A stretch of DNA of 64,000 nucleotides. Origin: Lepidodermella squamata. Its lineage: Eukaryota > Animalia > Gastrotricha. The notes beneath the pieces were generated by a model that saw only the letters and a program-made list of their open reading frames with translations, was not told where the DNA came from and did no database searches. The translations under genes and the position numbers were made by a program. The DNA lies in assembly GCA_047495785.1 (NCBI GenBank), contig JBLDXI010000019.1, forward strand, positions 806,001 to 870,000. Reading direction: 5' to 3'. Each line of letters begins with the position of its first letter. The stretch's first letter is position 1. Below are positions 1 to 64,000 of the stretch, piece after piece.

Positions 1-351
1 CGAGATTTGGCTGAGACAAAAAAAGCAGATGTTCTGTCATTGTCCTTGACACGAATCATGTCCAACCTGAGCGAGGAAGACGCTGAACTGGCCAAATCTT
101 GTTTAGGGTTGTCGAAAACAGTTTTCCATGGGGCAGGGACAAGATTTTTGGGACGTAGCCTGAAACGTGACGAGAAGGAAGCGGCTTCGATGGAAAATTT
201 CATCAAGAAACAGCCTTTTTGGTTTATTGATGGTAAAGAAATATAGTTCAAAGGCTGAAGAGGTGAGTGCAATGTGGCATGAAAATAAAATATCCTCCTT
301 AAACATAAAAATTCGATCTATTCGATTCTCTTTTTTCTAACCAATTTACCT

Positions 352-1518
352 ATGATGTTTCATTTCGACGAAGAGGTTACATCACCTCTTGAGATCACAT
401 TTTGCCGCGAAGAAGCTGCATTGCGAAATGCCGGGAAGCCCTTTTTCAGTAATTTTCGAAAAATATCTCAAACCGCAGCCACTGAGAGGAAGAAACTGCT
501 CGAGCTGATTGAATCAGCCAATGAAACATCTATTTCAAGTCAAGATGGCCAACCGAAGATGCGGTTGAAATTAAGAGAGGATCTGTTGCCTCGAAATTAT
601 ACTGCATATCACATGAATTTCGCGTTTTATCTTCGCCATTGCTGGGGCTATCATTTAGGCGCAGTCATTCGACCTGATGTCATTTATTTCACAATTGTCA
701 ATCAAATTGCTAAGCATTTATTCAGGCGAAAGTTGGTGAATTCGCTATCTAACCCTGATGATATTAGAAAGAACTTGCAAGTCGAAGGTCCATTAGCTAT
801 GGATGAAGACGGGATAATTGACCTGAACGACATTATCAAAGAGTTAAGCGTATTGATTCCTGGCGATCATTCCGATCTAATGATTGCGTTCTCAACTGAT
901 TCCCAAATTTCATTCGAAGCTCGGATTGCTTCATTTTGCGAGATATCCTCGCCTTATTATTCGGAGATGAAGGTCTTTTGCGGGATCCCGAAAATCAGGC
1001 TCGAGGGTTCGGCCCAAGATTGGGCGAACCTAGTTCGAGCAATTGATTACTGGCAAAACACGGATCTGGACGAACATTTTAAAGTTAGCTACTTGAGGAC
1101 AATCCACGCGATTTGCACGCGAATTCTCGATGATGTCGAAACAAAAACAATGACGCCTGATTTTTGGCGCCGGTTGTATTGCGAGGAAAGATGCGGATCG
1201 GGTGGTTCTGTTGTTACCGGATGGATCTGCGAGCTGTTCAACATACCCCGCCGGCAGGGTATTGAACGCTTTAAAGGTGATTTCACGAGGCTAGAATGGC
1301 TTGTTCGAGGGAATAGCGGTAAATTCAAGAGGATGGTGGCACATCACGGCTTGTTTTCGTCCAGGTACAACAAGGTCATTGATTGTTTAGTGCCGGAATT
1401 TTCGCGGCTGATCTATGAGATAAAGCCGAAGCGCCGCCGGTTTTACAGGTCCTTAGTCAATAGATTTCGCAGATTAGGAGCTTGCAACGCCGATGATAAT
1501 AAACATTCGACTGATTGA
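352..1518 (+). CDS. DUF4419-like protein, intronless
   Basis: 388-aa ORF with motifs typical of DUF4419 proteins as I recall them: HLGAVIRPDVIYFTIVNQIAKH, CGIPKIRLEGSAQDW, VTGWICELF. Confidence 0.6.
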   Translation: MMFHFDEEVTSPLEITFCREEAALRNAGKPFFSNFRKISQTAATERKKLLELIESANETSISSQDGQPKMRLKLREDLLPRNYTAYHMNFAFYLRHCWGYHLGAVIRPDVIYFTIVNQIAKHLFRRKLVNSLSNPDDIRKNLQVEGPLAMDEDGIIDLNDIIKELSVLIPGDHSDLMIAFSTDSQISFEARIASFCEISSPYYSEMKVFCGIPKIRLEGSAQDWANLVRAIDYWQNTDLDEHFKVSYLRTIHAICTRILDDVETKTMTPDFWRRLYCEERCGSGGSVVTGWICELFNIPRRQGIERFKGDFTRLEWLVRGNSGKFKRMVAHHGLFSSRYNKVIDCLVPEFSRLIYEIKPKRRRFYRSLVNRFRRLGACNADDNKHSTD

Positions 1519-1957
1519 TGGTTTCAACTTTTTGAAAAAAAAATTCAGAAATTTATTCAAATTTTACCTCTCTGATTGACATGATTGGAAAAATACCTGT
1601 TACTACTTTCATATTTTTATTGGGAAAATGGTCAGTTGTTTCTAACAAAGTACATAGTACAGCAACAAGGCTTCGATATTTTTTAATAGCTTGATAATCA
1701 AATTTCACTAGAATATAATGACTCAGCTTATATAAGCTGGTTGAAGAGCTTTGAAATTAATGCATTCTTGATTCTTCAGTTCAAAAATTAGGGTCTAAGG
1801 AGGCAAGTCGGAACAAAAATGTTTAGGACCATCTACACCTGAATCCTTTTACTATAAGTTAATATAAGTTAATTGAAGAACATGAGATTAGATAATATCG
1901 CGTCAGAACACTACACTCTAATAAAAATTCGATTTGTTTATCACTGGTTTAACCAGG

Positions 1958-4900
1958 TTAAAATACCAGGATCCGCGAGAAAAGCATGCCAAGCGAGCCG
2001 TCTTTTTCGACGGTAACATATCGACCAGTAAGCGGAGGCGTGCAATGGCCAATCATAGATTGACCCTGGACAAGGTTAACCGAGCGAAGGCCCTCGCTCC
2101 AGATGTCGCATATCGGGTTCAGTGCCAGAGAAGCATTCGCAGAATTACCGACCCGCATTACAAGCCTAGCGTTCCAACCTGTCTGCGTCCACGACGTGGT
2201 AGGCTGGGTGACTACAACGATTTTAGACACAGACACCGAAACGCCGAGATCGACCTGAAACCAACCAAAGGTTACAGTCAAGGTACCAGTGTACCAACCA
2301 GGCGATGTCATAGCCACCAAATTGGAGGCAGAATTCGTGGTAGTTGATGTGACAACTTTGTATTGCGCAAAATCAGTCGCGTCGTCATTATAGACGCTAA
2401 CTTGGCAAATGTCAATGTATGTATCCATGTATAAGCTGACAATTGACACGTAACGGCCCGAGATCGGGCTGTTGCATGGCAAATTGAATTTTCGAGCGTA
2501 AGGCATCATCGGGCTTGTGACTGTACAAACGGGTTGATTTATGGCTTGGTCGCCAGTCGTTGGTAGGGTATCGCCCACTCGTATCACGTAATTTCTTGCT
2601 GCGAATTCGACACCGGTATACGTGCAGCCTCGAACTCCGAAACGGCCAGATGCCGAACCCACAAATTCGTCAACTATGAATCTGACACCCATGGCTTGCA
2701 TTGGCGGGTTTAGGTAATTGATCATCGGCGTCGGGTTCGTTGCAGAAGTTGGGCCGTCGAAAATGCGAATCCGGGAGCCGTTGTTATCCTGGGTATAAGC
2801 GATCCAGAAGTCGTTGCCATCAAGACTGCTTGTGAGGTGGTATTTCGATATCCAAGCAGTTTTGTTAACGTTGCTCTGAACTAGGACGGCTGTGACAATT
2901 TTGAAGTTGGTGAATTTGAATTGGAAATAAGGCTGCGGATCAGTGGCCAAGGCTTGCCACGCATTGATACTGTTCAAGATATGCCACCAGGCTTTAGTTG
3001 CATCGACATGGGTAGTGTAAGTTAAGGCAGCGTTCTCATCAAGTTGAGATCTGCACGACATATCTGAGGATAAAATGTTATGAACAATCCGCTCGGCCTG
3101 ATACATACAGCAGTATTTGGGATTTGATTTTTGGCAATTTGCTTTGGAAATTTTTGATTTTTGATTTTCGATTTGATTCAACTTTCCGAAGATTTCGATG
3201 TCTCCATTTGACCTTCAGTTATTATGCAAAAATAAAAAATGGCTTCTCGAAATGTTCTAGAGGTAGACCATCTAGCTGATTCCGCCCTTGGGACCGGTTC
3301 CATGCATAAACAGCGTAAAAAGTGGATTAGCGATTGCTCTAGTTTAAATTGTCAATTTCCACATAATAAAAGGATTGGTTGGATTTGAGATTCGTCCACT
3401 TCACTTTTCTCCACCAATGGCTCAAAATTAATCAAATCCTACATACTGCTGGCTGCTGGGTAAGGGTTATATACCTGGGCAGCCACGAATCATGATTCTG
3501 AGGGCAAGGCCGCCAAACCATGACCACGGCTGGAGACGAAGTGTACGAGTTGTAATAGCTGGGTTCAAGAAATTCCACACGACTGTGTCAGCATCACTGT
3601 TTCCAGTAAATACCTATAGGTATAAGAAACAAGTATTCACTGAAAGAAGTGAAAATTAATACTCACTCTGAGTGAACCGGTCTGACGTGTAGAATACACC
3701 CAATTCATCCCACTGATTTTAACGGCATATAGCTTATAGCTAGTAATGTAGTACCCTGTCGAGAAGTCACCCTGCGTACCCAGTGAAGTTATCATCATCT
3801 CCTCTCCGAAGTCGAATGTGAAAGATTGAGTCGTGTCAGCAATTTCTAGTTGTGCACAGCAAGATTTTGATCCTGGCGTGTTAGCATCGCCGATCCATCG
3901 ATTGTTCAAGCGGAATTGGTTGAAAGTGACATTCGCAGCTGACTTGTACAAGCCGGTGTTAGAAATCGTCGCTCGTGATGTTATGTCGCTCTCACACCAG
4001 TGTCCTTGAACTGAAATAAAAGGGCGTTATAGTTTAACGAACATTGGTACCAAAATAATCATATCATACGCATTGTAGGTCCTGGGCATTGGTTGGCGAC
4101 TTCTTGGGCTAGATATTGATTAAGGTAGCCCTGGAAAATCGTAATACATGCAGTATCTCCAGTTATCTGATCGCTTCCCTTGGCACGACCGATTGCGACT
4201 TTCTGAGGTATCTCCGGCTGTGAGTTCGGAAAAGGCTTCGAAATAAGTAAATCGCCATCCTTGTAGCCTTCGAATTTCATAGCGTCTACCGTCATGTCGA
4301 ATGTCATCATGTGGTGCTGCCATGTATTCAGAAACGTGCTGACATTGCTAACCGTCTGGGAATATAAGGTAGACGTTCCACTGACTACCATATTTGCCTC
4401 GTAACTCATTGAATTAGGCGTAATTGCTTTCATCGCGTAACGATTGGTGGAGCTGTCAACAATTGCGAAAAGTGGCATTCCAATGCTACTTCCAGTTTGT
4501 TTGGTGAAGACAAAAACTCCGAAAGAATACGACTGGGCGGTGCCGTTTCCGAGACCAAATAGCAAATTTGACTGACTGATGGTATGGTAGTTGTTGACAC
4601 CTGAATTGTAGTTAGTTCCCCAAGTATCATCAGTTACGGCTGCTTTCCAAGGAAACCCATCTCCTAGAAGACTGCCCCCAGACGCGGTCCATGATGCACC
4701 ATCAACCAGTGAACTTGTTCCATAAGATCCATCCCAGGGAGAGTTGAACACTGCCCTCATGTCAGCAGTTGACGTCAATGGACATCTCTTCAGCGAATAA
4801 ATTTGCCGTCTTGTAAGCAATGCCTTATAAGCTTGGAAGCAAGCCACGCTTATAGACGGCGATTGACCTATACGGAAGTAGGTCGTAGATGTTTCTACGC

Positions 4901-7900
4901 CATTAGGACAGGCAATTCCATTCATCGACCCGACCTGCTCCCCCTCATGAAAGATTTGGAATACTGGATTGCGAGAAGGATTATAAGCGAGACCAACATA
5001 AGACCATGTGTTTGGGGTGAGAAGCCTCGTCGAAGCTACGTACTGATACGCGGCAACGCCAACGCCATTCCTGCACCGAAAACCGCCGCCCAAGTATCCG
5101 TTGTTAATTAACAGGGAGACAGTGATGTTGGTGGAATCGTACGACCAGCCCATAATTGTTCCGTTTGCGTTTGCTCCGGGCATTACGTGAATCATGGCAG
5201 TGAACGAGTACTGCAAGTCGAGAGCCTTGGCAGGAGCGGCTGTTATTTGCATTTGCAGATAGTCGTTCGCGGTAGGAAAGTTCCATGCTCTGATGAAATT
5301 TAGATGATCATAAAATGATCGAAAAAATTGGATTACTCACGTTGAAGTGAAGCCGTACATCTTGGAGCACTGAGGGCTCCCAACGCTGGTGAAGCTCGCT
5401 CCAAACCCTGCTACAGCTTCTGTCAACGAGCATGCAAGAGGGAAAACGGCGACAGGGGGCGGGGCTTAATAAAGAAATCGATTAGTACGGATTAGGGGCA
5501 TCGAAAGATGACTAACTTAGCCATGGGCACATGCTGGCTTGATGAATCTCAGAGTGATCCAGTCCCCGTTGGTAGAATTGCATGCAGGCAATCTTCCCCG
5601 TCCAAGCTCCGGAGATCATGAAGTATTGCGAAAGCTTGAAAGCATCAGCAGCACATCCGACGTAGAAAATTCCCTGATCGTTGTTGTCAAAGTAAATTCT
5701 CGCTAATCCGGATTTGCAGTCAACGGTTACAGCGAAGAAAAACCATCGATTCAGCGGGATTGTCACATCATTATATGGCCAAGTGTGGCTGGTTGTTGCA
5801 CTCATGGTGTAATCAAGCTTCACTGCTCGAGTCGACTGAACAATTCTTATGTTCAATTGTAACACGCTAAGCGAGAAAAAGTGTGCTTATCACCAAAGAA
5901 TTGAAGGGATACCAACCTGCTTTTGATCACATTTTTCATTAAATAGAGATCAGTCGTCGCTCCTGAGTAATACATCATCATTCCAAAAGTCCAGCCATTC
6001 TTCGTGTCGATCACATTAATGTTGTTAGTTCTCACAAGAACAGCTTTATTTGCCCCGGTCCACTCCAAAGACGCCATCGGCCTGCCATCAAACCCAGTGC
6101 CGTAATTCAGCCCGGGAGAAACTATCGCATGGTTTCCATTGTACGAAAAATCATCAGCTCCATGGACGTAATCGAACAGCCATAAGCCATCAGGGTTGAG
6201 GGTAACGATTGGAGGAAAGTTAGGTGTGACAATATCGACCGAAGTCACTTGCATTGTGGCGCCGAGATCGATAGTGGCAAAAGGCTTCCCACCTGGGCTG
6301 GGTGGCAAGATGCGTGTGCAGTTTTGAAAGTGTTGCTTCCTAACAACCCGCTTTTGGGTTAAAACAACAGGACTGCCCATCGGAGTTATAGCAGCGTTAT
6401 CATAAGCCGAAAATGTGACGTTCTTATTTCCAGCTAGATCTTTCATGTAATCAGGAGGATCTGTAGAAGAAATTAGCGTAAATTATGCGTGACAATGCAT
6501 GCAAAACATACTTTTGCATCCTAAGAGCTCAAATCGGTAACATGAGGATGTCGAGAATGCCAAAGGAATAATGTTGAAGTATCGAGCGACTAGGATGGTT
6601 GGAAATTTGATCACAACGATCGTGTTTGAGTCGACGTTGCCGCTTAGGGATTTCGATCCAGAAGTATCAGTAACATCGGCCCATTTGTTTGAATCAACTG
6701 ACTTGTATTGAATATTGAACGAAGTTACCCAAGCGTTAAGAGATTTGCATCCTTGAACTTCAATCGCGGTGACGACTGTTGGTTTTCGAAGATCGATCAT
6801 GGTATTTGTAGGATTGTTGGCCGTAGTTTGAAGGCCCCAATTCAAGCGAACTTGAAAAGAAGCTCCGCCAAGTTGGGAATTGTCAATATCGCCATTTTCC
6901 ATTCCGAGAGGATCGAAGCAGTTTGCCTGACAGCCGTCAAATTGAAAATTGACGCAATTTATCGATCCAGTAACATTGGTGGCTGTTATTTTGAAGTATC
7001 GTAGTAAAATCGGCTGGAAGAAGTCATGCGTCACCGTCGACCATGGATAATTTGTTAGATACTAAAATTTAACATCCTCATCACGAAATGACTTCTGATT
7101 GAGTTTAGCTAACCTTTATTTTCTTCCCACGAGATGTTGTAACGCTTTGATAAGTAACATCATCGAGGCTTGTGTCCATCTGAATAACTGGGAAGCAGTA
7201 AGGATCTTTGCATTGGTACCAAAACTTCTTGACCCAAACGTAACGCTGCAGGTCGACTTTGTACCAACTTCCAACTGGGGCTCCGCTGGCCATACAGGAC
7301 CTATAATTATGACCAGCTGTTTTCCGAGCGAACGCAGCTACTTCAAGGGGCGTACTGATCGATGTCATGGTGTAACCACGATTACTGCTGTAAGCGAGAT
7401 CAGACATGTAAGACGTGTCGTAATCCAGCGTCTCAGTCGGGCCAGGAATGATACCTGCCTGCGAGTTCACACAAGAACTCGCCGCTGCATTTTGAAGATA
7501 AGCATCGTAGTACCAAGCCCGTCGACAGTCGCCTTTGGTTGTTAGGCACTGCCTACCTTTTCCCAGAACACTCGGCCCATCGATAACGTAAGAATTGAAA
7601 TCCGAGTTCGCTACGGTTGTAGCTGTTGACGAGGCCTCTGGTGATATCGTGAATAGGGCACAGGTCTTTGTGCTCAGTTGAAATTGCGCAGCCTGGCAGT
7701 TTCGATTGGCAGAACACAGCGAAGCACATACCGAGTCTGTGCTAGCTTGAGCTACCCCAGGGATCAAGAATGTGTTGAGATTGGAAAGACCGCTACTCGC
7801 TGTTGGGACAATGTTGTAACCAGGGTAACGCTTGTAATAACTTCCGCATTTAACATTGATAAGAAGTGCGCTTAGACACAAGAAAAAGCCAATCATGCCT

Positions 7901-7905
7901 TCCAT
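1958..7905 (-). CDS. Multi-exon secreted multidomain lectin/adhesion protein (signal peptide, PAN/Apple, several F5/8C discoidin, LamG/pentraxin-like, C-terminal fucolectin-like modules)
   Basis: Chain of minus-strand ORFs (7105-7923, 6483-7034, 5853-6446, 5512-5865, 4059-5252, 3637-3951, 1958-3181) separated by short AT-rich introns. Signal peptide MIGFFLCLSALLINVKCG; PAN-like CASLCSANRNCQAAQF; discoidin DPLGMENGDIDNSQL...ARYFNIIP...CYRFELLGC; LamG-like W..FAVT/IACMQFY; FTP-like WFQVDLG...GRYVTV. Exon boundaries not all resolved. Confidence 0.75.
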
Positions 7906-8608
7906 TACTTTTAGCAAAAGCAAAAGGCTGTCATGGAAGGCTCGTAGACGGTTAGGGAAGGCTATTAGGTAGACGAAAGGTGTATTAAATTATGGACGAC
8001 TATTTTTCGCCTCCACATAATTAATGTATACATACGTGTGAAACCCGCCGTAACGGCAATTCCTCTTGGAATGATTCGACGCTCAGAATTAGATTAATCG
8101 ATAAAAAATAGCACGTTGTCTTTTGGAACAGTTTTTCTCATTAACTTTTAAGGAGCATTTGCTTAAACGCCTTAAAAGGTTAATATTGGAATATTTGATG
8201 TATATAAAAAACCAGATAACATAGCAACAAAGCAGCAACAAAACAGCAAACGCAATTCAATCGATATCTTACAACGAATCGACCGGCTGTGACGAATGGG
8301 GAAATCCGGGACAAAATTGAGGCGATGGCATCTATCAGGGAGAGCAGGTTCCAATGCGATCAAAATTGGTTAAAAGCTATTTCATAGTGGTACATTGCAG
8401 ATTTTATGTCGAAAAACATAAATTTCAATCTCATAGAAAATGCTCTTCTTAATTGTTGCTATACAGTGGAGCGGGGTCTTATTGAAGAAGCCGAAAATCT
8501 CTCTCATCTCTCAGTGAGTCAATAACTTGTTGTAACTTGTTCGTAACCACTGACTGCCAAACCGTTTATTGCTAAAATTGAATTGTTATTGAATGGGTCT
8601 TTGAAAAT

Positions 8609-9175
8609 CGTCACTCAGATTTGAGTAAACGTCACTCAGAAATAGGCAAGTGTCACTCAGATGCGCATTACGTCACACGTGTTATGCAGGTGTGCACCCA
8701 ATTTTCAACTGCAGCACTCAAACGATAGCGCGCGTCACTCATTTTAATACTTTTCCATCACTAATTTTGATACCCTAACATCACTCATGCGTGTTGTCCA
8801 TCATCATAACGATGGAGACCCCCGGCTGCGACCGGCCATGCGAGCGAAATGGAGAAAAAGGACATTTATGAAAATCTAGAGTCACCTTGCCTAACCGATA
8901 AGGATGAGCTAAGGGATAAAAGGGACGTGATTCGTTGCCGAAAAAGGTTGATACCAAACCGGAGGCCTTGTCCGCAAATGCAATTGCCGCGCGGGCGGTG
9001 TTAAATTTGGGGATGATTGGTTAAGTTAAGTTGTAGTTACACAAATGAGTGACAATCGGATTTGGTTTTGAGTGAAAAAAATAAAATTTGAGTTATTTTT
9101 TATAGAGTGACAAGCGCTTTATTTCTGAGTGCAAACATTTAAAATTGAGTGACACGGGCCGCTGTTTGAGTGAAG
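8609..9175. repeat. Inverted arrays of TCACTCA / TGAGTGA motifs (foldback/MITE-like element)
   Basis: Repeated (G)TCACTCA at about 21-bp spacing in 8609-8790 and TGAGTGA(C) in 9046-9175. The arms are partly reverse-complementary. Confidence 0.55.
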
Positions 9176-9864
9176 AAATTTTTAATCCTCTTATTGAATT
9201 GCTAAAATGGCAAATTTAAAGCGAGGTCCCGCTTTGCCTGGAACTTAACCGTTACCTTTCGCTTATGAAGTTCCCGCGGCTGTTATAATATATAGGAATG
9301 CGCGTTTACAACCAGAATATTTCGATTTCTTGATTTTTTGAAAAATATCGCGTGCTCTATAATATAACGCGTGTTTAGTTACTCTGGAGAGCACGCCTGC
9401 TGCGATTGCGCAACTCGAAAGAGCTTAAATAATTTAAAAAAAATATATCGCTATTATTCCTCAACATTTTGGCTTTCAAAGAAATATTTTTTTCGCTATT
9501 TTTGAAGAGCTTCGTCGAACGCGCATACTTCAACGAGTAAGTTTCGTAAGTTTTGAAAAGAATCGGCCGACAGCCAGATAAACGCACAGGCAAGACCTGT
9601 TTGAAGATTTATATTGCAGGCATTATCGACCTGTTTGAACAGAAAATCCTACAGCCTTTGAGCTGATAGTGAAATACACCTCACAAGCCACGAGCTTAAA
9701 AGAGGAAATCCTACAGCCAACGAGCTTGTAGAGAATCATCACAGCTGATATCAGCCATTTTCGACAGCCATCGAGCTGATTGATTGTCTTGAGCTGTCAA
9801 TTCATTGAGCCGATTTATTGCTATATATTTTTTTTATTTTAAATCTAAAATTGAGCTAATAGGA

Positions 9865-10923
9865 ATGGATTCTCATCAGCAGTTTCTTCGAAGCACCGGT
9901 CAATTCACGACGAAGATCTCGTTCGCTAACTGGATCGACCAGGCCAAGAGAAATTTCGAATATTTCAAAATTCTAGGAGCAACTAACAAACTCGGTCTAC
10001 TCCAGCAACTCGTCGACGATAAGCGTAAACAGATCATCGCTCGAGAATTGGAGAAGGACACGGTTGCTTACGATGTGGTGATTAAACGAATGGGTCTGAG
10101 TGCGAATTGCGATGTCATCACCGCCCGAATGAAGCTGAAGGCTGTCAGTCAAGCTGAAGGTCAATCTGCCCTTGAGTTCAAGCAGCAAGTCGAACAGCTC
10201 GCCAGTGTCGCCTTCCCGGAAAATGAACACGAACAACTTAGCCAAAGCATGTTTCAGTTCGTTTTCGGCTTGAGGAATGGCCCGGTTAGATCGAAAATTC
10301 TCGAAGAGATGAGTAAAGATATTACTCTGAGCTGGCCGAAAATCTTGGAATTGGCTGAAGCCGAACGGCCAGTTGTTATGCAAGCAAGCCCGGCTAAAAT
10401 CGTCCAGCCTGTACCTGAAATCAAGATCGAACCTGTTGAAGTTCAAAGCCCGAAAGTCGCGAGCCAATCCCAACCTCCAGTGGTCACTAGCCCGGCCGGA
10501 GCTCAGATCCAGAAAGAAATACTACAACTGGCTCGATATGGCCTTGTCGCAGCTGGCAAGGCTGTTTCGCCTGAATTCAATGAACGAATTTCCAACGAAG
10601 AGTTGGCCCGAGTTGCTATTCATTTGAGTAAGACTGAAGATTGGCATCTGCTTACCATACCGTACCTGTTGGCTTCGATAACCGACCTGGACATGAAGGT
10701 CAAGGTGGTTTCAGCTATGGTTTCCGCCGTCAGAATTACGCTTATTCCCGATGTGATCAAGTTTTGCAGCAAGTGCAAAACCGCGACGCATGATACGATC
10801 GATTGCTGGAGCAAACCACGCCGTCGAATTTTCAAAGCTGGCCAACCTAGACTAACGAAGAATTTGCTACGTAAAACGCTTCTCCGCTCAATCTTAGATG
10901 GTTTCAATGACAACAATTCTTAA
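9865..10923 (+). CDS. Retrotransposon Gag-like protein with CCHC zinc knuckle (no pol seen)
   Basis: Ty3/gypsy-type capsid signature LKAVSQAEGQSALEFKQQVEQLASVAFP...QFVFGL and knuckle CSKCKTATHDTIDC. AATAAA follows at about 10974. Confidence 0.7.
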   Translation: MDSHQQFLRSTGQFTTKISFANWIDQAKRNFEYFKILGATNKLGLLQQLVDDKRKQIIARELEKDTVAYDVVIKRMGLSANCDVITARMKLKAVSQAEGQSALEFKQQVEQLASVAFPENEHEQLSQSMFQFVFGLRNGPVRSKILEEMSKDITLSWPKILELAEAERPVVMQASPAKIVQPVPEIKIEPVEVQSPKVASQSQPPVVTSPAGAQIQKEILQLARYGLVAAGKAVSPEFNERISNEELARVAIHLSKTEDWHLLTIPYLLASITDLDMKVKVVSAMVSAVRITLIPDVIKFCSKCKTATHDTIDCWSKPRRRIFKAGQPRLTKNLLRKTLLRSILDGFNDNNS

Positions 10924-11057
10924 AGCCGCAGAAACTGCCAAACGCTCCGTTATTTTTCAAAATATTTCTGAGAAATAAATATAAAGAGCGAATTTTACAT
11001 GGTTTATTATTTGCATGTTATTGAAAATAATTAATCAAAAATTAATTTCTTGGTAAT

Positions 11058-13749
11058 TCATTTCGTGTCAGTATTTGGGACACGTAGTAGCATGATGTTT
11101 TGAGAGGCGCCGTCCAAAACTGCTACAAAGGTCCAGCCAGAACTTGGCGTTGGCGTTCCTGAAGACACGAATCGAGCGGTGATAACCTGGCTGTCGATTA
11201 CAGCCAAAGCGGTAGGTTCGAACGGGTGTTCCAGCTCGAGAGAATCGCCTAAAAAGCAGCTGTATTTCCACACCACTCTCTCGTTTTCATCAGGCTTCGC
11301 GTAAATCTGAAATAAGCCAAAGAGATAATCAATTTCAAGACACAATCGAATCAGTGAAAGTAGACCATTTTGGGACATATACTTTGAGCGGAATCGAATT
11401 CTAATGAATTTTTATTAAAATTTACGGGATTTTCAGCGCTTAATACGATTCACGATTCGAAAAATTCGAGAAACGACATTTTTTTAAATTTCGCATGCGG
11501 TTTCGAAATTAGTTCCCCTAGACAATTTCCCGGTAATTTTTGGGATCAAATTACAAGGGAATAAAAATACCCGAATGGTTTCCTCGTAGGAGTCGCAGAT
11601 GAACAAATTTCCTTTTGCATCGAACTCAACCGAATTACAGTGGCCCTTCAACGGCAATCCTAGACTGAACCCATTCGCTTCAACGGCTGCGATTTCTTCC
11701 GCCGACTTTTCGCCAGCCACCCATTTTTTGTAATGCAGCTTTTGCAAACCTTCGGCAGAATGATACGGCAGCCTGTAGACCACGCCAAACGATTCAGAAG
11801 CTCCCAGAACTTTCGCCCTATTCAAAATCGGACAACTGGCTTTCGGTAAAGTTCCGACTGGGTCGAGACCGAAAACAAGCAATCGATTGCCAGCCTGTAC
11901 GGTGTAGAGCTCTTGCCGGGCTTCATTGATGGCTAATCCATCGAAATGGGACCCTCGAGCCATGACAACGACCAGTTGGCGGGGAATCTCACCTGACATG
12001 TGGGTACAGGCGATAACGCGGCGGCGCTTCGCGTCCAGAATGAAAATTCGGTCGTTGAAAACTACGACCCGATTGCAGGTTTCGATGAATTCAGACCCGT
12101 TGGTAGGTTCAGGATCTGGAACCTTGATTTGATGCCAATTATTCACCTCAAAAGGCTTATCGATCACCTAAATAAAAATTTGTAAAAAAAATCTGCAAAA
12201 ATTGCAGTAAATTCCTACATTTAACCCAAAACGTCCTTCAGGAACCAGTAAGGAATTTATAAAAGGTAAGAACGCAATGCCATTCGGTAGTCGAAGCCCA
12301 GCCTGGTGGTAACTGATTGTTTCCATGACAGTAACTTCAACGTGACTAGCCTCAGCCTTCGGGCTAGTTCTTCGCGAATCATCAGCGGCTGAAAACGAAT
12401 AACGCCGCTGGACAAGCCGAGACGAAGGCTTCGGAGTAGGTTCTTCCGGAACCGGCGTGATCGGAAACATCATCGGGTCATCTTCGATTTTGAGCGCACC
12501 GATTTCCAATCGATCGGCTAACGTTGAAATCGTATTAGCGAACAACGGCGCAGTGAAAAGCTTGATTCTAGGAACCATTTTGATCGATTGGAAATCAAGA
12601 AGCTAAAAATTGAAATGTTAGTAATATGTTTGAAAAAATCGTCGATTTTACCCCTTTGCAAATAGTGTCGCTGACCAATTTGTGGAGCGCGACAACTTTT
12701 TCAAGATTCACCGTAACAGTGTTCAGTCGAACAGTCTGCATTTGCTGATCAATCAGCCGAGCAGCGCCATTCAACGCGTCGTAGTTGGTTCGCAATCGAG
12801 AAACAATGCCCTGGAGGCGTTGTTCGCGCAGCGTTTCAGCCTGCAGCATGATTCGCTTGCCCTGCTCTTCGAGTGACTTTTTGACCAGCTCTGTTGCGGT
12901 TTGAATTGTCAGCCGAATTTGCTTTTCAATATCGGCGATATCGGCGTCGAGTTGGCGCGTGACTTCAGCTAGAGCTGCTTCGGATAAATCAGACGAAGGT
13001 CGCCATCTCTCCTGATGAGATTGAAATTAAAATTTTGTAATTTTGTTGAAAATAAATTAAAATGTAAACTTTTAAATTGAAATTGAAATTTTACATTTTT
13101 TTTTAAATTTAATTTAAAAAATTTAAAAAATTGAATTTACCCATTCCTCGCGCGATTTTGCAATTTCGTGTTTAAGGTATTCGATGTGGCTGCTTCGGCA
13201 GGTGTCACAAAACAGTTTTTCGCAGTGCCTACATTCGGTTTTCGATGGCTTCATGAGGTGGGTGCAGTCCCTATTTCGCATCGCCTGCAATCTCACTTCA
13301 GATGATCGATCGCCCATCAAATCGACAATTTTTTGCGCGACCGAATTGACAGGATAGACTTGAAAAAAGTGCAGAAATTCGCAGAAAAATTTTAGAATTA
13401 TTAAGATTTTTACATGAAATTCCGGCAGCGCCAACCGTACTTTTGACACGGCAAACCGGGCATTCGATCCAGCCTATCATTTCGGATGGGTCGTGGCCAA
13501 TTTTCGCCGCCGTTGGCGCTTCAATCACCTGCAGTTTGGCCAAACAGTCGAAGCATAGCGAATGCGAGCAATTAGGGAAATTTCTCGGATTTTTGAACAC
13601 ATCGAAACAGACCGGACAGGTTATTGCCTGAAAAAATCGGAAAATAATACGAAAACGGTCCTGAAGAACGCTCGAAGAAAAACCTCAATCAAACAATCTT
13701 CCAACGGGCCGGTGTCACTTCCGCCTTGTAATTCTTGGAGGACACTCAT
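11058..13749 (-). CDS. TRIM-NHL-like protein (RING, B-box-like, coiled coil, NHL-like repeats), multi-exon
   Basis: Spliced RING CPVCFDVFKNPRNFPNCSHSLCFDC...CPVC; B-box-like CRHCEKLFCDTCRSSH; coiled coil; NHL-like LRLPNGIAF and VEFDAKGNLFICDS. Confidence 0.75.
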
Positions 13750-14053
13750 GGTTTATAGAAAAAATGGGTGATGATTCGTTCTTTGCAAAAATGTAGATTT
13801 GCCATAATTTTTGAAACTCGCCCGTGATTAGTGATTTTTTTGTTGTTTGATTGCGTCACAAGATGGATTGTTGCGTTGTCATAAAATTTTATAAAATGTC
13901 ATACAATTTTAAAATTTATATTTCCACGTTGAAATAATTCAACGAATAAGTGACCGCGATTGGTCTACAAATTTACATCCGAGCCGTGAAACCTTGAAGT
14001 TGGAAATCGGTCGCCGTAGCTAAGGTAAAACTATGATTACAAATGCAAATTGA

Positions 14054-15271
14054 ATGGCTATTGACAAACAGAGATTAGCAAGCTGTCGCACCTGGCCTCA
14101 TTTTCATGTGACGCTCGAAAGTAAAACTTCACAACTTAAGTTCATTGGTAGAATGGACGATTTATCAGTTGAACTTCTTATTCAGCAGGATCAACAGCAG
14201 CCGACGCCAAATACTGCGAATGAAATCCACAAATTACTACGACTCCTCGCCGAACCGCCCGAAGATGCCATCCATCATTACTACCTATTCCCATCTGGAG
14301 TTCGGCGTAAAGTTACGAAGCTAGTCCTGAATCACGTCGAACAGGGCGTTGGACCATTGGCTCTGAAAAGGCTTGACAATTTACTGAAAATCGACACGAA
14401 TTTCGCGAAAGATTCCGCAAATCGCCAACTTGCCCGCGCTGTTAAGCAAGGAAAACGCCGATTAGCCGGTGAACTCATCAAACGAGGAGCAATTTGCTCG
14501 TTACTTCTCGCCTACCACTACGCGTTCACTCACGAATTGGTGCTACTCATCGATAACGGAGCCGATGTGACGGAATTTGAAGAAACCAACGACAGAATGA
14601 TGTTGTTTCACTACGCTTGCTCGGATGAGATGTTAGACGTTGTTTTGCGGTTGGCAAACCATGAGAAATTCCGCGAAATCACGTCTTCCCTTACAACTGA
14701 TGGTAGAAGTGGCCTAACATTCGCGATCGAGGATGGCGGGTTCAATATTGTTAACATTTTACTGGAAAACGAGCGAACCCAACATCTGGCCTGCGTTCAT
14801 GCCGGGAAATTCGGAGCTATCAACCCTTTAGTTAGCATGGAGCCTCATATTTCGCTTTCGGATGAGGATTTTATCGAGGACCCGGCTGCGATTTTAGCTC
14901 TCAGGACTTTAATTCTGGCCGGCTGCCAGAATTACGATGGTCACTACTTCGCAAGAGCTGCAGTGAATCGTTTAGCTGTTGGTATTGATCAGTACCTGAT
15001 AGATCTCCTCATAGCAGCGAGGCAGAAATCTTCTATCAACATAGATCGCCTCTTGATTGACGGAGGGGAGGGCAACGCGAATTTTGATCTTCTTTTCAGA
15101 ATCGTCCATTCTGTTTTTCCGATGAAATTGCAGGCTATCGCAAGAATAGCTGTTCTCAAATCTTTGCCCTGCGGGTATAACAGGCGAATGAGAGCTATAA
15201 ACGAAGGCCTCAGCAATTACTTACCACCTCTCTTACGTGACTACCTTAAATGTCTTGATTCATTGAACTAA
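14054..15271 (+). CDS. Ankyrin repeat and SOCS-box protein
   Basis: Ankyrin-like LLIDNGADV and GRSGLTFAIEDGGFNIVNILLEN. C-terminal SOCS box PMKLQAIARIAVLKSL...LPPLLRDYL. Confidence 0.8.
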   Translation: MAIDKQRLASCRTWPHFHVTLESKTSQLKFIGRMDDLSVELLIQQDQQQPTPNTANEIHKLLRLLAEPPEDAIHHYYLFPSGVRRKVTKLVLNHVEQGVGPLALKRLDNLLKIDTNFAKDSANRQLARAVKQGKRRLAGELIKRGAICSLLLAYHYAFTHELVLLIDNGADVTEFEETNDRMMLFHYACSDEMLDVVLRLANHEKFREITSSLTTDGRSGLTFAIEDGGFNIVNILLENERTQHLACVHAGKFGAINPLVSMEPHISLSDEDFIEDPAAILALRTLILAGCQNYDGHYFARAAVNRLAVGIDQYLIDLLIAARQKSSINIDRLLIDGGEGNANFDLLFRIVHSVFPMKLQAIARIAVLKSLPCGYNRRMRAINEGLSNYLPPLLRDYLKCLDSLN

Positions 15272-15373
15272 CGCGCTGTTGTTAATGCTGTTTTTTACTC
15301 TCGAGCAATAAATTTCAGAGAAAAGAACATTTTTAATTTAAAAATCACCAATTCAAAACTTGTGTTTGAAGTT

Positions 15374-17767
15374 TCAAACTAATTTGTCCGTGCTTTGTCG
15401 AAGCCAATTTTTTTTAGGAAAAAGCAGAATTCCGCCAGTCGATGCTGAGTAAACAAGTTCGATAACGGCAAGAACGATCAGCATGGTGCAGGAGCTTCGC
15501 ATTGCCTGAATGACAACAATAATCAAAGTTCCAGCCCCCATTACAGCCAAGGAGTTCACCGCCGAAAGTCTGACCAGAGTAATTCTAAAGTTAATCTCCT
15601 CAGGAAAAATACGCCTCCGCATGGAGAGTGACAGAAAGTTAGCAAGGAGCAGCAACAGGAAATTGTAGCCCAAAATCGGTCCAATGGAATACAGGTGTTT
15701 TGAAGTACAGAGCTTCGAAGTTACGCTGAAATATGAATCATTGATCTCATCGAACTGAACTGGCGTTGTAATATTTAAAACTTCGAGGTCGTCGAAAATC
15801 ATTCCTAAGCAAATTATCACTAATCCAAGAAAGCCAAATGTCGACGATAAAATTGCTACAATTTTCGCTTGTTTGTCTGATGATGAATTTTCCAGCAAAG
15901 AAGGGCGGTTCCTGGAAATTATTGGGTACATGCCTGAGAGACGGCGTGAGTCAATTGAGCTTGCAATTGAGTTGCTATAGTACGATATGCTTACGTTTAG
16001 ACTTGGCCTGTTGCGCAATTTCTCGTGTTTTCTCAATTTTGTGATGTACAGAAGGTATGAGAACAGAAAACAGTGAAAGACTGTCAATGGCACAGCCAAA
16101 AGTGCTGGTCTAACACGGCATTCGATTTCTGGCAGATGTTTCCCTGCTACAATTGTGAACAGAGCATTCAAGTTGACCATTGTTGAAATTAGAAATGCAA
16201 AGAATTGACTCGCATGGTTGCCCCTACAGCAGTTTCTTAAGGATAGTGCACCGTGAGATCCGAAAATAAACAGCCCAACATGAGATAGTTGCACGAGTAT
16301 GCATAACGATATTATAGCGTTCGAAATGCTGACATCGCAGCTTTCTAATCGGTCCTCAATTGAGGATAAATCTTTTGGCAACGCGCCCGACTTGGTTGGC
16401 CACCTAAAAGCACTACCAATAACGGAAGTATTGTATATCGCGACTTGATTAGCATCCAGGCTGTACGAGACTTTCCCAATGGTCATGCGATCGACATAAT
16501 TTTTGGGCGCGACAATGAGGTAGTCCTCAACGAACTCGCGTAGTTCGTTCATGCCTAGAAATCCGATCCTCAAACCGGTAAAGTTGATATTTCGAGTTGT
16601 GTCGTTCAAAATTCTCATAACCAACTGGGGGTTGCTGCGGAAATCTTTCAGTGTCATGTTTCTTTGATTCCTAAGTGCCAATTCCGTTTCATGTAGCGAC
16701 AGCAAAGTGAACATGATTGAATCGTGACACAAAAATCTCATCCAATCGTCGACAAGGGGCACAAACTGTGCTTTTGAGGATGTAATCTCTGAACGAAGTC
16801 TTGACTCAAACTCAGTAATGCCGTAACCAAAAGATGTGAACGGGTAAGGACTTGAAGGACCTGCGTCCCAATTGACATAGACTGTTGTCTGAAGTTGATG
16901 GAATAAAACATCTTCAGTGCAAACAGTTGTGGGAATCCCGGTGGCTGCACAGTTCACAGCGGCAACGAAAGCATACAGTGGTGCTCGTTTACCCCATAGA
17001 TACATCTGGCAAAGGATATACTGGCAGTCATAGCTCGATAGGACACCAATTACGATTATTCTGACAATGCTCAGCTCTTGGTCTGCCGTTGACTTAGAGA
17101 AATCAGGACCGTCGACCGCAACAATGTATTGTGCGACGTCAACGCCACTATTAGTAAGCAGCGCTTGAATCTTTTCCGTCATCATCACGTTATTATTATT
17201 GGACCGGAATGTGACCACACCGACGCGTTTCCAGTGCCCAAACGACTGGACAACCTCACGTATCACATCTGCATAACGATACCTGGCTGCTTTTGGGGAA
17301 TAGATGTTAGTGTATATATGCCGGCGATCCCAGATGATGTCCTCAGAGCAGCCATGAGCAATGTGTGTGAATCCTTGTGTTTTAAGAGCTAGAGCGATTC
17401 GATTGCAATCCCCTGTAGGCCCAAACACTACTGGGGCTGGGTAGGTATTAGCTGGAAAATCTTGATGCATGAAGCTCATCACGTTAGTCGCTACAACACT
17501 TGGATCTTGCTCGCGAACGTCCTGCACAAGCTTATACCCTGGTATTAGATCTGGCCGAGAATTGGCGTAATCCAGCATTATCTGAACTGTTGCGTTACAA
17601 ACAGGATATTTGGCGAGTGGCCAAAGGGCAAGAATAACAAGCGTAGAATCAGATTTTCCTGGATCTACGTAGCTGCGGTTGCCAGATAATGGGAGCGTTC
17701 CAAGGACCGCGGAAATGCACATCGCAAATGCCAGGAGTGAGTTGAATCTTATTATTAATTGGGACAT
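15374..17767 (-). CDS. Class C (GABA-B-like) GPCR, Venus-flytrap domain plus 7TM, intronless; paralog 1
   Basis: Signal peptide, ANF-receptor-like N-terminus (ANSRPDLIPGYKL, FGHWKRVGVV), seven hydrophobic segments ending ILLFPK. Confidence 0.8.
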   Translation of the reverse strand: MSQLIIRFNSLLAFAMCISAVLGTLPLSGNRSYVDPGKSDSTLVILALWPLAKYPVCNATVQIMLDYANSRPDLIPGYKLVQDVREQDPSVVATNVMSFMHQDFPANTYPAPVVFGPTGDCNRIALALKTQGFTHIAHGCSEDIIWDRRHIYTNIYSPKAARYRYADVIREVVQSFGHWKRVGVVTFRSNNNNVMMTEKIQALLTNSGVDVAQYIVAVDGPDFSKSTADQELSIVRIIVIGVLSSYDCQYILCQMYLWGKRAPLYAFVAAVNCAATGIPTTVCTEDVLFHQLQTTVYVNWDAGPSSPYPFTSFGYGITEFESRLRSEITSSKAQFVPLVDDWMRFLCHDSIMFTLLSLHETELALRNQRNMTLKDFRSNPQLVMRILNDTTRNINFTGLRIGFLGMNELREFVEDYLIVAPKNYVDRMTIGKVSYSLDANQVAIYNTSVIGSAFRWPTKSGALPKDLSSIEDRLESCDVSISNAIISLCILVQLSHVGLFIFGSHGALSLRNCCRGNHASQFFAFLISTMVNLNALFTIVAGKHLPEIECRVRPALLAVPLTVFHCFLFSYLLYITKLRKHEKLRNRPSLNVSISYYSNSIASSIDSRRLSGMYPIISRNRPSLLENSSSDKQAKIVAILSSTFGFLGLVIICLGMIFDDLEVLNITTPVQFDEINDSYFSVTSKLCTSKHLYSIGPILGYNFLLLLLANFLSLSMRRRIFPEEINFRITLVRLSAVNSLAVMGAGTLIIVVIQAMRSSCTMLIVLAVIELVYSASTGGILLFPKKNWLRQSTDKLV

Positions 17768-18258
17768 TCCTAAGTTCGAATTCGTGCGGAGCACCTGAAA
17801 GCTTAACAACTAGGATTTTCCATCAGCTAAATATGGCTTTTGAATACAACGCTACTTACTTTTTGTTAATAATGGAACAGCTTATAACGATGAAATACTA
17901 TGGGAATATTGTGATAGCAATGCCTGGCGCCACTAAGCTGATGTAGTGAATTATAGTTCATCAAATTGAATAAATTGAACTTAATTTCAGACAGGGCTAG
18001 TCTGTCAGAATTGACGTCTTCAGTTTCGGAGCAGCCGATTTGCGAGAATGAGGAGTTAATAATCAGCGAAACCTACAGACGGTCTGCGGAGGGCAAACAC
18101 GGCTGAAACTTGTCGTGCGTGGTTTATTAGCTATCATCTAGCGTCTGCGCGTTCTGAGCCGCGTGGATATAACCTTAGCGGAAAATCAAACCTTTTGTTC
18201 AATATATATCGTTAGCGACGTTGAATAACTCGGATTTAGGCCTGTTTACTTCCATTTC

Positions 18259-18445
18259 AGTAGTAAGGATGGGAACTTTGGATCAGTAATAGCAGTACGG
18301 CGATTTTTACTATAGCCGTTTGGTATAAATATACGCAATTTGCGATCAGTAATGGCAGTACGGCGATTTTTACTATACCCGTTTGGTATAAATATACGCA
18401 ATTTGGGGATGAGTAATAGCAGTACGGCGATTTGTACTATAGCCG
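18259..18445 (+). repeat. Left terminal inverted repeat (22-bp terminus plus about 2.6 copies of a 63-64-bp unit)
   Basis: Units start at 18281, 18344 and 18408. Reverse complement matches 37477-37661. Confidence 0.92.
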
Positions 18446-18711
18446 CTTCTTGTCAATATACCTTCGTTTTAACCCACTGCTATGATTTCACCTAACTAAA
18501 ATAAACAAATCTTCGTTTTTTCACCTGTTATGAGCTAAACTAATCATTTTTACACTGCTTCTTTAGTGCAGCTGCAATAGAGCCCTTTTTCATTCACACA
18601 AACACTTTTTATTAGTCTTAACGTTTCAAGCAATGAATTTATAGCTGGGATAAGTCTTATCAGTTTTTCTATTCATTTGTTCAGAGATTTGTAGCGGCTT
18701 GATTGGAGGGG

Positions 18712-19215
18712 TTAACGTCCAGATGAACCGAATCCGTTATCGCCACGGGTCGAATTTGCTGCTAGAGCGTTTTTCAATGGCCCCGTTACCGTTACTGCAG
18801 ATTCTAAGCGACCATATTTTAAACACACCAACTGGGTAATACGGTCGCCTATTTTAATCTTGTAAGGTGTTTTGCTGTTGTTTGCAAGGCAGACTACGAT
18901 TTTTCCGGTGTAGTCGGCGTCTTTAATTCATGAAAAATACAGATATTCATTAGTAATTTTCATTATTATTTGCTTCTTACCTATTACTCCAGCGACCGTA
19001 TCGATTCCATGGTTGATGCTCATTCCTGATCGACTGAATAGTTGTCCATAATATCCTCGTGGTAAACAGATTTTAATATCAGTTTGAATCAGTCCCCTGG
19101 TTCCAGGTTGCAGTGTCGTCTCTTCTGCTGAATAGATGTCCCAACCCACAGAGCCTTTAGTATGCTTTGTCGGTTCTTTAGCTTTGTTACTTGTTAGCTC
19201 TACCTTCAGCTTCAT
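18712..19215 (-). CDS. dut: dUTPase (2 exons: 19215-18981, 18920-18712; 147 aa)
   Basis: Removing the 60-nt GTAAGA...AAG intron gives all five motifs: GWDI, SRSG, GVIDADYTG, GDRITQL, RGDNGFGSSG. Confidence 0.93.
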
Positions 19216-19649
19216 ATTTTATAATTTATATTGTTACTGAGGTTCGATTTTTATGTGAGCGGCTACCTCCTTTCAGGCATATTGTTTTTGTAATTCAATC
19301 TTCCTTAAAAATGCATTAGGGCCTTTAGCTCTGTTGACCCCTCAGTGCTGGCTTTAATGCTTTTCATCAAAGATTCTTGGTATTGTATACATCCTCCTTA
19401 ATTGCTGTCGGTAATTCAATAAGAAAACATCATGTCAATAAATCTTATACATCCTCCCTAATTAAACAATGCGATTTTTTACTTATCAAAATAAAAAGCA
19501 ATTAGGATTTTTTACCCTTTACGGTGTAATTACCTTAAACAATTCAAACAAAACATCTCCCTGTTTTTTCCTTTTATGGAAATATCACTCAGACTATTTA
19601 AGAGAGATGCTTCAAGAATACACTTAGCATATTTCTTGAAGCAAGCTGG

Positions 19650-20414
19650 ATGCATCCTAAAGTCTACCATTTCGGCATAGTCGGCAACATTGGGGCGTAA
19701 GTCTCATATACTCCACCGAATAGAATTCTATTTAAAGTCTCTTGTTTTAGCGGGAAATCAACCTTAATCGAGGGTCTCACTAATCTACCTTCACTCAACC
19801 GTAAACTTCAGGGATATACCGCGTGGCCAATTTGCGAGCCTGTTCATCGTTGGGAGTCCTTTACTGATGACGATAAAACTAACATTTTGAAAGATTACTA
19901 TCAGATGAAAAATGCGTTCAACTTTCAAATTGTAGCCACGAGTGATATGTGCGGCCTTTATTCAGCCCCTAACCACAAACCTGAAATCTACGGGGCGCAT
20001 ACTATCGTTCTGCATGATCGAACGCCCTTCTGTTCTAAAAACGTCTTTATCCCATGTGCGTATGCATCCAAGCGCATAAATTCTATCGAATATCACGCTC
20101 TCATGAATTTGTATGATAATTTCGAGCCGAATTTTGTAAAAACTGAAGCTATTATTTACTTGCGCTCCTCTCCCCAAATAGCTTGTCAAAGAGCCGTAGC
20201 TAGAGCTCGGGGTTCTGAAATGCTATTATCACTGGATTATTTACGCCTCGTACATGAGTTTCATGAAAAAATGTGTACTGTTGAGACTACAAACAAATCC
20301 CTACCATGTCCCGTGCTTGTTATCGACACTGATAATTTGAATGCCTCTGAGGTTCTAAAGCAAGCTTCTCAGTATGTTGCCTCTCTTATCACGCCTGTAA
20401 TCTCTCAGACTTGA
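19650..20414 (+). CDS. Deoxynucleoside kinase (dNK/TK2 family; exons 19650-19696, 19751-20414)
   Basis: A 54-nt GTAAGT...TTTTAG intron splits the P-loop GNIGA|GKST. Also EPVHRW, FNFQ, DRT, IYLRSSP and lid RARGSE. Confidence 0.9.
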
Positions 20415-20424
20415 ATCCTCATTG

Positions 20425-20787
20425 ATGGATCCAACAAGACTTGTGCTCTCGAACAGCCAGATTTTAGACGCTGAATCTTTGCAATGTCCAATTTGTTTAT
20501 CTATCCTACTTAATCCTATTCAAACGCGCCCCTGTGGCCATTTATTTTGTACTAAATGTGTTCTCGCTATTTTTCAAAATTCAGCTCGAACAGTATGTTG
20601 CTGTCCACTTTGCCGCGAATCATTAACAGGGAAAGATTTCGTTAAACCCCCTGTAATTTTATCGAACATTATCTCGAATTTGATTTACAAATGCCAATAT
20701 TCTGATAAAGGCTGTCCCATTACTCTAACTTATGACCTCATTTTTGGGCATGAAAAGTTATGCCAATATAAAGAACCCATCCCTTAA
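20425..20787 (+). CDS. C3HC4 RING finger protein with TRAF/SINA-like zinc finger (putative E3 ligase)
   Basis: CPICLSIL...PCGHLFCTKC...CPLC followed by CQYSDKGC...GHEKLC. Confidence 0.85.
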   Translation: MDPTRLVLSNSQILDAESLQCPICLSILLNPIQTRPCGHLFCTKCVLAIFQNSARTVCCCPLCRESLTGKDFVKPPVILSNIISNLIYKCQYSDKGCPITLTYDLIFGHEKLCQYKEPIP

Positions 20788-20829
20788 AGTTTTACATTCT
20801 TATTTCATTAGATTTAATTTTCAATAATC

Positions 20830-21351
20830 ATGGCTGAGGCGATAGTAGAATCTGCTAACCAGACAGTCAATCATCACATGTCTAGTAACTTGGTCATTCA
20901 ACAGCATCCTCAGGATTCTAATCTCATCTACATAATGACTGATCGCAAAGATAAGAACGATAAGCCTAAAAAACTCGCCTTTAGACAAGACGAATTTCTT
21001 AGCCAGTTCGTTCCTTATTTTCGACCGCCGAATGATGCTTGGGTTGCTCAGGCTCAACTTGCCCTGCTATCTCACAACACAGGCTTTAAATTTTCGATGC
21101 ATGAATGCAAAATTGAAGTCTGTGTCTTTGTGCCATCATTTTCACCGATTCTTATAGATATACGCAGGTTTTATCTGGATGCTAAAGGTATTTACTTCAA
21201 ATTTACAGTAATAGCAATCTTTTTATGATTTAACTTTTTAGGAAATAAACAACCCTCAAGACAAGGAGTCTCTCTTGATGCAGCTCAGTTTCAAGACCTT
21301 GCAACTGGGGTGTTAACTGTTGCAGCGATGATTGAAACAGCCAATGAATAA
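20830..21351 (+). CDS. PC4/Sub1-like ssDNA-binding/coactivator domain protein (exons 20830-21187, 21242-21351)
   Basis: Removing a 54-nt GT-AG intron gives ILIDIRRFYLDAKGNKQPSRQGVSLDAAQFQDL, matching the PC4 core consensus (LIDIREY...KPGRKGISL...QW..L). Confidence 0.75.
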
Positions 21352-21537
21352 GCTAACACAAAACTTGACTAAAATGACTTACTGAATATTTATTTCAATC
21401 TATCCTTGTAATAAAGTTTTACCTCTTCCCAAATTCGATCAATTTTAAATTTTTAATCTTAGATTGTTATGGATAACTATAGTTTACAATACTCATTTAT
21501 TCGAAGTAATCGCCTGATTCATTCTACAAAATTCAAA

Positions 21538-24500
21538 ATGTTTTCTGTGGAGTACTTCATTCAGCCCGTAACATCCGACTTTGCCTCAACCTACATCAAC
21601 AGATATGGCCAATCTTCTAGTTCGCTTGGGCCGATGATTCAATTGTCTGGTGGCGCTGATGAACCTCGACTGGATAATATTCGATCATTTGTGCAGAACG
21701 TACCAGCCGACCAGGTGGCTAATATTGATTTGGAGACCCGCTTCAATATTCTGGCCAACTTCCTGTTCGATATTGTTGTAAATATCCATCGTGATTTACC
21801 TGTGAATTCCTTCTGCCGGCTAACACTGTACCACCCCGACTTGAAGATGCCTCTTAGCCTACCCTTCATGAAACGCGATCGGTTGCTGGAAATTTCAATT
21901 TTTGATCAACTGAGAAAAATATTACAGAGTAATGAAGAACTCTCATTTGCTGGTCGGTGGACAATTCGTCTCTGTGTCATTGATAACCCCAATGCAGATC
22001 TAGGTCAAATTGTTGGTGGTTCTCGGGCAGAGCGGGCTATAAACGAAACTTTGGACAAATTTTTTCTTCGCTCCAAATCGATCGTTAGAATCGGAGCGCG
22101 CAAGAATGAAACGAACAATCTTTGCATGGGCAGAGCTCTCATCACTGGAGTGGCTTTGGCTCACATGAAGGCGAATCCTACGGATCCATCTCTTCAAGCA
22201 ACCTTCAAATCGATACGTAGTACGCGAACCAATCGTCAATTTCGCGAAGCCACGGCGCTATATCAGAAAGCGGGCTTACCTCTCAACCTTCCAGCCTACA
22301 ATCTAGATGATCATTACTCAGCCCTGTGTTCGGCTATCGATCCTGAACATAATACTTACAGATTCGTAGTATACTCGTACGAATCACAGGATGTTATTAG
22401 GGAAATCCCAGAATTTGATCATCGCGTAAGCCTTGGGTTGCTTCCTGTTGTTCTACTGGTTTATCGCAACGACGTCTCTCAGCCCAACAGTCATCATTTT
22501 CATGTCATTGCGAATCTCAACTTTATGAAGGCCACTCTTAGCAATGCACAACGAATATGCCCCACTTGCTTTCAGACGAAAACGAGTACGGCTGTGCACA
22601 GATGCAAGTTGGCATGCTCTTCCTGCCGTAATTTTTACATGAAAAACCTGAATTTCACTTCTTTTATCATTAATATTATTTTAGGTGTATCAGGGAGCAT
22701 TTGCCGTGTGATTTCCAACACAGACCAACAAAACTACACGCGGTGTCCGCAATGTCGTGCAGGTCTGATGTTTTTAACCTTTTCATTATTATTCAGCTCT
22801 TTTTATGTTTTTAGTTTTGTATAGCGAACGTTGTAAGCAAAACCACAAATGTGCTAAAAAGAATCCATGCTTTAAATGCGGGAGGAAATTTGTACATTTT
22901 CTCAAGCATGAGGCTATGTGTCCCGGGCGGCGCTGTCACATTTGTCAGGAGCCTTTGAAAGCCAGCGACGAAGAAAATGGCACACACTTCTGCTTCATGA
23001 CTCCCTTGGTATACTCATTTTTTTCAGTCCAGCTTTTTTCAAAATACTGTGGTTGGTGTATTTTTAGCCCTTGAAACCGGCGAATAAACTGGAACGTTAT
23101 CGTAACCTAGTTTTTTGGGACACTGAGACATTTTCGCCATCACTTGCTGATAACAACAATGAGTTCCAAGTATGCCTTATCGTTGCAAAGGTCGTATGCA
23201 TACCTCACTGCATCGAAGCGAGGATTCAGCGATGCCATTCTAGTTGTGGACTTCATATTTTTTATGGAAGTCGTCCTCTGGAGGATTTCGTAAACTGGGT
23301 GCTTCTACCTATGAATTACCAGTCGATTTATTTGGCTCACAACTCAGCCAATTTCGATTCCTTATTATTACTGAAAGAAATTCAAACACGATGTTCTAAA
23401 GTGAAGATTCTTCAAAGGCAGGGATCTCTACTATGCATTGATTTCAAACAACAAAAAATCAGATTTTTGGATTCATATCTCTTTTTTCAATGCAGATTAA
23501 GGTAGGTTACCTAAGAAACACTAAGAAACTACATTGCTTACAGGTATTTGTTCAACAACAGGGATTTACCAGCAACAATGGGAATCCCAGACAAGAAAAC
23601 CTTCTTTCCTTACGTCTTATGCACTAAAGAAAAGTAAGTACATCATCAACTTCTTGAGCTATTGTGATTGAATTCGCTGTAATCCTTCGAGTTTCAATCT
23701 CGAATTCCCACAGCTGCCTAATATGATCTACTATGAGCCTGACAAAATGTCTCCTTCTGAAAGAGCAGAATTTCTAACTTTCTACAACGAAAACAAACTG
23801 AAACGGTTCAGTGTTCGCCACACGTTACTGCAATACTGCATACAGGATTGTCTAGTTTTGGAAAAGGCGTCAATCAAATTTCGGGCGCTAATGCTGGAGT
23901 TGTGTTCTACTGATGCCTTTAAAGAATGCATCACACTAGCTTCTCTCACAAGCACATGCTTCCGCAAGCTGTTTCTTACGAAGGATACATTACCTGTCAT
24001 CCCGACCGCTGGCTACTGTGGCAAGGATTCACACAGCAGGCTCTCGATAGCTTTTCTTCAATTTCTGATGGAGTCTGACCCTGAAACTTATGGTTCAATG
24101 AAACACGCTCAGAACTCACGTCAAGAAGTTCGAATATCTATACCTGGCCACCGTTATCCTTATCGCGTCGACGGTTTTGTTGCACGTCGTGATAAAATTC
24201 CGAGTGAACCCGATCTGATTGTCGAGGTTCATGGTTGTGCTGTCCATGGCTGCTTGCAATGCTTTGAGGCCTCACAACTAAATTTTCTATCTGGACAACC
24301 AAACGGCGTAGTTTACAAGCAAACCTTGGAACGTGAAGAGTTGTTTCGCTCGAATGGTTACATTCTTCAAAGCTTTTGGGAGCATGAAATTAGAGCTAGT
24401 TTCAAACAACACCCGAGAGCACAGGAGATTTATGATAATCTCACAATAGCTAATGTAATGGAGAGCCGTTCGTTTTTCTTTGGAGGTAACTGGAGGTTTT

Positions 24501-26324
24501 CCCTATTTAATCTTCGCGGGATTAAAACATCATGCCTACTTTTTAGGGCGGGTCGAAGCTTTTCGTTTAATGGCTATGATTGCCGAATCACACTCAACTT
24601 CAGGCGACCAAAATTTGGAAAAGATTGCTCAAATTTGTAAGGAAAGCGGGATGCAAACCAAGGACTTCTTATTTCCATCGCCCGATTATTCTATAATTTC
24701 CGCCGACTTCAACTCGTTATATCCAAGCTGTATGATGGATGGCTACTATGCAATAGGACCACCTAAAGTATCCACCTTGGATCTCAGATTAAACAACGAG
24801 AAACTGCAGGAGATTTATTCAAAGGAATCTTTTTTTGGTGTCGTACAAGCACGCGTAAGCTCTTCGCATCTACATATCGTCTCCCTGCTTTCATCATCAC
24901 CACATTATTTTGCTAGGTATTAGCGCCGAAAAACATCTGGCTACCTGTACTCTGCTTTCGTAGTAAACAAAACAAGCTCGTGTTCTCATGTTGCTATGCT
25001 TGTTCGTCGACTGCAAATCCAAACTTGTGCGTTTCAAGCCGTGAATGCACCCATTCTGATTATGAAAGGTCCTGGATTGGTTCGTATTGCTCTGTGGAAC
25101 TGAAGTACGCTACAGATGTTCATGGCTACAGATTGCTGGAAGTCTACGAGGTTAATAATTTTGTTTAGCCAACTCATGCATGGCTTCTATCAAGTTATTT
25201 TTTTTAGATATGGGAGTTCAAGAAGAGCAATACAATTTTCAGAGATTTCATTAAAAGATTCACCATTTTGAAGGCCGAATCCTCCGGCTGGCCGCCAAAC
25301 TGTGCTACTAGTGAACAAAAAGCACAGTATTTGGAGCAATGGGAACGCATTGGTATAACGATTGATAGCACCAAGTTGGATAAAAAGAACCCTGGGTTAC
25401 GCGCGATCGCCAAATTAGTTTTGAACAGCTTTTTTGGTCGATTTGCTATGAATTCTAATCTAGAGAGAACAGATTATATCAAATCCCCGTTTCTGCTTCA
25501 GCAAATGCTAAATAATCCAGCTTTGGAAATTGTGGATATTCAACCACTAGGCTTACTCATCAACTCTGATGATGTCTCTCGCTTGCGAATTGTAACACGG
25601 CCAACCAAAGATGCCGACGTTCCAAATGGATCCACCTCAGTTATAACAGCGGCCTTCGTAACAGCTAATGCTCGTGTGAAACTGGCTCGTGAGCTGTACC
25701 GAGTCGGCCCAAAAAGTGCTATCTACAGCGGTTAGAGAATAGCGCCGCTTATGCTACCAACATCTCTACGTTTTTTGTCTTTTGTTTTAGACACGGATTC
25801 AATTTTTTGCCTTCAAGGGCCTGGAATTACTAAAATTGAGTTCACACCCGTTCTTGGCGGCTTGGCGGATCAGCTTGATACAGGGCAACGCATCATTGCA
25901 ATGGTTGTACTGGGCTGTAAGGCATATGCCCTACTTTTTGCTGACGGCAAAGCCAAGCTAATGTTAAAGGTAATTGCTACTTGTTGTTACGCCCTCTGTT
26001 TTTTATTATTTACGTCACGCGCAGGGAATACGTCAAAGTTTTCATTCACGCAGTCTTCTCGATTTTTTCTTGTTCATCAAGCATGTAATACAAAGTCTCC
26101 ACGATAACGAAACCAGCGGAAGCGGGGGCCGGGGTGATAACAACAAAAACAGCGTCATCGCTGAATTGGATCAGACTCAGTTTAAAAAAGTGCATACTCC
26201 GTTATCGGAAATTCATTGTGTTCATATAACAAAAAAGATTCGTTTAACCTATGATAAACGTTGGCTACGCCCCGGCGATGCTTCCTTTCTAACTTATCCA
26301 CATGGATATAGCGCTGATCAATGA
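21538..26324 (+). CDS. polB: Protein-primed family B DNA polymerase (about 1400 aa; 10-11 exons) with N-terminal TP/OTU-like region and Vsr-like insertion
   Basis: Inferred introns: 22628-22684 (in-frame, tentative), 22763-22814, 23009-23067, 23502-23561, 23634-23691, 24486-24546, 24855-24916, 25151-25207, 25731-25790, 25970-26024. The spliced CDS (4206 nt) is open. Motifs: ExoI FWDTET, ExoII AHNSANFD, ExoIII YCIQDC, FFGGRVE, A DFNSLYP, B KLVLNSFFGRF, C YSDTDS, KGI, YDKR. Confidence 0.93.
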
Positions 26325-26331
26325 TCGATTA

Positions 26332-27483
26332 TTACATGAATAAACTCCAAAACCCTGTGCCAGCTTGAAACTTGTTGATTTTATTTATCTTACGCTGTGA
26401 CGTTCTTCGGAAAAGTTTTCCAGGTGGTGATATTTGTGTTTGATCAGTCATAGAACGTGGCTTTCTACCGCGCTTTTGACCCTTCCGTGGCGTTGCCGCT
26501 GCAGTTGCTGCTCCAGCTAGCTCAATTTCCATCGGTTCAGCGGCAGCGGCTTCTTCTTGTCTTTCTGCTTGATTATCATCATTATCAGCACCATCTTGCA
26601 GCTCTTCACTATTGCTGCCGCTGCTGTCCTCATCGCCGCTAAACGAAGACGACCCTGCTGTTGTGTTGCTGTCTCGAGGGGCCTGGGGGGTGCGCGCGCG
26701 GGGGGTCCCTCCTCTCGTAGGCAGCTGCTCATCATTAGGCCGATCAACAACAACATCATCGTGGCTGAGGACGGTCGTGGCTGCAGCGCTAGAAGTCGAT
26801 GATGTTTGCGGGGCAGCGAATAGAAAATCCATTTGAAGATCATCAAATTCATAATTGCTGCTATTATCAGTTGAAGGTCGTGGCGTTGTATTAGGTGAAA
26901 ACTGCTGCTGAAAGCCGCCAATACCCGAATCTCTGTTATAGTTGTTATAGCTAGGCCCGGCCGCTTGACCAAAATTACTAGATGTTAATTTAGTAGGTTG
27001 TTGGCGCGCAAGTTGTTGTTGCTGCTGTTTTTTTGGAGGAGGAGGAGGAGGAGGAGAAGAAGCAGAAGGAAGCGGCGGCGGCGGCAGCGGAGGAGGAGGA
27101 GGAGGAGGAGGAGGAGGAGGAGGAGGAGAGCGCGGCCTCGATTCTGCTCGATCTGCTGGTGCAGGCGACATTGGAATAGCGGCTGGCGGCTGGCTACTGC
27201 CTTGTAAAACTACCAGCTTCTTCAAATTCATAATCTCATGCATGAGTTCGTTACGTTTTCGCACTAAATCGGCTGAATTATCACTACTACTAGCGTTGTT
27301 TATCACATCCCGGTCTAAAGACTGTAATAGCTGCACTAGTTTGAAAAGCAGAGGATTGCTCAGCAATGTTTTAGCAGCAATCAAGTCGCTCGCGTTTGGT
27401 TGTTGTTGTTGTTGTTGTGCTGGAGTTGGCCCAGGTGTCGCAAGTGGAACAATAGTCATGCGCTGTGCATAGTTTCGCTGCAT
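26332..27483 (-). CDS. Polinton Pro/Gln/Ser-rich low-complexity protein with basic C-terminus
   Basis: 383-aa ORF in the structural block. PolyPro from a (GGA)n tract. Ends QAGTGFW, resembling an adenain-type cleavage site. Confidence 0.65.
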   Translation of the reverse strand: MQRNYAQRMTIVPLATPGPTPAQQQQQQPNASDLIAAKTLLSNPLLFKLVQLLQSLDRDVINNASSSDNSADLVRKRNELMHEIMNLKKLVVLQGSSQPPAAIPMSPAPADRAESRPRSPPPPPPPPPPPPPLPPPPLPSASSPPPPPPPKKQQQQQLARQQPTKLTSSNFGQAAGPSYNNYNRDSGIGGFQQQFSPNTTPRPSTDNSSNYEFDDLQMDFLFAAPQTSSTSSAAATTVLSHDDVVVDRPNDEQLPTRGGTPRARTPQAPRDSNTTAGSSSFSGDEDSSGSNSEELQDGADNDDNQAERQEEAAAAEPMEIELAGAATAAATPRKGQKRGRKPRSMTDQTQISPPGKLFRRTSQRKINKINKFQAGTGFWSLFM

Positions 27484-27486
27484 AGT

Positions 27487-27900
27487 TTAGATTCGAAGAA
27501 GCCTCTTGAGTTCTGAATAATCAAACTTTAGCCTGGGTGCAAAGGATTTCAATACAGTGGGTAAAACTGCAAAAAAGGAAGCTTTCGAAGCCTTATTTCG
27601 CCTATTGTTCTTGTTGCTATTAAGGCAGTGTCGAATAAAAACTTGCCGGTTGTGCTCGACCAAATTGACACCTTTTTGTTTCAATTTAGCCAAATCAGGG
27701 GCCAGAACAGTACTAGTGCTGCGAAGCCAATACAAGGCGCAACGGCTAAGAAATCGTATAAGGCTAACAGAGCTAGTTGCTAAAATATCAGCACGCTGAC
27801 CGGGGTGAGCATGCAATAACCATTTCAATGCAAGAAAAAGCCGCCGTTTTTTATCAAGACTGAACGATGGTGACGTTGCTGAGGTAATAACTTTATTCAT
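27487..27900 (-). CDS. Conserved basic Polinton ORF (PW-like/core-like)
   Basis: LLHAHPGQRADILATSSVSLIRFLSRCAL resembles, from memory, the small conserved basic ORF next to the ATPase in group 2 Polintons. Confidence 0.55.
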   Translation of the reverse strand: MNKVITSATSPSFSLDKKRRLFLALKWLLHAHPGQRADILATSSVSLIRFLSRCALYWLRSTSTVLAPDLAKLKQKGVNLVEHNRQVFIRHCLNSNKNNRRNKASKASFFAVLPTVLKSFAPRLKFDYSELKRLLRI

Positions 27901-27951
27901 TTAACGACGAAAATTGGGCGGCAATGAATCCTTTTATAATAGTACATATCA

Positions 27952-28795
27952 TCATTTCTTTGAGACTAAAATGTAAGCGTAACCAGGTTTACTACCGAAG
28001 CCATTGCTCGAACGAATGCGGAGATTATCCGGAGTAGTTGCACAATTATCCAGTAGCAGTGGCGTGTGAGATGATTCAGCAGTTGCTTGGTTCAACGCTT
28101 CAAGAAGGCCTCGCCAGCCCATTGGGGAACGCCGTTGTGCATATGATCTAAAGCTTGCAGAGTCGGAAATGCAGCGAAAATAGAATAAATAGTTTGCATT
28201 TTGCTATAGAATAGAAAATACATAGAAGAAAAAACAATAATTTTCTGAGGCAAACCAGAATTTCCCTGCTATTTTTTGCTCGAGTAAACAAAACTTGTTG
28301 AAGGAGAATGGTTGTCGTATTCAAGTGCCGCCCTCCTAAAAAAAGCTGTACCAGTGTTTCGTCTTCAGTTAATAGGCGATACACGTCATCAAATACTAGG
28401 CAACAGCGGGGCTGCGTCTCGTTATTGTCGTTGATATAATTTTTTAAGCTGAAGCTATCGCTACTGCTGTTTTTTGTGTCTGCTAAATTTACGAATTCAA
28501 CTTTAATTTTGTGAACTTGCAATGCAGCATCGGCTATGTCATTGTAAATGGGTTGGAAAGTAGAATAAAAATAGACAATTCTCTCAAAAGGAAGTTCAAA
28601 ACTGAATGCATCCTGTAGGATTTGAAGCACCAGACTTGTTTTACCGCTCCCCGACCTGAAGATGAGTAAATTACACTAAAATATATTGACTTTTATTTCC
28701 ATCGTCACTTACGGCCCAACAATGAGAATTGTGCTAGGGTGAACAAAAGGCAAAGCTTCATTTATGTTGCCAGGGCAGCAGCGCAAATCACTCAT
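27952..28795 (-). CDS. A32/FtsK-like packaging ATPase (exons 28795-28713, 28655-28256, 28203-27952; 244 aa)
   Basis: A 57-nt intron splits Walker A VGP|SGSGKT. Walker B LVFDD, GRHLNTTTILLQQ. After a 52-nt intron: SREIL|QNANYLF...TPDNLRIRS. Confidence 0.92.
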
Positions 28796-28798
28796 CCT

Positions 28799-29362
28799 TT
28801 ATAATCTAACGTTACAGGGTTTTATTCTTTCAAGTGGTCTCATAGATAGACCATAGTGGGAATATAATGTATTAAATTTATGATAAAGTACACAGTCTTT
28901 TATAAGCAAATTGTTCTTTGATCCAAGCTGATCAAAATGCCTCAAAATTTGGTGCATGTCTTTACCTCGCGCTCGAAGCATGCTGTAATATAGAGCCCAT
29001 AAGCCGCAGATTTGTGAAAAAACATGCTGGTAAGACCTATTGCAATGAATGTACGGCACTTCTGTTTGGCTATTCGCTTTCAAAAAGTTGTCGATATAGA
29101 GGTTATGATAGGAAGGGGAAAGGTTAAGGCTATCGAAAAACTCACAGGGCTCATCAGGATGCTGTGCGCTGTGAACAAACAGTGTGACCCAGTGCTTTCC
29201 TGTAGAATTGTATACATTTCCTGTGTTACAGATAATCAATTGTGGATTATTTTTCACAATAGGAAGCTGCTGTGGTAGCTGATCAGCGGCTACAACAAAA
29301 ATGTCAAACTTTTTTAGTACTGGATCAATCCGGATGAAATCTTCCAATTCATTGTTGTACAT
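28799..29362 (-). CDS. Adenain-like (Ulp1-fold) maturation cysteine protease
   Basis: GKHWVTL (His), EFFDS (Asp), YQHVFSQICGLWALYY (Gln/Cys). Confidence 0.9.
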   Translation of the reverse strand: MYNNELEDFIRIDPVLKKFDIFVVAADQLPQQLPIVKNNPQLIICNTGNVYNSTGKHWVTLFVHSAQHPDEPCEFFDSLNLSPSYHNLYIDNFLKANSQTEVPYIHCNRSYQHVFSQICGLWALYYSMLRARGKDMHQILRHFDQLGSKNNLLIKDCVLYHKFNTLYSHYGLSMRPLERIKPCNVRL

Positions 29363-29372
29363 GAAAAACTGC

Positions 29373-30863
29373 TTAAGAATCAACAATTACGTCACGCGTT
29401 CGTGTGATCTTAAAAAATTTGAATTTTAAGGCAATTTTAATTTTATGAAAAAAGATGATACCTCAAAAACTGAATCAGTTTCAGTTAATACTAACAGCTG
29501 AGTAACAATTGTTGTTTGAACAGCAAAACTCAACTCTACTCTGCAGGTACCTGTGCGTATAACTGAGTAATTTTGCAACGAGGAGTTGCGCGATAAATCG
29601 AAACCAAAAATTGTGAAGCCATTAATAAACTGATCCATAGTTAACGTAGATGCCTTGAAAGGGTTATCTGGGTTGATAGCATTGAGAAGCTCCAAATAGA
29701 CTCTGGTGACATCTCCATTTGCAAAATCCATTTCCAAGGGAGCTGTTGAGTGATGTAGTTCATTGCCCAAATAAATCGATATTCGGGATAGCTGGCTGTG
29801 TAATGCATTCAATGGATTTTTACCCGCCGTTCCATTCAGGGCGGAATCTTCAAAAAAACAGAAAAACATACGCCTTGGAAGCTTACCATTAATACATTGT
29901 GGTATCTGTTAAACCATTAGAGTTTTAAAAATTGACTTAGAAACGCGCGATGAGCAAACTTACACTGTAACTCAAAACACTACTTGGTATGTGAAAAAGC
30001 CTTGTTCGAACTCTCATTATAGGATATTTGGCGTTAGTTTTTTCCAGCGCACGCGTATGAGCAATCACTATGTCCGGCGACACAACAACAGCCCGGGCAA
30101 TAATTTTTGCAGATTCAATGACGATTGAGTGAGGATCAGCTGTGCTCGGCCCAACCAAAGCAAAATTGTTAGATGCCCTATAGAGCTTGATGCGGACTTC
30201 AACATTAGGTAGAAGTAGCCTATTACACAGCATAGGATCTGCAAACAGGCGTCCCAGGGTGCACACAGATTTCCCGCCCTGAACAATTTCCAACCGTTTT
30301 TTAAATCCCTCGTTTGAATTGTCAAAATTATCCAGTTTTTTAGCTGTATCAGGATACCAAAATTGTGTCTGTAATATCGTGTTTTTTGCATCAGTATTAT
30401 GAGACAAAAGCGTTGAAATATAGGCCCGATAAGCGTATAATGAATTTTGTTCACTTAAAAGTTGCCCATTTAGTGAAATCTCGCATGTTTTGAACATTGT
30501 GTGGTGGGCTAAACAAAGCGGGGCTTTTTGTAAATTTGTAGCCGAAAGACTAGCCTTATACTCGTTGTATGCATCGTCAGCTTCGCCAGCATTTTTCTTC
30601 CGAGCTTCAGAAGGGGTTCTAACTACTTTCCACTTGAGCATCAGTTGCATGCGTGACAGACACAAATAATCATTGTACGGGCCGATTTGAAACTCAATCA
30701 GGTTCGGTGAACTATTAAGAGGGGCAATTGGGTAAACATCTATACTTATTTGGTTTTCTTCAGCAAGCTGTGAAGGCGGTACAGTAAATAAATCTAAATC
30801 TGAAGATAATACTATTGAAGAGGCTGAGGCTGGGTGAACAAAATTATCTCCAAAGCCTTCCAT
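29373..30863 (-). CDS. Major capsid protein (double jelly-roll, hexon/PY-like; exons 30863-29964, 29905-29462, 29408-29373; 459 aa)
   Basis: SDLDLFTVPPSQ, LYAYRAYISTLLSH, AKYPI, GKLPRRMFF, KNPLN, GFTIFGFDLS, GTCRVELSF. Introns of 58 and 53 nt restore the frame and the C-terminus FE|ITRTRDVIVDS. Confidence 0.9.
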
Positions 30864-30896
30864 TACAAATTTGAAGAATCAAACGCAGCAATGGGC

Positions 30897-31439
30897 TCAA
30901 GACGCTTCAAATAGCACTGATTTAGTTGTTGCGCGTCTTTTCCTTTTATAAGCCTTTCTTTTTGTAGTAGAAGCACGGCGCCTACGTTTTGCAGTCACAC
31001 TACTAGTTTTACTAGGGCCACGACGACGGCGCCTTTTACGGCCACCTCCACCGCCTTGATGTTGCTTCAAAGCCGTTTCAGCAATATCCTTAGCCATGTT
31101 TAAGGCGCCTGAAGTGCCATGACGCTTAAGGGATTCGGTAAAACTAGGTCTAGCGCCCTCAGGTTGTTGCATATCACCTAATATTTTTTGGCCAGTAGAT
31201 AATGCTTGTTGAAAAATAGACGGAGCAATTACTGGGAAGAAATTTCTGAAAAAGGCACCTAATATATTTCCTATTCCCTGACCCCTATAATGATATGGAA
31301 ATTGAATTGTTGCCCCACGGAAATGGTCCAGGTTAGCACCCGCTCCAGCTCCATAGCCTGCTATCAGCGGGGAGGAGTGTTGGCGGAGAAAAAACTGCTG
31401 GTACTTGTCAACGTTTTGGTTAGAATAAGCTAGGGGCAT
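30897..31439 (-). CDS. Polinton virion core / membrane-lytic-like protein (amphipathic helix plus Arg-rich tail)
   Basis: YRGQGIGNILGAFFRNFFPVIAP amphipathic segment after a GxG site, then QGGGGGRKRRRRR basic tail. Confidence 0.7.
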   Translation of the reverse strand: MPLAYSNQNVDKYQQFFLRQHSSPLIAGYGAGAGANLDHFRGATIQFPYHYRGQGIGNILGAFFRNFFPVIAPSIFQQALSTGQKILGDMQQPEGARPSFTESLKRHGTSGALNMAKDIAETALKQHQGGGGGRKRRRRRGPSKTSSVTAKRRRRASTTKRKAYKRKRRATTKSVLFEAS

Positions 31440-31477
31440 CTTCGGTAATATTAATAATTAGAACTCAGCCACTTATA

Positions 31478-32698
31478 TTAATATAAGGCTCCGGTTTTTC
31501 GGCGAATATGAAGTAGCAATACAACTTTGCTACCATCCACAAAATCGATCAATGCCCCGTTATCGCGGCGGATTTGAACTTGAATTGAATCTATAAAATT
31601 GGCTTTTAAAGGTAAATATAGGCCCGAGTTATAAATCACTGTAAAATGTGATGACAAGTCTGAATTTGCCGTAGCAGAAGCCATCGTAGAATAGGTTATC
31701 ATTCGAAGGAGGCTAGCTTGGCAATCTCCAACAAAAACATCCGCTGCAACTGAGCAGTAAATGAACAGTGAGTTATTGCCATAATTCAACTGAATGTTGT
31801 ATTGAGCTGTAGCACTTTCTTCATAGCATGCATAAATAAAGGCAGGCGGTAAATCATTATCTTTGGTGATTACTGTTTGCTCAGAAAAATCAAAGTGCTG
31901 TGCTGAATTTACGCCTTCTTGATTTTCTACCGCCGCTGTCTCATTATTTGCATCCTCCTTAAGTTTTGGTCTGCTAGAAAGCCTAACAATCCCAACTGAG
32001 TTGAATAAAATGTGTGGATTTTCACGAATTTGGTGGCTCATATTCCACGCATATGCCAAGGCATACGTTGACTTTATATCAAAAGTGGAAACTTCATTAA
32101 ATTCTGGCTCGTCATTTTTTGGGGCCTTGGGAAAAATGAAAACTCCAGACGGTGTATTCTGTTCTATTGGAGACACAAAACCTAAGAGGCCAGCAGAATC
32201 TGAAGGTATAAACATAGAATATGGCCATTTACAGGTAATTTTAGTTTTTTTGTTGACTGAATCATAATGAGCAAAAATAGAGCCATTACTACTTGAGATG
32301 GATATTTTTTCATTAAAGTGATCGATTAGTTTGGTTATATTCGCAAAATATTCACCTCCGAAATTTACTTTGTTAATAAAGCCAGTTTCCCATGGATTGT
32401 TGAAACTTTTCATCCGATGTGGCAAAGAGCCAGGATTTGTTAAATAATTAGCAATAATGTCGTTTTTAAAAGATTTCAGCCAGTTACAATCAAGCACATA
32501 GACTGTATGACGATCAATGCTACTCCACCTAACAGGAATTGTAGCCTCAAGTAGGGCTACTTCATAAGCACGGCAATCGGGTACGCAAATTGGGACAGGG
32601 AGAGCAACTTGATAATCCGACGGAGTATTCGCCGGATGTTGAGAATATGAGGCATTCGAGGGTAAATAAATAAAGAAGTCCTCCTGGATGCTAAGCAT
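31478..32698 (-). CDS. Minor capsid protein (penton, PX-like)
   Basis: N-terminal FFIYLPSNAS...NTPSDYQVALP...YEVAL and C-terminal SLFIYCSV..VGD..SLLR..YLPL..IDSIQVQI...LLHIRR. Confidence 0.85.
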   Translation of the reverse strand: MLSIQEDFFIYLPSNASYSQHPANTPSDYQVALPVPICVPDCRAYEVALLEATIPVRWSSIDRHTVYVLDCNWLKSFKNDIIANYLTNPGSLPHRMKSFNNPWETGFINKVNFGGEYFANITKLIDHFNEKISISSSNGSIFAHYDSVNKKTKITCKWPYSMFIPSDSAGLLGFVSPIEQNTPSGVFIFPKAPKNDEPEFNEVSTFDIKSTYALAYAWNMSHQIRENPHILFNSVGIVRLSSRPKLKEDANNETAAVENQEGVNSAQHFDFSEQTVITKDNDLPPAFIYACYEESATAQYNIQLNYGNNSLFIYCSVAADVFVGDCQASLLRMITYSTMASATANSDLSSHFTVIYNSGLYLPLKANFIDSIQVQIRRDNGALIDFVDGSKVVLLLHIRRKTGALY

Positions 32699-32894
32699 TT
32701 GTTATGTTATCCTTATCTATCTTTTCTAAAGTAAGGATTGCGCTGTTGCCAAAAGGGGGGAGCTTAGTTTTGAATAAATAGTTTGAAATTTCTATAAGCC
32801 AAACGGTTATTAGAAGGAAAAAAATGTAGGCCCCTACACGCACAGATGGCTTTTGTAGGAAAGCTAAGAGTGGAGTCGTAGGAACTCTATTCAT
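32691..32894 (-). CDS. Small putative membrane protein
   Basis: 67-aa ORF packed between integrase and penton with overlapping start/stop codons; one hydrophobic segment. Confidence 0.5.
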   Translation of the reverse strand: MNRVPTTPLLAFLQKPSVRVGAYIFFLLITVWLIEISNYLFKTKLPPFGNSAILTLEKIDKDNITNA

Positions 32895-34102
32895 GAGGCC
32901 AAGGTTTTGATCTCGTTTGCATCAATCCAACTAGCGGCTTCAATCGGCCAGTTTTGCCATTTCACAAGAGCCTGTTTCTTGCCATTTATAGTGCGATGCT
33001 TCAGAACTTTTTCTATTAAATATGTTTCTTGCGGATGTGCTATCTGAAGCTGCCAATCGTAAAAACTACCTTGAATACGCTTATTCAGAGTATCACGGAG
33101 ATAATACTTGTCGGGGATGGTACAAGTATCTATGCGGTCGATAAAAAAATATTCTTCAGTAAAAATGAAATCTCCTTCTTTGTGAAATAAATCCTTTACA
33201 CGACTAATTCTAACACAATCACCGACAGAAAAAGTCGGTTTGTATAGTAAATTCTTGCGCTTTTCAAGCATCAATTGATCTCTTTTTCCAAAAACATTAT
33301 TGTAAGCAACCAAATTTATAGGATCTTCTGGGGAAGCTAGCCATAATTCTAACGGGGCAACCCTAGTGCTGCGATTTTTCATTTGATTGTAAGACGCTAA
33401 GAAAAAAGGTAAGTAATCGATGTAACGCAGCGTATGATTTGCAATTTGATGCCTCGAAATAGTTCTACGAAGCCAACGGTTGAAAATTTCTATGGGTGAA
33501 CACTTGAACATGGAGGTTGTAGTGTAATAATAAACATTGAATTTTTTAAATATTTTTTTAGCTTCTTTGTTGATAAATTCTCCGCCAGAATCTGTAGTGA
33601 AAGAGCGGCAACGCAAATCAGGTGTTAGGCTGCTCAAAAAATTACTGATCTTCTCAGCAGTGTAATTTCCTTCTTTGTTAAGTAAGGGAATACAGAAAGC
33701 ATAACGCGTAAAACAGTCTTTGATTGTAAGTAAATAGCGGGTTCCATCATTATCTTGGCTTGAATCTTGAACTTCAAGAAGATCACCTAGAAAGAGGTCA
33801 CTTCTAGCATAAACTTCATATTGCATGAATTGCTTCCGGTTTCTTACACTTAGTGGTTTATATAATGAATATGTTCGATCATGGCTCATAATCTCAGCTA
33901 GTTTTTTATGAGTAAGGGAATTTCTCAGCTCTAAGGGTAATGTAGCTTTAAGTGTTGAGTATAATCTGCGCAGGCCTTGAAATGATCCAACATGTTTCGG
34001 ATCATTATAGAAGCTCAAAACAAACGATTTCAAGTCTGACCTGTGGTTTATTTTAGCATCTCCTTCAGCTAGACGTCTCGCATTGTGTTTATTACGTGGC
34101 AT
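32891..34102 (-). CDS. int: Retroviral-like (RVE) integrase with C-terminal chromodomain
   Basis: LGDLLE...YLLTIKDCFTRY, TTDSGGEF, PIEIFNRWLR, FSVGDCVRIS. Chromodomain YLIEKVLKHRTINGKKQALVKWQNWP...SWI. Confidence 0.95.
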   Translation of the reverse strand: MPRNKHNARRLAEGDAKINHRSDLKSFVLSFYNDPKHVGSFQGLRRLYSTLKATLPLELRNSLTHKKLAEIMSHDRTYSLYKPLSVRNRKQFMQYEVYARSDLFLGDLLEVQDSSQDNDGTRYLLTIKDCFTRYAFCIPLLNKEGNYTAEKISNFLSSLTPDLRCRSFTTDSGGEFINKEAKKIFKKFNVYYYTTTSMFKCSPIEIFNRWLRRTISRHQIANHTLRYIDYLPFFLASYNQMKNRSTRVAPLELWLASPEDPINLVAYNNVFGKRDQLMLEKRKNLLYKPTFSVGDCVRISRVKDLFHKEGDFIFTEEYFFIDRIDTCTIPDKYYLRDTLNKRIQGSFYDWQLQIAHPQETYLIEKVLKHRTINGKKQALVKWQNWPIEAASWIDANEIKTLAS

Positions 34103-34105
34103 GAC

Positions 34106-34375
34106 CTAATTCTTCTTTATAGCTAATTTACGGCAAGTAGGGACAACCGAACAATTAGCCATGTGGCTAAATAAATCACCGTTTAAGTGGAATAATAAAT
34201 CATTTATATTATATAACATCCGCTCAGTAGACTCGACAAGTTGCCGCAGGTGAAGGAGTTCGGCTTGAGTATTGCGAACTTCCATAACAGCGAAAAAGCT
34301 GATTAAAATGGTAACCAGGGATAGCAGCAATAGGATCGGTAAAACAGCACGCGGAATATCTGTTGTTTGATGCAT
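34106..34375 (-). CDS. Small TM/coiled-coil protein
   Basis: Hydrophobic helix followed by a heptad-like segment; 3 bp from the integrase start. Confidence 0.5.
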   Translation of the reverse strand: MHQTTDIPRAVLPILLLLSLVTILISFFAVMEVRNTQAELLHLRQLVESTERMLYNINDLLFHLNGDLFSHMANCSVVPTCRKLAIKKN

Positions 34376-34539
34376 AATAAATTACGAAGACTTTAAAAAC
34401 GGGGAAATTTACCGATAGCCATATTTTTATTTCTGCTGCGAATTTTGAAAATTGATAGATAATGATGAAAGTAGAAATAATGATTTTAGCTTAAAAAAAG
34501 ACGGCACGCGATTAATCTTCCCTCATTCATTAAATCATT

Positions 34540-35319
34540 TTATTGTTGTTTGATATACAGAAAAAAAGGCGCCAATTTAACAAATGCTATTTTTATAAGA
34601 GATAACGAAAAACAGCCGCTCATAATCATTTTTCCAGTGTGAAACAGTGTGGCAGATACATTTAACTTTGGTTCATTTTCATTAGTGCTGACTTTGGAGA
34701 AAACACGTATACGCAACCCAGGAAAAAATTCTGGTTGGTAAACGCATATTTTAGGAAATTGAAAAGCTAGCAGGCTAAGATTGACAGTTTTATGTAAATC
34801 GTAGAACAATACTATATTAGTAATTATTGGGTCACGGATTATCAACCGTCGATTAACAATTTTTCTGAGTGTAGCTTGAAGAACTCCAAAAGCAGTAACA
34901 CAATTCGAGGCTGTTTTGGTACCACTACAAATTATAGCTCCGGATGAAAATAATAAAAACGTCGCGTTAAAAGCAGGTACTTTATAGAACAAAGCACTCG
35001 ACATTTTTTTTGGGTTATATTTTGCACAAGGTAAAATTAGGGCTAGACTATCTAAATTAAATAGAAAATTTGACCTTGATTTAGCCATAATATTTGAAAT
35101 AGAGTAATCAATATCATATTGTATATTATTTACTTCCATATTTAATGGTGGGGATTTCAATAGAAAAAAAGGTTCAGTGCTAGATTGTAGCTTTAAATCA
35201 ACAGGATAGGATATAGTCAAATTTATGATCGTGGTCGACTGTGATGCGGCTGATTGAAGGCTTGTAACATACTTGATTTCAGCTGTTTCTGTTTGAACTT
35301 TGCGATAGGTTGAGGGCAA
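34540..35319 (-). CDS. TATA-binding protein (TBP)-like protein; start uncertain (first ATG of the core at 35139)
   Basis: Two TBP repeats: SNIMA...AKYNPKKM...ATFLLFSSGAIICSGTK and TNIV...VYQPEFFPGL...ATLFHTGKMIMSG...AFVKLAPF. Confidence 0.88.
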   Translation of the reverse strand: MPSTYRKVQTETAEIKYVTSLQSAASQSTTIINLTISYPVDLKLQSSTEPFFLLKSPPLNMEVNNIQYDIDYSISNIMAKSRSNFLFNLDSLALILPCAKYNPKKMSSALFYKVPAFNATFLLFSSGAIICSGTKTASNCVTAFGVLQATLRKIVNRRLIIRDPIITNIVLFYDLHKTVNLSLLAFQFPKICVYQPEFFPGLRIRVFSKVSTNENEPKLNVSATLFHTGKMIMSGCFSLSLIKIAFVKLAPFFLYIKQQ

Positions 35320-35651
35320 ATCATGACCAAAAAAGAGGCGACAGAATCTTGCTTTCGTGACTCATGATTGGTAATTGGAACAGCTGGTTTATTTTTCGCC
35401 TTGCATGGCGTTTTCGCCGATTTAGCAACTGATTTCTTCTCAGTACCTATGACTTTTTTCTGAATTTTATGTTTAGCATTGCGTTTCGGTTGATTACGAA
35501 CCGCAGTTTTTGCTAATCTAGAGGCTGATGTTTGTTCAACAGGTTCCTTGGTAAACGTACTCGTATTCGGTTCATTCAGGTTTATTGGTACGAAATCATT
35601 GTTAGAAAAAAACAATGGAGAAGCCGGAGATGAATTGAAGAAAGCTTCCAT
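35223..35651 (-). CDS. Basic low-complexity ORF, possibly the N-terminal part of the TBP-like gene
   Basis: Lys-rich ORF overlapping the TBP frame; junction unresolved. Confidence 0.4.
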   Translation of the reverse strand: MEAFFNSSPASPLFFSNNDFVPINLNEPNTSTFTKEPVEQTSASRLAKTAVRNQPKRNAKHKIQKKVIGTEKKSVAKSAKTPCKAKNKPAVPITNHESRKQDSVASFLVMICPQPIAKFKQKQLKSSMLQAFNQPHHSRPRS

Positions 35652-35819
35652 AAATTCAGTAAGAAGAATAATATTCAAAGTTCTTGCGTTTGAAATGAAA
35701 AATGATCGAATGACGGAAGCCGGCCGCGGTGATTGGTTGGAGTTGCTGAGCCCCAGAACCTTCTGATTAGGAATGAATAAATAACAAAGGCATTATATAA
35801 ATAAAATAAACTGACCAAA

Positions 35820-36626
35820 TTAGGTCGAAGAGCTGTTGTTGAAAGGTAAGACGGTAGCGACAGGTTGTAGTGCGATGGAGCGTTGCATGATGCCCGGCCA
35901 TTTACTATTCGCACCTTCCTGCTGACCATTAAGAACATCGATGACTGATGCCCATGGAATTTTCTGAGCGTGTTGATAGGGTGGAGGTACGACGTTCTGC
36001 ATTTCTACTGAGACCCTACGACCTGCCCGAAGTAAAAGGTAGAATATGTGCCGCAGGTTTACGCTGACACCATTAAAGTTTTTTAACAAATCGTAAAATA
36101 AATGTTGGATGTAGATATATCGGCCTTCGGTGTAGGTAGGGTGTGCCGTTAGGCCATACCAGAAACTTTCTTCCAGGCCAGACACAATAATAGGGTTAGG
36201 GCTATCGTCGAGGCAATCATCCAAAAGGTAATCACTTTCAGTAAAAATAATTGAGTGACAAATGGACGACCATAAATCATCCTGGCGAACAAGGAGCGTG
36301 GTAGTATCATTTAGGATGCTCTTCCATAAATCATGCCCAACGATGGAAGCACAGGTAGCTAAATTATATTCGGCAAAATGTTGAAAATTCGTGCCATCGT
36401 GGGTTGATGGGAAGAGACGAGCAACGGCTCTTTTGTAGCCGAGATAAACATGATCGATAGTAATATGTTGGCCTTTCGAGTTGGCAATCAAATCGAATAT
36501 GGCGACTTCAGCGAATGTAATGCGTCCAGAGAGGGTATTTAGTGATATATTTAATGATTTCGGAGGAAAAAGTAAATCTTCTCGGTAGAAAATCGCTTCA
36601 TAAGATTCATCATAGCCAATAATCAT
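35820..36626 (-). CDS. Hypothetical Polinton protein (268 aa)
   Basis: Long ORF with globular composition inside the element; no recognised motif. Confidence 0.6.
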   Translation of the reverse strand: MIIGYDESYEAIFYREDLLFPPKSLNISLNTLSGRITFAEVAIFDLIANSKGQHITIDHVYLGYKRAVARLFPSTHDGTNFQHFAEYNLATCASIVGHDLWKSILNDTTTLLVRQDDLWSSICHSIIFTESDYLLDDCLDDSPNPIIVSGLEESFWYGLTAHPTYTEGRYIYIQHLFYDLLKNFNGVSVNLRHIFYLLLRAGRRVSVEMQNVVPPPYQHAQKIPWASVIDVLNGQQEGANSKWPGIMQRSIALQPVATVLPFNNSSST

Positions 36627-36710
36627 AGCAACTTATTTGACCTTGCTATCCCTACCTTAATCTTTGCTTTTATTCGATTTTCCTTGAGTAAAAAAATGTT
36701 TCTTATATTT

Positions 36711-36950
36711 TTTAGATTACAGTTAAGTTGGATTGATAGGAGAAAGTAAAGTTTATTTACAAAACAAGTTAATGGACATATCAGGAAAGAAAGGAGTATT
36801 TATAAATGCTAATGGCCAAAGTAAAAAATATTTATTATATTTTAGATTAAAGTTAAGGGGGATTGATAGGAGAAAGTAATGTTTATTTACAAAAAAGGTT
36901 AATGGAAAGTAAGGTGTATTTATATAAGCTAATGGACAAAGCAGGAAAAA
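36711..36950. repeat. About 130-bp tandem duplication in a divergent intergenic region, with TATA-like boxes
   Basis: TTTAGATTA.AGTTAAG..GGATTGATAGGAGAAAGTAA.GTTTATTTACAAAA at 36711 and 36841. Confidence 0.8.
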
Positions 36951-37019
36951 AGATGAGCTAGCTTGAGTTCTTAGATTACTGTATCTAATCAAGTATCTTT
37001 TTGGAAACTAAGAAAATTG

Positions 37020-37295
37020 ATGGAAGCAGAAGACATGTAAGTTTGGTTCTTTTTTAAAAAATCTTGAATAAATTCTGTTATGTTTAGTCGTGAACGCTTA
37101 TATCAAGCACTGCTAAGCATTGACCATCTGCAACGAGCAATGACAGCAGCTATAAACGAAATGTTGAACACACAATTGGAGGTTGAACAATTGATCAATG
37201 ATGCATCACGATTTATGATAGCAACTCGAGCAAGAGATCAGGCATGCAGCCTAGATTGTGGTGATTGGAATTGTAATTACTGTTACAAAGATTGA
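37020..37295 (+). CDS. Small coiled-coil protein with C-terminal Cys cluster (exons 37020-37036, 37088-37295)
   Basis: 51-nt GTAAGT...TTTAG intron gives MEAEDIRERLYQ...CSLDCGDWNCNYC. AATAAA at about 37305. Confidence 0.6.
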
Positions 37296-37476
37296 AAAAT
37301 TAAAAATAAATTATCATGTGTGCATTTTTTATATTACAAATTAATTCCCAGAAAGAATGCAAAAGCATGACTCATAATAGTTTTAGAAAAAAAGTATGCC
37401 CGCTGTATATTTTATCATAAACATTGCGTACATTTATGGGGCAACGGATAAAACGCACTTATATATTTATGTGAAA

Positions 37477-37661
37477 CGGTTATAGTAAAAATGACCGTAG
37501 TGCTATTACTGATACAACGCTCGTATATTTATGCCAAATGGCTATAGTAAAAATCGCCGTACTGCCATTACTGATCCCAAATTGCGTATATTTATACCAA
37601 ACGGCTATAGTAAAAATCGCCGTACTGCCATTACTGATCCAAAGTTCCCATCCTTACTACT
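37477..37661 (-). repeat. Right terminal inverted repeat
   Basis: Reverse complement of the left TIR; inner units diverge. Confidence 0.92.
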
Positions 37662-38185
37662 CATTTCAAGGTGATAGGTGACAAGTAAAAAGTCTTTTGT
37701 TTTTGCCTCTTCATTCACGTCGTAATAAACCGCTTTTTTTACTTGTCACCCGTGACATTGAAACGGATGTAAACAAGCCTTAATCCGAGTTTTTCAACGC
37801 CGCTAACGATATGTATTGCAATCCACGGGCAACTGGATTTCTCCTTCTAAATTCAAATGATGTTTCTTGGTTAAGGACATGGTCTGGGAGCTTTCTAGTT
37901 GAAAGCAGATCACTCACTTTACGTTCTCTATTATCGCGCATGTTTCCCACTGAAATCCGGTAAAGTTTTATTTCGGTGTAAAATGGGTCCGCTTTAGTGC
38001 GTTGTAATTTTTTATTTTTTTTTACGATGCGTGACAACAGCGAACACCAGGGAACAGCAAAATCCTGCTGCAAATGCTCCCCTCTATTTCGAGTGAAAAG
38101 GGAGGTTGACATAACATGCCCACTAATAGGGAGTTCAATAGAAAAATATTTCAGATCGGAGAGTTCTTAGTTCAGAGTTAAATAG

Positions 38186-40558
38186 CTAATTTGTGCTTGC
38201 ATGGGACTTCTGAGGAAAAAGCAGGATTGCGCCAGTCGATGCAGAATATATGAGTTCGACAATGGCGAGAGCGATCAGCATGGTACAAGAACTTCGCATT
38301 GCCTGAATGACAACAATAATCAAAGTTCCAGCCCCTATTACAGCCAAGGAGTTCACTGTCGACAGTCTAATCAAGTTTATCCTGAATTTGATTATTTCTG
38401 GGAAGATACGCCTTCGAATGGAGAGTGACAGAAAGTTAGCAAGGAGCAGCAACAGGAAATTGTAGCCCAAAATCGGTCCAATGGAATACAGGTGTTTTGA
38501 AGTACAGAGCTTTGACGTGACGCTGAAATATGAATCATTGATCTCATCGAACTGAACTGGCGTTGTAATATTTACAACGTCGAGGTCGTCCAAAATCATT
38601 CCTAAGCAAATTATCATACTCCCAATAAGGGCAAATACTGATGTGAAAAGTATGATGTATTTTCCGTGTCCATCGGAGGTGTCTATGAAGGAGGGACGAT
38701 GGACACTGGGGTTACTTTGATCCGTCGGATACATTTTTGGCGAAGGCACCAGTATAGTTGAGCTTCTGCGAAATGAAGACCCCCTCCGTTCTTCATACCT
38801 GGTGAATTTAGCGTAGCAAAGGAGGAAAGAAAACAAAAAGCTGTGAATGATAGTCAGTGGAGCAGCTAATAGAGCCGGTCTAATGTTACATTCGATTTCA
38901 GGAACGTATTTTCCTGCCAGCATCGTGAATGGAGAATCCAAGTTCACTATTAAAAGGCTGATGAATACGAGTGCACTACCCGCCCTTTTTTCGACAACAT
39001 AATCTCTTTGTGATGATACGTCGAGCAAGCTCAGAATAAACAATGCTATTTGCGAGATTTCCACAAGTGCGCTTAAAGATATGACAGCATTTGAAATTCC
39101 GCCATCGCATGTCTCCAGGCGAATATCGATCAGCGATAAGTCTTTTGGCGGGTCGCCAGATTTCGTCGGCCATCTAAAGGTCCGATCAATAACAGTGGTG
39201 TTGTATTTCGCGACTTTATTGATGTCCAGGGTGTAAGACACCCTCGCGATATTTTTACGATCGACGTAGTTGATAGGGGAGATGATAATGTAGTCTTCGA
39301 CAAACTCACGCAGCTCATTCATTCCCAGAAATCCAATTCTCAGCCCTGTGAAGTTGATATTTCGAGTCGTGTCGTTCATAGTGCTCATAACCTGCAGTGG
39401 GTTGTTGCGGAAATCTTTCAGCGTCATGTTTCTTCGTTTCCTAAGAGCTAATTCTGTTTCATGGAGTGCGATCACCGCGAACATGATTGAATCATGGCAC
39501 AAAAACCTCATCCAATCGTCTACAAGGGGTAAATATTGAGCTCTTGATGATGCTATCTCTGAACGAAGCTTCGACTCGAACTCAGCCATGCCATATCCGA
39601 AAGATGTGACTGGGTAAGGACTTGAAGGACCTGCGTCCCAATTGACGTATACAGTCGTCTGAAGTTGATAGAACAATATTTCTTCGGTGCAAATAGATGT
39701 AGGTATGCCAGTAGAAGCACAGTTTACAGCGGCAACAAAGGCGTACATTGGTGCTCGTTTACCCCATAGATACATCTGGCAAAGGATGTACTGGCAGTCA
39801 TAGCTGGCTAGTACTCCAACTACTATAATTCTAACACTGCCTAAATCTTGATCAGCTGTAGACCTCGAGAAGTCTGGACCATCGAATACGAAAATGTATT
39901 GCGCCACATCGATGCCATCACTTGTTAGCAATTGTTGAACTTTTTCCGTCAGCATCACGTTATTTGTGTTGTAGCGGAAAGTAACCATACCTACTCGCTT
40001 CCAATGCCCAAACGACTCCACAACTTCTCGTATGACATCTGCATATCGATACCTCGCAGCTTTCGGAGAGTAGACATTGGTGTATAGATGTCGACGTTCC
40101 CACATTATGTCTTCGGAGCAGCCATGAGCGATCATAAGGTAGCCTTGAGTTTTTAAAGCTAAGGCTAAGCGATTACAATCGCCTGTGGGCCCAAAGATAA
40201 CTGGTGCAGCGTAAGTATTACGAGGACGATCTTGGCGTAAAAAGTTGATGACATTGGCCATAATCACGCCTTGTTCTTGCTCCCGAACGTCCTGGACAAG
40301 CCTGTAACCTGGCAGTAGATCTGGGCGAGAATTGACGTAATCTAGCATTATTTGGACAGTGGCATTGCAGACTGGATATCGTACAGTTGGCCAAAGAGCT
40401 AGTAGAACGAGCGTATCAGTCTTCCCTGGAGCCGCGTAGCTACTATTGCCAGACATCTGCATCGTCCCATAAGTCGGGATGCCTTTCAGCCATGCGAGGA
40501 CAAAGTTTATTAGAAACAATCGAAGCATTTGTTGAGAAATTGCGGAATGACGACGCAT
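38186..40558 (-). CDS. Class C (GABA-B-like) GPCR, intronless; paralog 2
   Basis: Colinear with and highly similar to 15374-17767. Confidence 0.8.
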   Translation of the reverse strand: MRRHSAISQQMLRLFLINFVLAWLKGIPTYGTMQMSGNSSYAAPGKTDTLVLLALWPTVRYPVCNATVQIMLDYVNSRPDLLPGYRLVQDVREQEQGVIMANVINFLRQDRPRNTYAAPVIFGPTGDCNRLALALKTQGYLMIAHGCSEDIMWERRHLYTNVYSPKAARYRYADVIREVVESFGHWKRVGMVTFRYNTNNVMLTEKVQQLLTSDGIDVAQYIFVFDGPDFSRSTADQDLGSVRIIVVGVLASYDCQYILCQMYLWGKRAPMYAFVAAVNCASTGIPTSICTEEILFYQLQTTVYVNWDAGPSSPYPVTSFGYGMAEFESKLRSEIASSRAQYLPLVDDWMRFLCHDSIMFAVIALHETELALRKRRNMTLKDFRNNPLQVMSTMNDTTRNINFTGLRIGFLGMNELREFVEDYIIISPINYVDRKNIARVSYTLDINKVAKYNTTVIDRTFRWPTKSGDPPKDLSLIDIRLETCDGGISNAVISLSALVEISQIALFILSLLDVSSQRDYVVEKRAGSALVFISLLIVNLDSPFTMLAGKYVPEIECNIRPALLAAPLTIIHSFLFSFLLCYAKFTRYEERRGSSFRRSSTILVPSPKMYPTDQSNPSVHRPSFIDTSDGHGKYIILFTSVFALIGSMIICLGMILDDLDVVNITTPVQFDEINDSYFSVTSKLCTSKHLYSIGPILGYNFLLLLLANFLSLSIRRRIFPEIIKFRINLIRLSTVNSLAVIGAGTLIIVVIQAMRSSCTMLIALAIVELIYSASTGAILLFPQKSHASTN

Positions 40559-40972
40559 CTGGCGGGGTGTTACGTTGGGAAGTAATTCAATGCGCTAAAA
40601 GCGTCTAGCATCTATCCCTGCTTCCTTCCTCCTGGAGAAGCCAATAAAGACTTTTCACTTTGAAACAGTACTAATCAGGATTATTCACAGATTAAAGTAT
40701 CCTGTCTGTGTATAGAGAACTGTTCTCTATGTGTCTGTGGGATATAAATTCATCGCTTGCCTAAATGTATATCCCAGACGAAATTGAAAACATCTTCCTT
40801 AAATAATCCTGGGAGCGCATACAGGTAACGTCCGATTAAAGACTGCTCTCAATGGGGAAGCTCTACCTAAAACTCCGCTTTCGAGTCGCATTCATGGAAA
40901 AGAAGGATATGATATGCATATAAGAGTATCCTGTCTGTGGGATTTAAATTCAACGCCGCCCCAATTCATCGG

Positions 40973-41135
40973 CGGGGCCGGCGACAGAACGACTTGCCTA
41001 GAATCGAAACAGACAGGGTAATGCATTCGATGCGTATTGATAAAACTGGCGTTCTTGTGATTAATCACGCGACTGACTTGGCGAAGATGCAAAAAGCTTC
41101 TGTTCTACGCAAGTCGTTCTGTCGCTTTCCCCGCT
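40973..41135. mobile_element. Short palindromic MITE-like element
   Basis: GCGACAGAACGACTTGCCTAGAA (40981) pairs with TTCTACGCAAGTCGTTCTGTCGC (about 41103-41125). Internal segment resembles 46740-46790. Confidence 0.55.
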
Positions 41136-41225
41136 ATTCGCGATATCTCAGAATGAAATTGAAACTTCTACCTTAAATAATCCTGGGAGCGCATATGAGT
41201 AATGGCTGATTAAAGACTGCTCTCA

Positions 41226-41966
41226 ATGGGGAAGCTCTTCCGAACTCTGTTCTCGAGTTGCATTCGCGGAAAAGAAGGATCAAATCAGAAAAGCAAGGCG
41301 GCGTCAAAATCTGTTAAAATTCACCTGCGTGCTGGCTTTGGCCGAACGAAAGTAACCTTAAGGTATCACTGGTCAAAAAAGCCCCAAATCAGTCCACAAA
41401 TTGTTGGCAAAAAGCCGCCTCCAGATCTTTCTGGGAGAAATAATCCATCAACAAAATGCTTTTGCACTTCAAGCTTCAACTCCGAACCAATGCAAAGCCC
41501 TGGAACTCGTGACCGCTACAAAGGTTGTCATAATTCTTCTGATTAAGCTATTGATATTAATTTTGTTTTGTTTCCAGATTTGCAAATCCAGCAAGCACGC
41601 CAACTTCGACTCTTAGCTACGAAACATCGCTCACTTGGCCCTAGTTACCACCGCTATGCCGAATTCGACAACAAGTTGGCAGCCAGCTTGTTTTTTAAGG
41701 CTTATAATCGCAGTGCTGATGTTTTAATATTGAGAGAACTCCTTCCGTTCGAAGCTTTGGACTACGTAAAAATGGCGTTCTCGAGGATTTTAAACGTAGC
41801 CAGCAAGTCCGATATACAACTGCGCATCGTGTTTGATGAAGACCAAGCTGGATGGGGCATATGCCGTATGGTCAATGAGTTTATTAGACAAAACAAATTT
41901 TGTAAGTTCACAAAACTGCTGAGCCAGCATGAGATTCAAGTAATGATTACAAATCACGATGAATAA
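41226..41966 (+). CDS. Probable two-exon gene with degenerate DUF1771/Smr-like C-terminus
   Basis: AEFDNKLAASLFFKAYN followed by ADVLILRELLPFEAL...LRIVF resembles the DUF1771-Smr spacing. DLH and GxG motifs are absent. Confidence 0.35.
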
Positions 41967-41975
41967 ACTCTATTT

Positions 41976-43199
41976 CTATGATGACCACTTCAGAAACATG
42001 AGAATATGAATTAGCAATGTGGTTAACAACGTCAAAGAAAATGCGATCATATCACACAGGTTTAGGACCGTCATTTTTGAAAATGGATATCGTGTAGTGG
42101 CCGTACTATTCCACCATTTGAACTCAGAAAAGTGAGTTGTGAAGCAAAAATAGATGGTTATTAAAGCTGCTAACCATAACAGACTAGTAAAGTAGATAGT
42201 TACAGTTAACGGACTGTTAGATTGAGGAAGTTTAGCCTCTACAATTGCTTGAAGAAGGAAGTAACTCAGAACTATAGAAAAGCTCAAACTCGGCCGCTCA
42301 GGTAATTTGGCCGGTAAGGCGAACTGACAAAGCAACAGGGCAAACAGAGCAAAAGCAGGGACAAACAAGTTGATGATGTAACTCGAACCAGAACGTTGCA
42401 TGATGAAGGTGAATTTGCACCTGCTATAGTTCTGTTTTCCATAATTGACGGTTTTCTTGCTGTGCATTAGCCCTGTTAAATTCCAGACGCTGGCATAATT
42501 CATGAAATTGCTAGGAATCTCTCTACCGTCAGCTGATGCAGCCTGAAATCCGCCATTTTTGGCTGCAACCAGCATTACGGGCGACCAGAGTTGGAAAGTC
42601 AGTGAACACATTACGGAATCAAAGGGGAATCGACTCAAATTAGCTGTCAAATCGCAGTAGGAAACATATTTCCCCACTGCATCGTAGCCAGCTAATCCTT
42701 TTTTGTCGATGTAATGAGTTACGTAATGCCCTGAACTGGCGATGTCATTTACAGCGAAAACGTCGTCAGCACTGTTGGGCTGCCAAATAACGGGGTACCA
42801 AATCGGGAATTTGTCCTGCTTATTGGAGTCTGCGAAGTCAATCGGCCGAATTCGCCAGACATGACCCCAGTTCGGGTCATCCATCCATTTAACACACGGT
42901 AGGTTCCACTGAACAATCACGAAACCTGTTATAGTAATGGTCTGTTCAAGGTCGTTTATGTGATTGAACTTGATAAGCTGGAATTTTACGGTTACGTTGA
43001 CTGGGTCGCGGTAGTCGTAAACAGGTCGAAAGGTAGAACTGAGAGAAGAGCATTTCTGTAGCAATAGATTCGCTAGCTGTTCTTCGTGTGACAGCGACGT
43101 GTTGTCATTAACAGGGCCCAAAGTTGAAATCGCTTCGAAAGCCTCGAACGGGAGAATTAGGGAAAAAGCGGTTACAATTATTTTCATCATGAGAACCAT
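41976..43199 (-). CDS. Atypical Cys-loop ligand-gated ion channel subunit, intronless (copy 3)
   Basis: Signal peptide, FRPV...PVNV, IWYPVIW, Cys-loop CDLTANLSRFPFDSVMC, four TM helices. Confidence 0.88.
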   Translation of the reverse strand: MVLMMKIIVTAFSLILPFEAFEAISTLGPVNDNTSLSHEEQLANLLLQKCSSLSSTFRPVYDYRDPVNVTVKFQLIKFNHINDLEQTITITGFVIVQWNLPCVKWMDDPNWGHVWRIRPIDFADSNKQDKFPIWYPVIWQPNSADDVFAVNDIASSGHYVTHYIDKKGLAGYDAVGKYVSYCDLTANLSRFPFDSVMCSLTFQLWSPVMLVAAKNGGFQAASADGREIPSNFMNYASVWNLTGLMHSKKTVNYGKQNYSRCKFTFIMQRSGSSYIINLFVPAFALFALLLCQFALPAKLPERPSLSFSIVLSYFLLQAIVEAKLPQSNSPLTVTIYFTSLLWLAALITIYFCFTTHFSEFKWWNSTATTRYPFSKMTVLNLCDMIAFSLTLLTTLLIHILMFLKWSS

Positions 43200-44442
43200 G
43201 ACCTCGATTAATCTTAAATGATTTTATTAAAATCAGACAAACAATTATTGCATGTATTAAGCAAATAACAAATATTGTTGAAGTAAATGCAATCAAATCT
43301 AGAAAAGCAATTAACCCCATCCGGAACGGCAGGTTGATTTTACGACCTTGCCACTTATCCTTCCCGCAAATGTAGTTCGACAGGCAAAAATAAACCGTCA
43401 ACCCAGTTCCTAACCAAAGCAATGCCGTCAAATAGAGGGAAACATAAATCGGATCGCTAGAGGACGGCAGCTTTTCATCGACAATCGCTTGTAATAAGAA
43501 GTAGGTCATAACAATTGTTAGCGAGAAAATAGGACGGCCTGTATCATTCGCTGGCATCAGCGTCGAAAATTGCAGCATTAAAAATAGCGCGAAAATCGGC
43601 ATATGTCGAATGTCGAGAATATAAGATGCGCTTCTTCTCTTCAAGACATAAGCGAAATTGAAGCGTTCGTAATAGCTTTTCCCATAAGGAACAGACTCTT
43701 GTGATGAGTAAAGACCAACTAGCTCCCAAACATCAGATTTACTGATAAAGTCGGGTGGAATGGCCGATGTATTCCCTGTGACTAAATCAACGTAAGCTGA
43801 TTGAAAGCCAAGGTTCGTTCCAGTAACGATATTCACCGGGGACCAAGCTTGAAACTGAAGAAAACAAGTTACCGAATCAAAGGGAAATCGGCTAAGATTG
43901 GCAGCTAGATCACAATATGCTTCGTATTTTCCGACAGCGTCATATCCAGCTTTTCCTTTCCTGTCAATGTAATGGGTTACGTAGCGATTTCCATTCACAA
44001 CATCATCGACGGACAGAACATTGTCAACTCCGTTGGGCTGCCAGATGAAAGGAAGCCACATCGGGTAGCTGCCGCTCACGGAATAATCTATCGGTCGGAT
44101 TCGCCATACATGCCCCCAATTTGTGTCATTTATCCACCCGGGGCAATTAACAAGGTCCCATTGCACGATGACAAAGCCAGTGATCGAAACTACTTCCATA
44201 GAATCATCGATTCCATTGAATTTCACGTTTTGAAACCGTATTTCAATGTTGATTTTATCCGTGAATTTGTCTGCCGGGCGAGACATTCGTTTCAGTGATG
44301 GACATCTTTCATAGATCAATTTAGCTAGTTCTTCCTCTTCAGATAATCCTGAACTCGCATTTCTCGGAGGGAGCAGAAGATCTCCTTGGCCAGCTATGGC
44401 TTTAATCAGATAAGTGATTAGCAGGAGTGATATTATCTTCAT
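43108..44442 (-). CDS. Atypical Cys-loop ligand-gated ion channel subunit, intronless (copy 2)
   Basis: Cys-loop CDLAANLSRFPFDSVTC; four TM helices; C-terminus overlaps the next gene. Confidence 0.85.
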   Translation of the reverse strand: MKIISLLLITYLIKAIAGQGDLLLPPRNASSGLSEEEELAKLIYERCPSLKRMSRPADKFTDKINIEIRFQNVKFNGIDDSMEVVSITGFVIVQWDLVNCPGWINDTNWGHVWRIRPIDYSVSGSYPMWLPFIWQPNGVDNVLSVDDVVNGNRYVTHYIDRKGKAGYDAVGKYEAYCDLAANLSRFPFDSVTCFLQFQAWSPVNIVTGTNLGFQSAYVDLVTGNTSAIPPDFISKSDVWELVGLYSSQESVPYGKSYYERFNFAYVLKRRSASYILDIRHMPIFALFLMLQFSTLMPANDTGRPIFSLTIVMTYFLLQAIVDEKLPSSSDPIYVSLYLTALLWLGTGLTVYFCLSNYICGKDKWQGRKINLPFRMGLIAFLDLIAFTSTIFVICLIHAIIVCLILIKSFKINRGHGSHDENNCNRFFPNSPVRGFRSDFNFGPC

Positions 44443-44654
44443 TGAAAAAAAGCTTCATCTGTCTCAAAACTAAAGCTTCATATGCACTGCTTCACCGTGA
44501 AGTGATCATTTTTATATATACGCAGTCTGCAGAACGGTACATGGGTAACAAACGGGGTGGTCGATGTTTGCTCAAGCATTTTGCGAGGAAGTAACTCCCG
44601 CCACCCTATAGTTTGAGTTTGTTTTACCATCAATGATTCTTCTTGATATCAACT

Positions 44655-44726
44655 GGCTCAGTAGCTTAGTGGTAGAGCGTCTGTCTCGTAAACAGAAGAT
44701 CGCGGGTTCAATTCCCGCCTGGGCCT
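44655..44726 (+). tRNA. trnT-CGT: tRNA-Thr(CGT)
   Basis: Acceptor GGCTCAG/CTGGGCC, D-arm TAGCTTAGTGGTAGAGC, anticodon arm TCTGT-CTCGTAA-ACAGA, T-arm GCGGG-TTCAATT-CCCGC, T-run downstream. Confidence 0.95.
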
Positions 44727-44796
44727 TTGATAACTTTTTATAATCTGGCATGCATTCCAATTAGCCTTCATCCAAATACTTTCTAACAGTGTTTAT

Positions 44797-45090
44797 GGCT
44801 GGAAGCAGTGGCGCGCTTCTGTAACTCAGCGACTTGAGAGCCGGGCTTGCCGAATGGCTGGCCGGTGGGAGCCCTGTCTCTGGATGTCACATGTCGATCG
44901 AGCGCCCCGTGTAAGTACGCCATCAACATGGTCGGTGCGGCGGAGGCCGTACTGCCCAGGTTGTGTAATGACACGTCAAAGGTCAGGTCCTAACGGAAGC
45001 AGCCTAACGATGTGCGTGGTGAGCGGTACCGGGACAGTGCTTGTGAATGTGCGCCTTAGCCAGCCCATCGGTTCAGCTGGACGCAAACCT
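44797..45090 (+). ncRNA. Signal recognition particle RNA (7SL)
   Basis: Alu-like 5' part GTGGCGCGCTTCTGTAACTCAGC, CATCAACATGGT, helix 6 GTGCGGC-GGAG-GCCGTAC, helix 8 CAGGTCC-TAAC-GGAAGCAG, TGTGAAT; about 295 nt ending in a Pol III T-run. Confidence 0.88.
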
Positions 45091-45155
45091 TTTTTTGTTT
45101 ATTCCACAATAAAAAATTTCACATCAATGATTACTTATACATTTTTATATCGATG

Positions 45156-46400
45156 TCAACCTCTGATGAGGATTGCGAAAAGTATCCCGTGAATAATTAC
45201 GGTAACAAGCACAGAGATAGCGAAACACGTGAAGTCAATAGCCGACAAAGCTTTAATTTTTCCAAGGCCGGGCGACTTGATATATTTCTGTTTCCAGTTC
45301 TCGCGCGAGCATAGAAAGTTCATTGCGCAAAAATACACTGTTAGACCAGTTCCAAGCCATAGGAGACCGGTTAGATAGAGCGAAACGTAGATGGGTTCAC
45401 TTGATTGAGGAAGCTTTTGATCGACAATGGCTTGCAGGAGAAAATAGGTCATGACTATTGTCAGAGTAAATGTAGGCCGGCTACTATCATCCGCTGGAAT
45501 GAAGAACGCGCCAAGAATCATCAGGAACAAAGCAAAAGTTGGAACGAATATGCTCAGTAAAAACGAAATGCTTCTTCTTTTTAGGATGTAAGCGTAGCTG
45601 AACCTTGTATAATTGGCTTTGCCGTAAGGTACTGGTCCCTCGAAGTAATATATGTCTTTCAGCTCCCAAACATCGGCAACACTGATAAAATCTTGTGGTA
45701 TAGGCGAGAGCTCGCCTGTGGCGGGGTCCGTAAATGAAGCTGGGAAGCCCAAGTTGGTTCCAGTGACCAACGTTGTAGGGGACCAGGCTTGAAATTCCAG
45801 AAAGCAAGTCACGGAATCGAAGGGAAACCTAGTCATATTAGTAGCCAGATCACAATATGAAACATATTTCCCGACCGCGTCGTAACCAGCTTTACCCTTC
45901 CTGTCGATGTAGTGAGTGGTGAAACGATTTGAGCCGGCTATATCATCGACTGAGAATACGGCTTCAGCCCCATTCGGCTGCCAAAGCACTGGAAACCACA
46001 TCGGATAGTTTCCGGTATCCGAAAAGTCGATGGGTCGAATTCGCCAAATATGACCCCAGTTAGAATCATTCAGCCATGGCGGGCAGTCGACTAAATTCCA
46101 TTGCACAATTACAAAGCCCGTAATCGAAATGTGCTCTAAGGTGTCGTCAATGCCGTTGAATTTCACGTTCTGAAATCGGACCTCAATGTTGATCTTGTCG
46201 TTGTATTTTTTCACTGGTCGAGTAACTCTTTTGAGAGACGGGCATCTCTCAAAGATCAAATATGCCAGTTCCTCTTCTTCAGACAATCCGGAGCTCTCGT
46301 TACGGGGAGGCAGAGGTTCATATGCAGACGATAACTGAATAATTATAGCTAAAAGGAGCAGTCCTTTAGCTGACATTTGAGGAGCGCAACGATGTCGCAT
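45156..46400 (-). CDS. Atypical Cys-loop ligand-gated ion channel subunit, intronless (copy 1)
   Basis: Cys-loop CDLATNMTRFPFDSVTC; signal peptide; four TM helices. Confidence 0.88.
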   Translation of the reverse strand: MRHRCAPQMSAKGLLLLAIIIQLSSAYEPLPPRNESSGLSEEEELAYLIFERCPSLKRVTRPVKKYNDKINIEVRFQNVKFNGIDDTLEHISITGFVIVQWNLVDCPPWLNDSNWGHIWRIRPIDFSDTGNYPMWFPVLWQPNGAEAVFSVDDIAGSNRFTTHYIDRKGKAGYDAVGKYVSYCDLATNMTRFPFDSVTCFLEFQAWSPTTLVTGTNLGFPASFTDPATGELSPIPQDFISVADVWELKDIYYFEGPVPYGKANYTRFSYAYILKRRSISFLLSIFVPTFALFLMILGAFFIPADDSSRPTFTLTIVMTYFLLQAIVDQKLPQSSEPIYVSLYLTGLLWLGTGLTVYFCAMNFLCSRENWKQKYIKSPGLGKIKALSAIDFTCFAISVLVTVIIHGILFAILIRG

Positions 46401-46657
46401 ATGGGGGACAAAAATCGGCCGCCTTTCAAAAATTGTTCATATACCCTAGTTGATGACGAGTTCGCCAGATTTTGATGATGTTCAAACAGAAGGTATGGAA
46501 TTCATTATTTGAGTAAGCCTAATTTTATCAGCGCAATCCGCAATCCGACAAATCTTCTTCTCCAATTTTTACCAGTAAGTAATTATTCTTTTGGCAGAAT
46601 ATAAATATCGATCCGATCCGATTGTACCAAGTATCGATTGTAACCATGTGACTTATA

Positions 46658-46849
46658 TCGCGACTTGCGCGCCAGAACAGTGTGCTGGAAATAGATAAAT
46701 GGCGTAAAATGCATTTGAAGCGCAGAACTGTTCAGCCTTTTTCTAGCGATCAGGCACGCGACCACCGACCAATTTGGCGAAGATGCAAGAAGTTAGTTTA
46801 CGTCATTTGTTTCTACCTCCTGCACACTGCTCTGGCGCGCAAGTCGCGA
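46658..46849. mobile_element. Short palindromic MITE-like element
   Basis: About 55-bp arms: TCGCGACTTGCGCGCCAGAACAGTGTGC... and ...GCACACTGCTCTGGCGCGCAAGTCGCGA. Confidence 0.6.
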
Positions 46850-47193
46850 ACACGATAACGAGCTAAACTTATTATCCCGTCCGGTTTATCATTGTTTTGA
46901 TGACAAGGTCTGGCTGACTTTTTGAATATTCGTGTAGGCGAAAAATCGTGATAGTCCATGCAGCGTCCGTCCACATATAAGTCACATGATTGTAGCAGTG
47001 AAATCCCGCCGGCGCCTTATTTGATCGCTTAAAGATCAGATCGCAACGCTCAAAAACCAGCTCTCCAGATCATTATTATTCCTTTTATTCTTCAAATTTT
47101 TACTAATTTTATTAGAAACAATTTTCGTTGCAAAAATATTCAGATAAATTATCACACAGAAACACATCATGAGATCAAAATATAACACACATT

Positions 47194-50100
47194 TTATCCT
47201 ACAACGAGCATTAAAGCAGGAGCGCGAAGAGAATAGACCTGAAATTCGTCTAGAAACGTATAGGTTTCACCAGGCTGTATCGGCATGTTGGTAGTGCCGA
47301 AACGCGCGGCTACAGCGAGGTACAGCCGGTCGACGGTGAATGCTAGGGCGTCATCAACGCCTGCCACAGGTATCACCCGAAGCTCCGGCGGTACCGAAAA
47401 ATGCGGGTAGTGGAACCCGATGAAGTCATCAGACAGAACCTGGAACCGCTGGTTCTCGGGTATCGTGAAGTTGTTGATTCCCACCCGACTAGTCCATGTT
47501 CGATGAGTTCCGAGAAGCTGCAGGGTCCCGCCAACTTTCCGCCAAACATCGAAATAGACAACGCGAGGAGCGTTGAGGCTGTAGTACACCCACTGTCTTG
47601 TTCTGCCGGAGCAGCCGGTTGTCAAATTGAAGAAAATATGCAAGAAAGACGAAAACGATTTTCCACTCAACGCTTGTATGGTGTCAAAGCGAGGCGGAAA
47701 ACTACTGCAAGGGACGTTGCCGAGGCACAACGGAGGGACTCCCCATTTACCGTCAATTCCACAGTAAATGGTTTTCGGGCCGGTGGGCTGCTCACCTGAT
47801 GAGCAGGTGTAAGTTGCGGTAAAACCGCCACTTGACAAACTCACCGACCCGCCATCGATTGATGGAGGTCTGGTCGAGGAGCAGTCTGGTGTCGTAACAT
47901 CAGCGGCTATACTCGAGTTCACGCCGATCAGTACCAAGGACAGAGATGCGGTGTTGCCAGACCCATCTACTGTGATGTTGTTAGGGTTGTTGTAATACAA
48001 CACCCCTCCCGACCATACCAACTGGCTGTGAATGACTGGGGCGAGATAGGAGAAGACAAGACCTCTGCTCGGGGTGAAGCCTAGTACTTGGTCTGATGTG
48101 CTTGTTTCGTAATGGAAACCCAAGTAATCCCCCTTCTCGACTTTCAGTTGGGATGCTGATGGGACGTCGTATGTTATCGACCCAAGTCTATCGGCTGTGA
48201 AGTAATTCACTCCGACTAGTTTGGCGCCACTGTTGTCAGGCAACGGGCGCCAGAGTCCCAAGTAAATACTTCCCTTGCCAATAGCCTGTAGCCGCCATCT
48301 GTACAACAACCCTCCAGAGCAAGGAAACGTAGCTGAAGGGAATAGGAAGCCTAGCGCAGTTACGTTGATGAACTGACCACTTGCATTAGAAATAGACCTA
48401 GCCGAACAACTCGTAGCGACTTCGCACTGAAGCGGTGGTGGGGTCGTCCAGCTACCCAACTGACTGCAATTTGCTACAACAGTCGACTGATTAGCGTAAA
48501 CAGGCGAAAAGCCTGTCGCGCATCGATAGGTCGCTGTCGACCCAGAAAGAGCTGGAGTGCCCACCGCCACAACAGCATTAGGCATAGCTGGTGGTGACGG
48601 GCAGGTTGCGGATGAAATATCTGCCCTGATTGCCGGTAACATGAACCGAGTACGCAATGCTAAATTGGAAGATGCAACGGAGAAATCACCCGGCCCTGCA
48701 CCCATCTGAAAGCCAAAAATCCGCTCGGAGTAATACGCGTCCCAAAGGGACGAGACTTGATTCGAACCCAAGCTATCCCTGGTATTACCCGATATTGTGG
48801 GAACGTCATAGGGTGACATGTAGTGGAAGCCTATCACATCACCCTGTTCAACGGGGATGTAATCGCTAGGTTTAAGGACGATTACATTCGAACCCTCCGC
48901 ACTTGGGACGACTTTGGTCAAGCCAATGAGATAGAAGACGTCAGACTTTAACCGCCACACGGCCAGGTAGCCCGACGCATTGGCGCTAGGATTAGCATAG
49001 GACGCATAATATCGCCATTGTGAGATCACCCCGTTACAAGCGATAGGATTGTTGAAAAATATATACAATGCGTTCGGAGGCGCTACGTAATCAACTCCAG
49101 TTGCCTCGTTACCGAATCCTCGGCAGGTAGCGGCTATGACTGGGTAGCCGCAGACCGGCGGAGAAGCCGACCACCTGCCGCCACTCTGACATGTGATTCT
49201 GAGACTGCCGGACAACAAAACCGTCCCAGCAGTGCAGTTGTAGTCGACTGTAGCTCCAACGCCGACAACTGATTTGCTGTTTGTTACAGCAAATTGGTCG
49301 GCAGAAGATCTTAGCACGCAAGTCTCGCTAGCAACCACAGTGGCTCGCAATACCGTCAACCGATTCAAAGGCAATCGACCACCGAAATCCAGAACTGTTT
49401 CAGGAACCGTTGCGCTAATAATGTTGTCAACGTCGTAGTTTCCGAGAAAGACCTCTAAATCCTTCCCTACATAGCCTGTTTTAGAGTAGGTTAGAAATCA
49501 AATACAATTCTTTCAAATTGTTTTACTTGAGATGTTTGACGTTGTATTTCCAATAACAGTCCCAAGAGTAACGATTTCCAAGGGTATTTCGTTGGAGTCG
49601 TAAAAGTAGCCGATCACATCACCAGGTCTCACCTGAATCGTTTGTAAGGTTACATTGTACAGTCATCACCAAGTACTTACCACTATTCCGGAAGTTTGAG
49701 CCTGAATCTCGGTATAGCCAGTTCCCGCGTAAGGTACCATTTGAGTACTACCGACGAGCGAATACTTGTAAGTTGAGTTGGCAGGGCGCCAAACCGCAAA
49801 ATACACCGGGGCTTCCGCGACTCGTATGTAGGCTTGCCACGTCCTGACGATGCCAGCGCATTTGAACACCTGATTCGGGTAAACGACGGCGAGCGATGTC
49901 TCGGATTTGAACATGTAAGCTGTGTCGTACGCCATACCTGCAGCACAAGTGCCACCCCGATCGGTAACAGTTGTGATTGTGGTTGTTGCCGTAGTTGTAG
50001 TAGTCGAGGTGGTTGACGTTGCTGTAGTCCTACGAGTAGTCGAGGACGTCGAACCAGTCGCGGAAGTAGTATCCTCCCTGTCCCAGAATGTAGTCGTCGT

Positions 50101-53100
50101 GGAGGAGGTCGGTATTGTCGTGGTTGTACCAGGCGTTGGCTCAGTGATATTGTCGCCAACTGCTGGTCTGAAAGTCGGCAGCGTTTGCACAGAAGTCGAC
50201 GATGTAGTCGTCGGGGTATCCCCAGCGACCAGAACCAACATTGGGCTTCTCAGAACATATGATTGAAACTCCGGTAGGAAGGAGTTCTCACTCCCAGGCT
50301 CTACAGGCATGTTCAAGGCACCGTATTTCCCAATGGTTGTCAAAAATAGACGATCAACTATTCCAAGGCTAAGATCCTCAATGCCAGCGATTGGGATCAC
50401 ATACAACTCAGGCGGCATTTCTGGGGTCGGATAATGAAATCCGATGTAATCTGTATCTCTGACCTGGAACTGCTGATTGTTTGGAATGGTATACACATTG
50501 ATTCCGACGTTAGTTGTCCAGATTCTGTGAGTTCCAAGTAGCCGCATCGTCGGGCCAATCTGCCTCCAAACATCCAAATAGATAACCCTTGGCGCGTTCA
50601 TGCTGTAGAAAATCCAGCGTCTCGTCAATCCCGAGCAGCCGATGGTGAGATTCATGAAAATATGCATGAAAGTCGACGAGCTGCGGTTGGTCAATTCAGG
50701 AATATTTTCGAACGGCGGAACGTAGCTACTGCATGCGAACTGGCCGGGGCATGCTGGCGGGGCTGTCCATTGCCCGCTTGTTTGGCAATAGCTGGCAGGA
50801 GGGCCGATACTATCTCCGCTGTTGCATCGATATACGGCTGTGAAGCCGTTGGGACTGACGGAAGGGCTGCCAGCATTGGAAATCGAGGCAGGCTGTGCGA
50901 AGCGTCGGCAATCCGGAGCTGGAAAATATTTCGCAATTAAAAAATTTAATTCAATTTTGAGCGGAATTAGTAAATAACTTACTAGTCACAGAAGCTCTCA
51001 GCAGCGGGTTCCCTTGCGAGCTAAGGGCGTTTATCGATCTGATGCCGTAAGTTGACCTACGCGCTCGGCGCACGCCAAGGTTTAGCGAACCTCCAGACCA
51101 AATGATGTCCGAATGGTTCATAGGAAGAGCTAACACCTGTACTGCATCTGGCGTGAAGGGGATAGCCGCAGAATAGTCATCGATCGAGTCGTATTGAACG
51201 CCAATAATGTCTCCAGGTAGAACAAGAATTCGTGACAATTCAGGTACGATGAAGTCCTGTTCATCCAAGCTCGCTGGGGTGAATTCATTGAACCCTACCA
51301 GCTTGTATATTCCTCCGGTTTTAGGCGGTCGCCAAACGGTGAGATACATTGTTTCACCGATCGTGGTCGGGAGTAATCTCCATTTCCATAAATAGCCACC
51401 GCCTTGGCAACGATCGAAAGTCAAGTTCGTGAAAAGATAGGCAAAGGATCGAACAGTTCGAACACCTGAGGCGTTACGAAAGCTTGCCAAACCCGTTGCG
51501 CAGGATTCGGCTAACACGCAATTTACGGGTACTGGAACTGCCCAAAGCCCCCGGGGTCCACAGGTTGCGTTGAAAACCGCCGTTCGAGGGCTTGGCTCAA
51601 ACCCACCCCGGCACGAATAAGTGACAGTTTGCCCGAGATTCCCGCTACTAGCCGAAGCCACCGCGTTAGGATAACTAGGCGGCGAGGCTGGGCAGAACGG
51701 AACGCTAATCTCCGCCCAAATAGCTGGTAGGACAATCTTTGAATCGAGAGCAAACAACTCCCTAGCGACCATGTAATCACCTGAACCGGCTTCCATTTGA
51801 TAGCCGTATATCTCAGAGGTTGAATACGCATCCCACAGCGAATTCACAGAGTTAGACCCAAGGGAGTCGCGAGTATTCCCAGATAGTAAGGGGATATCGA
51901 ACTCGGACATGTAGTGCATCCCGAGAAGGTCATTCTGCTCAACCGGTATGAACTCGCCCGGGTTAAGGTTGGCAATGTTCAACCCGACAAATTTCGGTAC
52001 TACCTTAGACATCCCGATAAGGTAGAAAAATGGCTCCCTGTAACGCCAAACTGCTAGGTAAGCAGATGCGTTATTAGCCGGATCGGCGTATGAGGCGAAA
52101 TACCGCCATTGGGTGATCATACCCCGGCAGCCTATAGAATTATTCGGGAATATATAAAGTCTCGATTCAAGGGCCACATAGCCCCGCCCAGTTGGGTCAT
52201 TGCCGATTGAACGACAAGACGCTGGGCTGACTAAATAGCCGCAGGTCGGCGCAGGGCCTGACCATCTATTCCCGCGTTGGCACGTGATTGAAGCTGTTCC
52301 TGACCGGATTACGCGGCCCTGGGTGCACGAGTATGTCACACTCGACCCGACAGCTACAACGTCGGTGCCATTGGCCGTTGCCAAGGCACCGTCGACAGTT
52401 GGGATGTTATCGCAGATGTCACTAGCTGTGACTGTTGCGTTAATCATCGCCATTCGGTAGCTCTTCAGCAAACCGCCGAAATCCATGACAGGAGTAGTTT
52501 GCGATAAACTTCGATCCTGAATGATATCCGACGCCATGTAGTTGCCAATTAAGACATCGGTCAGTCCAGAGTCTGAAAAATTAATAGCATAGCTACATAT
52601 AGGGATGTTCGATATAGCAAAATTTTACCATTGAAATTTTGAGAATAATTGCTGGTGAAACCAACGGCAGTTATCTCAATCGGCGATTCTTTCGAGTCGT
52701 AAAAGTAGCCAAGGACGTCGCCTGTTTTTACCACCATTTGAGGTAAAGCTGCCGCGAAATCAGCGACTCCGGGACCGTCGTATGGCACGTAGCGAGAGGA
52801 ACCAACCAGGGTGTAAGTGCCTGGTTGATCGCTAGGCCTCCAAACAGCGAAATAGACGGGAGCTTCGTCCTCTCGAATGAAAGCTTTGAAATAAAATGTT
52901 TAGTATCACTGTGAATTTTGGATGTATCTTTACCTTTCCACCGATTGAGAACTCCATTGCACTTGAAAGCCATGTTCGGATAAATGACCCCGAGAGACCC
53001 GCCTTCGAGACTAGAGCTAACGGGAACCACGTCAACTCCAGCCGAACAACGACCCCCTCGTTCTGTGATTGTCGTTGTTGTAGTCGTAGGGGTTGTAGTC

Positions 53101-56100
53101 GAGGTCGTAGTCGTTGTAGTTGTTGTAGTTGTTGTCGTAGTAGTCGAAGTTGTCGATGTTGTTCGGGTGGTTGTAGTCGTTGGCGCAGTTGTTGTTGTAG
53201 TAGTTGTAGCCTGGGTTGTGGTCTCTCTCTGTGGAGCAGCCGTGATGATCGTCGTTGTTGTTGTCGGGCGGGTTGTGGTAGTGGTCGTAGTAGTGGTTGA
53301 AGTCCGCTGCGTTGTAGTAGTCGGAGTATTACCAGCCACCAAAACCACCATCGGATTTCGAAGTACATACGACTGGAACTCGGGTAGAAACGACTCGTTT
53401 CCGCCTGGTAGGACGGGCATATTCAATTCACCGTACTTCCCGACCGTTGTCAAATAGAGGCGGTCGACCAGTCCTAAATTTAGATCATCAACCCCAGCAA
53501 TAGGTACGACATAATACTCCATCGGCATTTCAGGGTTCGGATAGTGGAGACCGATCACATCACTATCCCGAACTTGGAACTGGAGATTGCTCGGAATGTT
53601 GTAAACGTTGATCCCAACATTTGTGGTCCAAACTCGATGAGTGTTGATCAGCTGCATAGTCGGACCAACCTGGCGCCAAACGTCGAAATAGATGACCCGA
53701 GGCGCAGTTTCGCTGTAATAGATCCACTGCCTAGTCGCCCCGTTGCAACCAACAGTCAAATTCATGAAAATATGAAGAAATGTTGAATAGCTGGTCTTGG
53801 TCAGCCAAGGTATGCTGGTGAAGGGCGGCGCGAGGCTGCTGCAAACGACCTGACCTGGACACGCAGGTGCAGGTGTCCATTGACCTCCAACTGAGCAATA
53901 GCTGAGAGAGGGCCCGAAAACGGGACCATTGTTGCACTGGTAAGTAGCGGTGAAACCATTCGCGCTTATCGAAGGGGATCCTGCGTTCAAAGCCGCGGGT
54001 GGAGTTGTCCTACGACAATCCGGGGCTAAAAATTGAAGTTTAGTTTTATTAATTAGAATAATTTTAATTAATATAATTTTTAATTAATTTTTATTAAAAT
54101 TAATTTTAATTTTCAAATTTTTTAAATTTTGATTTTAAATTTTAGCCGCTCTCATACTCTCATAATCTCTGATTCCGGTGACTCACTTGTGACAGACGCT
54201 TTCAGCGGAGGAATACCTCTGACAACATCGACCGTGACGTAATTCGTGTCGAAAGACCGACGGAACCGCCTCGCCGCGACATTGATCAAACCACCAGACC
54301 AAATCAAGTCGGAATGATTCATCGGCACGGCAAGGGCTAGCACGTTATCCGTCGTCAGTGGAATAGCCGCAATTTCCGCGTCAATGCTATCGTACTGAAC
54401 GCCGATGAAATCACCCGGTTGAACGAGGATTCGCTCATTTTCGGGGACTAAGAACTCCTGCTCGCCCTCAGAGTACGGCACGTATGTGTTGAAGCCGACT
54501 AGCTTGAAAAATCCGTTAGATTGCGACCGCCAAACTGTGAGATAGACAGGCGATCCGGTCGTAACAGATTTCAGCTGCCATTTCCATATGTAACCGCCCC
54601 CGCGGCATTCACTGAACGTAAGATTCGGGAACAAATAGGCAGAGCTTGAAACAGTCCTCTCCTCAGAGCCGTTCCTGCGAACCAAAGTCCCTGCGGAGCA
54701 TGATTCGGCGAGTTGGCAATTAACCGGGGTAGGCACGTCCCAAACACCTCGCAGACCACATCTAGCCGTGAAAACAGTTCCTGGCGGGGAGGGTACGAAC
54801 CCACCCCGGCACGTATAGGTGATGGTTTGATTGAAAACCCCGCTGTTTGCCGAGGCTGTTGCGTTGGGGTACGAAGGCGGCGGGGCTGGGCAGGCTGCGT
54901 TCGAAATTTCAGCCCAAGCTGCTGGAAGAAGCAGCCTCGACTCGGGTAACAATCTGGCTTTAGCTATCGAATAAAAACCCGGCCCACCTCCCATTTGGTA
55001 GCCATACACATTCCGAGCAGTCCAAGCATCCCAGAGGGAGTTGACCGAATTTGACCCTAACGAATCTCTGGTATTTGCGGATAGGATTGGCACATCGAAT
55101 GGCGAAAGGTAGTGGAACCCGATGAAGTCATTTTGTTGGACATTGATATACTCCCCGGGCTCTAAAATCGCGGTGTTAATGCCGACAGCTGTTGGGACGA
55201 CCCTAGTAAGTCCAACCAGGTAGAACATGGTTGAATCAGCCCTCCAAACCGCTAAATACGCTGAGGCGTTATTAACCGGGTCAGCGTATGAGGCGAAATA
55301 CCGCCACTGGGTGATCATTCCATTACAGGCGATCGAATTATTCGGGAAAAGGTAGAGACCAATCGGTAGAACCGAGTAATCACGTCCATTAGGTTCATTC
55401 CCGATAGATCGACAGCTAGCCGGTGTAACAGGGTAGCCGCAAATCGGGGGAGAATTCGACCAAGAATTACCCCGCTGGCATGAAATAGTCGCCGATCCTG
55501 ACCTTATCGTCCGGCCATTCAGACACGTGTATGTGACTGAAGTCCCAACACTTACAACGTCACTTCCATTCGCTGTAGCGCTTGCGTACCGAGCGAATGG
55601 AATGTAGTCGCAAATTTCGCTTGGCCTGATAGTTGCGTTGATCATGGTGAGCCGGTAATTTCGAAGACGGCCGCCGAAATCGACAGCGTCTGTGTACCAT
55701 GATGAGCTTCGATCGGTGATGATGTCGCCGGCGTCGTGGTAGCCAACGTAGGCGTCGAGAAGGTTGTCGTCGATGAAATTTTGCGTGTAATTACTGGCGA
55801 AACCAAGGGCTGAGACATTTAGCGGCTGATCTTTCGAGTCGTAAAAATATCCGATAACATCGCCATTTTTTACCTATGAACATAATTTCGGAAAATAAGT
55901 TCGGAAAATAGAAACCATACTAACCGTGATTGGAGGCGATACTGGGAGAGTGACCTCTCTGACGCCAGTTCCTTCGTAGGGAACAAAACGAGTGGCTCCA
56001 ACCAGGTTGTAACGACCTGGAATATCAGTTGCCCGCCAGACGGCAAAATAAACGGGAGCTTCGTCTTCACGTAGGTGAGCTGAAAAAATATGAAACATTG

Positions 56101-59100
56101 AAACATGATTTTTAACGCATAATTTTCAAAATTTGTACATCTAAACCTCGGGTTCCAGCATTATATTCAAATTTTCCCACATTAGATTTTTTCTAACAAA
56201 AAAATAAAATCCAGAATATATTTCGAATTTTTATTTTTCGTTACCTACTACCGTTAGCTAGACGAAACATCCCCAGGACTGCTGATATTAGGGTATAGCC
56301 ACTGATTTTTAAAATTGATACTTGGAACCGATTTTAACTCTACAGGCTGGAGTATAACTCACAAGGGGCCCAATAATTGCGCAAAACACGCCTAAATTGA
56401 ATTTATCAGATCGGCATGATAACAAAAAAAATCAGATTATAAAGTAAAAAAGGAGAAAATAACAAGTTTGGATAGGAAAAAGCTATTGACGGAGCCCAGA
56501 TTTTAGTACTGGAACCCTTAAACTCTGGAAACGTCGGGGGAATAAGTAAAAGAATGCTACCTCTCCAACGAGTGAGAACGCCATTGCACTTGAACGCCAT
56601 ATTAGGATAGACAACCGCCAAAGACCCGCCCTCCGTAACCGGCAGAGTCGATAAAACCTCCACACCCGCCGAGCAAGTTCCACTTCTCTCAGTAACCGTT
56701 GTGGTTGTCGTAGTAGCCGTAGTGGTCGATGTCGTCGTAGGCCTCGTCGTGGTTGTCTGGCCTTGTGGTGTCGTAGTCGAGGTCGTGTCTCGTTGCGGTA
56801 TCGTGTACAAAGTCGTCGATCCCGCTGAGGTCGTCGAAGTGGTCTGCTGGGTAGTTGTACCCGGCGTTGGGTCGGTAACAGTTCCATTCGCAACCGGCCG
56901 GAAGGTCGGCAAAGTTCTCGCCGTGGTGCTTGTAGTTGTAGTTGCCGCATCCCCTGCAACTAGAACTAACATCGGCGTTCGAAGGACATACGACTGAAAT
57001 TCCGGGAGAAATGAGTTGAAATCTCCGATTTCAACCGGCATATTCAAGGCGCCGTACTTTGCTACCGTGGTCAAATAAAGCCTGTCGACCAGGCCGGCTT
57101 CCAGGTCATCAGTCCCAGCGATCGGTATCACGTAAAGCTCGGGTGGCATTTCCGCATTCGGGTAATGAAACCCTATCACATCTGAGCTCCGAACCTGAAA
57201 CTGTTGAGTACTCGGAATGTTAAACACATTCAATCCAACATTTGTAGTCCACATTCTATGAGTGCAAATAAGCTGCATCGTCGGCCCAACTTGCCGCCAA
57301 ACGTCTAGGTAGATGACCCTGGGAGAGGTAAGACTGTAGTACACCCACTGCTTAGTCGCTCCAGAGCAGCCGATGGTCAAATTCATGAAAATGTGTAAAA
57401 AGGTTGAGTAGCTAGTTTTTCTCAGCCATGGCACATTTTCAAACGGTGGAATGAAGCTACTGCATGCGACTTGACCCGTGCAAGCGGGAGGAGGAGTCCA
57501 TTGGCCACCCACCGTGCAGTAACTGGCCGATGGGCCGAAATTTGGGCCGTTATTGCAGCGGTAAGTTGCAGTGAAACCATTCGAGCTGATTGATGCTGCG
57601 CCACTGTTCGAGACTGAAACTGGTTGGCTCGAAACGCGGCAATCAGGAGCTATTAAACAGCAGAAAATATAATTTCATCTTTTGTTTTTCAAATTTTAAA
57701 TTTTAAATGATCCCATATTATACCACTCTTTTTTTATTTGAAATTTTACATTTTTGTAAAATTCTCGATTTGAAATTTGAAATTAAATTAAATTAATTTT
57801 GAAAAATGGAAATTTTCTCAGATTAATCAGATTAAATTGAAAAAATCGGTTCTACGACAACTGAGACCCGACAACCGAGAAAACGACAACTGAGACCGGA
57901 CAACCGAGACCAAAATAAAAATTAATTATTTTATTTTCGCTAACCGAGACACCGACAACCGAGACCGAATAATTCGATTTAATAATTAATTAAATCTCGG
58001 ACAACCGAGACTCCGACAACTGAGACCAAATAATTATAATAAATTAAATTTACAAAGGAATAGCTTACACTTACCTATACTTTACATTTTAGGGTTAGGG
58101 TTAGGGTTAGAGTTAGGGTTAGTGTTAGGGTTGGGGTTGGGGTCGCAATATGCTCAATATGCTCAATATTCGTTTTCAATTTTGGCTTTTATTAAAAATT
58201 TAATGGGTCGTTATATTCCTGCTTAAATAAGTACGCGTTTTTTGATATTGATCAATATCAAAAAACGCGTACTTATTTAAGCAGGAATATAACGACCCAT
58301 TAAATTTTTAATAAAAGCCAAAATTGAAAACGAATATTGAGCATATTGAGCATATTGCGACCCCAACCCCAACCCTAACACTAACCCTAACCCTAACCCT
58401 AACCCTAAAATGTAAAGTATAGGTAAGTGTAAGCTATTCCTTTGTAAATTTAATGTATTATAATTTAATATATTTATTTGTCGGAGTACGAAAAAATCAG
58501 AATTTTATAAATCGGAATTATTAAAATTTTATATTCATCAGTTATTGAATTTTCTCATGATGCTAAACTTACTTGAGACTGAAGCCCTTAAAATAGGATT
58601 GCCTTGGGTGCTTAATGGAGTAATTGACCGCGTTTCAAACGCTCGCCGCACCCTTCGACTGCCCAGATTGAGCGACCCGCCCGACCAGATGATATCCGAA
58701 TGATTCATCGCAACAGCCAAAACTTGGACAGCATCCGGCGTCAATTCAACGGGCGCTCGTGCTAATTCAGCGCTGTCATATTGAACCCCAATAAAATCAC
58801 CCGGCTGAACAAGAATCCGCGAATCATCGGGCACGATGAAATCTTGCTCGCCTGGATAGTCTGGGGTGAATGTGTTGAAACCCACGAGTTTGTACATTCC
58901 ACCGCTGACCGGCGGTCGCCATACTGTGAGATAAATCGGCGAACCAGCCGACGTAGGAGCTAGGCGCCATTTCCAGATATAACCGCCACCCTGGCACCGG
59001 TTGAATGTCAACGCGACGAAAAGATAGGCGTAACTAGGAACGGGACGAGTTTCGGTCCTGTTGCTGTAAGATAACGCACCAGCGCTACAAGACTCGGCGA

Positions 59101-62100
59101 GTTGGCAATTGACCTCATTAGGGACAATCCAGACGCCTTTCGGGCCACATCTTGCCGTGAAAACTGCTGATCTCGGGTTTGGTTCGAACCCACCACGGCA
59201 GGTGTAGGTCACATTTTGATTCAGGGCCCCAGAACTTGCGCTAGCCTGGGCGTTCGCAAACGAAGGTGGAGGGGCAGGGCAAGCCGCGACCGAAATTTCC
59301 GCCCAAACAGCGGGTAAAGCCAGACGACTTTCCAGTAGCAAACTAGAGGTGTCAACTGAAAAGTACCCAGGCCCTCCGCCCATTTGATAGCCGTAAATAT
59401 TTCTCGCTGTATAAGCGTCCCATAACGAGTTAGCCGAAACCGACCCTAGCGAGTCCCTGGTATTACCCGAAATCGTCGGAACATCGAACGGTGACATGTA
59501 ATGAACACCCATGACGTCATTCTGCTCAACAGGAATGTATTCACCTGGTTCCAAGACCAGGGTATTGACCCCGACGACGCTAGGCACTACCCTTGTTAGG
59601 CCGACTAGGAAGAAAGTTTGATTTCTCTGCCGCCAAATTGATAGATAAGCGTCAGCGTTTGATGTCGGATCGACGTAGGATGCAAAATACCGCCATTGGG
59701 TGATCATTCCACTACAACCGATGCGATTGTTGAAGAAAATGTAGAGACCGAGTGGGAGAACGTCATATCCTCGCCCGGTTGGCTCGTTCCCAATCGACCG
59801 GCACGACGCCAGGTTGACAGGGTAGCCACAAATCGGAGGCGTCCCCGACCATCTGTTGCCGCGTTGGCATGAAATTGAGCTTGAACCAGCTCTGATAACG
59901 CGGCCGGCTTTACATGTATAGGTCACGGTGGTTCCTAGGGCGACGGCGTCGGATCCATTTGCGGAGGCAATGGCGTTAGCGACGAATGGAATGTTATCGC
60001 AAACTTCGGTTGGAGTTATGGATGCGTTAATCATCGTCAGACGGTAAGTTCGCAGCAATCCACCGAAATACAACGCATTTTGGTTCCAGGACAGGCTTCT
60101 ATCTTGGAAAATATCAGCAGCACCGTAATAGCCGATATAAGCATTGACCAGGCCGGAATCTAGTTCGTAAAAATTGTTATATGAGGTTATTGAAAATTTG
60201 AATAGCTCACCAGAAAAGTTTTGAGTATAGTTGCTGGCGAAACCGAGAGCGGTCACGTTCAGAGGGGTTTCACTTGAGTCGTAGAAATACCCAAGGGCAT
60301 CGCCTCGTTTTACAACGATTTGGGGAGTGGCGGGTAGTGCCAGATCTCGAACCCCGATACCGTCGTAGGGAACGTAACGAGACGCGCCGACCAATAAATA
60401 CTTTCCCGTTTCGTTAGTTGGACGCCAAACTGCGTAGTATACTGGAGCCTCATCTTCGCGCAAGAAAGCTTAAAAATATCAAAATTAAAGGTCAAATCAA
60501 CGTTACAATTCATTCAAAATTCAATCACAATTAACTATACAGCGTGTCCCTAAGTAAGCAAGCAAAGAAAATAAACGGAAAAGGGTTCAGAAGCTCTAGA
60601 GTGAGAGACGAAGTCAAATCTCACGTCGAGAAAAATTTTAGAAAAATTCGAAAAATCCCAAAAATATCAATCAGGCATATCACTTGTTAATGGGATTAAT
60701 CAAGTCCGGAGAAATTTGGTCCAACCGGGTTAAATAACGAAAATTGCCGAACCAGTTACCATCAAGGTTTTCCGGGTTTTTCTCCGATAAATTTTTTATT
60801 TCTTCGGAAAAATAAGTTTTATTCCTTCGGTTTAATTAGAAAAATTATTTGAATTTCCGACAAAAATTTGCCCAATTAAAAAATAGTCGCGCAACTCCTG
60901 GGACACGCTGTAACTAAGGCAATGTACCAATTTTTGATAGCAAAGAATCATTATTTGCCGGGTCGGAATGTTGCGAAAAAATTTGTCAAACCTCATTTTC
61001 ACTTGTTCACGATCATATTAATTACCTTTCCAGTTATTTAGAATTCCATTGCACTGAAACACCATATCTGGATAAATGACCGCAAGAGAGCCGCCTTCGA
61101 GAACGCCAACATTACTCTGAACATCAACACCAGCCGTGCATTTTCCACCTCGCTCGGTGACCGTCGTTGTAGTCGTAGTTGCGGTAGTCGTCGAGGTTGT
61201 CGATGGCGTTGAAGTTGTTGTAGGAGGCCGGGTGGTAGTTGTCGTGGTGGCCGTAGCTGTTGTTGTAGTGGTATCTCTCTGAGGCTGAGCTGTAATCGAA
61301 CCAACGGTCGTACTCGAGGCTCGAATAGTCTGTTGGGTTGACGTCGCAGTTGAAAGGGGTCTAGGAGTAGCTGCTGTAGTCGTAGTGGGCGTGTTACCAG
61401 CAACCAAAATCAGTAACGGGTTCCGCAGAACGTAAGACTGAAACTCGGGGAGGAATGATTCAGTTCCTTCTCGTTGGACTGGCATATTCGAAGCGCCATA
61501 CTTCCCGACCGTGGTTAGATATAGTTTATCAACCAGACCTAATTTCAGGTCATCAACCCCAGCAATAGGCACGACATAATACTCCACCGGCATTTCAGGG
61601 TTCGGGTAGTGAAGACCAATCACATCACTATCCCGAACTTGGAATTGGAGATTGCTCGGAATGTTGTAAACGTTGATCCCAACATTTGTGGTCCAAACAC
61701 GATGAGTGCCGATCAGCTGCATTGTTGGACCAATCTGGCGCCAGACATCGAAATAAATAGTCGTAGGAGCGGTTTCGCTGTAATAAACCCACTGCCTTGT
61801 CGCCCCGTTGCAACCAATCGTCAGATTCATGAAAATATGAAGAAATGTCGAGTAACTGGTCTTTGTTAGCCAAGGTACTGTGACAAAAGACGGAACAGGG
61901 CTGCTGCAAATTACTTGACCCGGGCAAGCTGGAGCCGGGGTCCATTGGCCATCAGCCATACAATAACTTGCAGGTGGGCCGAAAACCGGGCCATTGTTGC
62001 ACTGATAAGTGGCTGTGAACCCATTCGCGCTGATTGAAGGCGAGCCGGCATTCGCTACGATCGGTGGAGTGGTTTTCCGGCAATTGGGAGCTAAAATTAA

Positions 62101-64000
62101 ATGAATTATTTTTACTCATGAAAATTCATAAAAATAAATTACTAGTAATTGAAGCTTTAAGGTAAGGATTGCCTTGAACCGAAATCGAGCTAACAGCCAC
62201 TGTGCTAAAAGACCTGCGAACTCGCCGATTTCCAGTCAGTAAAGAACCGCCGGACCAAATTATATCCGAATGATTCATTGGAATTGCAAACGCTTCAACG
62301 TTATCGGTAGTCAAAGGAATAGGGGCTGACGTGTCGTAGATGCTATCGTATTGTACGCCGAGAAAATCGCCAGGTAACGCTAAAATTCGGTTATTCTCAG
62401 GCACGATGAAGTCCTGCTCATCGGTCGTTCGAGGGGTGAAAGTGTTGAAACCGACCAGCTGGTAAGTCCCGCCCGGTCTCGTCCGCCAGACCGTTAAATA
62501 AATCGTAGTATCAGTTTCAATCGGCTTTAACCGCCATCTCCAGATATAGCCACCGCCTTGGCACTGGTTTAACGGCGAATTGGGGAATAAATACGTGTAA
62601 GACGTTACTGTACGAGTCGGCCGGGTGAAATTTGTCAAACCAGCTAGGCAAGACTCGCCAGGTTGGCAGTTGACGTCAATAGGGACAGACCACGCGCCAC
62701 GCGATCCACAAATCGCTCGAAAAACAGCGGATTTCGGCGACGGCTCGTAGCCTCCTCGACACGTGTAAGTGATTGATTGATTGAAATTAGCTGAATTCGC
62801 ACTTGGGTCCGCATTTTCATACGACGGAGGCGGGGCCGGGCAGTTGGCGACTGAAATTTCCGCCCAGGCAGCTGGTAGAGCAATTCGAGACTCTAAGATC
62901 ATTCGATCTCTTGAAATCGAATAAAACCTAGGCCCGCCGCCCATTTGATACCCGAAAACATTGCGGACTGTGTAAGCGTCCCATAGCGAGTTCAGATTAT
63001 TACCGCCTAATGACTCCCTGGTAATAGCCGATAGCAACGGGACGTCGAAAGGCGACATGTAATGCATCCCGATGACGTCATTCTGCTCGACTGGTATGAA
63101 TTCACCCGGTTTTAGAATGATAGTGTTAGTGCCTACGACACTTGGGACAACCTTCGTGAGACCAACGAGGTTATACGACGAGTCAATCAAACGCCAGACT
63201 GCTAGATAAGCTGATGCGTTGGTAGCAGGATCGGCATAGGCTGCGTAATACCGCCACTGGGTGATCATACCCGGGCAGGCGATTGGGTTGTTGTGGAAAA
63301 TGTACAAGCCCATGGATAACACCGAAAAGGTCCGGCCAGTCGGGTCGTTCCCAATCGAGCGGCAACTGGCTGGGGTGACCGCGTAGCCGCAGATCGGAGG
63401 CGTCCCGGTGAAACGATTGCCCCTCTGGCAGGTTATTGAAGCCGAACCCGCTCGAATAATACGGCCGCCTACGCAGGTGTAAGTAACACTTGAACCCAGC
63501 GCGACTGCGTCAGTGCCGTTGACAGTGGCCCAGGAGTCTTCGACGAATGGGGCGTTATCGCAGGTTTCTGACGGTGTAATGCTGGCGCTGAACATGGTCA
63601 TGCGGTAGTTAGGCATTAAAGCCCCGAAATCGAGTGGTTGACGGTTCCATGTTGTAGACATGTCAGTCAAAATATCGCTCGCGTCATACTTTCCAATGTA
63701 TACGTTGAGGAGACCAGCATCTAAAAATTGAATTTTTTAATAAGGCTTAAAGTTTAGTTAAAATTCTTCGACAAATTTCAAAAACCTGCAAGGCCATTTA
63801 TTTTTGCAATTTTTTAATAATTTGTTTGAAGTACAAATAACTAACCTGAAAAGTTTTGCGTGTAATTGCTTGCAAAGCCGAGTGTTGTAACGTTAATCGG
63901 CAGCTCTTTTGACTCGTAAAAATAGCCAATGACGTCGCCGGTTTTAACGACAATCGGAGGATTCGCAGGCACGGTGACATCCTTCAACCCGGAACCAACG
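47194..64000 (-). CDS. 3' part of a giant multi-exon extracellular repeat protein (Sushi/CCP domains, unrecognised beta-rich modules, Thr-rich mucin linkers)
   Basis: About five tandem macro-units of paralogous exons. Sushi pattern C..P...VTYTC..G...ITCQRGNRWSG.PP.C; module C.G....W.Y....YL.VWR....LVG....V...D.IG.HY; poly-Thr tracts. The 5' end lies beyond the window. Confidence 0.85.
57847..58465. repeat. Intronic foldback element: GACAAC(C/T)GAGAC array plus about 420-bp spacerless palindrome containing (TTAGGG)n
   Basis: Palindrome centre at 58251/58252 (TTGATATTGA|TCAATATCAA). TTAGGG tract at about 58088-58141 mirrored by CCCTAA at about 58361-58408. Confidence 0.85.
60540..60910. mobile_element. 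Tc1/mariner-type MITE in intron (371 bp)
   Basis: TA|CAGCGTGTCCC ... GGGACACGCTG|TA: 11-bp TIR with TA target duplication. Confidence 0.75.

What the first reader, a model, noticed from the sequence alone, without database searches (positions are those of the whole stretch)
18259..37661. Intact Polinton/adintovirus whose genes carry many host-sized spliceosomal introns
Seen: the element looks fragmented in the ORF track, but about 17-19 GT-AG introns of 51-62 nt restore open reading frames (pPolB 9-10, ATPase 2, MCP 2, dUTPase 1, dNK 1, PC4 1, small ORF 1, plus one candidate at 35763-35815). Their size matches short host introns nearby, such as the about 55-nt first intron of the TRIM gene. 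Integrase, penton and protease are intronless. Established: Polintons are usually described as compact with few or no introns. Inference: this is an intron-rich, potentially still active virus/transposon lineage that depends on host Pol II and the spliceosome. ORF-based screens would miscall it as decayed.
Basis: partly seen in the sequence, partly recalled or inferred. Interest (0 to 1): 0.92.

Follow-up and report, generated by a model that had tools for sequence, protein, structure and literature searches.

The report
Intron-rich, spliced Polinton virus-transposon
A complete 19-kb virus-like transposon (Polinton/Maverick) in an animal genome has its genes cut by about 20 short host-style introns, 15 of them missing from transcript-like contigs, so it is likely intact and dependent on the host's splicing machinery rather than decayed, unlike the intron-free elements described in vertebrates and nematodes.

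Summary
Confirmed. 18259-37661 is a full-length Polinton: AGTAGT ends, 140-nt TIRs (135/140), a 6-bp TSD, and empty sites in a DNA run. It holds 20 GT-AG segments of 51-62 nt (19 in coding sequence, one in a 3' UTR); every exon is stop-free in its predicted frame.

Transcript-like contigs lack 15 of the 20: four as listed joints, ten by one contig missing exactly the 581 nt summed over the pPolB introns, one by matching edges. High-depth DNA contigs keep all 11 that they bridge. The ATPase (2), MCP (2) and one small-ORF intron rest on homology or frame only.

Most relatives are intronless (104 of 150 MCPs, 41 of 66 pPolB loci). A second intron-rich pPolB lineage turned up (L062/L056). It shares 0 of this element's 10 pPolB intron positions, and its two members share 9 of 9 at dN/dS 0.08, which points to repeated independent intron gain. 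No introner signature. The element also encodes a divergent TBP.

Papers read call Maverick core genes intronless. Precedents are introners in dinoflagellate eupolintoviruses and intron-rich mirusviruses. This scan noted intron-rich Polintons on other DNA before (unchecked). New variant of a known kind; virion production untested.

The parts
18253..18258 (.). left target-site duplication CATTTC
   Evidence: same 6 nt at 37662-37667
18259..18398 (+). left terminal inverted repeat (AGTAGT end, internal 63-nt repeats)
   Evidence: (I2, D19)
18712..19215 (-). dUTPase, 147 aa, intron 18921-18980 (60 nt)
   Evidence: Pfam halves 2-70 and 69-129; joint in X2, 0 in X1
19650..20414 (+). deoxynucleoside kinase, 236 aa, intron 19697-19750 (54 nt)
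   Evidence: Pfam dNK; joint in X2 and X3, 0 in X1
20425..20787 (+). RING-finger protein, intronless
   Evidence: Pfam zf-C3HC4
20830..21351 (+).
   Evidence: joint in X2 and X3, 0 in X1; no PC4 Pfam hit
21469..26324 (+). protein-primed DNA polymerase B, 11 exons, 1424 aa; introns 22628-22684, 22763-22814, 23009-23067, 23502-23561, 23634-23691, 24486-24546, 24855-24916, 25151-25207, 25731-25790 (inside the YxDTDS motif), 25970-26024; start codon uncertain
   Evidence: Pfam DNA_pol_B_2 pieces in order; X2 record 11 lacks 581 nt = sum of the 10 introns; X3 record 16 breaks at the intron 9 donor; homologues run straight across junctions 4-10
26332..27483 (-). 384-codon Pro/Gln-rich ORF, unknown function, intronless
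   Evidence: no Pfam hit
27487..27900 (-). 137-aa basic ORF, unknown function
   Evidence: no Pfam hit
27952..28795 (-). A32-type packaging ATPase, 244 aa; predicted introns 28656-28712 (57 nt, splits Walker A) and 28204-28255 (52 nt)
   Evidence: Pfam Pox_A32; one intronless homologue (L020) is contiguous across both junctions; not among the RNA joints shown
28799..29362 (-). cysteine protease, 187 aa, intronless, His/Asp/Cys motifs present
   Evidence: weak Pfam Peptidase_C48, E 0.037; motifs
29373..30863 (-). double jelly-roll major capsid protein, 459 aa; predicted introns 29906-29963 (58 nt) and 29409-29461 (53 nt)
   Evidence: exons tile a profile of 94 homologues at 6-278, 279-426 and weakly 421-434; exon 1 model pLDDT 88.8 matches vaccinia D13, iridovirus and PBCV-1 capsids; not among the RNA joints shown
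30897..31439 (-). 180-aa ORF with basic C-terminus, unknown function
   Evidence: no Pfam hit
31478..32698 (-). likely minor capsid protein (penton), intronless
   Evidence: ESM Atlas feature score 0.97 to viral clusters, one named Sputnik minor capsid V18/19 (recognition value below the tool's threshold, so a lead)
32891..34102 (-). retroviral-type integrase with C-terminal chromodomain, intronless, D-D-E motifs present
   Evidence: Pfam rve and Chromo; motifs; 5 homologues at 26-32%
34106..34422 (-). 87-aa ORF with a hydrophobic stretch, intron 34360-34412 (53 nt)
   Evidence: X2 record 12 and X3 record 18 break at 34413 and 34359; frame
34540..35139 (-). divergent TATA-binding protein, 199 aa, intronless
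   Evidence: Pfam TBP E 3.4e-24, two repeats; best PDB hits are TBP chains 1d3u/1pcz/1ais, E about 2e-19
35223..35651 (-). about 143-codon Lys-rich ORF, whose end overlaps the open frame upstream of the TBP start
35763..35815 (-). 53-nt intron in the 3' UTR of the gene at 35820-36626
   Evidence: joint in X2 and X3, 0 in X1; poly-T loose end at 35566
35820..36626 (-). 268-aa ORF of unknown function
   Evidence: no Pfam hit; Atlas best score 0.89, not significant
37020..37295 (+). 74-aa ORF, predicted intron 37037-37087 (51 nt)
   Evidence: frame and GTAAGT...TTTAG signals only; no RNA joint shown
37522..37661 (-). right terminal inverted repeat
37662..37667 (.). right target-site duplication CATTTC

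Best explanation
This is a full-length, likely recently amplified Polinton (Maverick, eupolintovirus type) whose genes are interrupted by short GT-AG introns of host size; 15 of 20 are missing from transcript-like contigs and the other five, including those of the capsid and packaging genes, are predicted to be spliced too. Shown: the element's ends, the stop-free exons, the splicing of those 15, and near-identical intron-bearing DNA at high depth. Inferred: the host's Pol II and major spliceosome make the mRNAs in the nucleus, recognising the introns by their short length; the spliced pPolB copies the element DNA to DNA from its TIRs and the integrase reinserts it with a 6-bp duplication. Also inferred: the introns were gained one at a time in this lineage after it split from intronless relatives. 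With no reverse-transcription step in its own cycle the element has no ready way to lose them, so they accumulate and tie it to nuclear transcription. The encoded TBP would help recruit host transcription machinery (untested).
For: Ends and TSD. Empty-site joins in X1. Four listed GT-AG joints, all four in X2 and three in X3, with depth 0 in X1 and X4. X2 record 11 breaks at the first donor and last acceptor of pPolB and lacks 581 nt, the exact sum of 10 predicted introns. X2 record 12 and X3 record 18 break at the two edges of intron 34360-34412. Poly-T loose ends at 18447 and 35566 mark X2 as cDNA-like. The 8 longest X1 pieces shown (1.1-1.6 kb, depth 1533-2186) have 0-1 differences and no gaps and bridge 11 of the 20 introns; total depth at flank positions 18040 and 37847 is about 100-128. 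Homologues run straight across pPolB junctions 4-10, both ATPase junctions and MCP junction 1. Most relatives are single ORFs: 104 of 150 MCPs reach profile position >=410 in one ORF, and 41 of 66 pPolB loci lie in one stop-free piece >=850 aa. A separate intron-rich pPolB lineage keeps 9 of 9 intron positions across dS 0.94 at dN/dS 0.08 over 357 codons and shares 0 of this element's 10 positions.
Against: Five introns (ATPase 2, MCP 2, 37037-37087) were not among the joints displayed; 53 joints and 1300 pieces were hidden. The ten pPolB introns are confirmed by total and outer edges (plus the intron 9 donor), not one by one. X2 and X3 are not on record as RNA. Contig depth is not a copy number and could reflect extrachromosomal DNA. 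No close relative was found (best identity 29-41%), so neither the age of the introns nor dN/dS could be measured for this element itself. Intronless relatives are favoured by the search, since the databases hold single-ORF gene calls. The pPolB sits on a very long branch (4.2), which could mean relaxed selection.
Confidence: 0.86

Rival explanations
1. The element is spliced and mobile, but only as an intracellular transposon: the capsid, penton, protease and ATPase genes are silent or vestigial and no particles are made. Intron gain would then reflect a life confined to the host nucleus. This fits the best explanation on splicing and differs only on lifestyle.
For: No RNA joint was displayed for the virion genes (list cut). 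Mavericks' particles had not been observed according to the abstract of PMC8097293.
Against: MCP, penton, protease and ATPase are full-length and stop-free with motifs intact, and the MCP exon folds confidently as a double jelly-roll. Mirusviruses with introns in morphogenesis genes are reported to make particles in the nucleus (PMC12768974 passages).
Confidence: 0.4
2. The introns came from a burst of introners (intron-generating transposons) that hit the element, as in dinoflagellate eupolintoviruses.
For: Narrow size range of 51-62 nt. Published precedent in PMC12166617 (abstract and first part of the text read).
Against: No pair of the 20 introns is more alike than shuffles (best score 14; shuffle maxima 10.5-15.5). 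None has a clear copy elsewhere in the window (best local scores 11.5-19), and junction repeats are only 0-3 nt. The size equals the host's ordinary intron size. An old burst that has diverged beyond recognition is not excluded.
Confidence: 0.12
3. A single resident or domesticated copy that gained introns after insertion and is now expressed like host genes.
For: Accessory genes and pPolB are spliced, and intron size matches the host.
Against: Perfect TSD, 96% identical TIRs, empty sites, and depth more than ten-fold above the flanks with introns present in the high-depth contigs. Twenty gains cannot postdate an insertion this young.
Confidence: 0.04
4. A decayed element whose frameshifts and insertions happen to be bounded by GT and AG.
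For: Frame-restoring GT-AG pairs are easy to find by chance in a loose scan.
Against: RNA-type joints at the exact coordinates and the exact 581-nt sum; chance about 3e-11 for pPolB alone. Truly decayed relatives (L046, L047, L049) show 1-2 nt frameshifts and stops instead.
Confidence: 0.01

Closest known systems
Polintons/Mavericks of animals (eupolintoviruses, 'adintoviruses'; PMC8097293, PMC8502044, 10.1101/2022.07.12.499685)
   Same: 15-25 kb size, TIRs, 6-bp TSD, pPolB, rve integrase, A32-type ATPase, cysteine protease, double jelly-roll MCP and a minor capsid protein.
   Different: Intact vertebrate elements have 'eight conserved and intronless ORFs' and 'No introns were observed'. Nematode core genes are 'intronless', with introns only in cargo genes. 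Here 14 introns lie in pPolB, ATPase and MCP. The element also carries TBP, dNK, dUTPase and RING genes.
Introner-containing eupolintoviral proviruses of dinoflagellates (PMC12166617)
   Same: Full-length Polinton-type elements holding intron-forming sequences.
   Different: There the inserts are repeated introner families, mostly of host age or younger, with about 25% in coding regions. Here 19 of 20 are in coding sequence, unrelated to each other, carried by the high-depth copies and seen spliced; the host is an animal.
Intron-rich mirusviruses (PMC12768974)
   Same: DNA viruses with many GT-AG spliceosomal introns, also in virion genes, read as a ratchet towards nuclear reproduction. Density here is 1.03 per kb, against 0.65 per kb quoted there as high for one isolate.
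   Different: Different realm (HK97 capsid), protist hosts, large genomes, many intron-encoded endonucleases, and polymerase often lost. This element keeps its polymerase and its introns encode nothing.
Adenoviruses (recalled, no call)
   Same: Related pPolB, protease and double jelly-roll capsid; nuclear, Pol II-transcribed and heavily spliced.
   Different: Adenovirus splicing is mainly alternative joining of leaders to gene bodies, with few introns inside coding regions, and there is no integrase. This element has constitutive-looking short introns scattered through coding sequence.

Membership tests
Polinton/Maverick (eupolintovirus) | Terminal inverted repeats with short repeated end motif | tested here: met
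   AGTAGT...ACTACT, 135/140 identity
Polinton/Maverick (eupolintovirus) | 6-bp target-site duplication | tested here: met
   CATTTC on both sides; empty-site joins skip 19409 nt
Polinton/Maverick (eupolintovirus) | [quoted passage not shown] | tested here: met
   PF03175 on four pieces; 10 pieces tile a profile of 41 relatives in order
Polinton/Maverick (eupolintovirus) | Retroviral-type (rve) integrase | tested here: met
   PF00665 E 1.7e-5 (below the curated cut-off) plus chromodomain; 5 homologues all carry PF00665
Polinton/Maverick (eupolintovirus) | Double jelly-roll major capsid protein | tested here: met
   Foldseek E 4e-7 to 3e-5 to D13, iridovirus and PBCV-1 capsids with the exon 1 model
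Polinton/Maverick (eupolintovirus) | Packaging ATPase and cysteine protease | tested here: met
   Pox_A32 above cut-off; protease weak by Pfam (E 0.037) but His/Asp/Cys motifs present
Polinton/Maverick (eupolintovirus) | Minor capsid protein (penton) | tested here: inconclusive
   Atlas feature score 0.97 to viral minor-capsid-like clusters; no alignment or fold
Polinton/Maverick (eupolintovirus) | Intronless core genes (descriptive in the papers read, not a defining criterion) | tested here: not met
   10 pPolB introns supported by RNA-type contigs; 4 more predicted in ATPase and MCP
Polinton/Maverick (eupolintovirus) | Virion formation or ongoing transposition | not testable with these tools
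   Only indirect: intact genes and near-identical high-depth DNA
Introner family | Introns are repeated, mutually similar copies, often with TSD or TIR | tested here: not met
   No similarity above shuffles among the 20 introns or within the window; rest of the genome not available
U2-type spliceosomal introns | GT-AG ends, GTAAGT-like donors, pyrimidine-rich acceptors, removal from transcripts | tested here: met
   20 of 20 GT-AG; GTA in 15 of 20 donors; YAG in 17 of 20; 15 of 20 absent from transcript-like contigs

The most novel reading that the evidence does not exclude
Animal Polintons have repeatedly and independently become intron-rich, forming an overlooked class of still-infectious polintoviruses whose polymerase, packaging ATPase and capsid mRNAs all need the host spliceosome, with intron length matched to the host. 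They escape ORF-based surveys, so the 'intronless Polinton' rule is partly an ascertainment artefact. Their near-identical copies and sister families give a compact natural system for watching de novo intron gain without reverse transcription. This lineage also carries its own TBP.
Probability: 0.4. Interest if true: 0.86.

Novelty: new variant of a known kind. Interest (0 to 1): 0.74.

Why it matters
Polinton core genes are described as intronless, and at least one large survey used a prokaryotic gene caller on the stated ground that endogenous viruses 'do not contain introns' (PMC10120064 passage). Another counted as intact only elements with intronless ORFs (PMC8097293). An RNA-supported counter-example means intact elements are being filed as fossils or missed. 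Two lineages with non-overlapping intron positions make Polintons a testable model for how spliceosomal introns arise and why they ratchet in DNA-replicating parasites. They also extend the intron-trap idea from mirusviruses to the group thought to lie at the root of adenoviruses and many other eukaryotic DNA viruses.

Tried and rejected
No whole genome is held, so copies and host intron statistics beyond the window could not be examined. No listed run is on record as RNA; X2 and X3 were judged cDNA-like from joints and poly-T ends. In X2 and X3 the penton-integrase region has little or no cover; contig cover is not evidence on expression. Junction-level RNA data for the ATPase, MCP and 37037-37087 introns were not obtained. 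The word-indexed homologue search with MCP exon 1 found 0 of 970 candidates, and the integrase found no relative in viral contigs (0 of 22 stretches); the MCP alignment had no stretch conserved enough for locus scans. Alternative pPolB intron 2 acceptor at 22824 and intron 4 acceptor at 23543 were rejected: the first breaks the frame, the second gives an insertion against homologues, and only the chosen set sums to 581. A shared MCP intron position among relatives was not seen: the ends of 46 shorter homologues are spread over profile positions 239-389. 'Integrase, penton and protease are spared' is not significant (p 0.30), though pPolB holding 10 of 19 is mildly enriched (p 0.016, post hoc). 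The tree (43 of 46 rows after dropping exact duplicates; quick search only; clade test unfinished) leaves the relation of this pPolB to L062 unresolved. Weak Pfam hits to VipE and colicin immunity (E 0.03-0.04, below cut-off) are taken as chance. Literature: ten full-text searches gave no paper, among those I opened, that describes intron-rich core genes in an animal Polinton. Subscription papers, the 2024 review PMC11426020 (not held), the 2006/2007 founding papers, Repbase entries and all supplements were not seen and may hold precedents. Sequence and place look-ups in earlier scan notes gave nothing.


Full report
Setting. The window is animal DNA: it holds a ligand-gated ion-channel domain, Sushi, F5/8 and ankyrin proteins, an ANF-receptor-domain protein and a TRIM-like RING gene, and TTAGGG arrays near 58.1-58.4 kb. 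The host taxon was not determined and no genome is held.

Element. 18259-37661 (19,403 nt) begins AGTAGT and ends ACTACT. Its TIRs match at 135 of 140 nt and it is flanked by CATTTC on both sides. It sits inside a roughly 210-nt inverted-repeat element (arms 18200-18259 and 37759-37818). In DNA run X1, 7 contigs join 18252 to 37662, skipping the element plus one TSD, which confirms the ends. Gene set: dUTPase, dNK, RING, pPolB, A32-type ATPase, cysteine protease (weak hit), rve integrase with chromodomain and TBP by Pfam. The MCP was identified by fold: an exon 1 model of pLDDT 88.8 matches vaccinia D13, iridovirus and PBCV-1 capsid proteins. A likely penton rests on Atlas features. TBP was not in the finding; its best PDB hits are 1d3u, 1pcz and 1ais (archaeal TBPs, recalled), ahead of eukaryotic TBPs. 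A TBP-like gene is named in the legend of Fig. 5 of PMC8502044, a figure on MELD viruses and related elements in the section on non-animal hosts, so it is unusual but not unprecedented.

Introns in the DNA. I define 20 GT-AG segments of 51-62 nt, median 57, GC 0.29; pPolB exons are 0.43 GC and its introns 0.34. With these, every exon is stop-free in its predicted frame. Nineteen are in coding sequence; 35763-35815 is in a 3' UTR. Predicted host introns are alike in size: the first TRIM intron is 56 nt. In a noisy scan of 78 candidates, the 13 with low GC and long open frames on both sides include 11 of 49-64 nt.

Chance and homology. A shuffled insertion looked GT..AG in 1771 of 20000 trials with slack. 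In alignments with X at each junction, three intronless pPolB homologues run straight across junctions 4-10; junctions 1-3 lie in a gappier zinc-finger region and are less clean. Intron 9 falls inside the YxDTDS motif. MCP exons 1 and 2 abut at profile positions 278/279 of a model from 94 full-length homologues; exon 3 matches only weakly (iE 1.1) at the profile's end. The only ATPase homologue found among the fetched loci (L020) is contiguous across both junctions, the first in Walker A.

RNA-type evidence (contigs only, kind not on record). Fifteen joints were displayed and 53 hidden. Four displayed joints are introns 18921-18980, 19697-19750, 21188-21241 and 35763-35815: all four in X2, three in X3, none in X1 or X4. 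One 4731-nt X2 contig maps at 21568-22627 and 26023-26879; the 2814 nt between stand for 3395 genomic nt, a deficit of 581, equal to the sum of the ten predicted pPolB introns. An X3 contig breaks at the donor of intron 9. An X2 and an X3 contig break at the two edges of 34360-34412. Poly-T loose ends at 18447 and 35566 and an adapter-like end at 21284 (recalled as a template-switch oligo) mark X2 as cDNA. So 15 of 20 introns have RNA-type support; the ATPase pair, the MCP pair and 37037-37087 do not. X2 carries a different organism label from X1 and X3, yet 143 of its 169 laid records are at least 99% alike.

Copies. X1 depth is 1,533-2,772 in the bins inside the element against about 100-128 at two flank positions. 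The tool warns this is not a copy number; it suggests more than ten near-identical copies or extrachromosomal DNA. The 8 longest X1 pieces shown have 0-1 differences and no gaps, and bridge 11 of the 20 introns. The introns are therefore a property of the family, not of this insertion.

Relatives. The lineage is divergent (best identities 29-41%; long branch). Most relatives found are single ORFs: 104 of 150 MCPs and 41 of 66 pPolB loci. Of the other 25 loci, 7 have the polymerase profile spread over several ORFs; three of these that I inspected (L046, L047, L049) are frameshifted, two (L023, L052) were not inspected, and two are spliced. The remaining 18 short ones were not examined one by one. 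The two spliced loci, L062 and L056, hold a second intron-rich pPolB. L062 has 14 predicted introns of 53-387 nt with stop-free exons; 13 are GT-AG and one has a GG donor where L056 has GT. None coincides with this element's ten positions; the nearest are a few codons apart, for example on either side within YxDTDS. L056 shares 9 of 9 compared positions with L062, intron identity is 0.47-0.62 (shuffled 0.44-0.53), and 7 of 8 exons of equal length give 86% amino-acid identity, dS 0.94 and dN/dS 0.08 over 357 codons. These contigs hold only the polymerase, so that they are Polintons is inferred. They show that an intron-rich pPolB can persist under purifying selection, and that gain happened at least twice or turned over completely. 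The quick tree does not resolve whether the two lineages are sisters.

Mechanism. Shown: intact architecture, splicing of 15 introns, near-identical intron-bearing DNA at high depth. From established knowledge of Polintons: protein-primed replication from the TIRs and integrase-mediated insertion with a 6-bp TSD. Inferred: nuclear Pol II transcription with U2-type splicing across short introns; stepwise intron gain in the element lineage; a ratchet because the cycle has no RNA-to-DNA step. The source of the introns is unknown: they resemble neither each other nor anything else in the window, and have no TSD-length junction repeats. Their spread over genes is compatible with chance (p 0.30). 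Whether particles are made is open.

Comparison with what is known. Passages found by keyword: PMC8097293 reports intact vertebrate Mavericks as intronless and cites Kapitonov and Jurka 2006 in agreement; 10.1101/2022.07.12.499685 reports intronless core genes with introns in cargo genes; PMC10120064 assumes endogenous viruses lack introns; PMC12768974 describes intron-rich mirusviruses and an intron ratchet. PMC12166617 (abstract, introduction and first results read) reports introners in dinoflagellate eupolintoviruses. Keyword passages of 10.1101/2023.08.22.554363, PMC12220804 (group I introns in PLVs), PMC8502044 (also one section read), PMC5718144, PMC9341512, PMC11244446, PMC11296320, PMC6431247, 10.1101/2024.03.25.586562 and 10.64898/2026.10.13.758929 showed no spliceosomal introns in Polinton core genes. 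Supplements, Repbase and subscription papers were not seen.

Verdict. Observation confirmed, interpretation supported. The element is a member of the Polinton/Maverick family by every defining feature that could be tested (penton inconclusive) and a new, intron-rich variant of it. What this case adds is RNA-type support for 15 introns, predicted introns in the capsid and packaging genes, and a second lineage with unshared positions under purifying selection. Interest 0.74.

Noticed in passing
L062:618-6138 and L056:1-2671: A second intron-rich pPolB lineage in metagenome contigs: 14 predicted introns in L062 (one 387 nt, one 14-nt mini-exon, one GG donor), 9 of 9 positions shared with L056, none with the window's element; dN/dS 0.08.
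   Followed up: partly
window 34540-35651 (-): Divergent TBP gene. Its frame stays open for 74 codons upstream of the first Met and overlaps the end of the upstream Lys-rich ORF in another frame around a run of T's; one X2 contig covers the overlap without a gap. A frameshift fusion is possible but untested.
   Followed up: partly
window 36693-36990: About 130-nt tandem repeat (84 nt at 85% identity, third partial copy) with TTTTAG and GTAA-like signals on the + strand, between two divergent genes; may be spliced mini-exons or a promoter repeat.
   Followed up: no
window 18200-18258 and 37668-37818: The Polinton is inserted in a roughly 210-nt inverted-repeat element (MITE-like) with very high depth in the DNA run (up to about 50,000); many empty copies.
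   Followed up: partly
window 26023-26879: The X2 contig carrying spliced pPolB continues past its stop into the convergent ORF 26332-27483, suggesting overlapping 3' ends (a contig does not prove one transcript).
   Followed up: no
window 15374-17809 and 38186-40594: Two paralogous intronless ANF-receptor-domain (class C GPCR-like) genes flank the insertion.
   Followed up: no
window 58010-58487: Head-to-head interstitial TTAGGG/CCCTAA array forming a 157-nt perfect palindrome, resembling a telomere fusion site, inside a tandem gene array.
   Followed up: no
window 47194-63950: Tandem array of about five Sushi-domain, Thr-rich surface-protein genes with 3.1-4.4 kb spacing.
   Followed up: no
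window 41976-46436 (-): Three tandem intronless ligand-gated ion-channel-like genes (Neur_chan_LBD confirmed for one).
   Followed up: no
window 289-1518 (+): Intronless DUF4419 gene (Pfam E 1e-24) in an animal genome; possibly horizontally acquired.
   Followed up: no
runs X1-X3: The element is at least 99% alike in most laid records of a run under a second organism label (B); could be a synonym, a sister species or horizontal transfer.
   Followed up: no

Follow-up and report, generated by a model that had tools for sequence, protein, structure and literature searches.

The presence of a gene for a TATA-binding protein (TBP) inside a Polinton/Maverick element raises the question of what a 19-kb integrating element would do with a general transcription factor. 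The gene lies in a 64,000-nucleotide stretch of Lepidodermella squamata DNA (contig JBLDXI010000019.1, positions 806,001 to 870,000; hereafter the window), to which all coordinates refer. A preliminary description of the locus had proposed that the protein might supply or redirect basal transcription for the element's own promoters, or be used at the element's termini.

The element and its gene content

Like other Polintons/Mavericks (adintoviruses), the element has terminal inverted repeats (TIRs) with AG...CT ends, each about 216 nt long, a 6-bp target-site duplication (TSD), and genes for a protein-primed DNA polymerase B (pPolB), an rve integrase with a chromodomain and an A32-like packaging ATPase; a weakly matched protease and putative capsid proteins may add to this shared set. 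Unlike them, it adds TBP, a PC4-like protein, a dUTPase, a deoxynucleoside kinase and a RING-finger protein, and many of its genes contain short spliceosomal introns. Its features are:

18253..18258 (+), left TSD CATTTC, 6 bp, a perfect match to the right copy
18259..37661 (no strand), whole Polinton/Maverick element, 19,403 bp, ends AGTAGT...ACTACT
18259..18474 (+), left TIR, 2.6 copies of a 63-bp repeat, with TATAAATA at 18324 and 18387
18712..19215 (−), dUTPase, one intron
19650..20414 (+), deoxynucleoside kinase, one intron, start read from the sequence
20425..20787 (+), RING-finger protein, from the Pfam search
20830..21351 (+), PC4/Sub1-like gene, with a 54-nt intron (21188-21241) whose joint is present in sequencing runs X2 and X3
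21469..26324 (+), pPolB region, several exons, PF03175 on four pieces, span from the ORF list
26332-27483 (−), Pro/Gln-rich ORF without known family (ORF list, Pfam search)
27487-27900 (−), ORF without known family (ORF list, Pfam search)
27952..28795 (−), A32-like packaging ATPase, PF04665 at E=3e-7, several exons, extent inferred
28799..29362 (−), cysteine protease, adenain-like by position, weak PF02902 match (E=0.034)
29373..30863 (−), putative major capsid protein, several exons
30897..31439 (−), basic-tailed ORF (ORF list, Pfam search)
31478..32698 (−), putative minor capsid protein
32891..34102 (−), rve integrase with C-terminal chromodomain, PF00665 at E=1.7e-5, below cut-off
34106..34422 (−), small hydrophobic ORF directly downstream of TBP, with an inferred 53-nt intron (34360-34412)
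34540..35139 (−), TBP-family gene, 199 aa from the ATG, two lobes, 8-aa C-lobe insert
35223..35651 (−), Lys-rich 142-aa ORF, putatively coding, overlapping the open frame upstream of TBP
35820..36626 (−), 268-aa ORF upstream of TBP, with an intron (35763-35815) past its stop and a poly-A-like end at 35566
37444..37661 (−), right TIR, 2.9 copies of the 63-bp repeat, with TATAAATA at 37596
37662..37667 (+), right TSD CATTTC, 6 bp, a perfect match to the left copy

Several of these assignments are tentative. The PC4 family match is weak (Pfam E=0.13 on exon 2, below cut-off). We take 29373..30863 and 31478..32698 to be capsid genes from their position and a resemblance only; neither has a Pfam match, and the putative major capsid ORF has two unnamed homologues at 29-30% identity. 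The basic-tailed ORF between them is presumably core-protein-like. The Pfam scan of the element ORFs detected neither an RNA polymerase family nor a TFIIB family, the partner in the orthogonal TBP-TFIIB system of giant viruses. The 268-aa ORF, for which no Pfam family and no useful Atlas match was found, may hold a very divergent TFIIB.

Other observations concern the element's architecture. Introns of 53-60 nt are carried by many of its genes, four of them seen as joints in the cDNA-like runs, and the intron at 35763-35815 sits just past a stop codon. The 268-aa ORF is covered by contigs of both cDNA-like runs and is a candidate regulator adjoining TBP. Upstream of it, two 84-bp direct repeats (85% identical) at 36693-36906 are a likely early enhancer or promoter. 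Near the right TIR, a 75-aa plus-strand frame with C-terminal cysteines (37068-37295) has no Pfam match and is covered in X2.

A two-lobed TBP-family protein

The 199-aa product of the gene at 34540..35139 is a two-lobed TBP-family protein. Pfam family PF00352 matches the ORF over two stretches (E=1.1e-24, 86.5 bits against a cut-off of 22.9), and a PDB sequence search returned 35 TBP chains, the best at E=1.8e-19. An AlphaFold2 model built on a 123-row alignment has a pLDDT of 93.3 and a pTM of 0.84, although it leans on that TBP alignment, the pLDDT of a single-sequence prediction being only 38. In Foldseek comparisons the model reaches a TMq of about 0.80-0.82 against eukaryotic TBP structures and is closer to these than to predicted viral ones (BFVD, TM ≤0.74). 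The HMM search and structure prediction that the preliminary description had called for thus agree with its assignment: the saddle fold is matched, PF00352 is above cut-off, and both lobes of the bipartite core belong to a gene inside the 18259-37661 element, between its TIRs.

The preliminary description had given the gene as 34540..35319. Its 3' end stands, but the 5' end was set about 180 nt too far upstream: 35319 falls on a TTG of the TBP frame, which is open upstream to 35361. Around the start ATG, positions -3 and +4 are A and G, and the stop codon is overlapped by AATAAA. The ORF is intronless whereas neighbouring genes have introns, and its GC3 is 0.245 against 0.46-0.54 in the flanking host ORFs. 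Two routes to an N-terminal extension were considered and found no support. For splicing, no intron candidate of host size (53-60 nt) joins the upstream sequence or the 142-aa ORF to the TBP frame, and for frameshifting, the sequence downstream of a possible slippery T-run forms no stable structure (-4.6 kcal/mol).

Copy depth and transcription

TBP is clearly part of the typical copy in a multi-copy family of near-identical elements. In run X1, the bin over TBP has a depth of 2283, within the range of the other internal element bins (1533-2772), while flank sites have 100-128; TBP therefore matches the rest of the element at about 15-20 times the flanks, although contig depth in X1 is not copy number and X1 is possibly the window's own source. 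No variant rows fall within the TBP gene in this run. The preliminary description had allowed that the gene might be a one-off captured host copy evolving neutrally; it is instead intact, deeply diverged and present at element-wide depth.

Runs X2 and X3 were judged to be cDNA because of their joints. X2, which behaves as cDNA, has at least four GT..AG joints that are absent from X1, among the joints listed, together with one poly-T and one adapter-like end. A single X2 contig spans 34413-35576 and covers the entire TBP ORF with 0 differences. Its other 258 letters fit in length the stretch past a 53-nt GT..AG intron at 34360-34412, from which we infer that the TBP-covering RNA is spliced there. 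Since this contig extends to 35576 and includes several upstream ATGs, the transcript may be read-through RNA from the upstream gene, its strand, start and level being beyond what contigs resolve. The integrase has nearly no cover in X2 (depth 0-0.07), which argues against DNA carry-over in that run but is no evidence of silence. The TBP ORF is uncovered in X3.

Conserved and altered residues

The comparison set for the element TBP was the 110 cellular TBPs that remained of rows P0156-P0273 (118 in all) after a motif filter had dropped eight, with yeast numbering anchored via an insect TBP that matches yeast 56-239 at equal length. Host TBP/TRF sequences and named TRF2 sequences lay outside this comparison and outside the trees below. 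Identity to the cellular TBPs is 25-30%, whereas these average 74% among themselves, and 39 of the 92 near-invariant cellular columns are kept. As in cellular TBPs (PF00352; PDB 1cdw, 1ytb), the protein is a two-lobed saddle (TM about 0.8) with N69, F116, N159, E188, F190, P191 and F207 common to both; T112, L114, V161, R196 and K211 are kept as well. Unlike cellular TBPs, it has the 8-aa C-lobe insert, almost no N-terminal extension from the ATG, and a helix-2 basic patch that is mostly gone. The residues changed are Q68S, E93K, F99M, Q158T, E186Q, L189F, I194R, V203S and L205T.

Three of the four DNA-intercalating phenylalanines that define the canonical set are retained. As the preliminary description had stated, the motifs LLFSSG, EFFPG and TLFHTG supply them (F64, F139 and F166, equivalent to yeast F116, F190 and F207), and the first position, yeast F99, is occupied by M46. 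The stirrup motif PEFFPG is present, but only E188 of the canonical glutamate pair that contacts TFIIB is kept, E186 being replaced by Gln. Both F99 and E186 are near-invariant in cellular TBPs; with Met and Gln in their place, the protein may bend DNA and bind TFIIB less strongly.

The DNA-binding face is better preserved than the partner surfaces. Helix 2 has two basic residues in the element TBP against five in four of four animal TBPs, so that the basic N-lobe patch of canonical eukaryotic TBP, which serves TFIIA, TAF1, Mot1 and Brf1, is mostly lost. Position 93 is Glu in 110/110 cellular TBPs and Lys here. We read the loss of the helix-2 basic patch and E93K as virus-like because they match the pattern described for viral TBPs in the available text of PMC7221094. 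The altered-specificity yeast mutant TBPm3 carries changes at three sites, I194, V203 and L205 (PMC1636458, available part), and all three are altered in the element TBP (I194R, V203S, L205T). Cellular TBPs have I or V at 194 (110/110), V at 203 (108/110) and L at 205 (110/110); a basic residue at 194 also occurs in other short divergent TBPs (17/122 of the match list). The unbroken ORF at 25-30% identity, with 39 of 92 near-invariant columns kept, leads us to infer purifying selection on the DNA-binding core.

Relatives and origin

The best matches among 1.84 billion proteins share about 25-40% identity over the matched stretches and are archaeal, eukaryotic or unnamed, in a mixture. In phylogenetic trees the element TBP falls on the eukaryotic side as a long branch, its neighbours being short TBPs without names, and lies outside the tight animal TBP clade. 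It pairs with one such sequence, P0040, at an SH-aLRT of 97 in a 30-row quick tree that carries a long-branch warning, and an AU test did not reject its grouping with the animal TBP clade (p=0.18). Recent capture was considered as an origin and ruled out by the divergence from cellular TBPs.

No related Polinton locus was found in IMG/VR with TBP, capsid, integrase and P0131 queries, nor in JGI metagenomes with TBP and P0040 queries. Alignment scans gave 16 TBP-bearing loci, none with a Polinton gene by BLAST, and those inspected resemble giant or archaeal viruses. A degenerate DNA pattern retrieved 66 loci, none with TBP, GenBank phages gave no match, and an Atlas search with the element TBP returned TBP clusters only. 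On one giant-virus-like contig (L001:8905-12052), genes for a nucleoside kinase and a TBP lie side by side with a capsid-like ORF.

TATA boxes before the late genes

The minus strand of the element carries the following candidate boxes:

27931..27939 (−), TTATAAAAG box, 39 nt before ORF 27900
28897..28905 (−), TTATAAAAG box, 110 nt upstream of the start codon of the packaging ATPase
30943..30951 (−), TTATAAAAG box, 88 nt upstream of the start codon of the putative major capsid gene
32789..32797 (−), variant box TTATAGAAA, 99 nt upstream of the start codon of the putative minor capsid gene

All three TTATAAAAG boxes of the element precede capsid or packaging-side genes, at 39-110 nt. The shorter motif TATAAAAG occurs three times in the element (38.8 kb counting both strands), always on the coding strand and always preceded by T, 38-109 nt upstream of three late start codons, those of ORF 27900, the ATPase and the putative major capsid gene. 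It is present in three of eight late-gene windows, where shuffled sequence averages 0.08 (p=5e-4), and in none of the eight windows before other genes, of which one has an approximate position; the motif was chosen once the sequence had been inspected. One TATAAAAG lies in the 44.6 kb of flanking DNA. A looser pattern, TATA[AG][AG], is found in 6/8 late windows (p=0.009) and also in 3/8 other-gene windows.

TATAAAAG is the canonical TATA box, known as the adenovirus major late box, and could be read by host TBP too. The boxes therefore point to TATA-driven late promoters, but would suit either the host or the element TBP as reader. For the suggestion that the element TBP serves the element's own promoters, the restriction of TTATAAAAG to late genes is circumstantial support, and the canonical nature of the box speaks against it.

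Proposed function

We give an even chance to the reading that the element TBP is a promoter factor for the element's own late genes, working with host Pol II. In this mechanism, the protein would bind and bend the late TTATAAAAG boxes via its kept Phe/Asn/Pro face, and the changes at the TBPm3 sites would shift reading at the 5' end of the box. The half-kept stirrup (E188 kept, E186 replaced by Gln) would recruit host TFIIB and Pol II, with the PC4-like protein as a possible co-activator, and the disappearance of the helix-2 basic patch would allow escape from control by host TAF1, Mot1 and TFIIA. Telling against a late factor, the exact box stands in only 3/8 late windows, and a viral TBP is argued to be unlikely to bind the TFIIB of its host and usually to come with a viral one (PMC7221094, available text), which was not detected among the element ORFs scanned.

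The same TFIIB considerations would suit a decoy or repressor that binds host or own TATA boxes, or soaks up host factors, without recruiting TFIIB. Such a protein might damp host genes, or keep the late genes quiet, with activation left to host TBP, and E186Q, F99M and the canonical late box would all be in keeping with it. Both versions seem unlikely to us: E188 is retained along with the remaining stirrup (PEFFPG), while a sponge would depend on the regulator-binding basic patch, which has been lost. The better preservation of the DNA-binding face than of partner surfaces would also fit an architectural DNA bender at the termini, which binds TATAAATA in the TIR repeats and aids protein-primed replication, excision or packaging. 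For the use at the termini raised in the preliminary description, the sole sequence evidence is the occurrence of this 8-mer in the 63-bp repeats at 18324, 18387 and 37596; it also occurs at three non-TIR sites, and one TIR repeat has C for its first T. TBP is moreover unmentioned in the Polinton core-gene literature examined and so is not generally needed at termini, and the late-gene boxes have a simpler transcriptional reading, making this role distinctly improbable.

TBP lies at the end of the element, beside an uncharacterised expressed ORF and the 84-bp promoter-region repeat, and TATAA[AG] precedes 3/8 non-late genes, as might be expected if the protein drove early or accessory genes, or Pol III-type transcription, instead of late genes. 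The sole significantly placed box, however, precedes late genes, and the patch of basic residues that Brf1 and Brf2 use has been lost; we consider this very unlikely. It is hardly credible that the gene is a recently captured host TBP or paralogue decaying neutrally as cargo. The AU test leaves room for a grouping with animal TBPs and host TBP and TRF genes were outside the comparison set, but a protein 25-30% identical to all cellular TBPs, with its frame intact and its core kept, encoded by an intronless gene of low GC3 among intron-bearing neighbours and present at element-wide depth, does not resemble such cargo.

If the element TBP is a late-gene promoter factor, a further step can be put forward only tentatively, and we doubt it somewhat: that this animal Polinton lineage has a minimal late switch, consisting of a TBP retuned at three specificity residues and stripped of host-regulator surfaces, with a PC4-like co-activator. 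The switch would read TTATAAAAG with host Pol II, dispensing with a viral TFIIB or polymerase. If true, this would be the most compact case of a virus replacing a general transcription factor, and would offer a direct approach to how endogenous Polintons enter a virion-making phase. The literature examined contains no description of how capsid genes are switched on in integrated Polintons; an element TBP and a sharply placed late box would make this testable with one small protein and a 9-bp site. A natural TBP variant with all three specificity positions changed and the regulator patch gone would also be useful for work on TBP structure and function, and virus-encoded TBPs would extend from giant viruses and herpesviruses to 19-kb integrating elements.

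Comparison with known viral TBPs

Most giant viruses and poxviruses with TBP-like proteins encode their own RNA polymerase. In large DNA viruses, viral TBPs keep the DNA face, lose the N-lobe regulator patch and vary at the stirrup glutamates; they are usually accompanied by a viral TFIIB and are argued to be unlikely to bind host TFIIB (PMC7221094, available text). The element TBP resembles these giant-virus and poxvirus proteins in keeping the DNA face and losing the N-lobe regulator signature, though they are no closer to it in sequence than cellular TBPs are. Most of those viruses, poxviruses excepted, encode a TFIIB-like partner according to the same source, whereas neither this partner nor an RNA polymerase was detected in the 19-kb element.

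The closest functional analogue of the proposed role is the vTBP of beta- and gammaherpesviruses, which is proposed to serve late promoters with host Pol II (KSHV ORF24; PMC12529657, available part). As described there, ORF24 is large, binds Pol II through its N-terminal domain, possesses a further DNA-binding domain, acts in a six-protein complex and reads TATTWAA. Unlike these vTBPs (ORF24/BcRF1/UL87), the element TBP consists of a 199-aa core and nothing more, with the canonical TATAAAAG as its candidate box.

The preliminary description had placed TBP outside the core Polinton genes. This agrees with the core-gene literature examined, in which neither TBP nor TATA is mentioned, but a precedent exists. 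In Starrett et al. 2021 (PMC8502044, legend to Fig. 5), a TBP is labelled in MELD viruses with an adintovirus-like PolB; the label belongs to a section on non-animal datasets and has no analysis in the portion of the text available, and the supplement, as available, has 0 mentions of TBP. Those viruses share with the present element a TBP-like gene, a midsize linear dsDNA genome and a Polinton-type PolB, but ours is an integrase-bearing, TSD-flanked Polinton in an animal-like genome. TBP is also reported as sporadic in mirusvirus-like algal elements (PMC10675990, available part). Beyond the Starrett et al. label, the literature search returned no study of a Polinton TBP, and a full-length one with a candidate target is apparently unstudied in the literature searched, though with precedent.

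Insertion site and surrounding DNA

The genes flanking the element look animal, with ligand-gated channels and ANF-receptor and Sushi domains identified by Pfam. Two similar genes for ANF-receptor-domain membrane proteins (15374-17767 and 38186-40558) bracket the element as a tandem host gene pair, followed by clusters of ligand-gated channel genes (41976-46400) and Sushi-domain genes (47194-63661). The insertion target itself (18200-18258 and 37662-37820) is a short, very high-copy repeat with inverted ends, at which X1 shows many empty-site variants and a depth above 50,000 at 37777-37781.

Elsewhere in the window, a 352-aa ORF at 9865-10923 has no Pfam match and in our view resembles a retrotransposon Gag with a CCHC knuckle. 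Between two host genes at 58010-58487 lies a long palindrome whose 157-nt arms are 99% complementary with no spacer; the arms hold TTAGGG-type repeats. It may be a foldback element or an interstitial telomere-like insertion.
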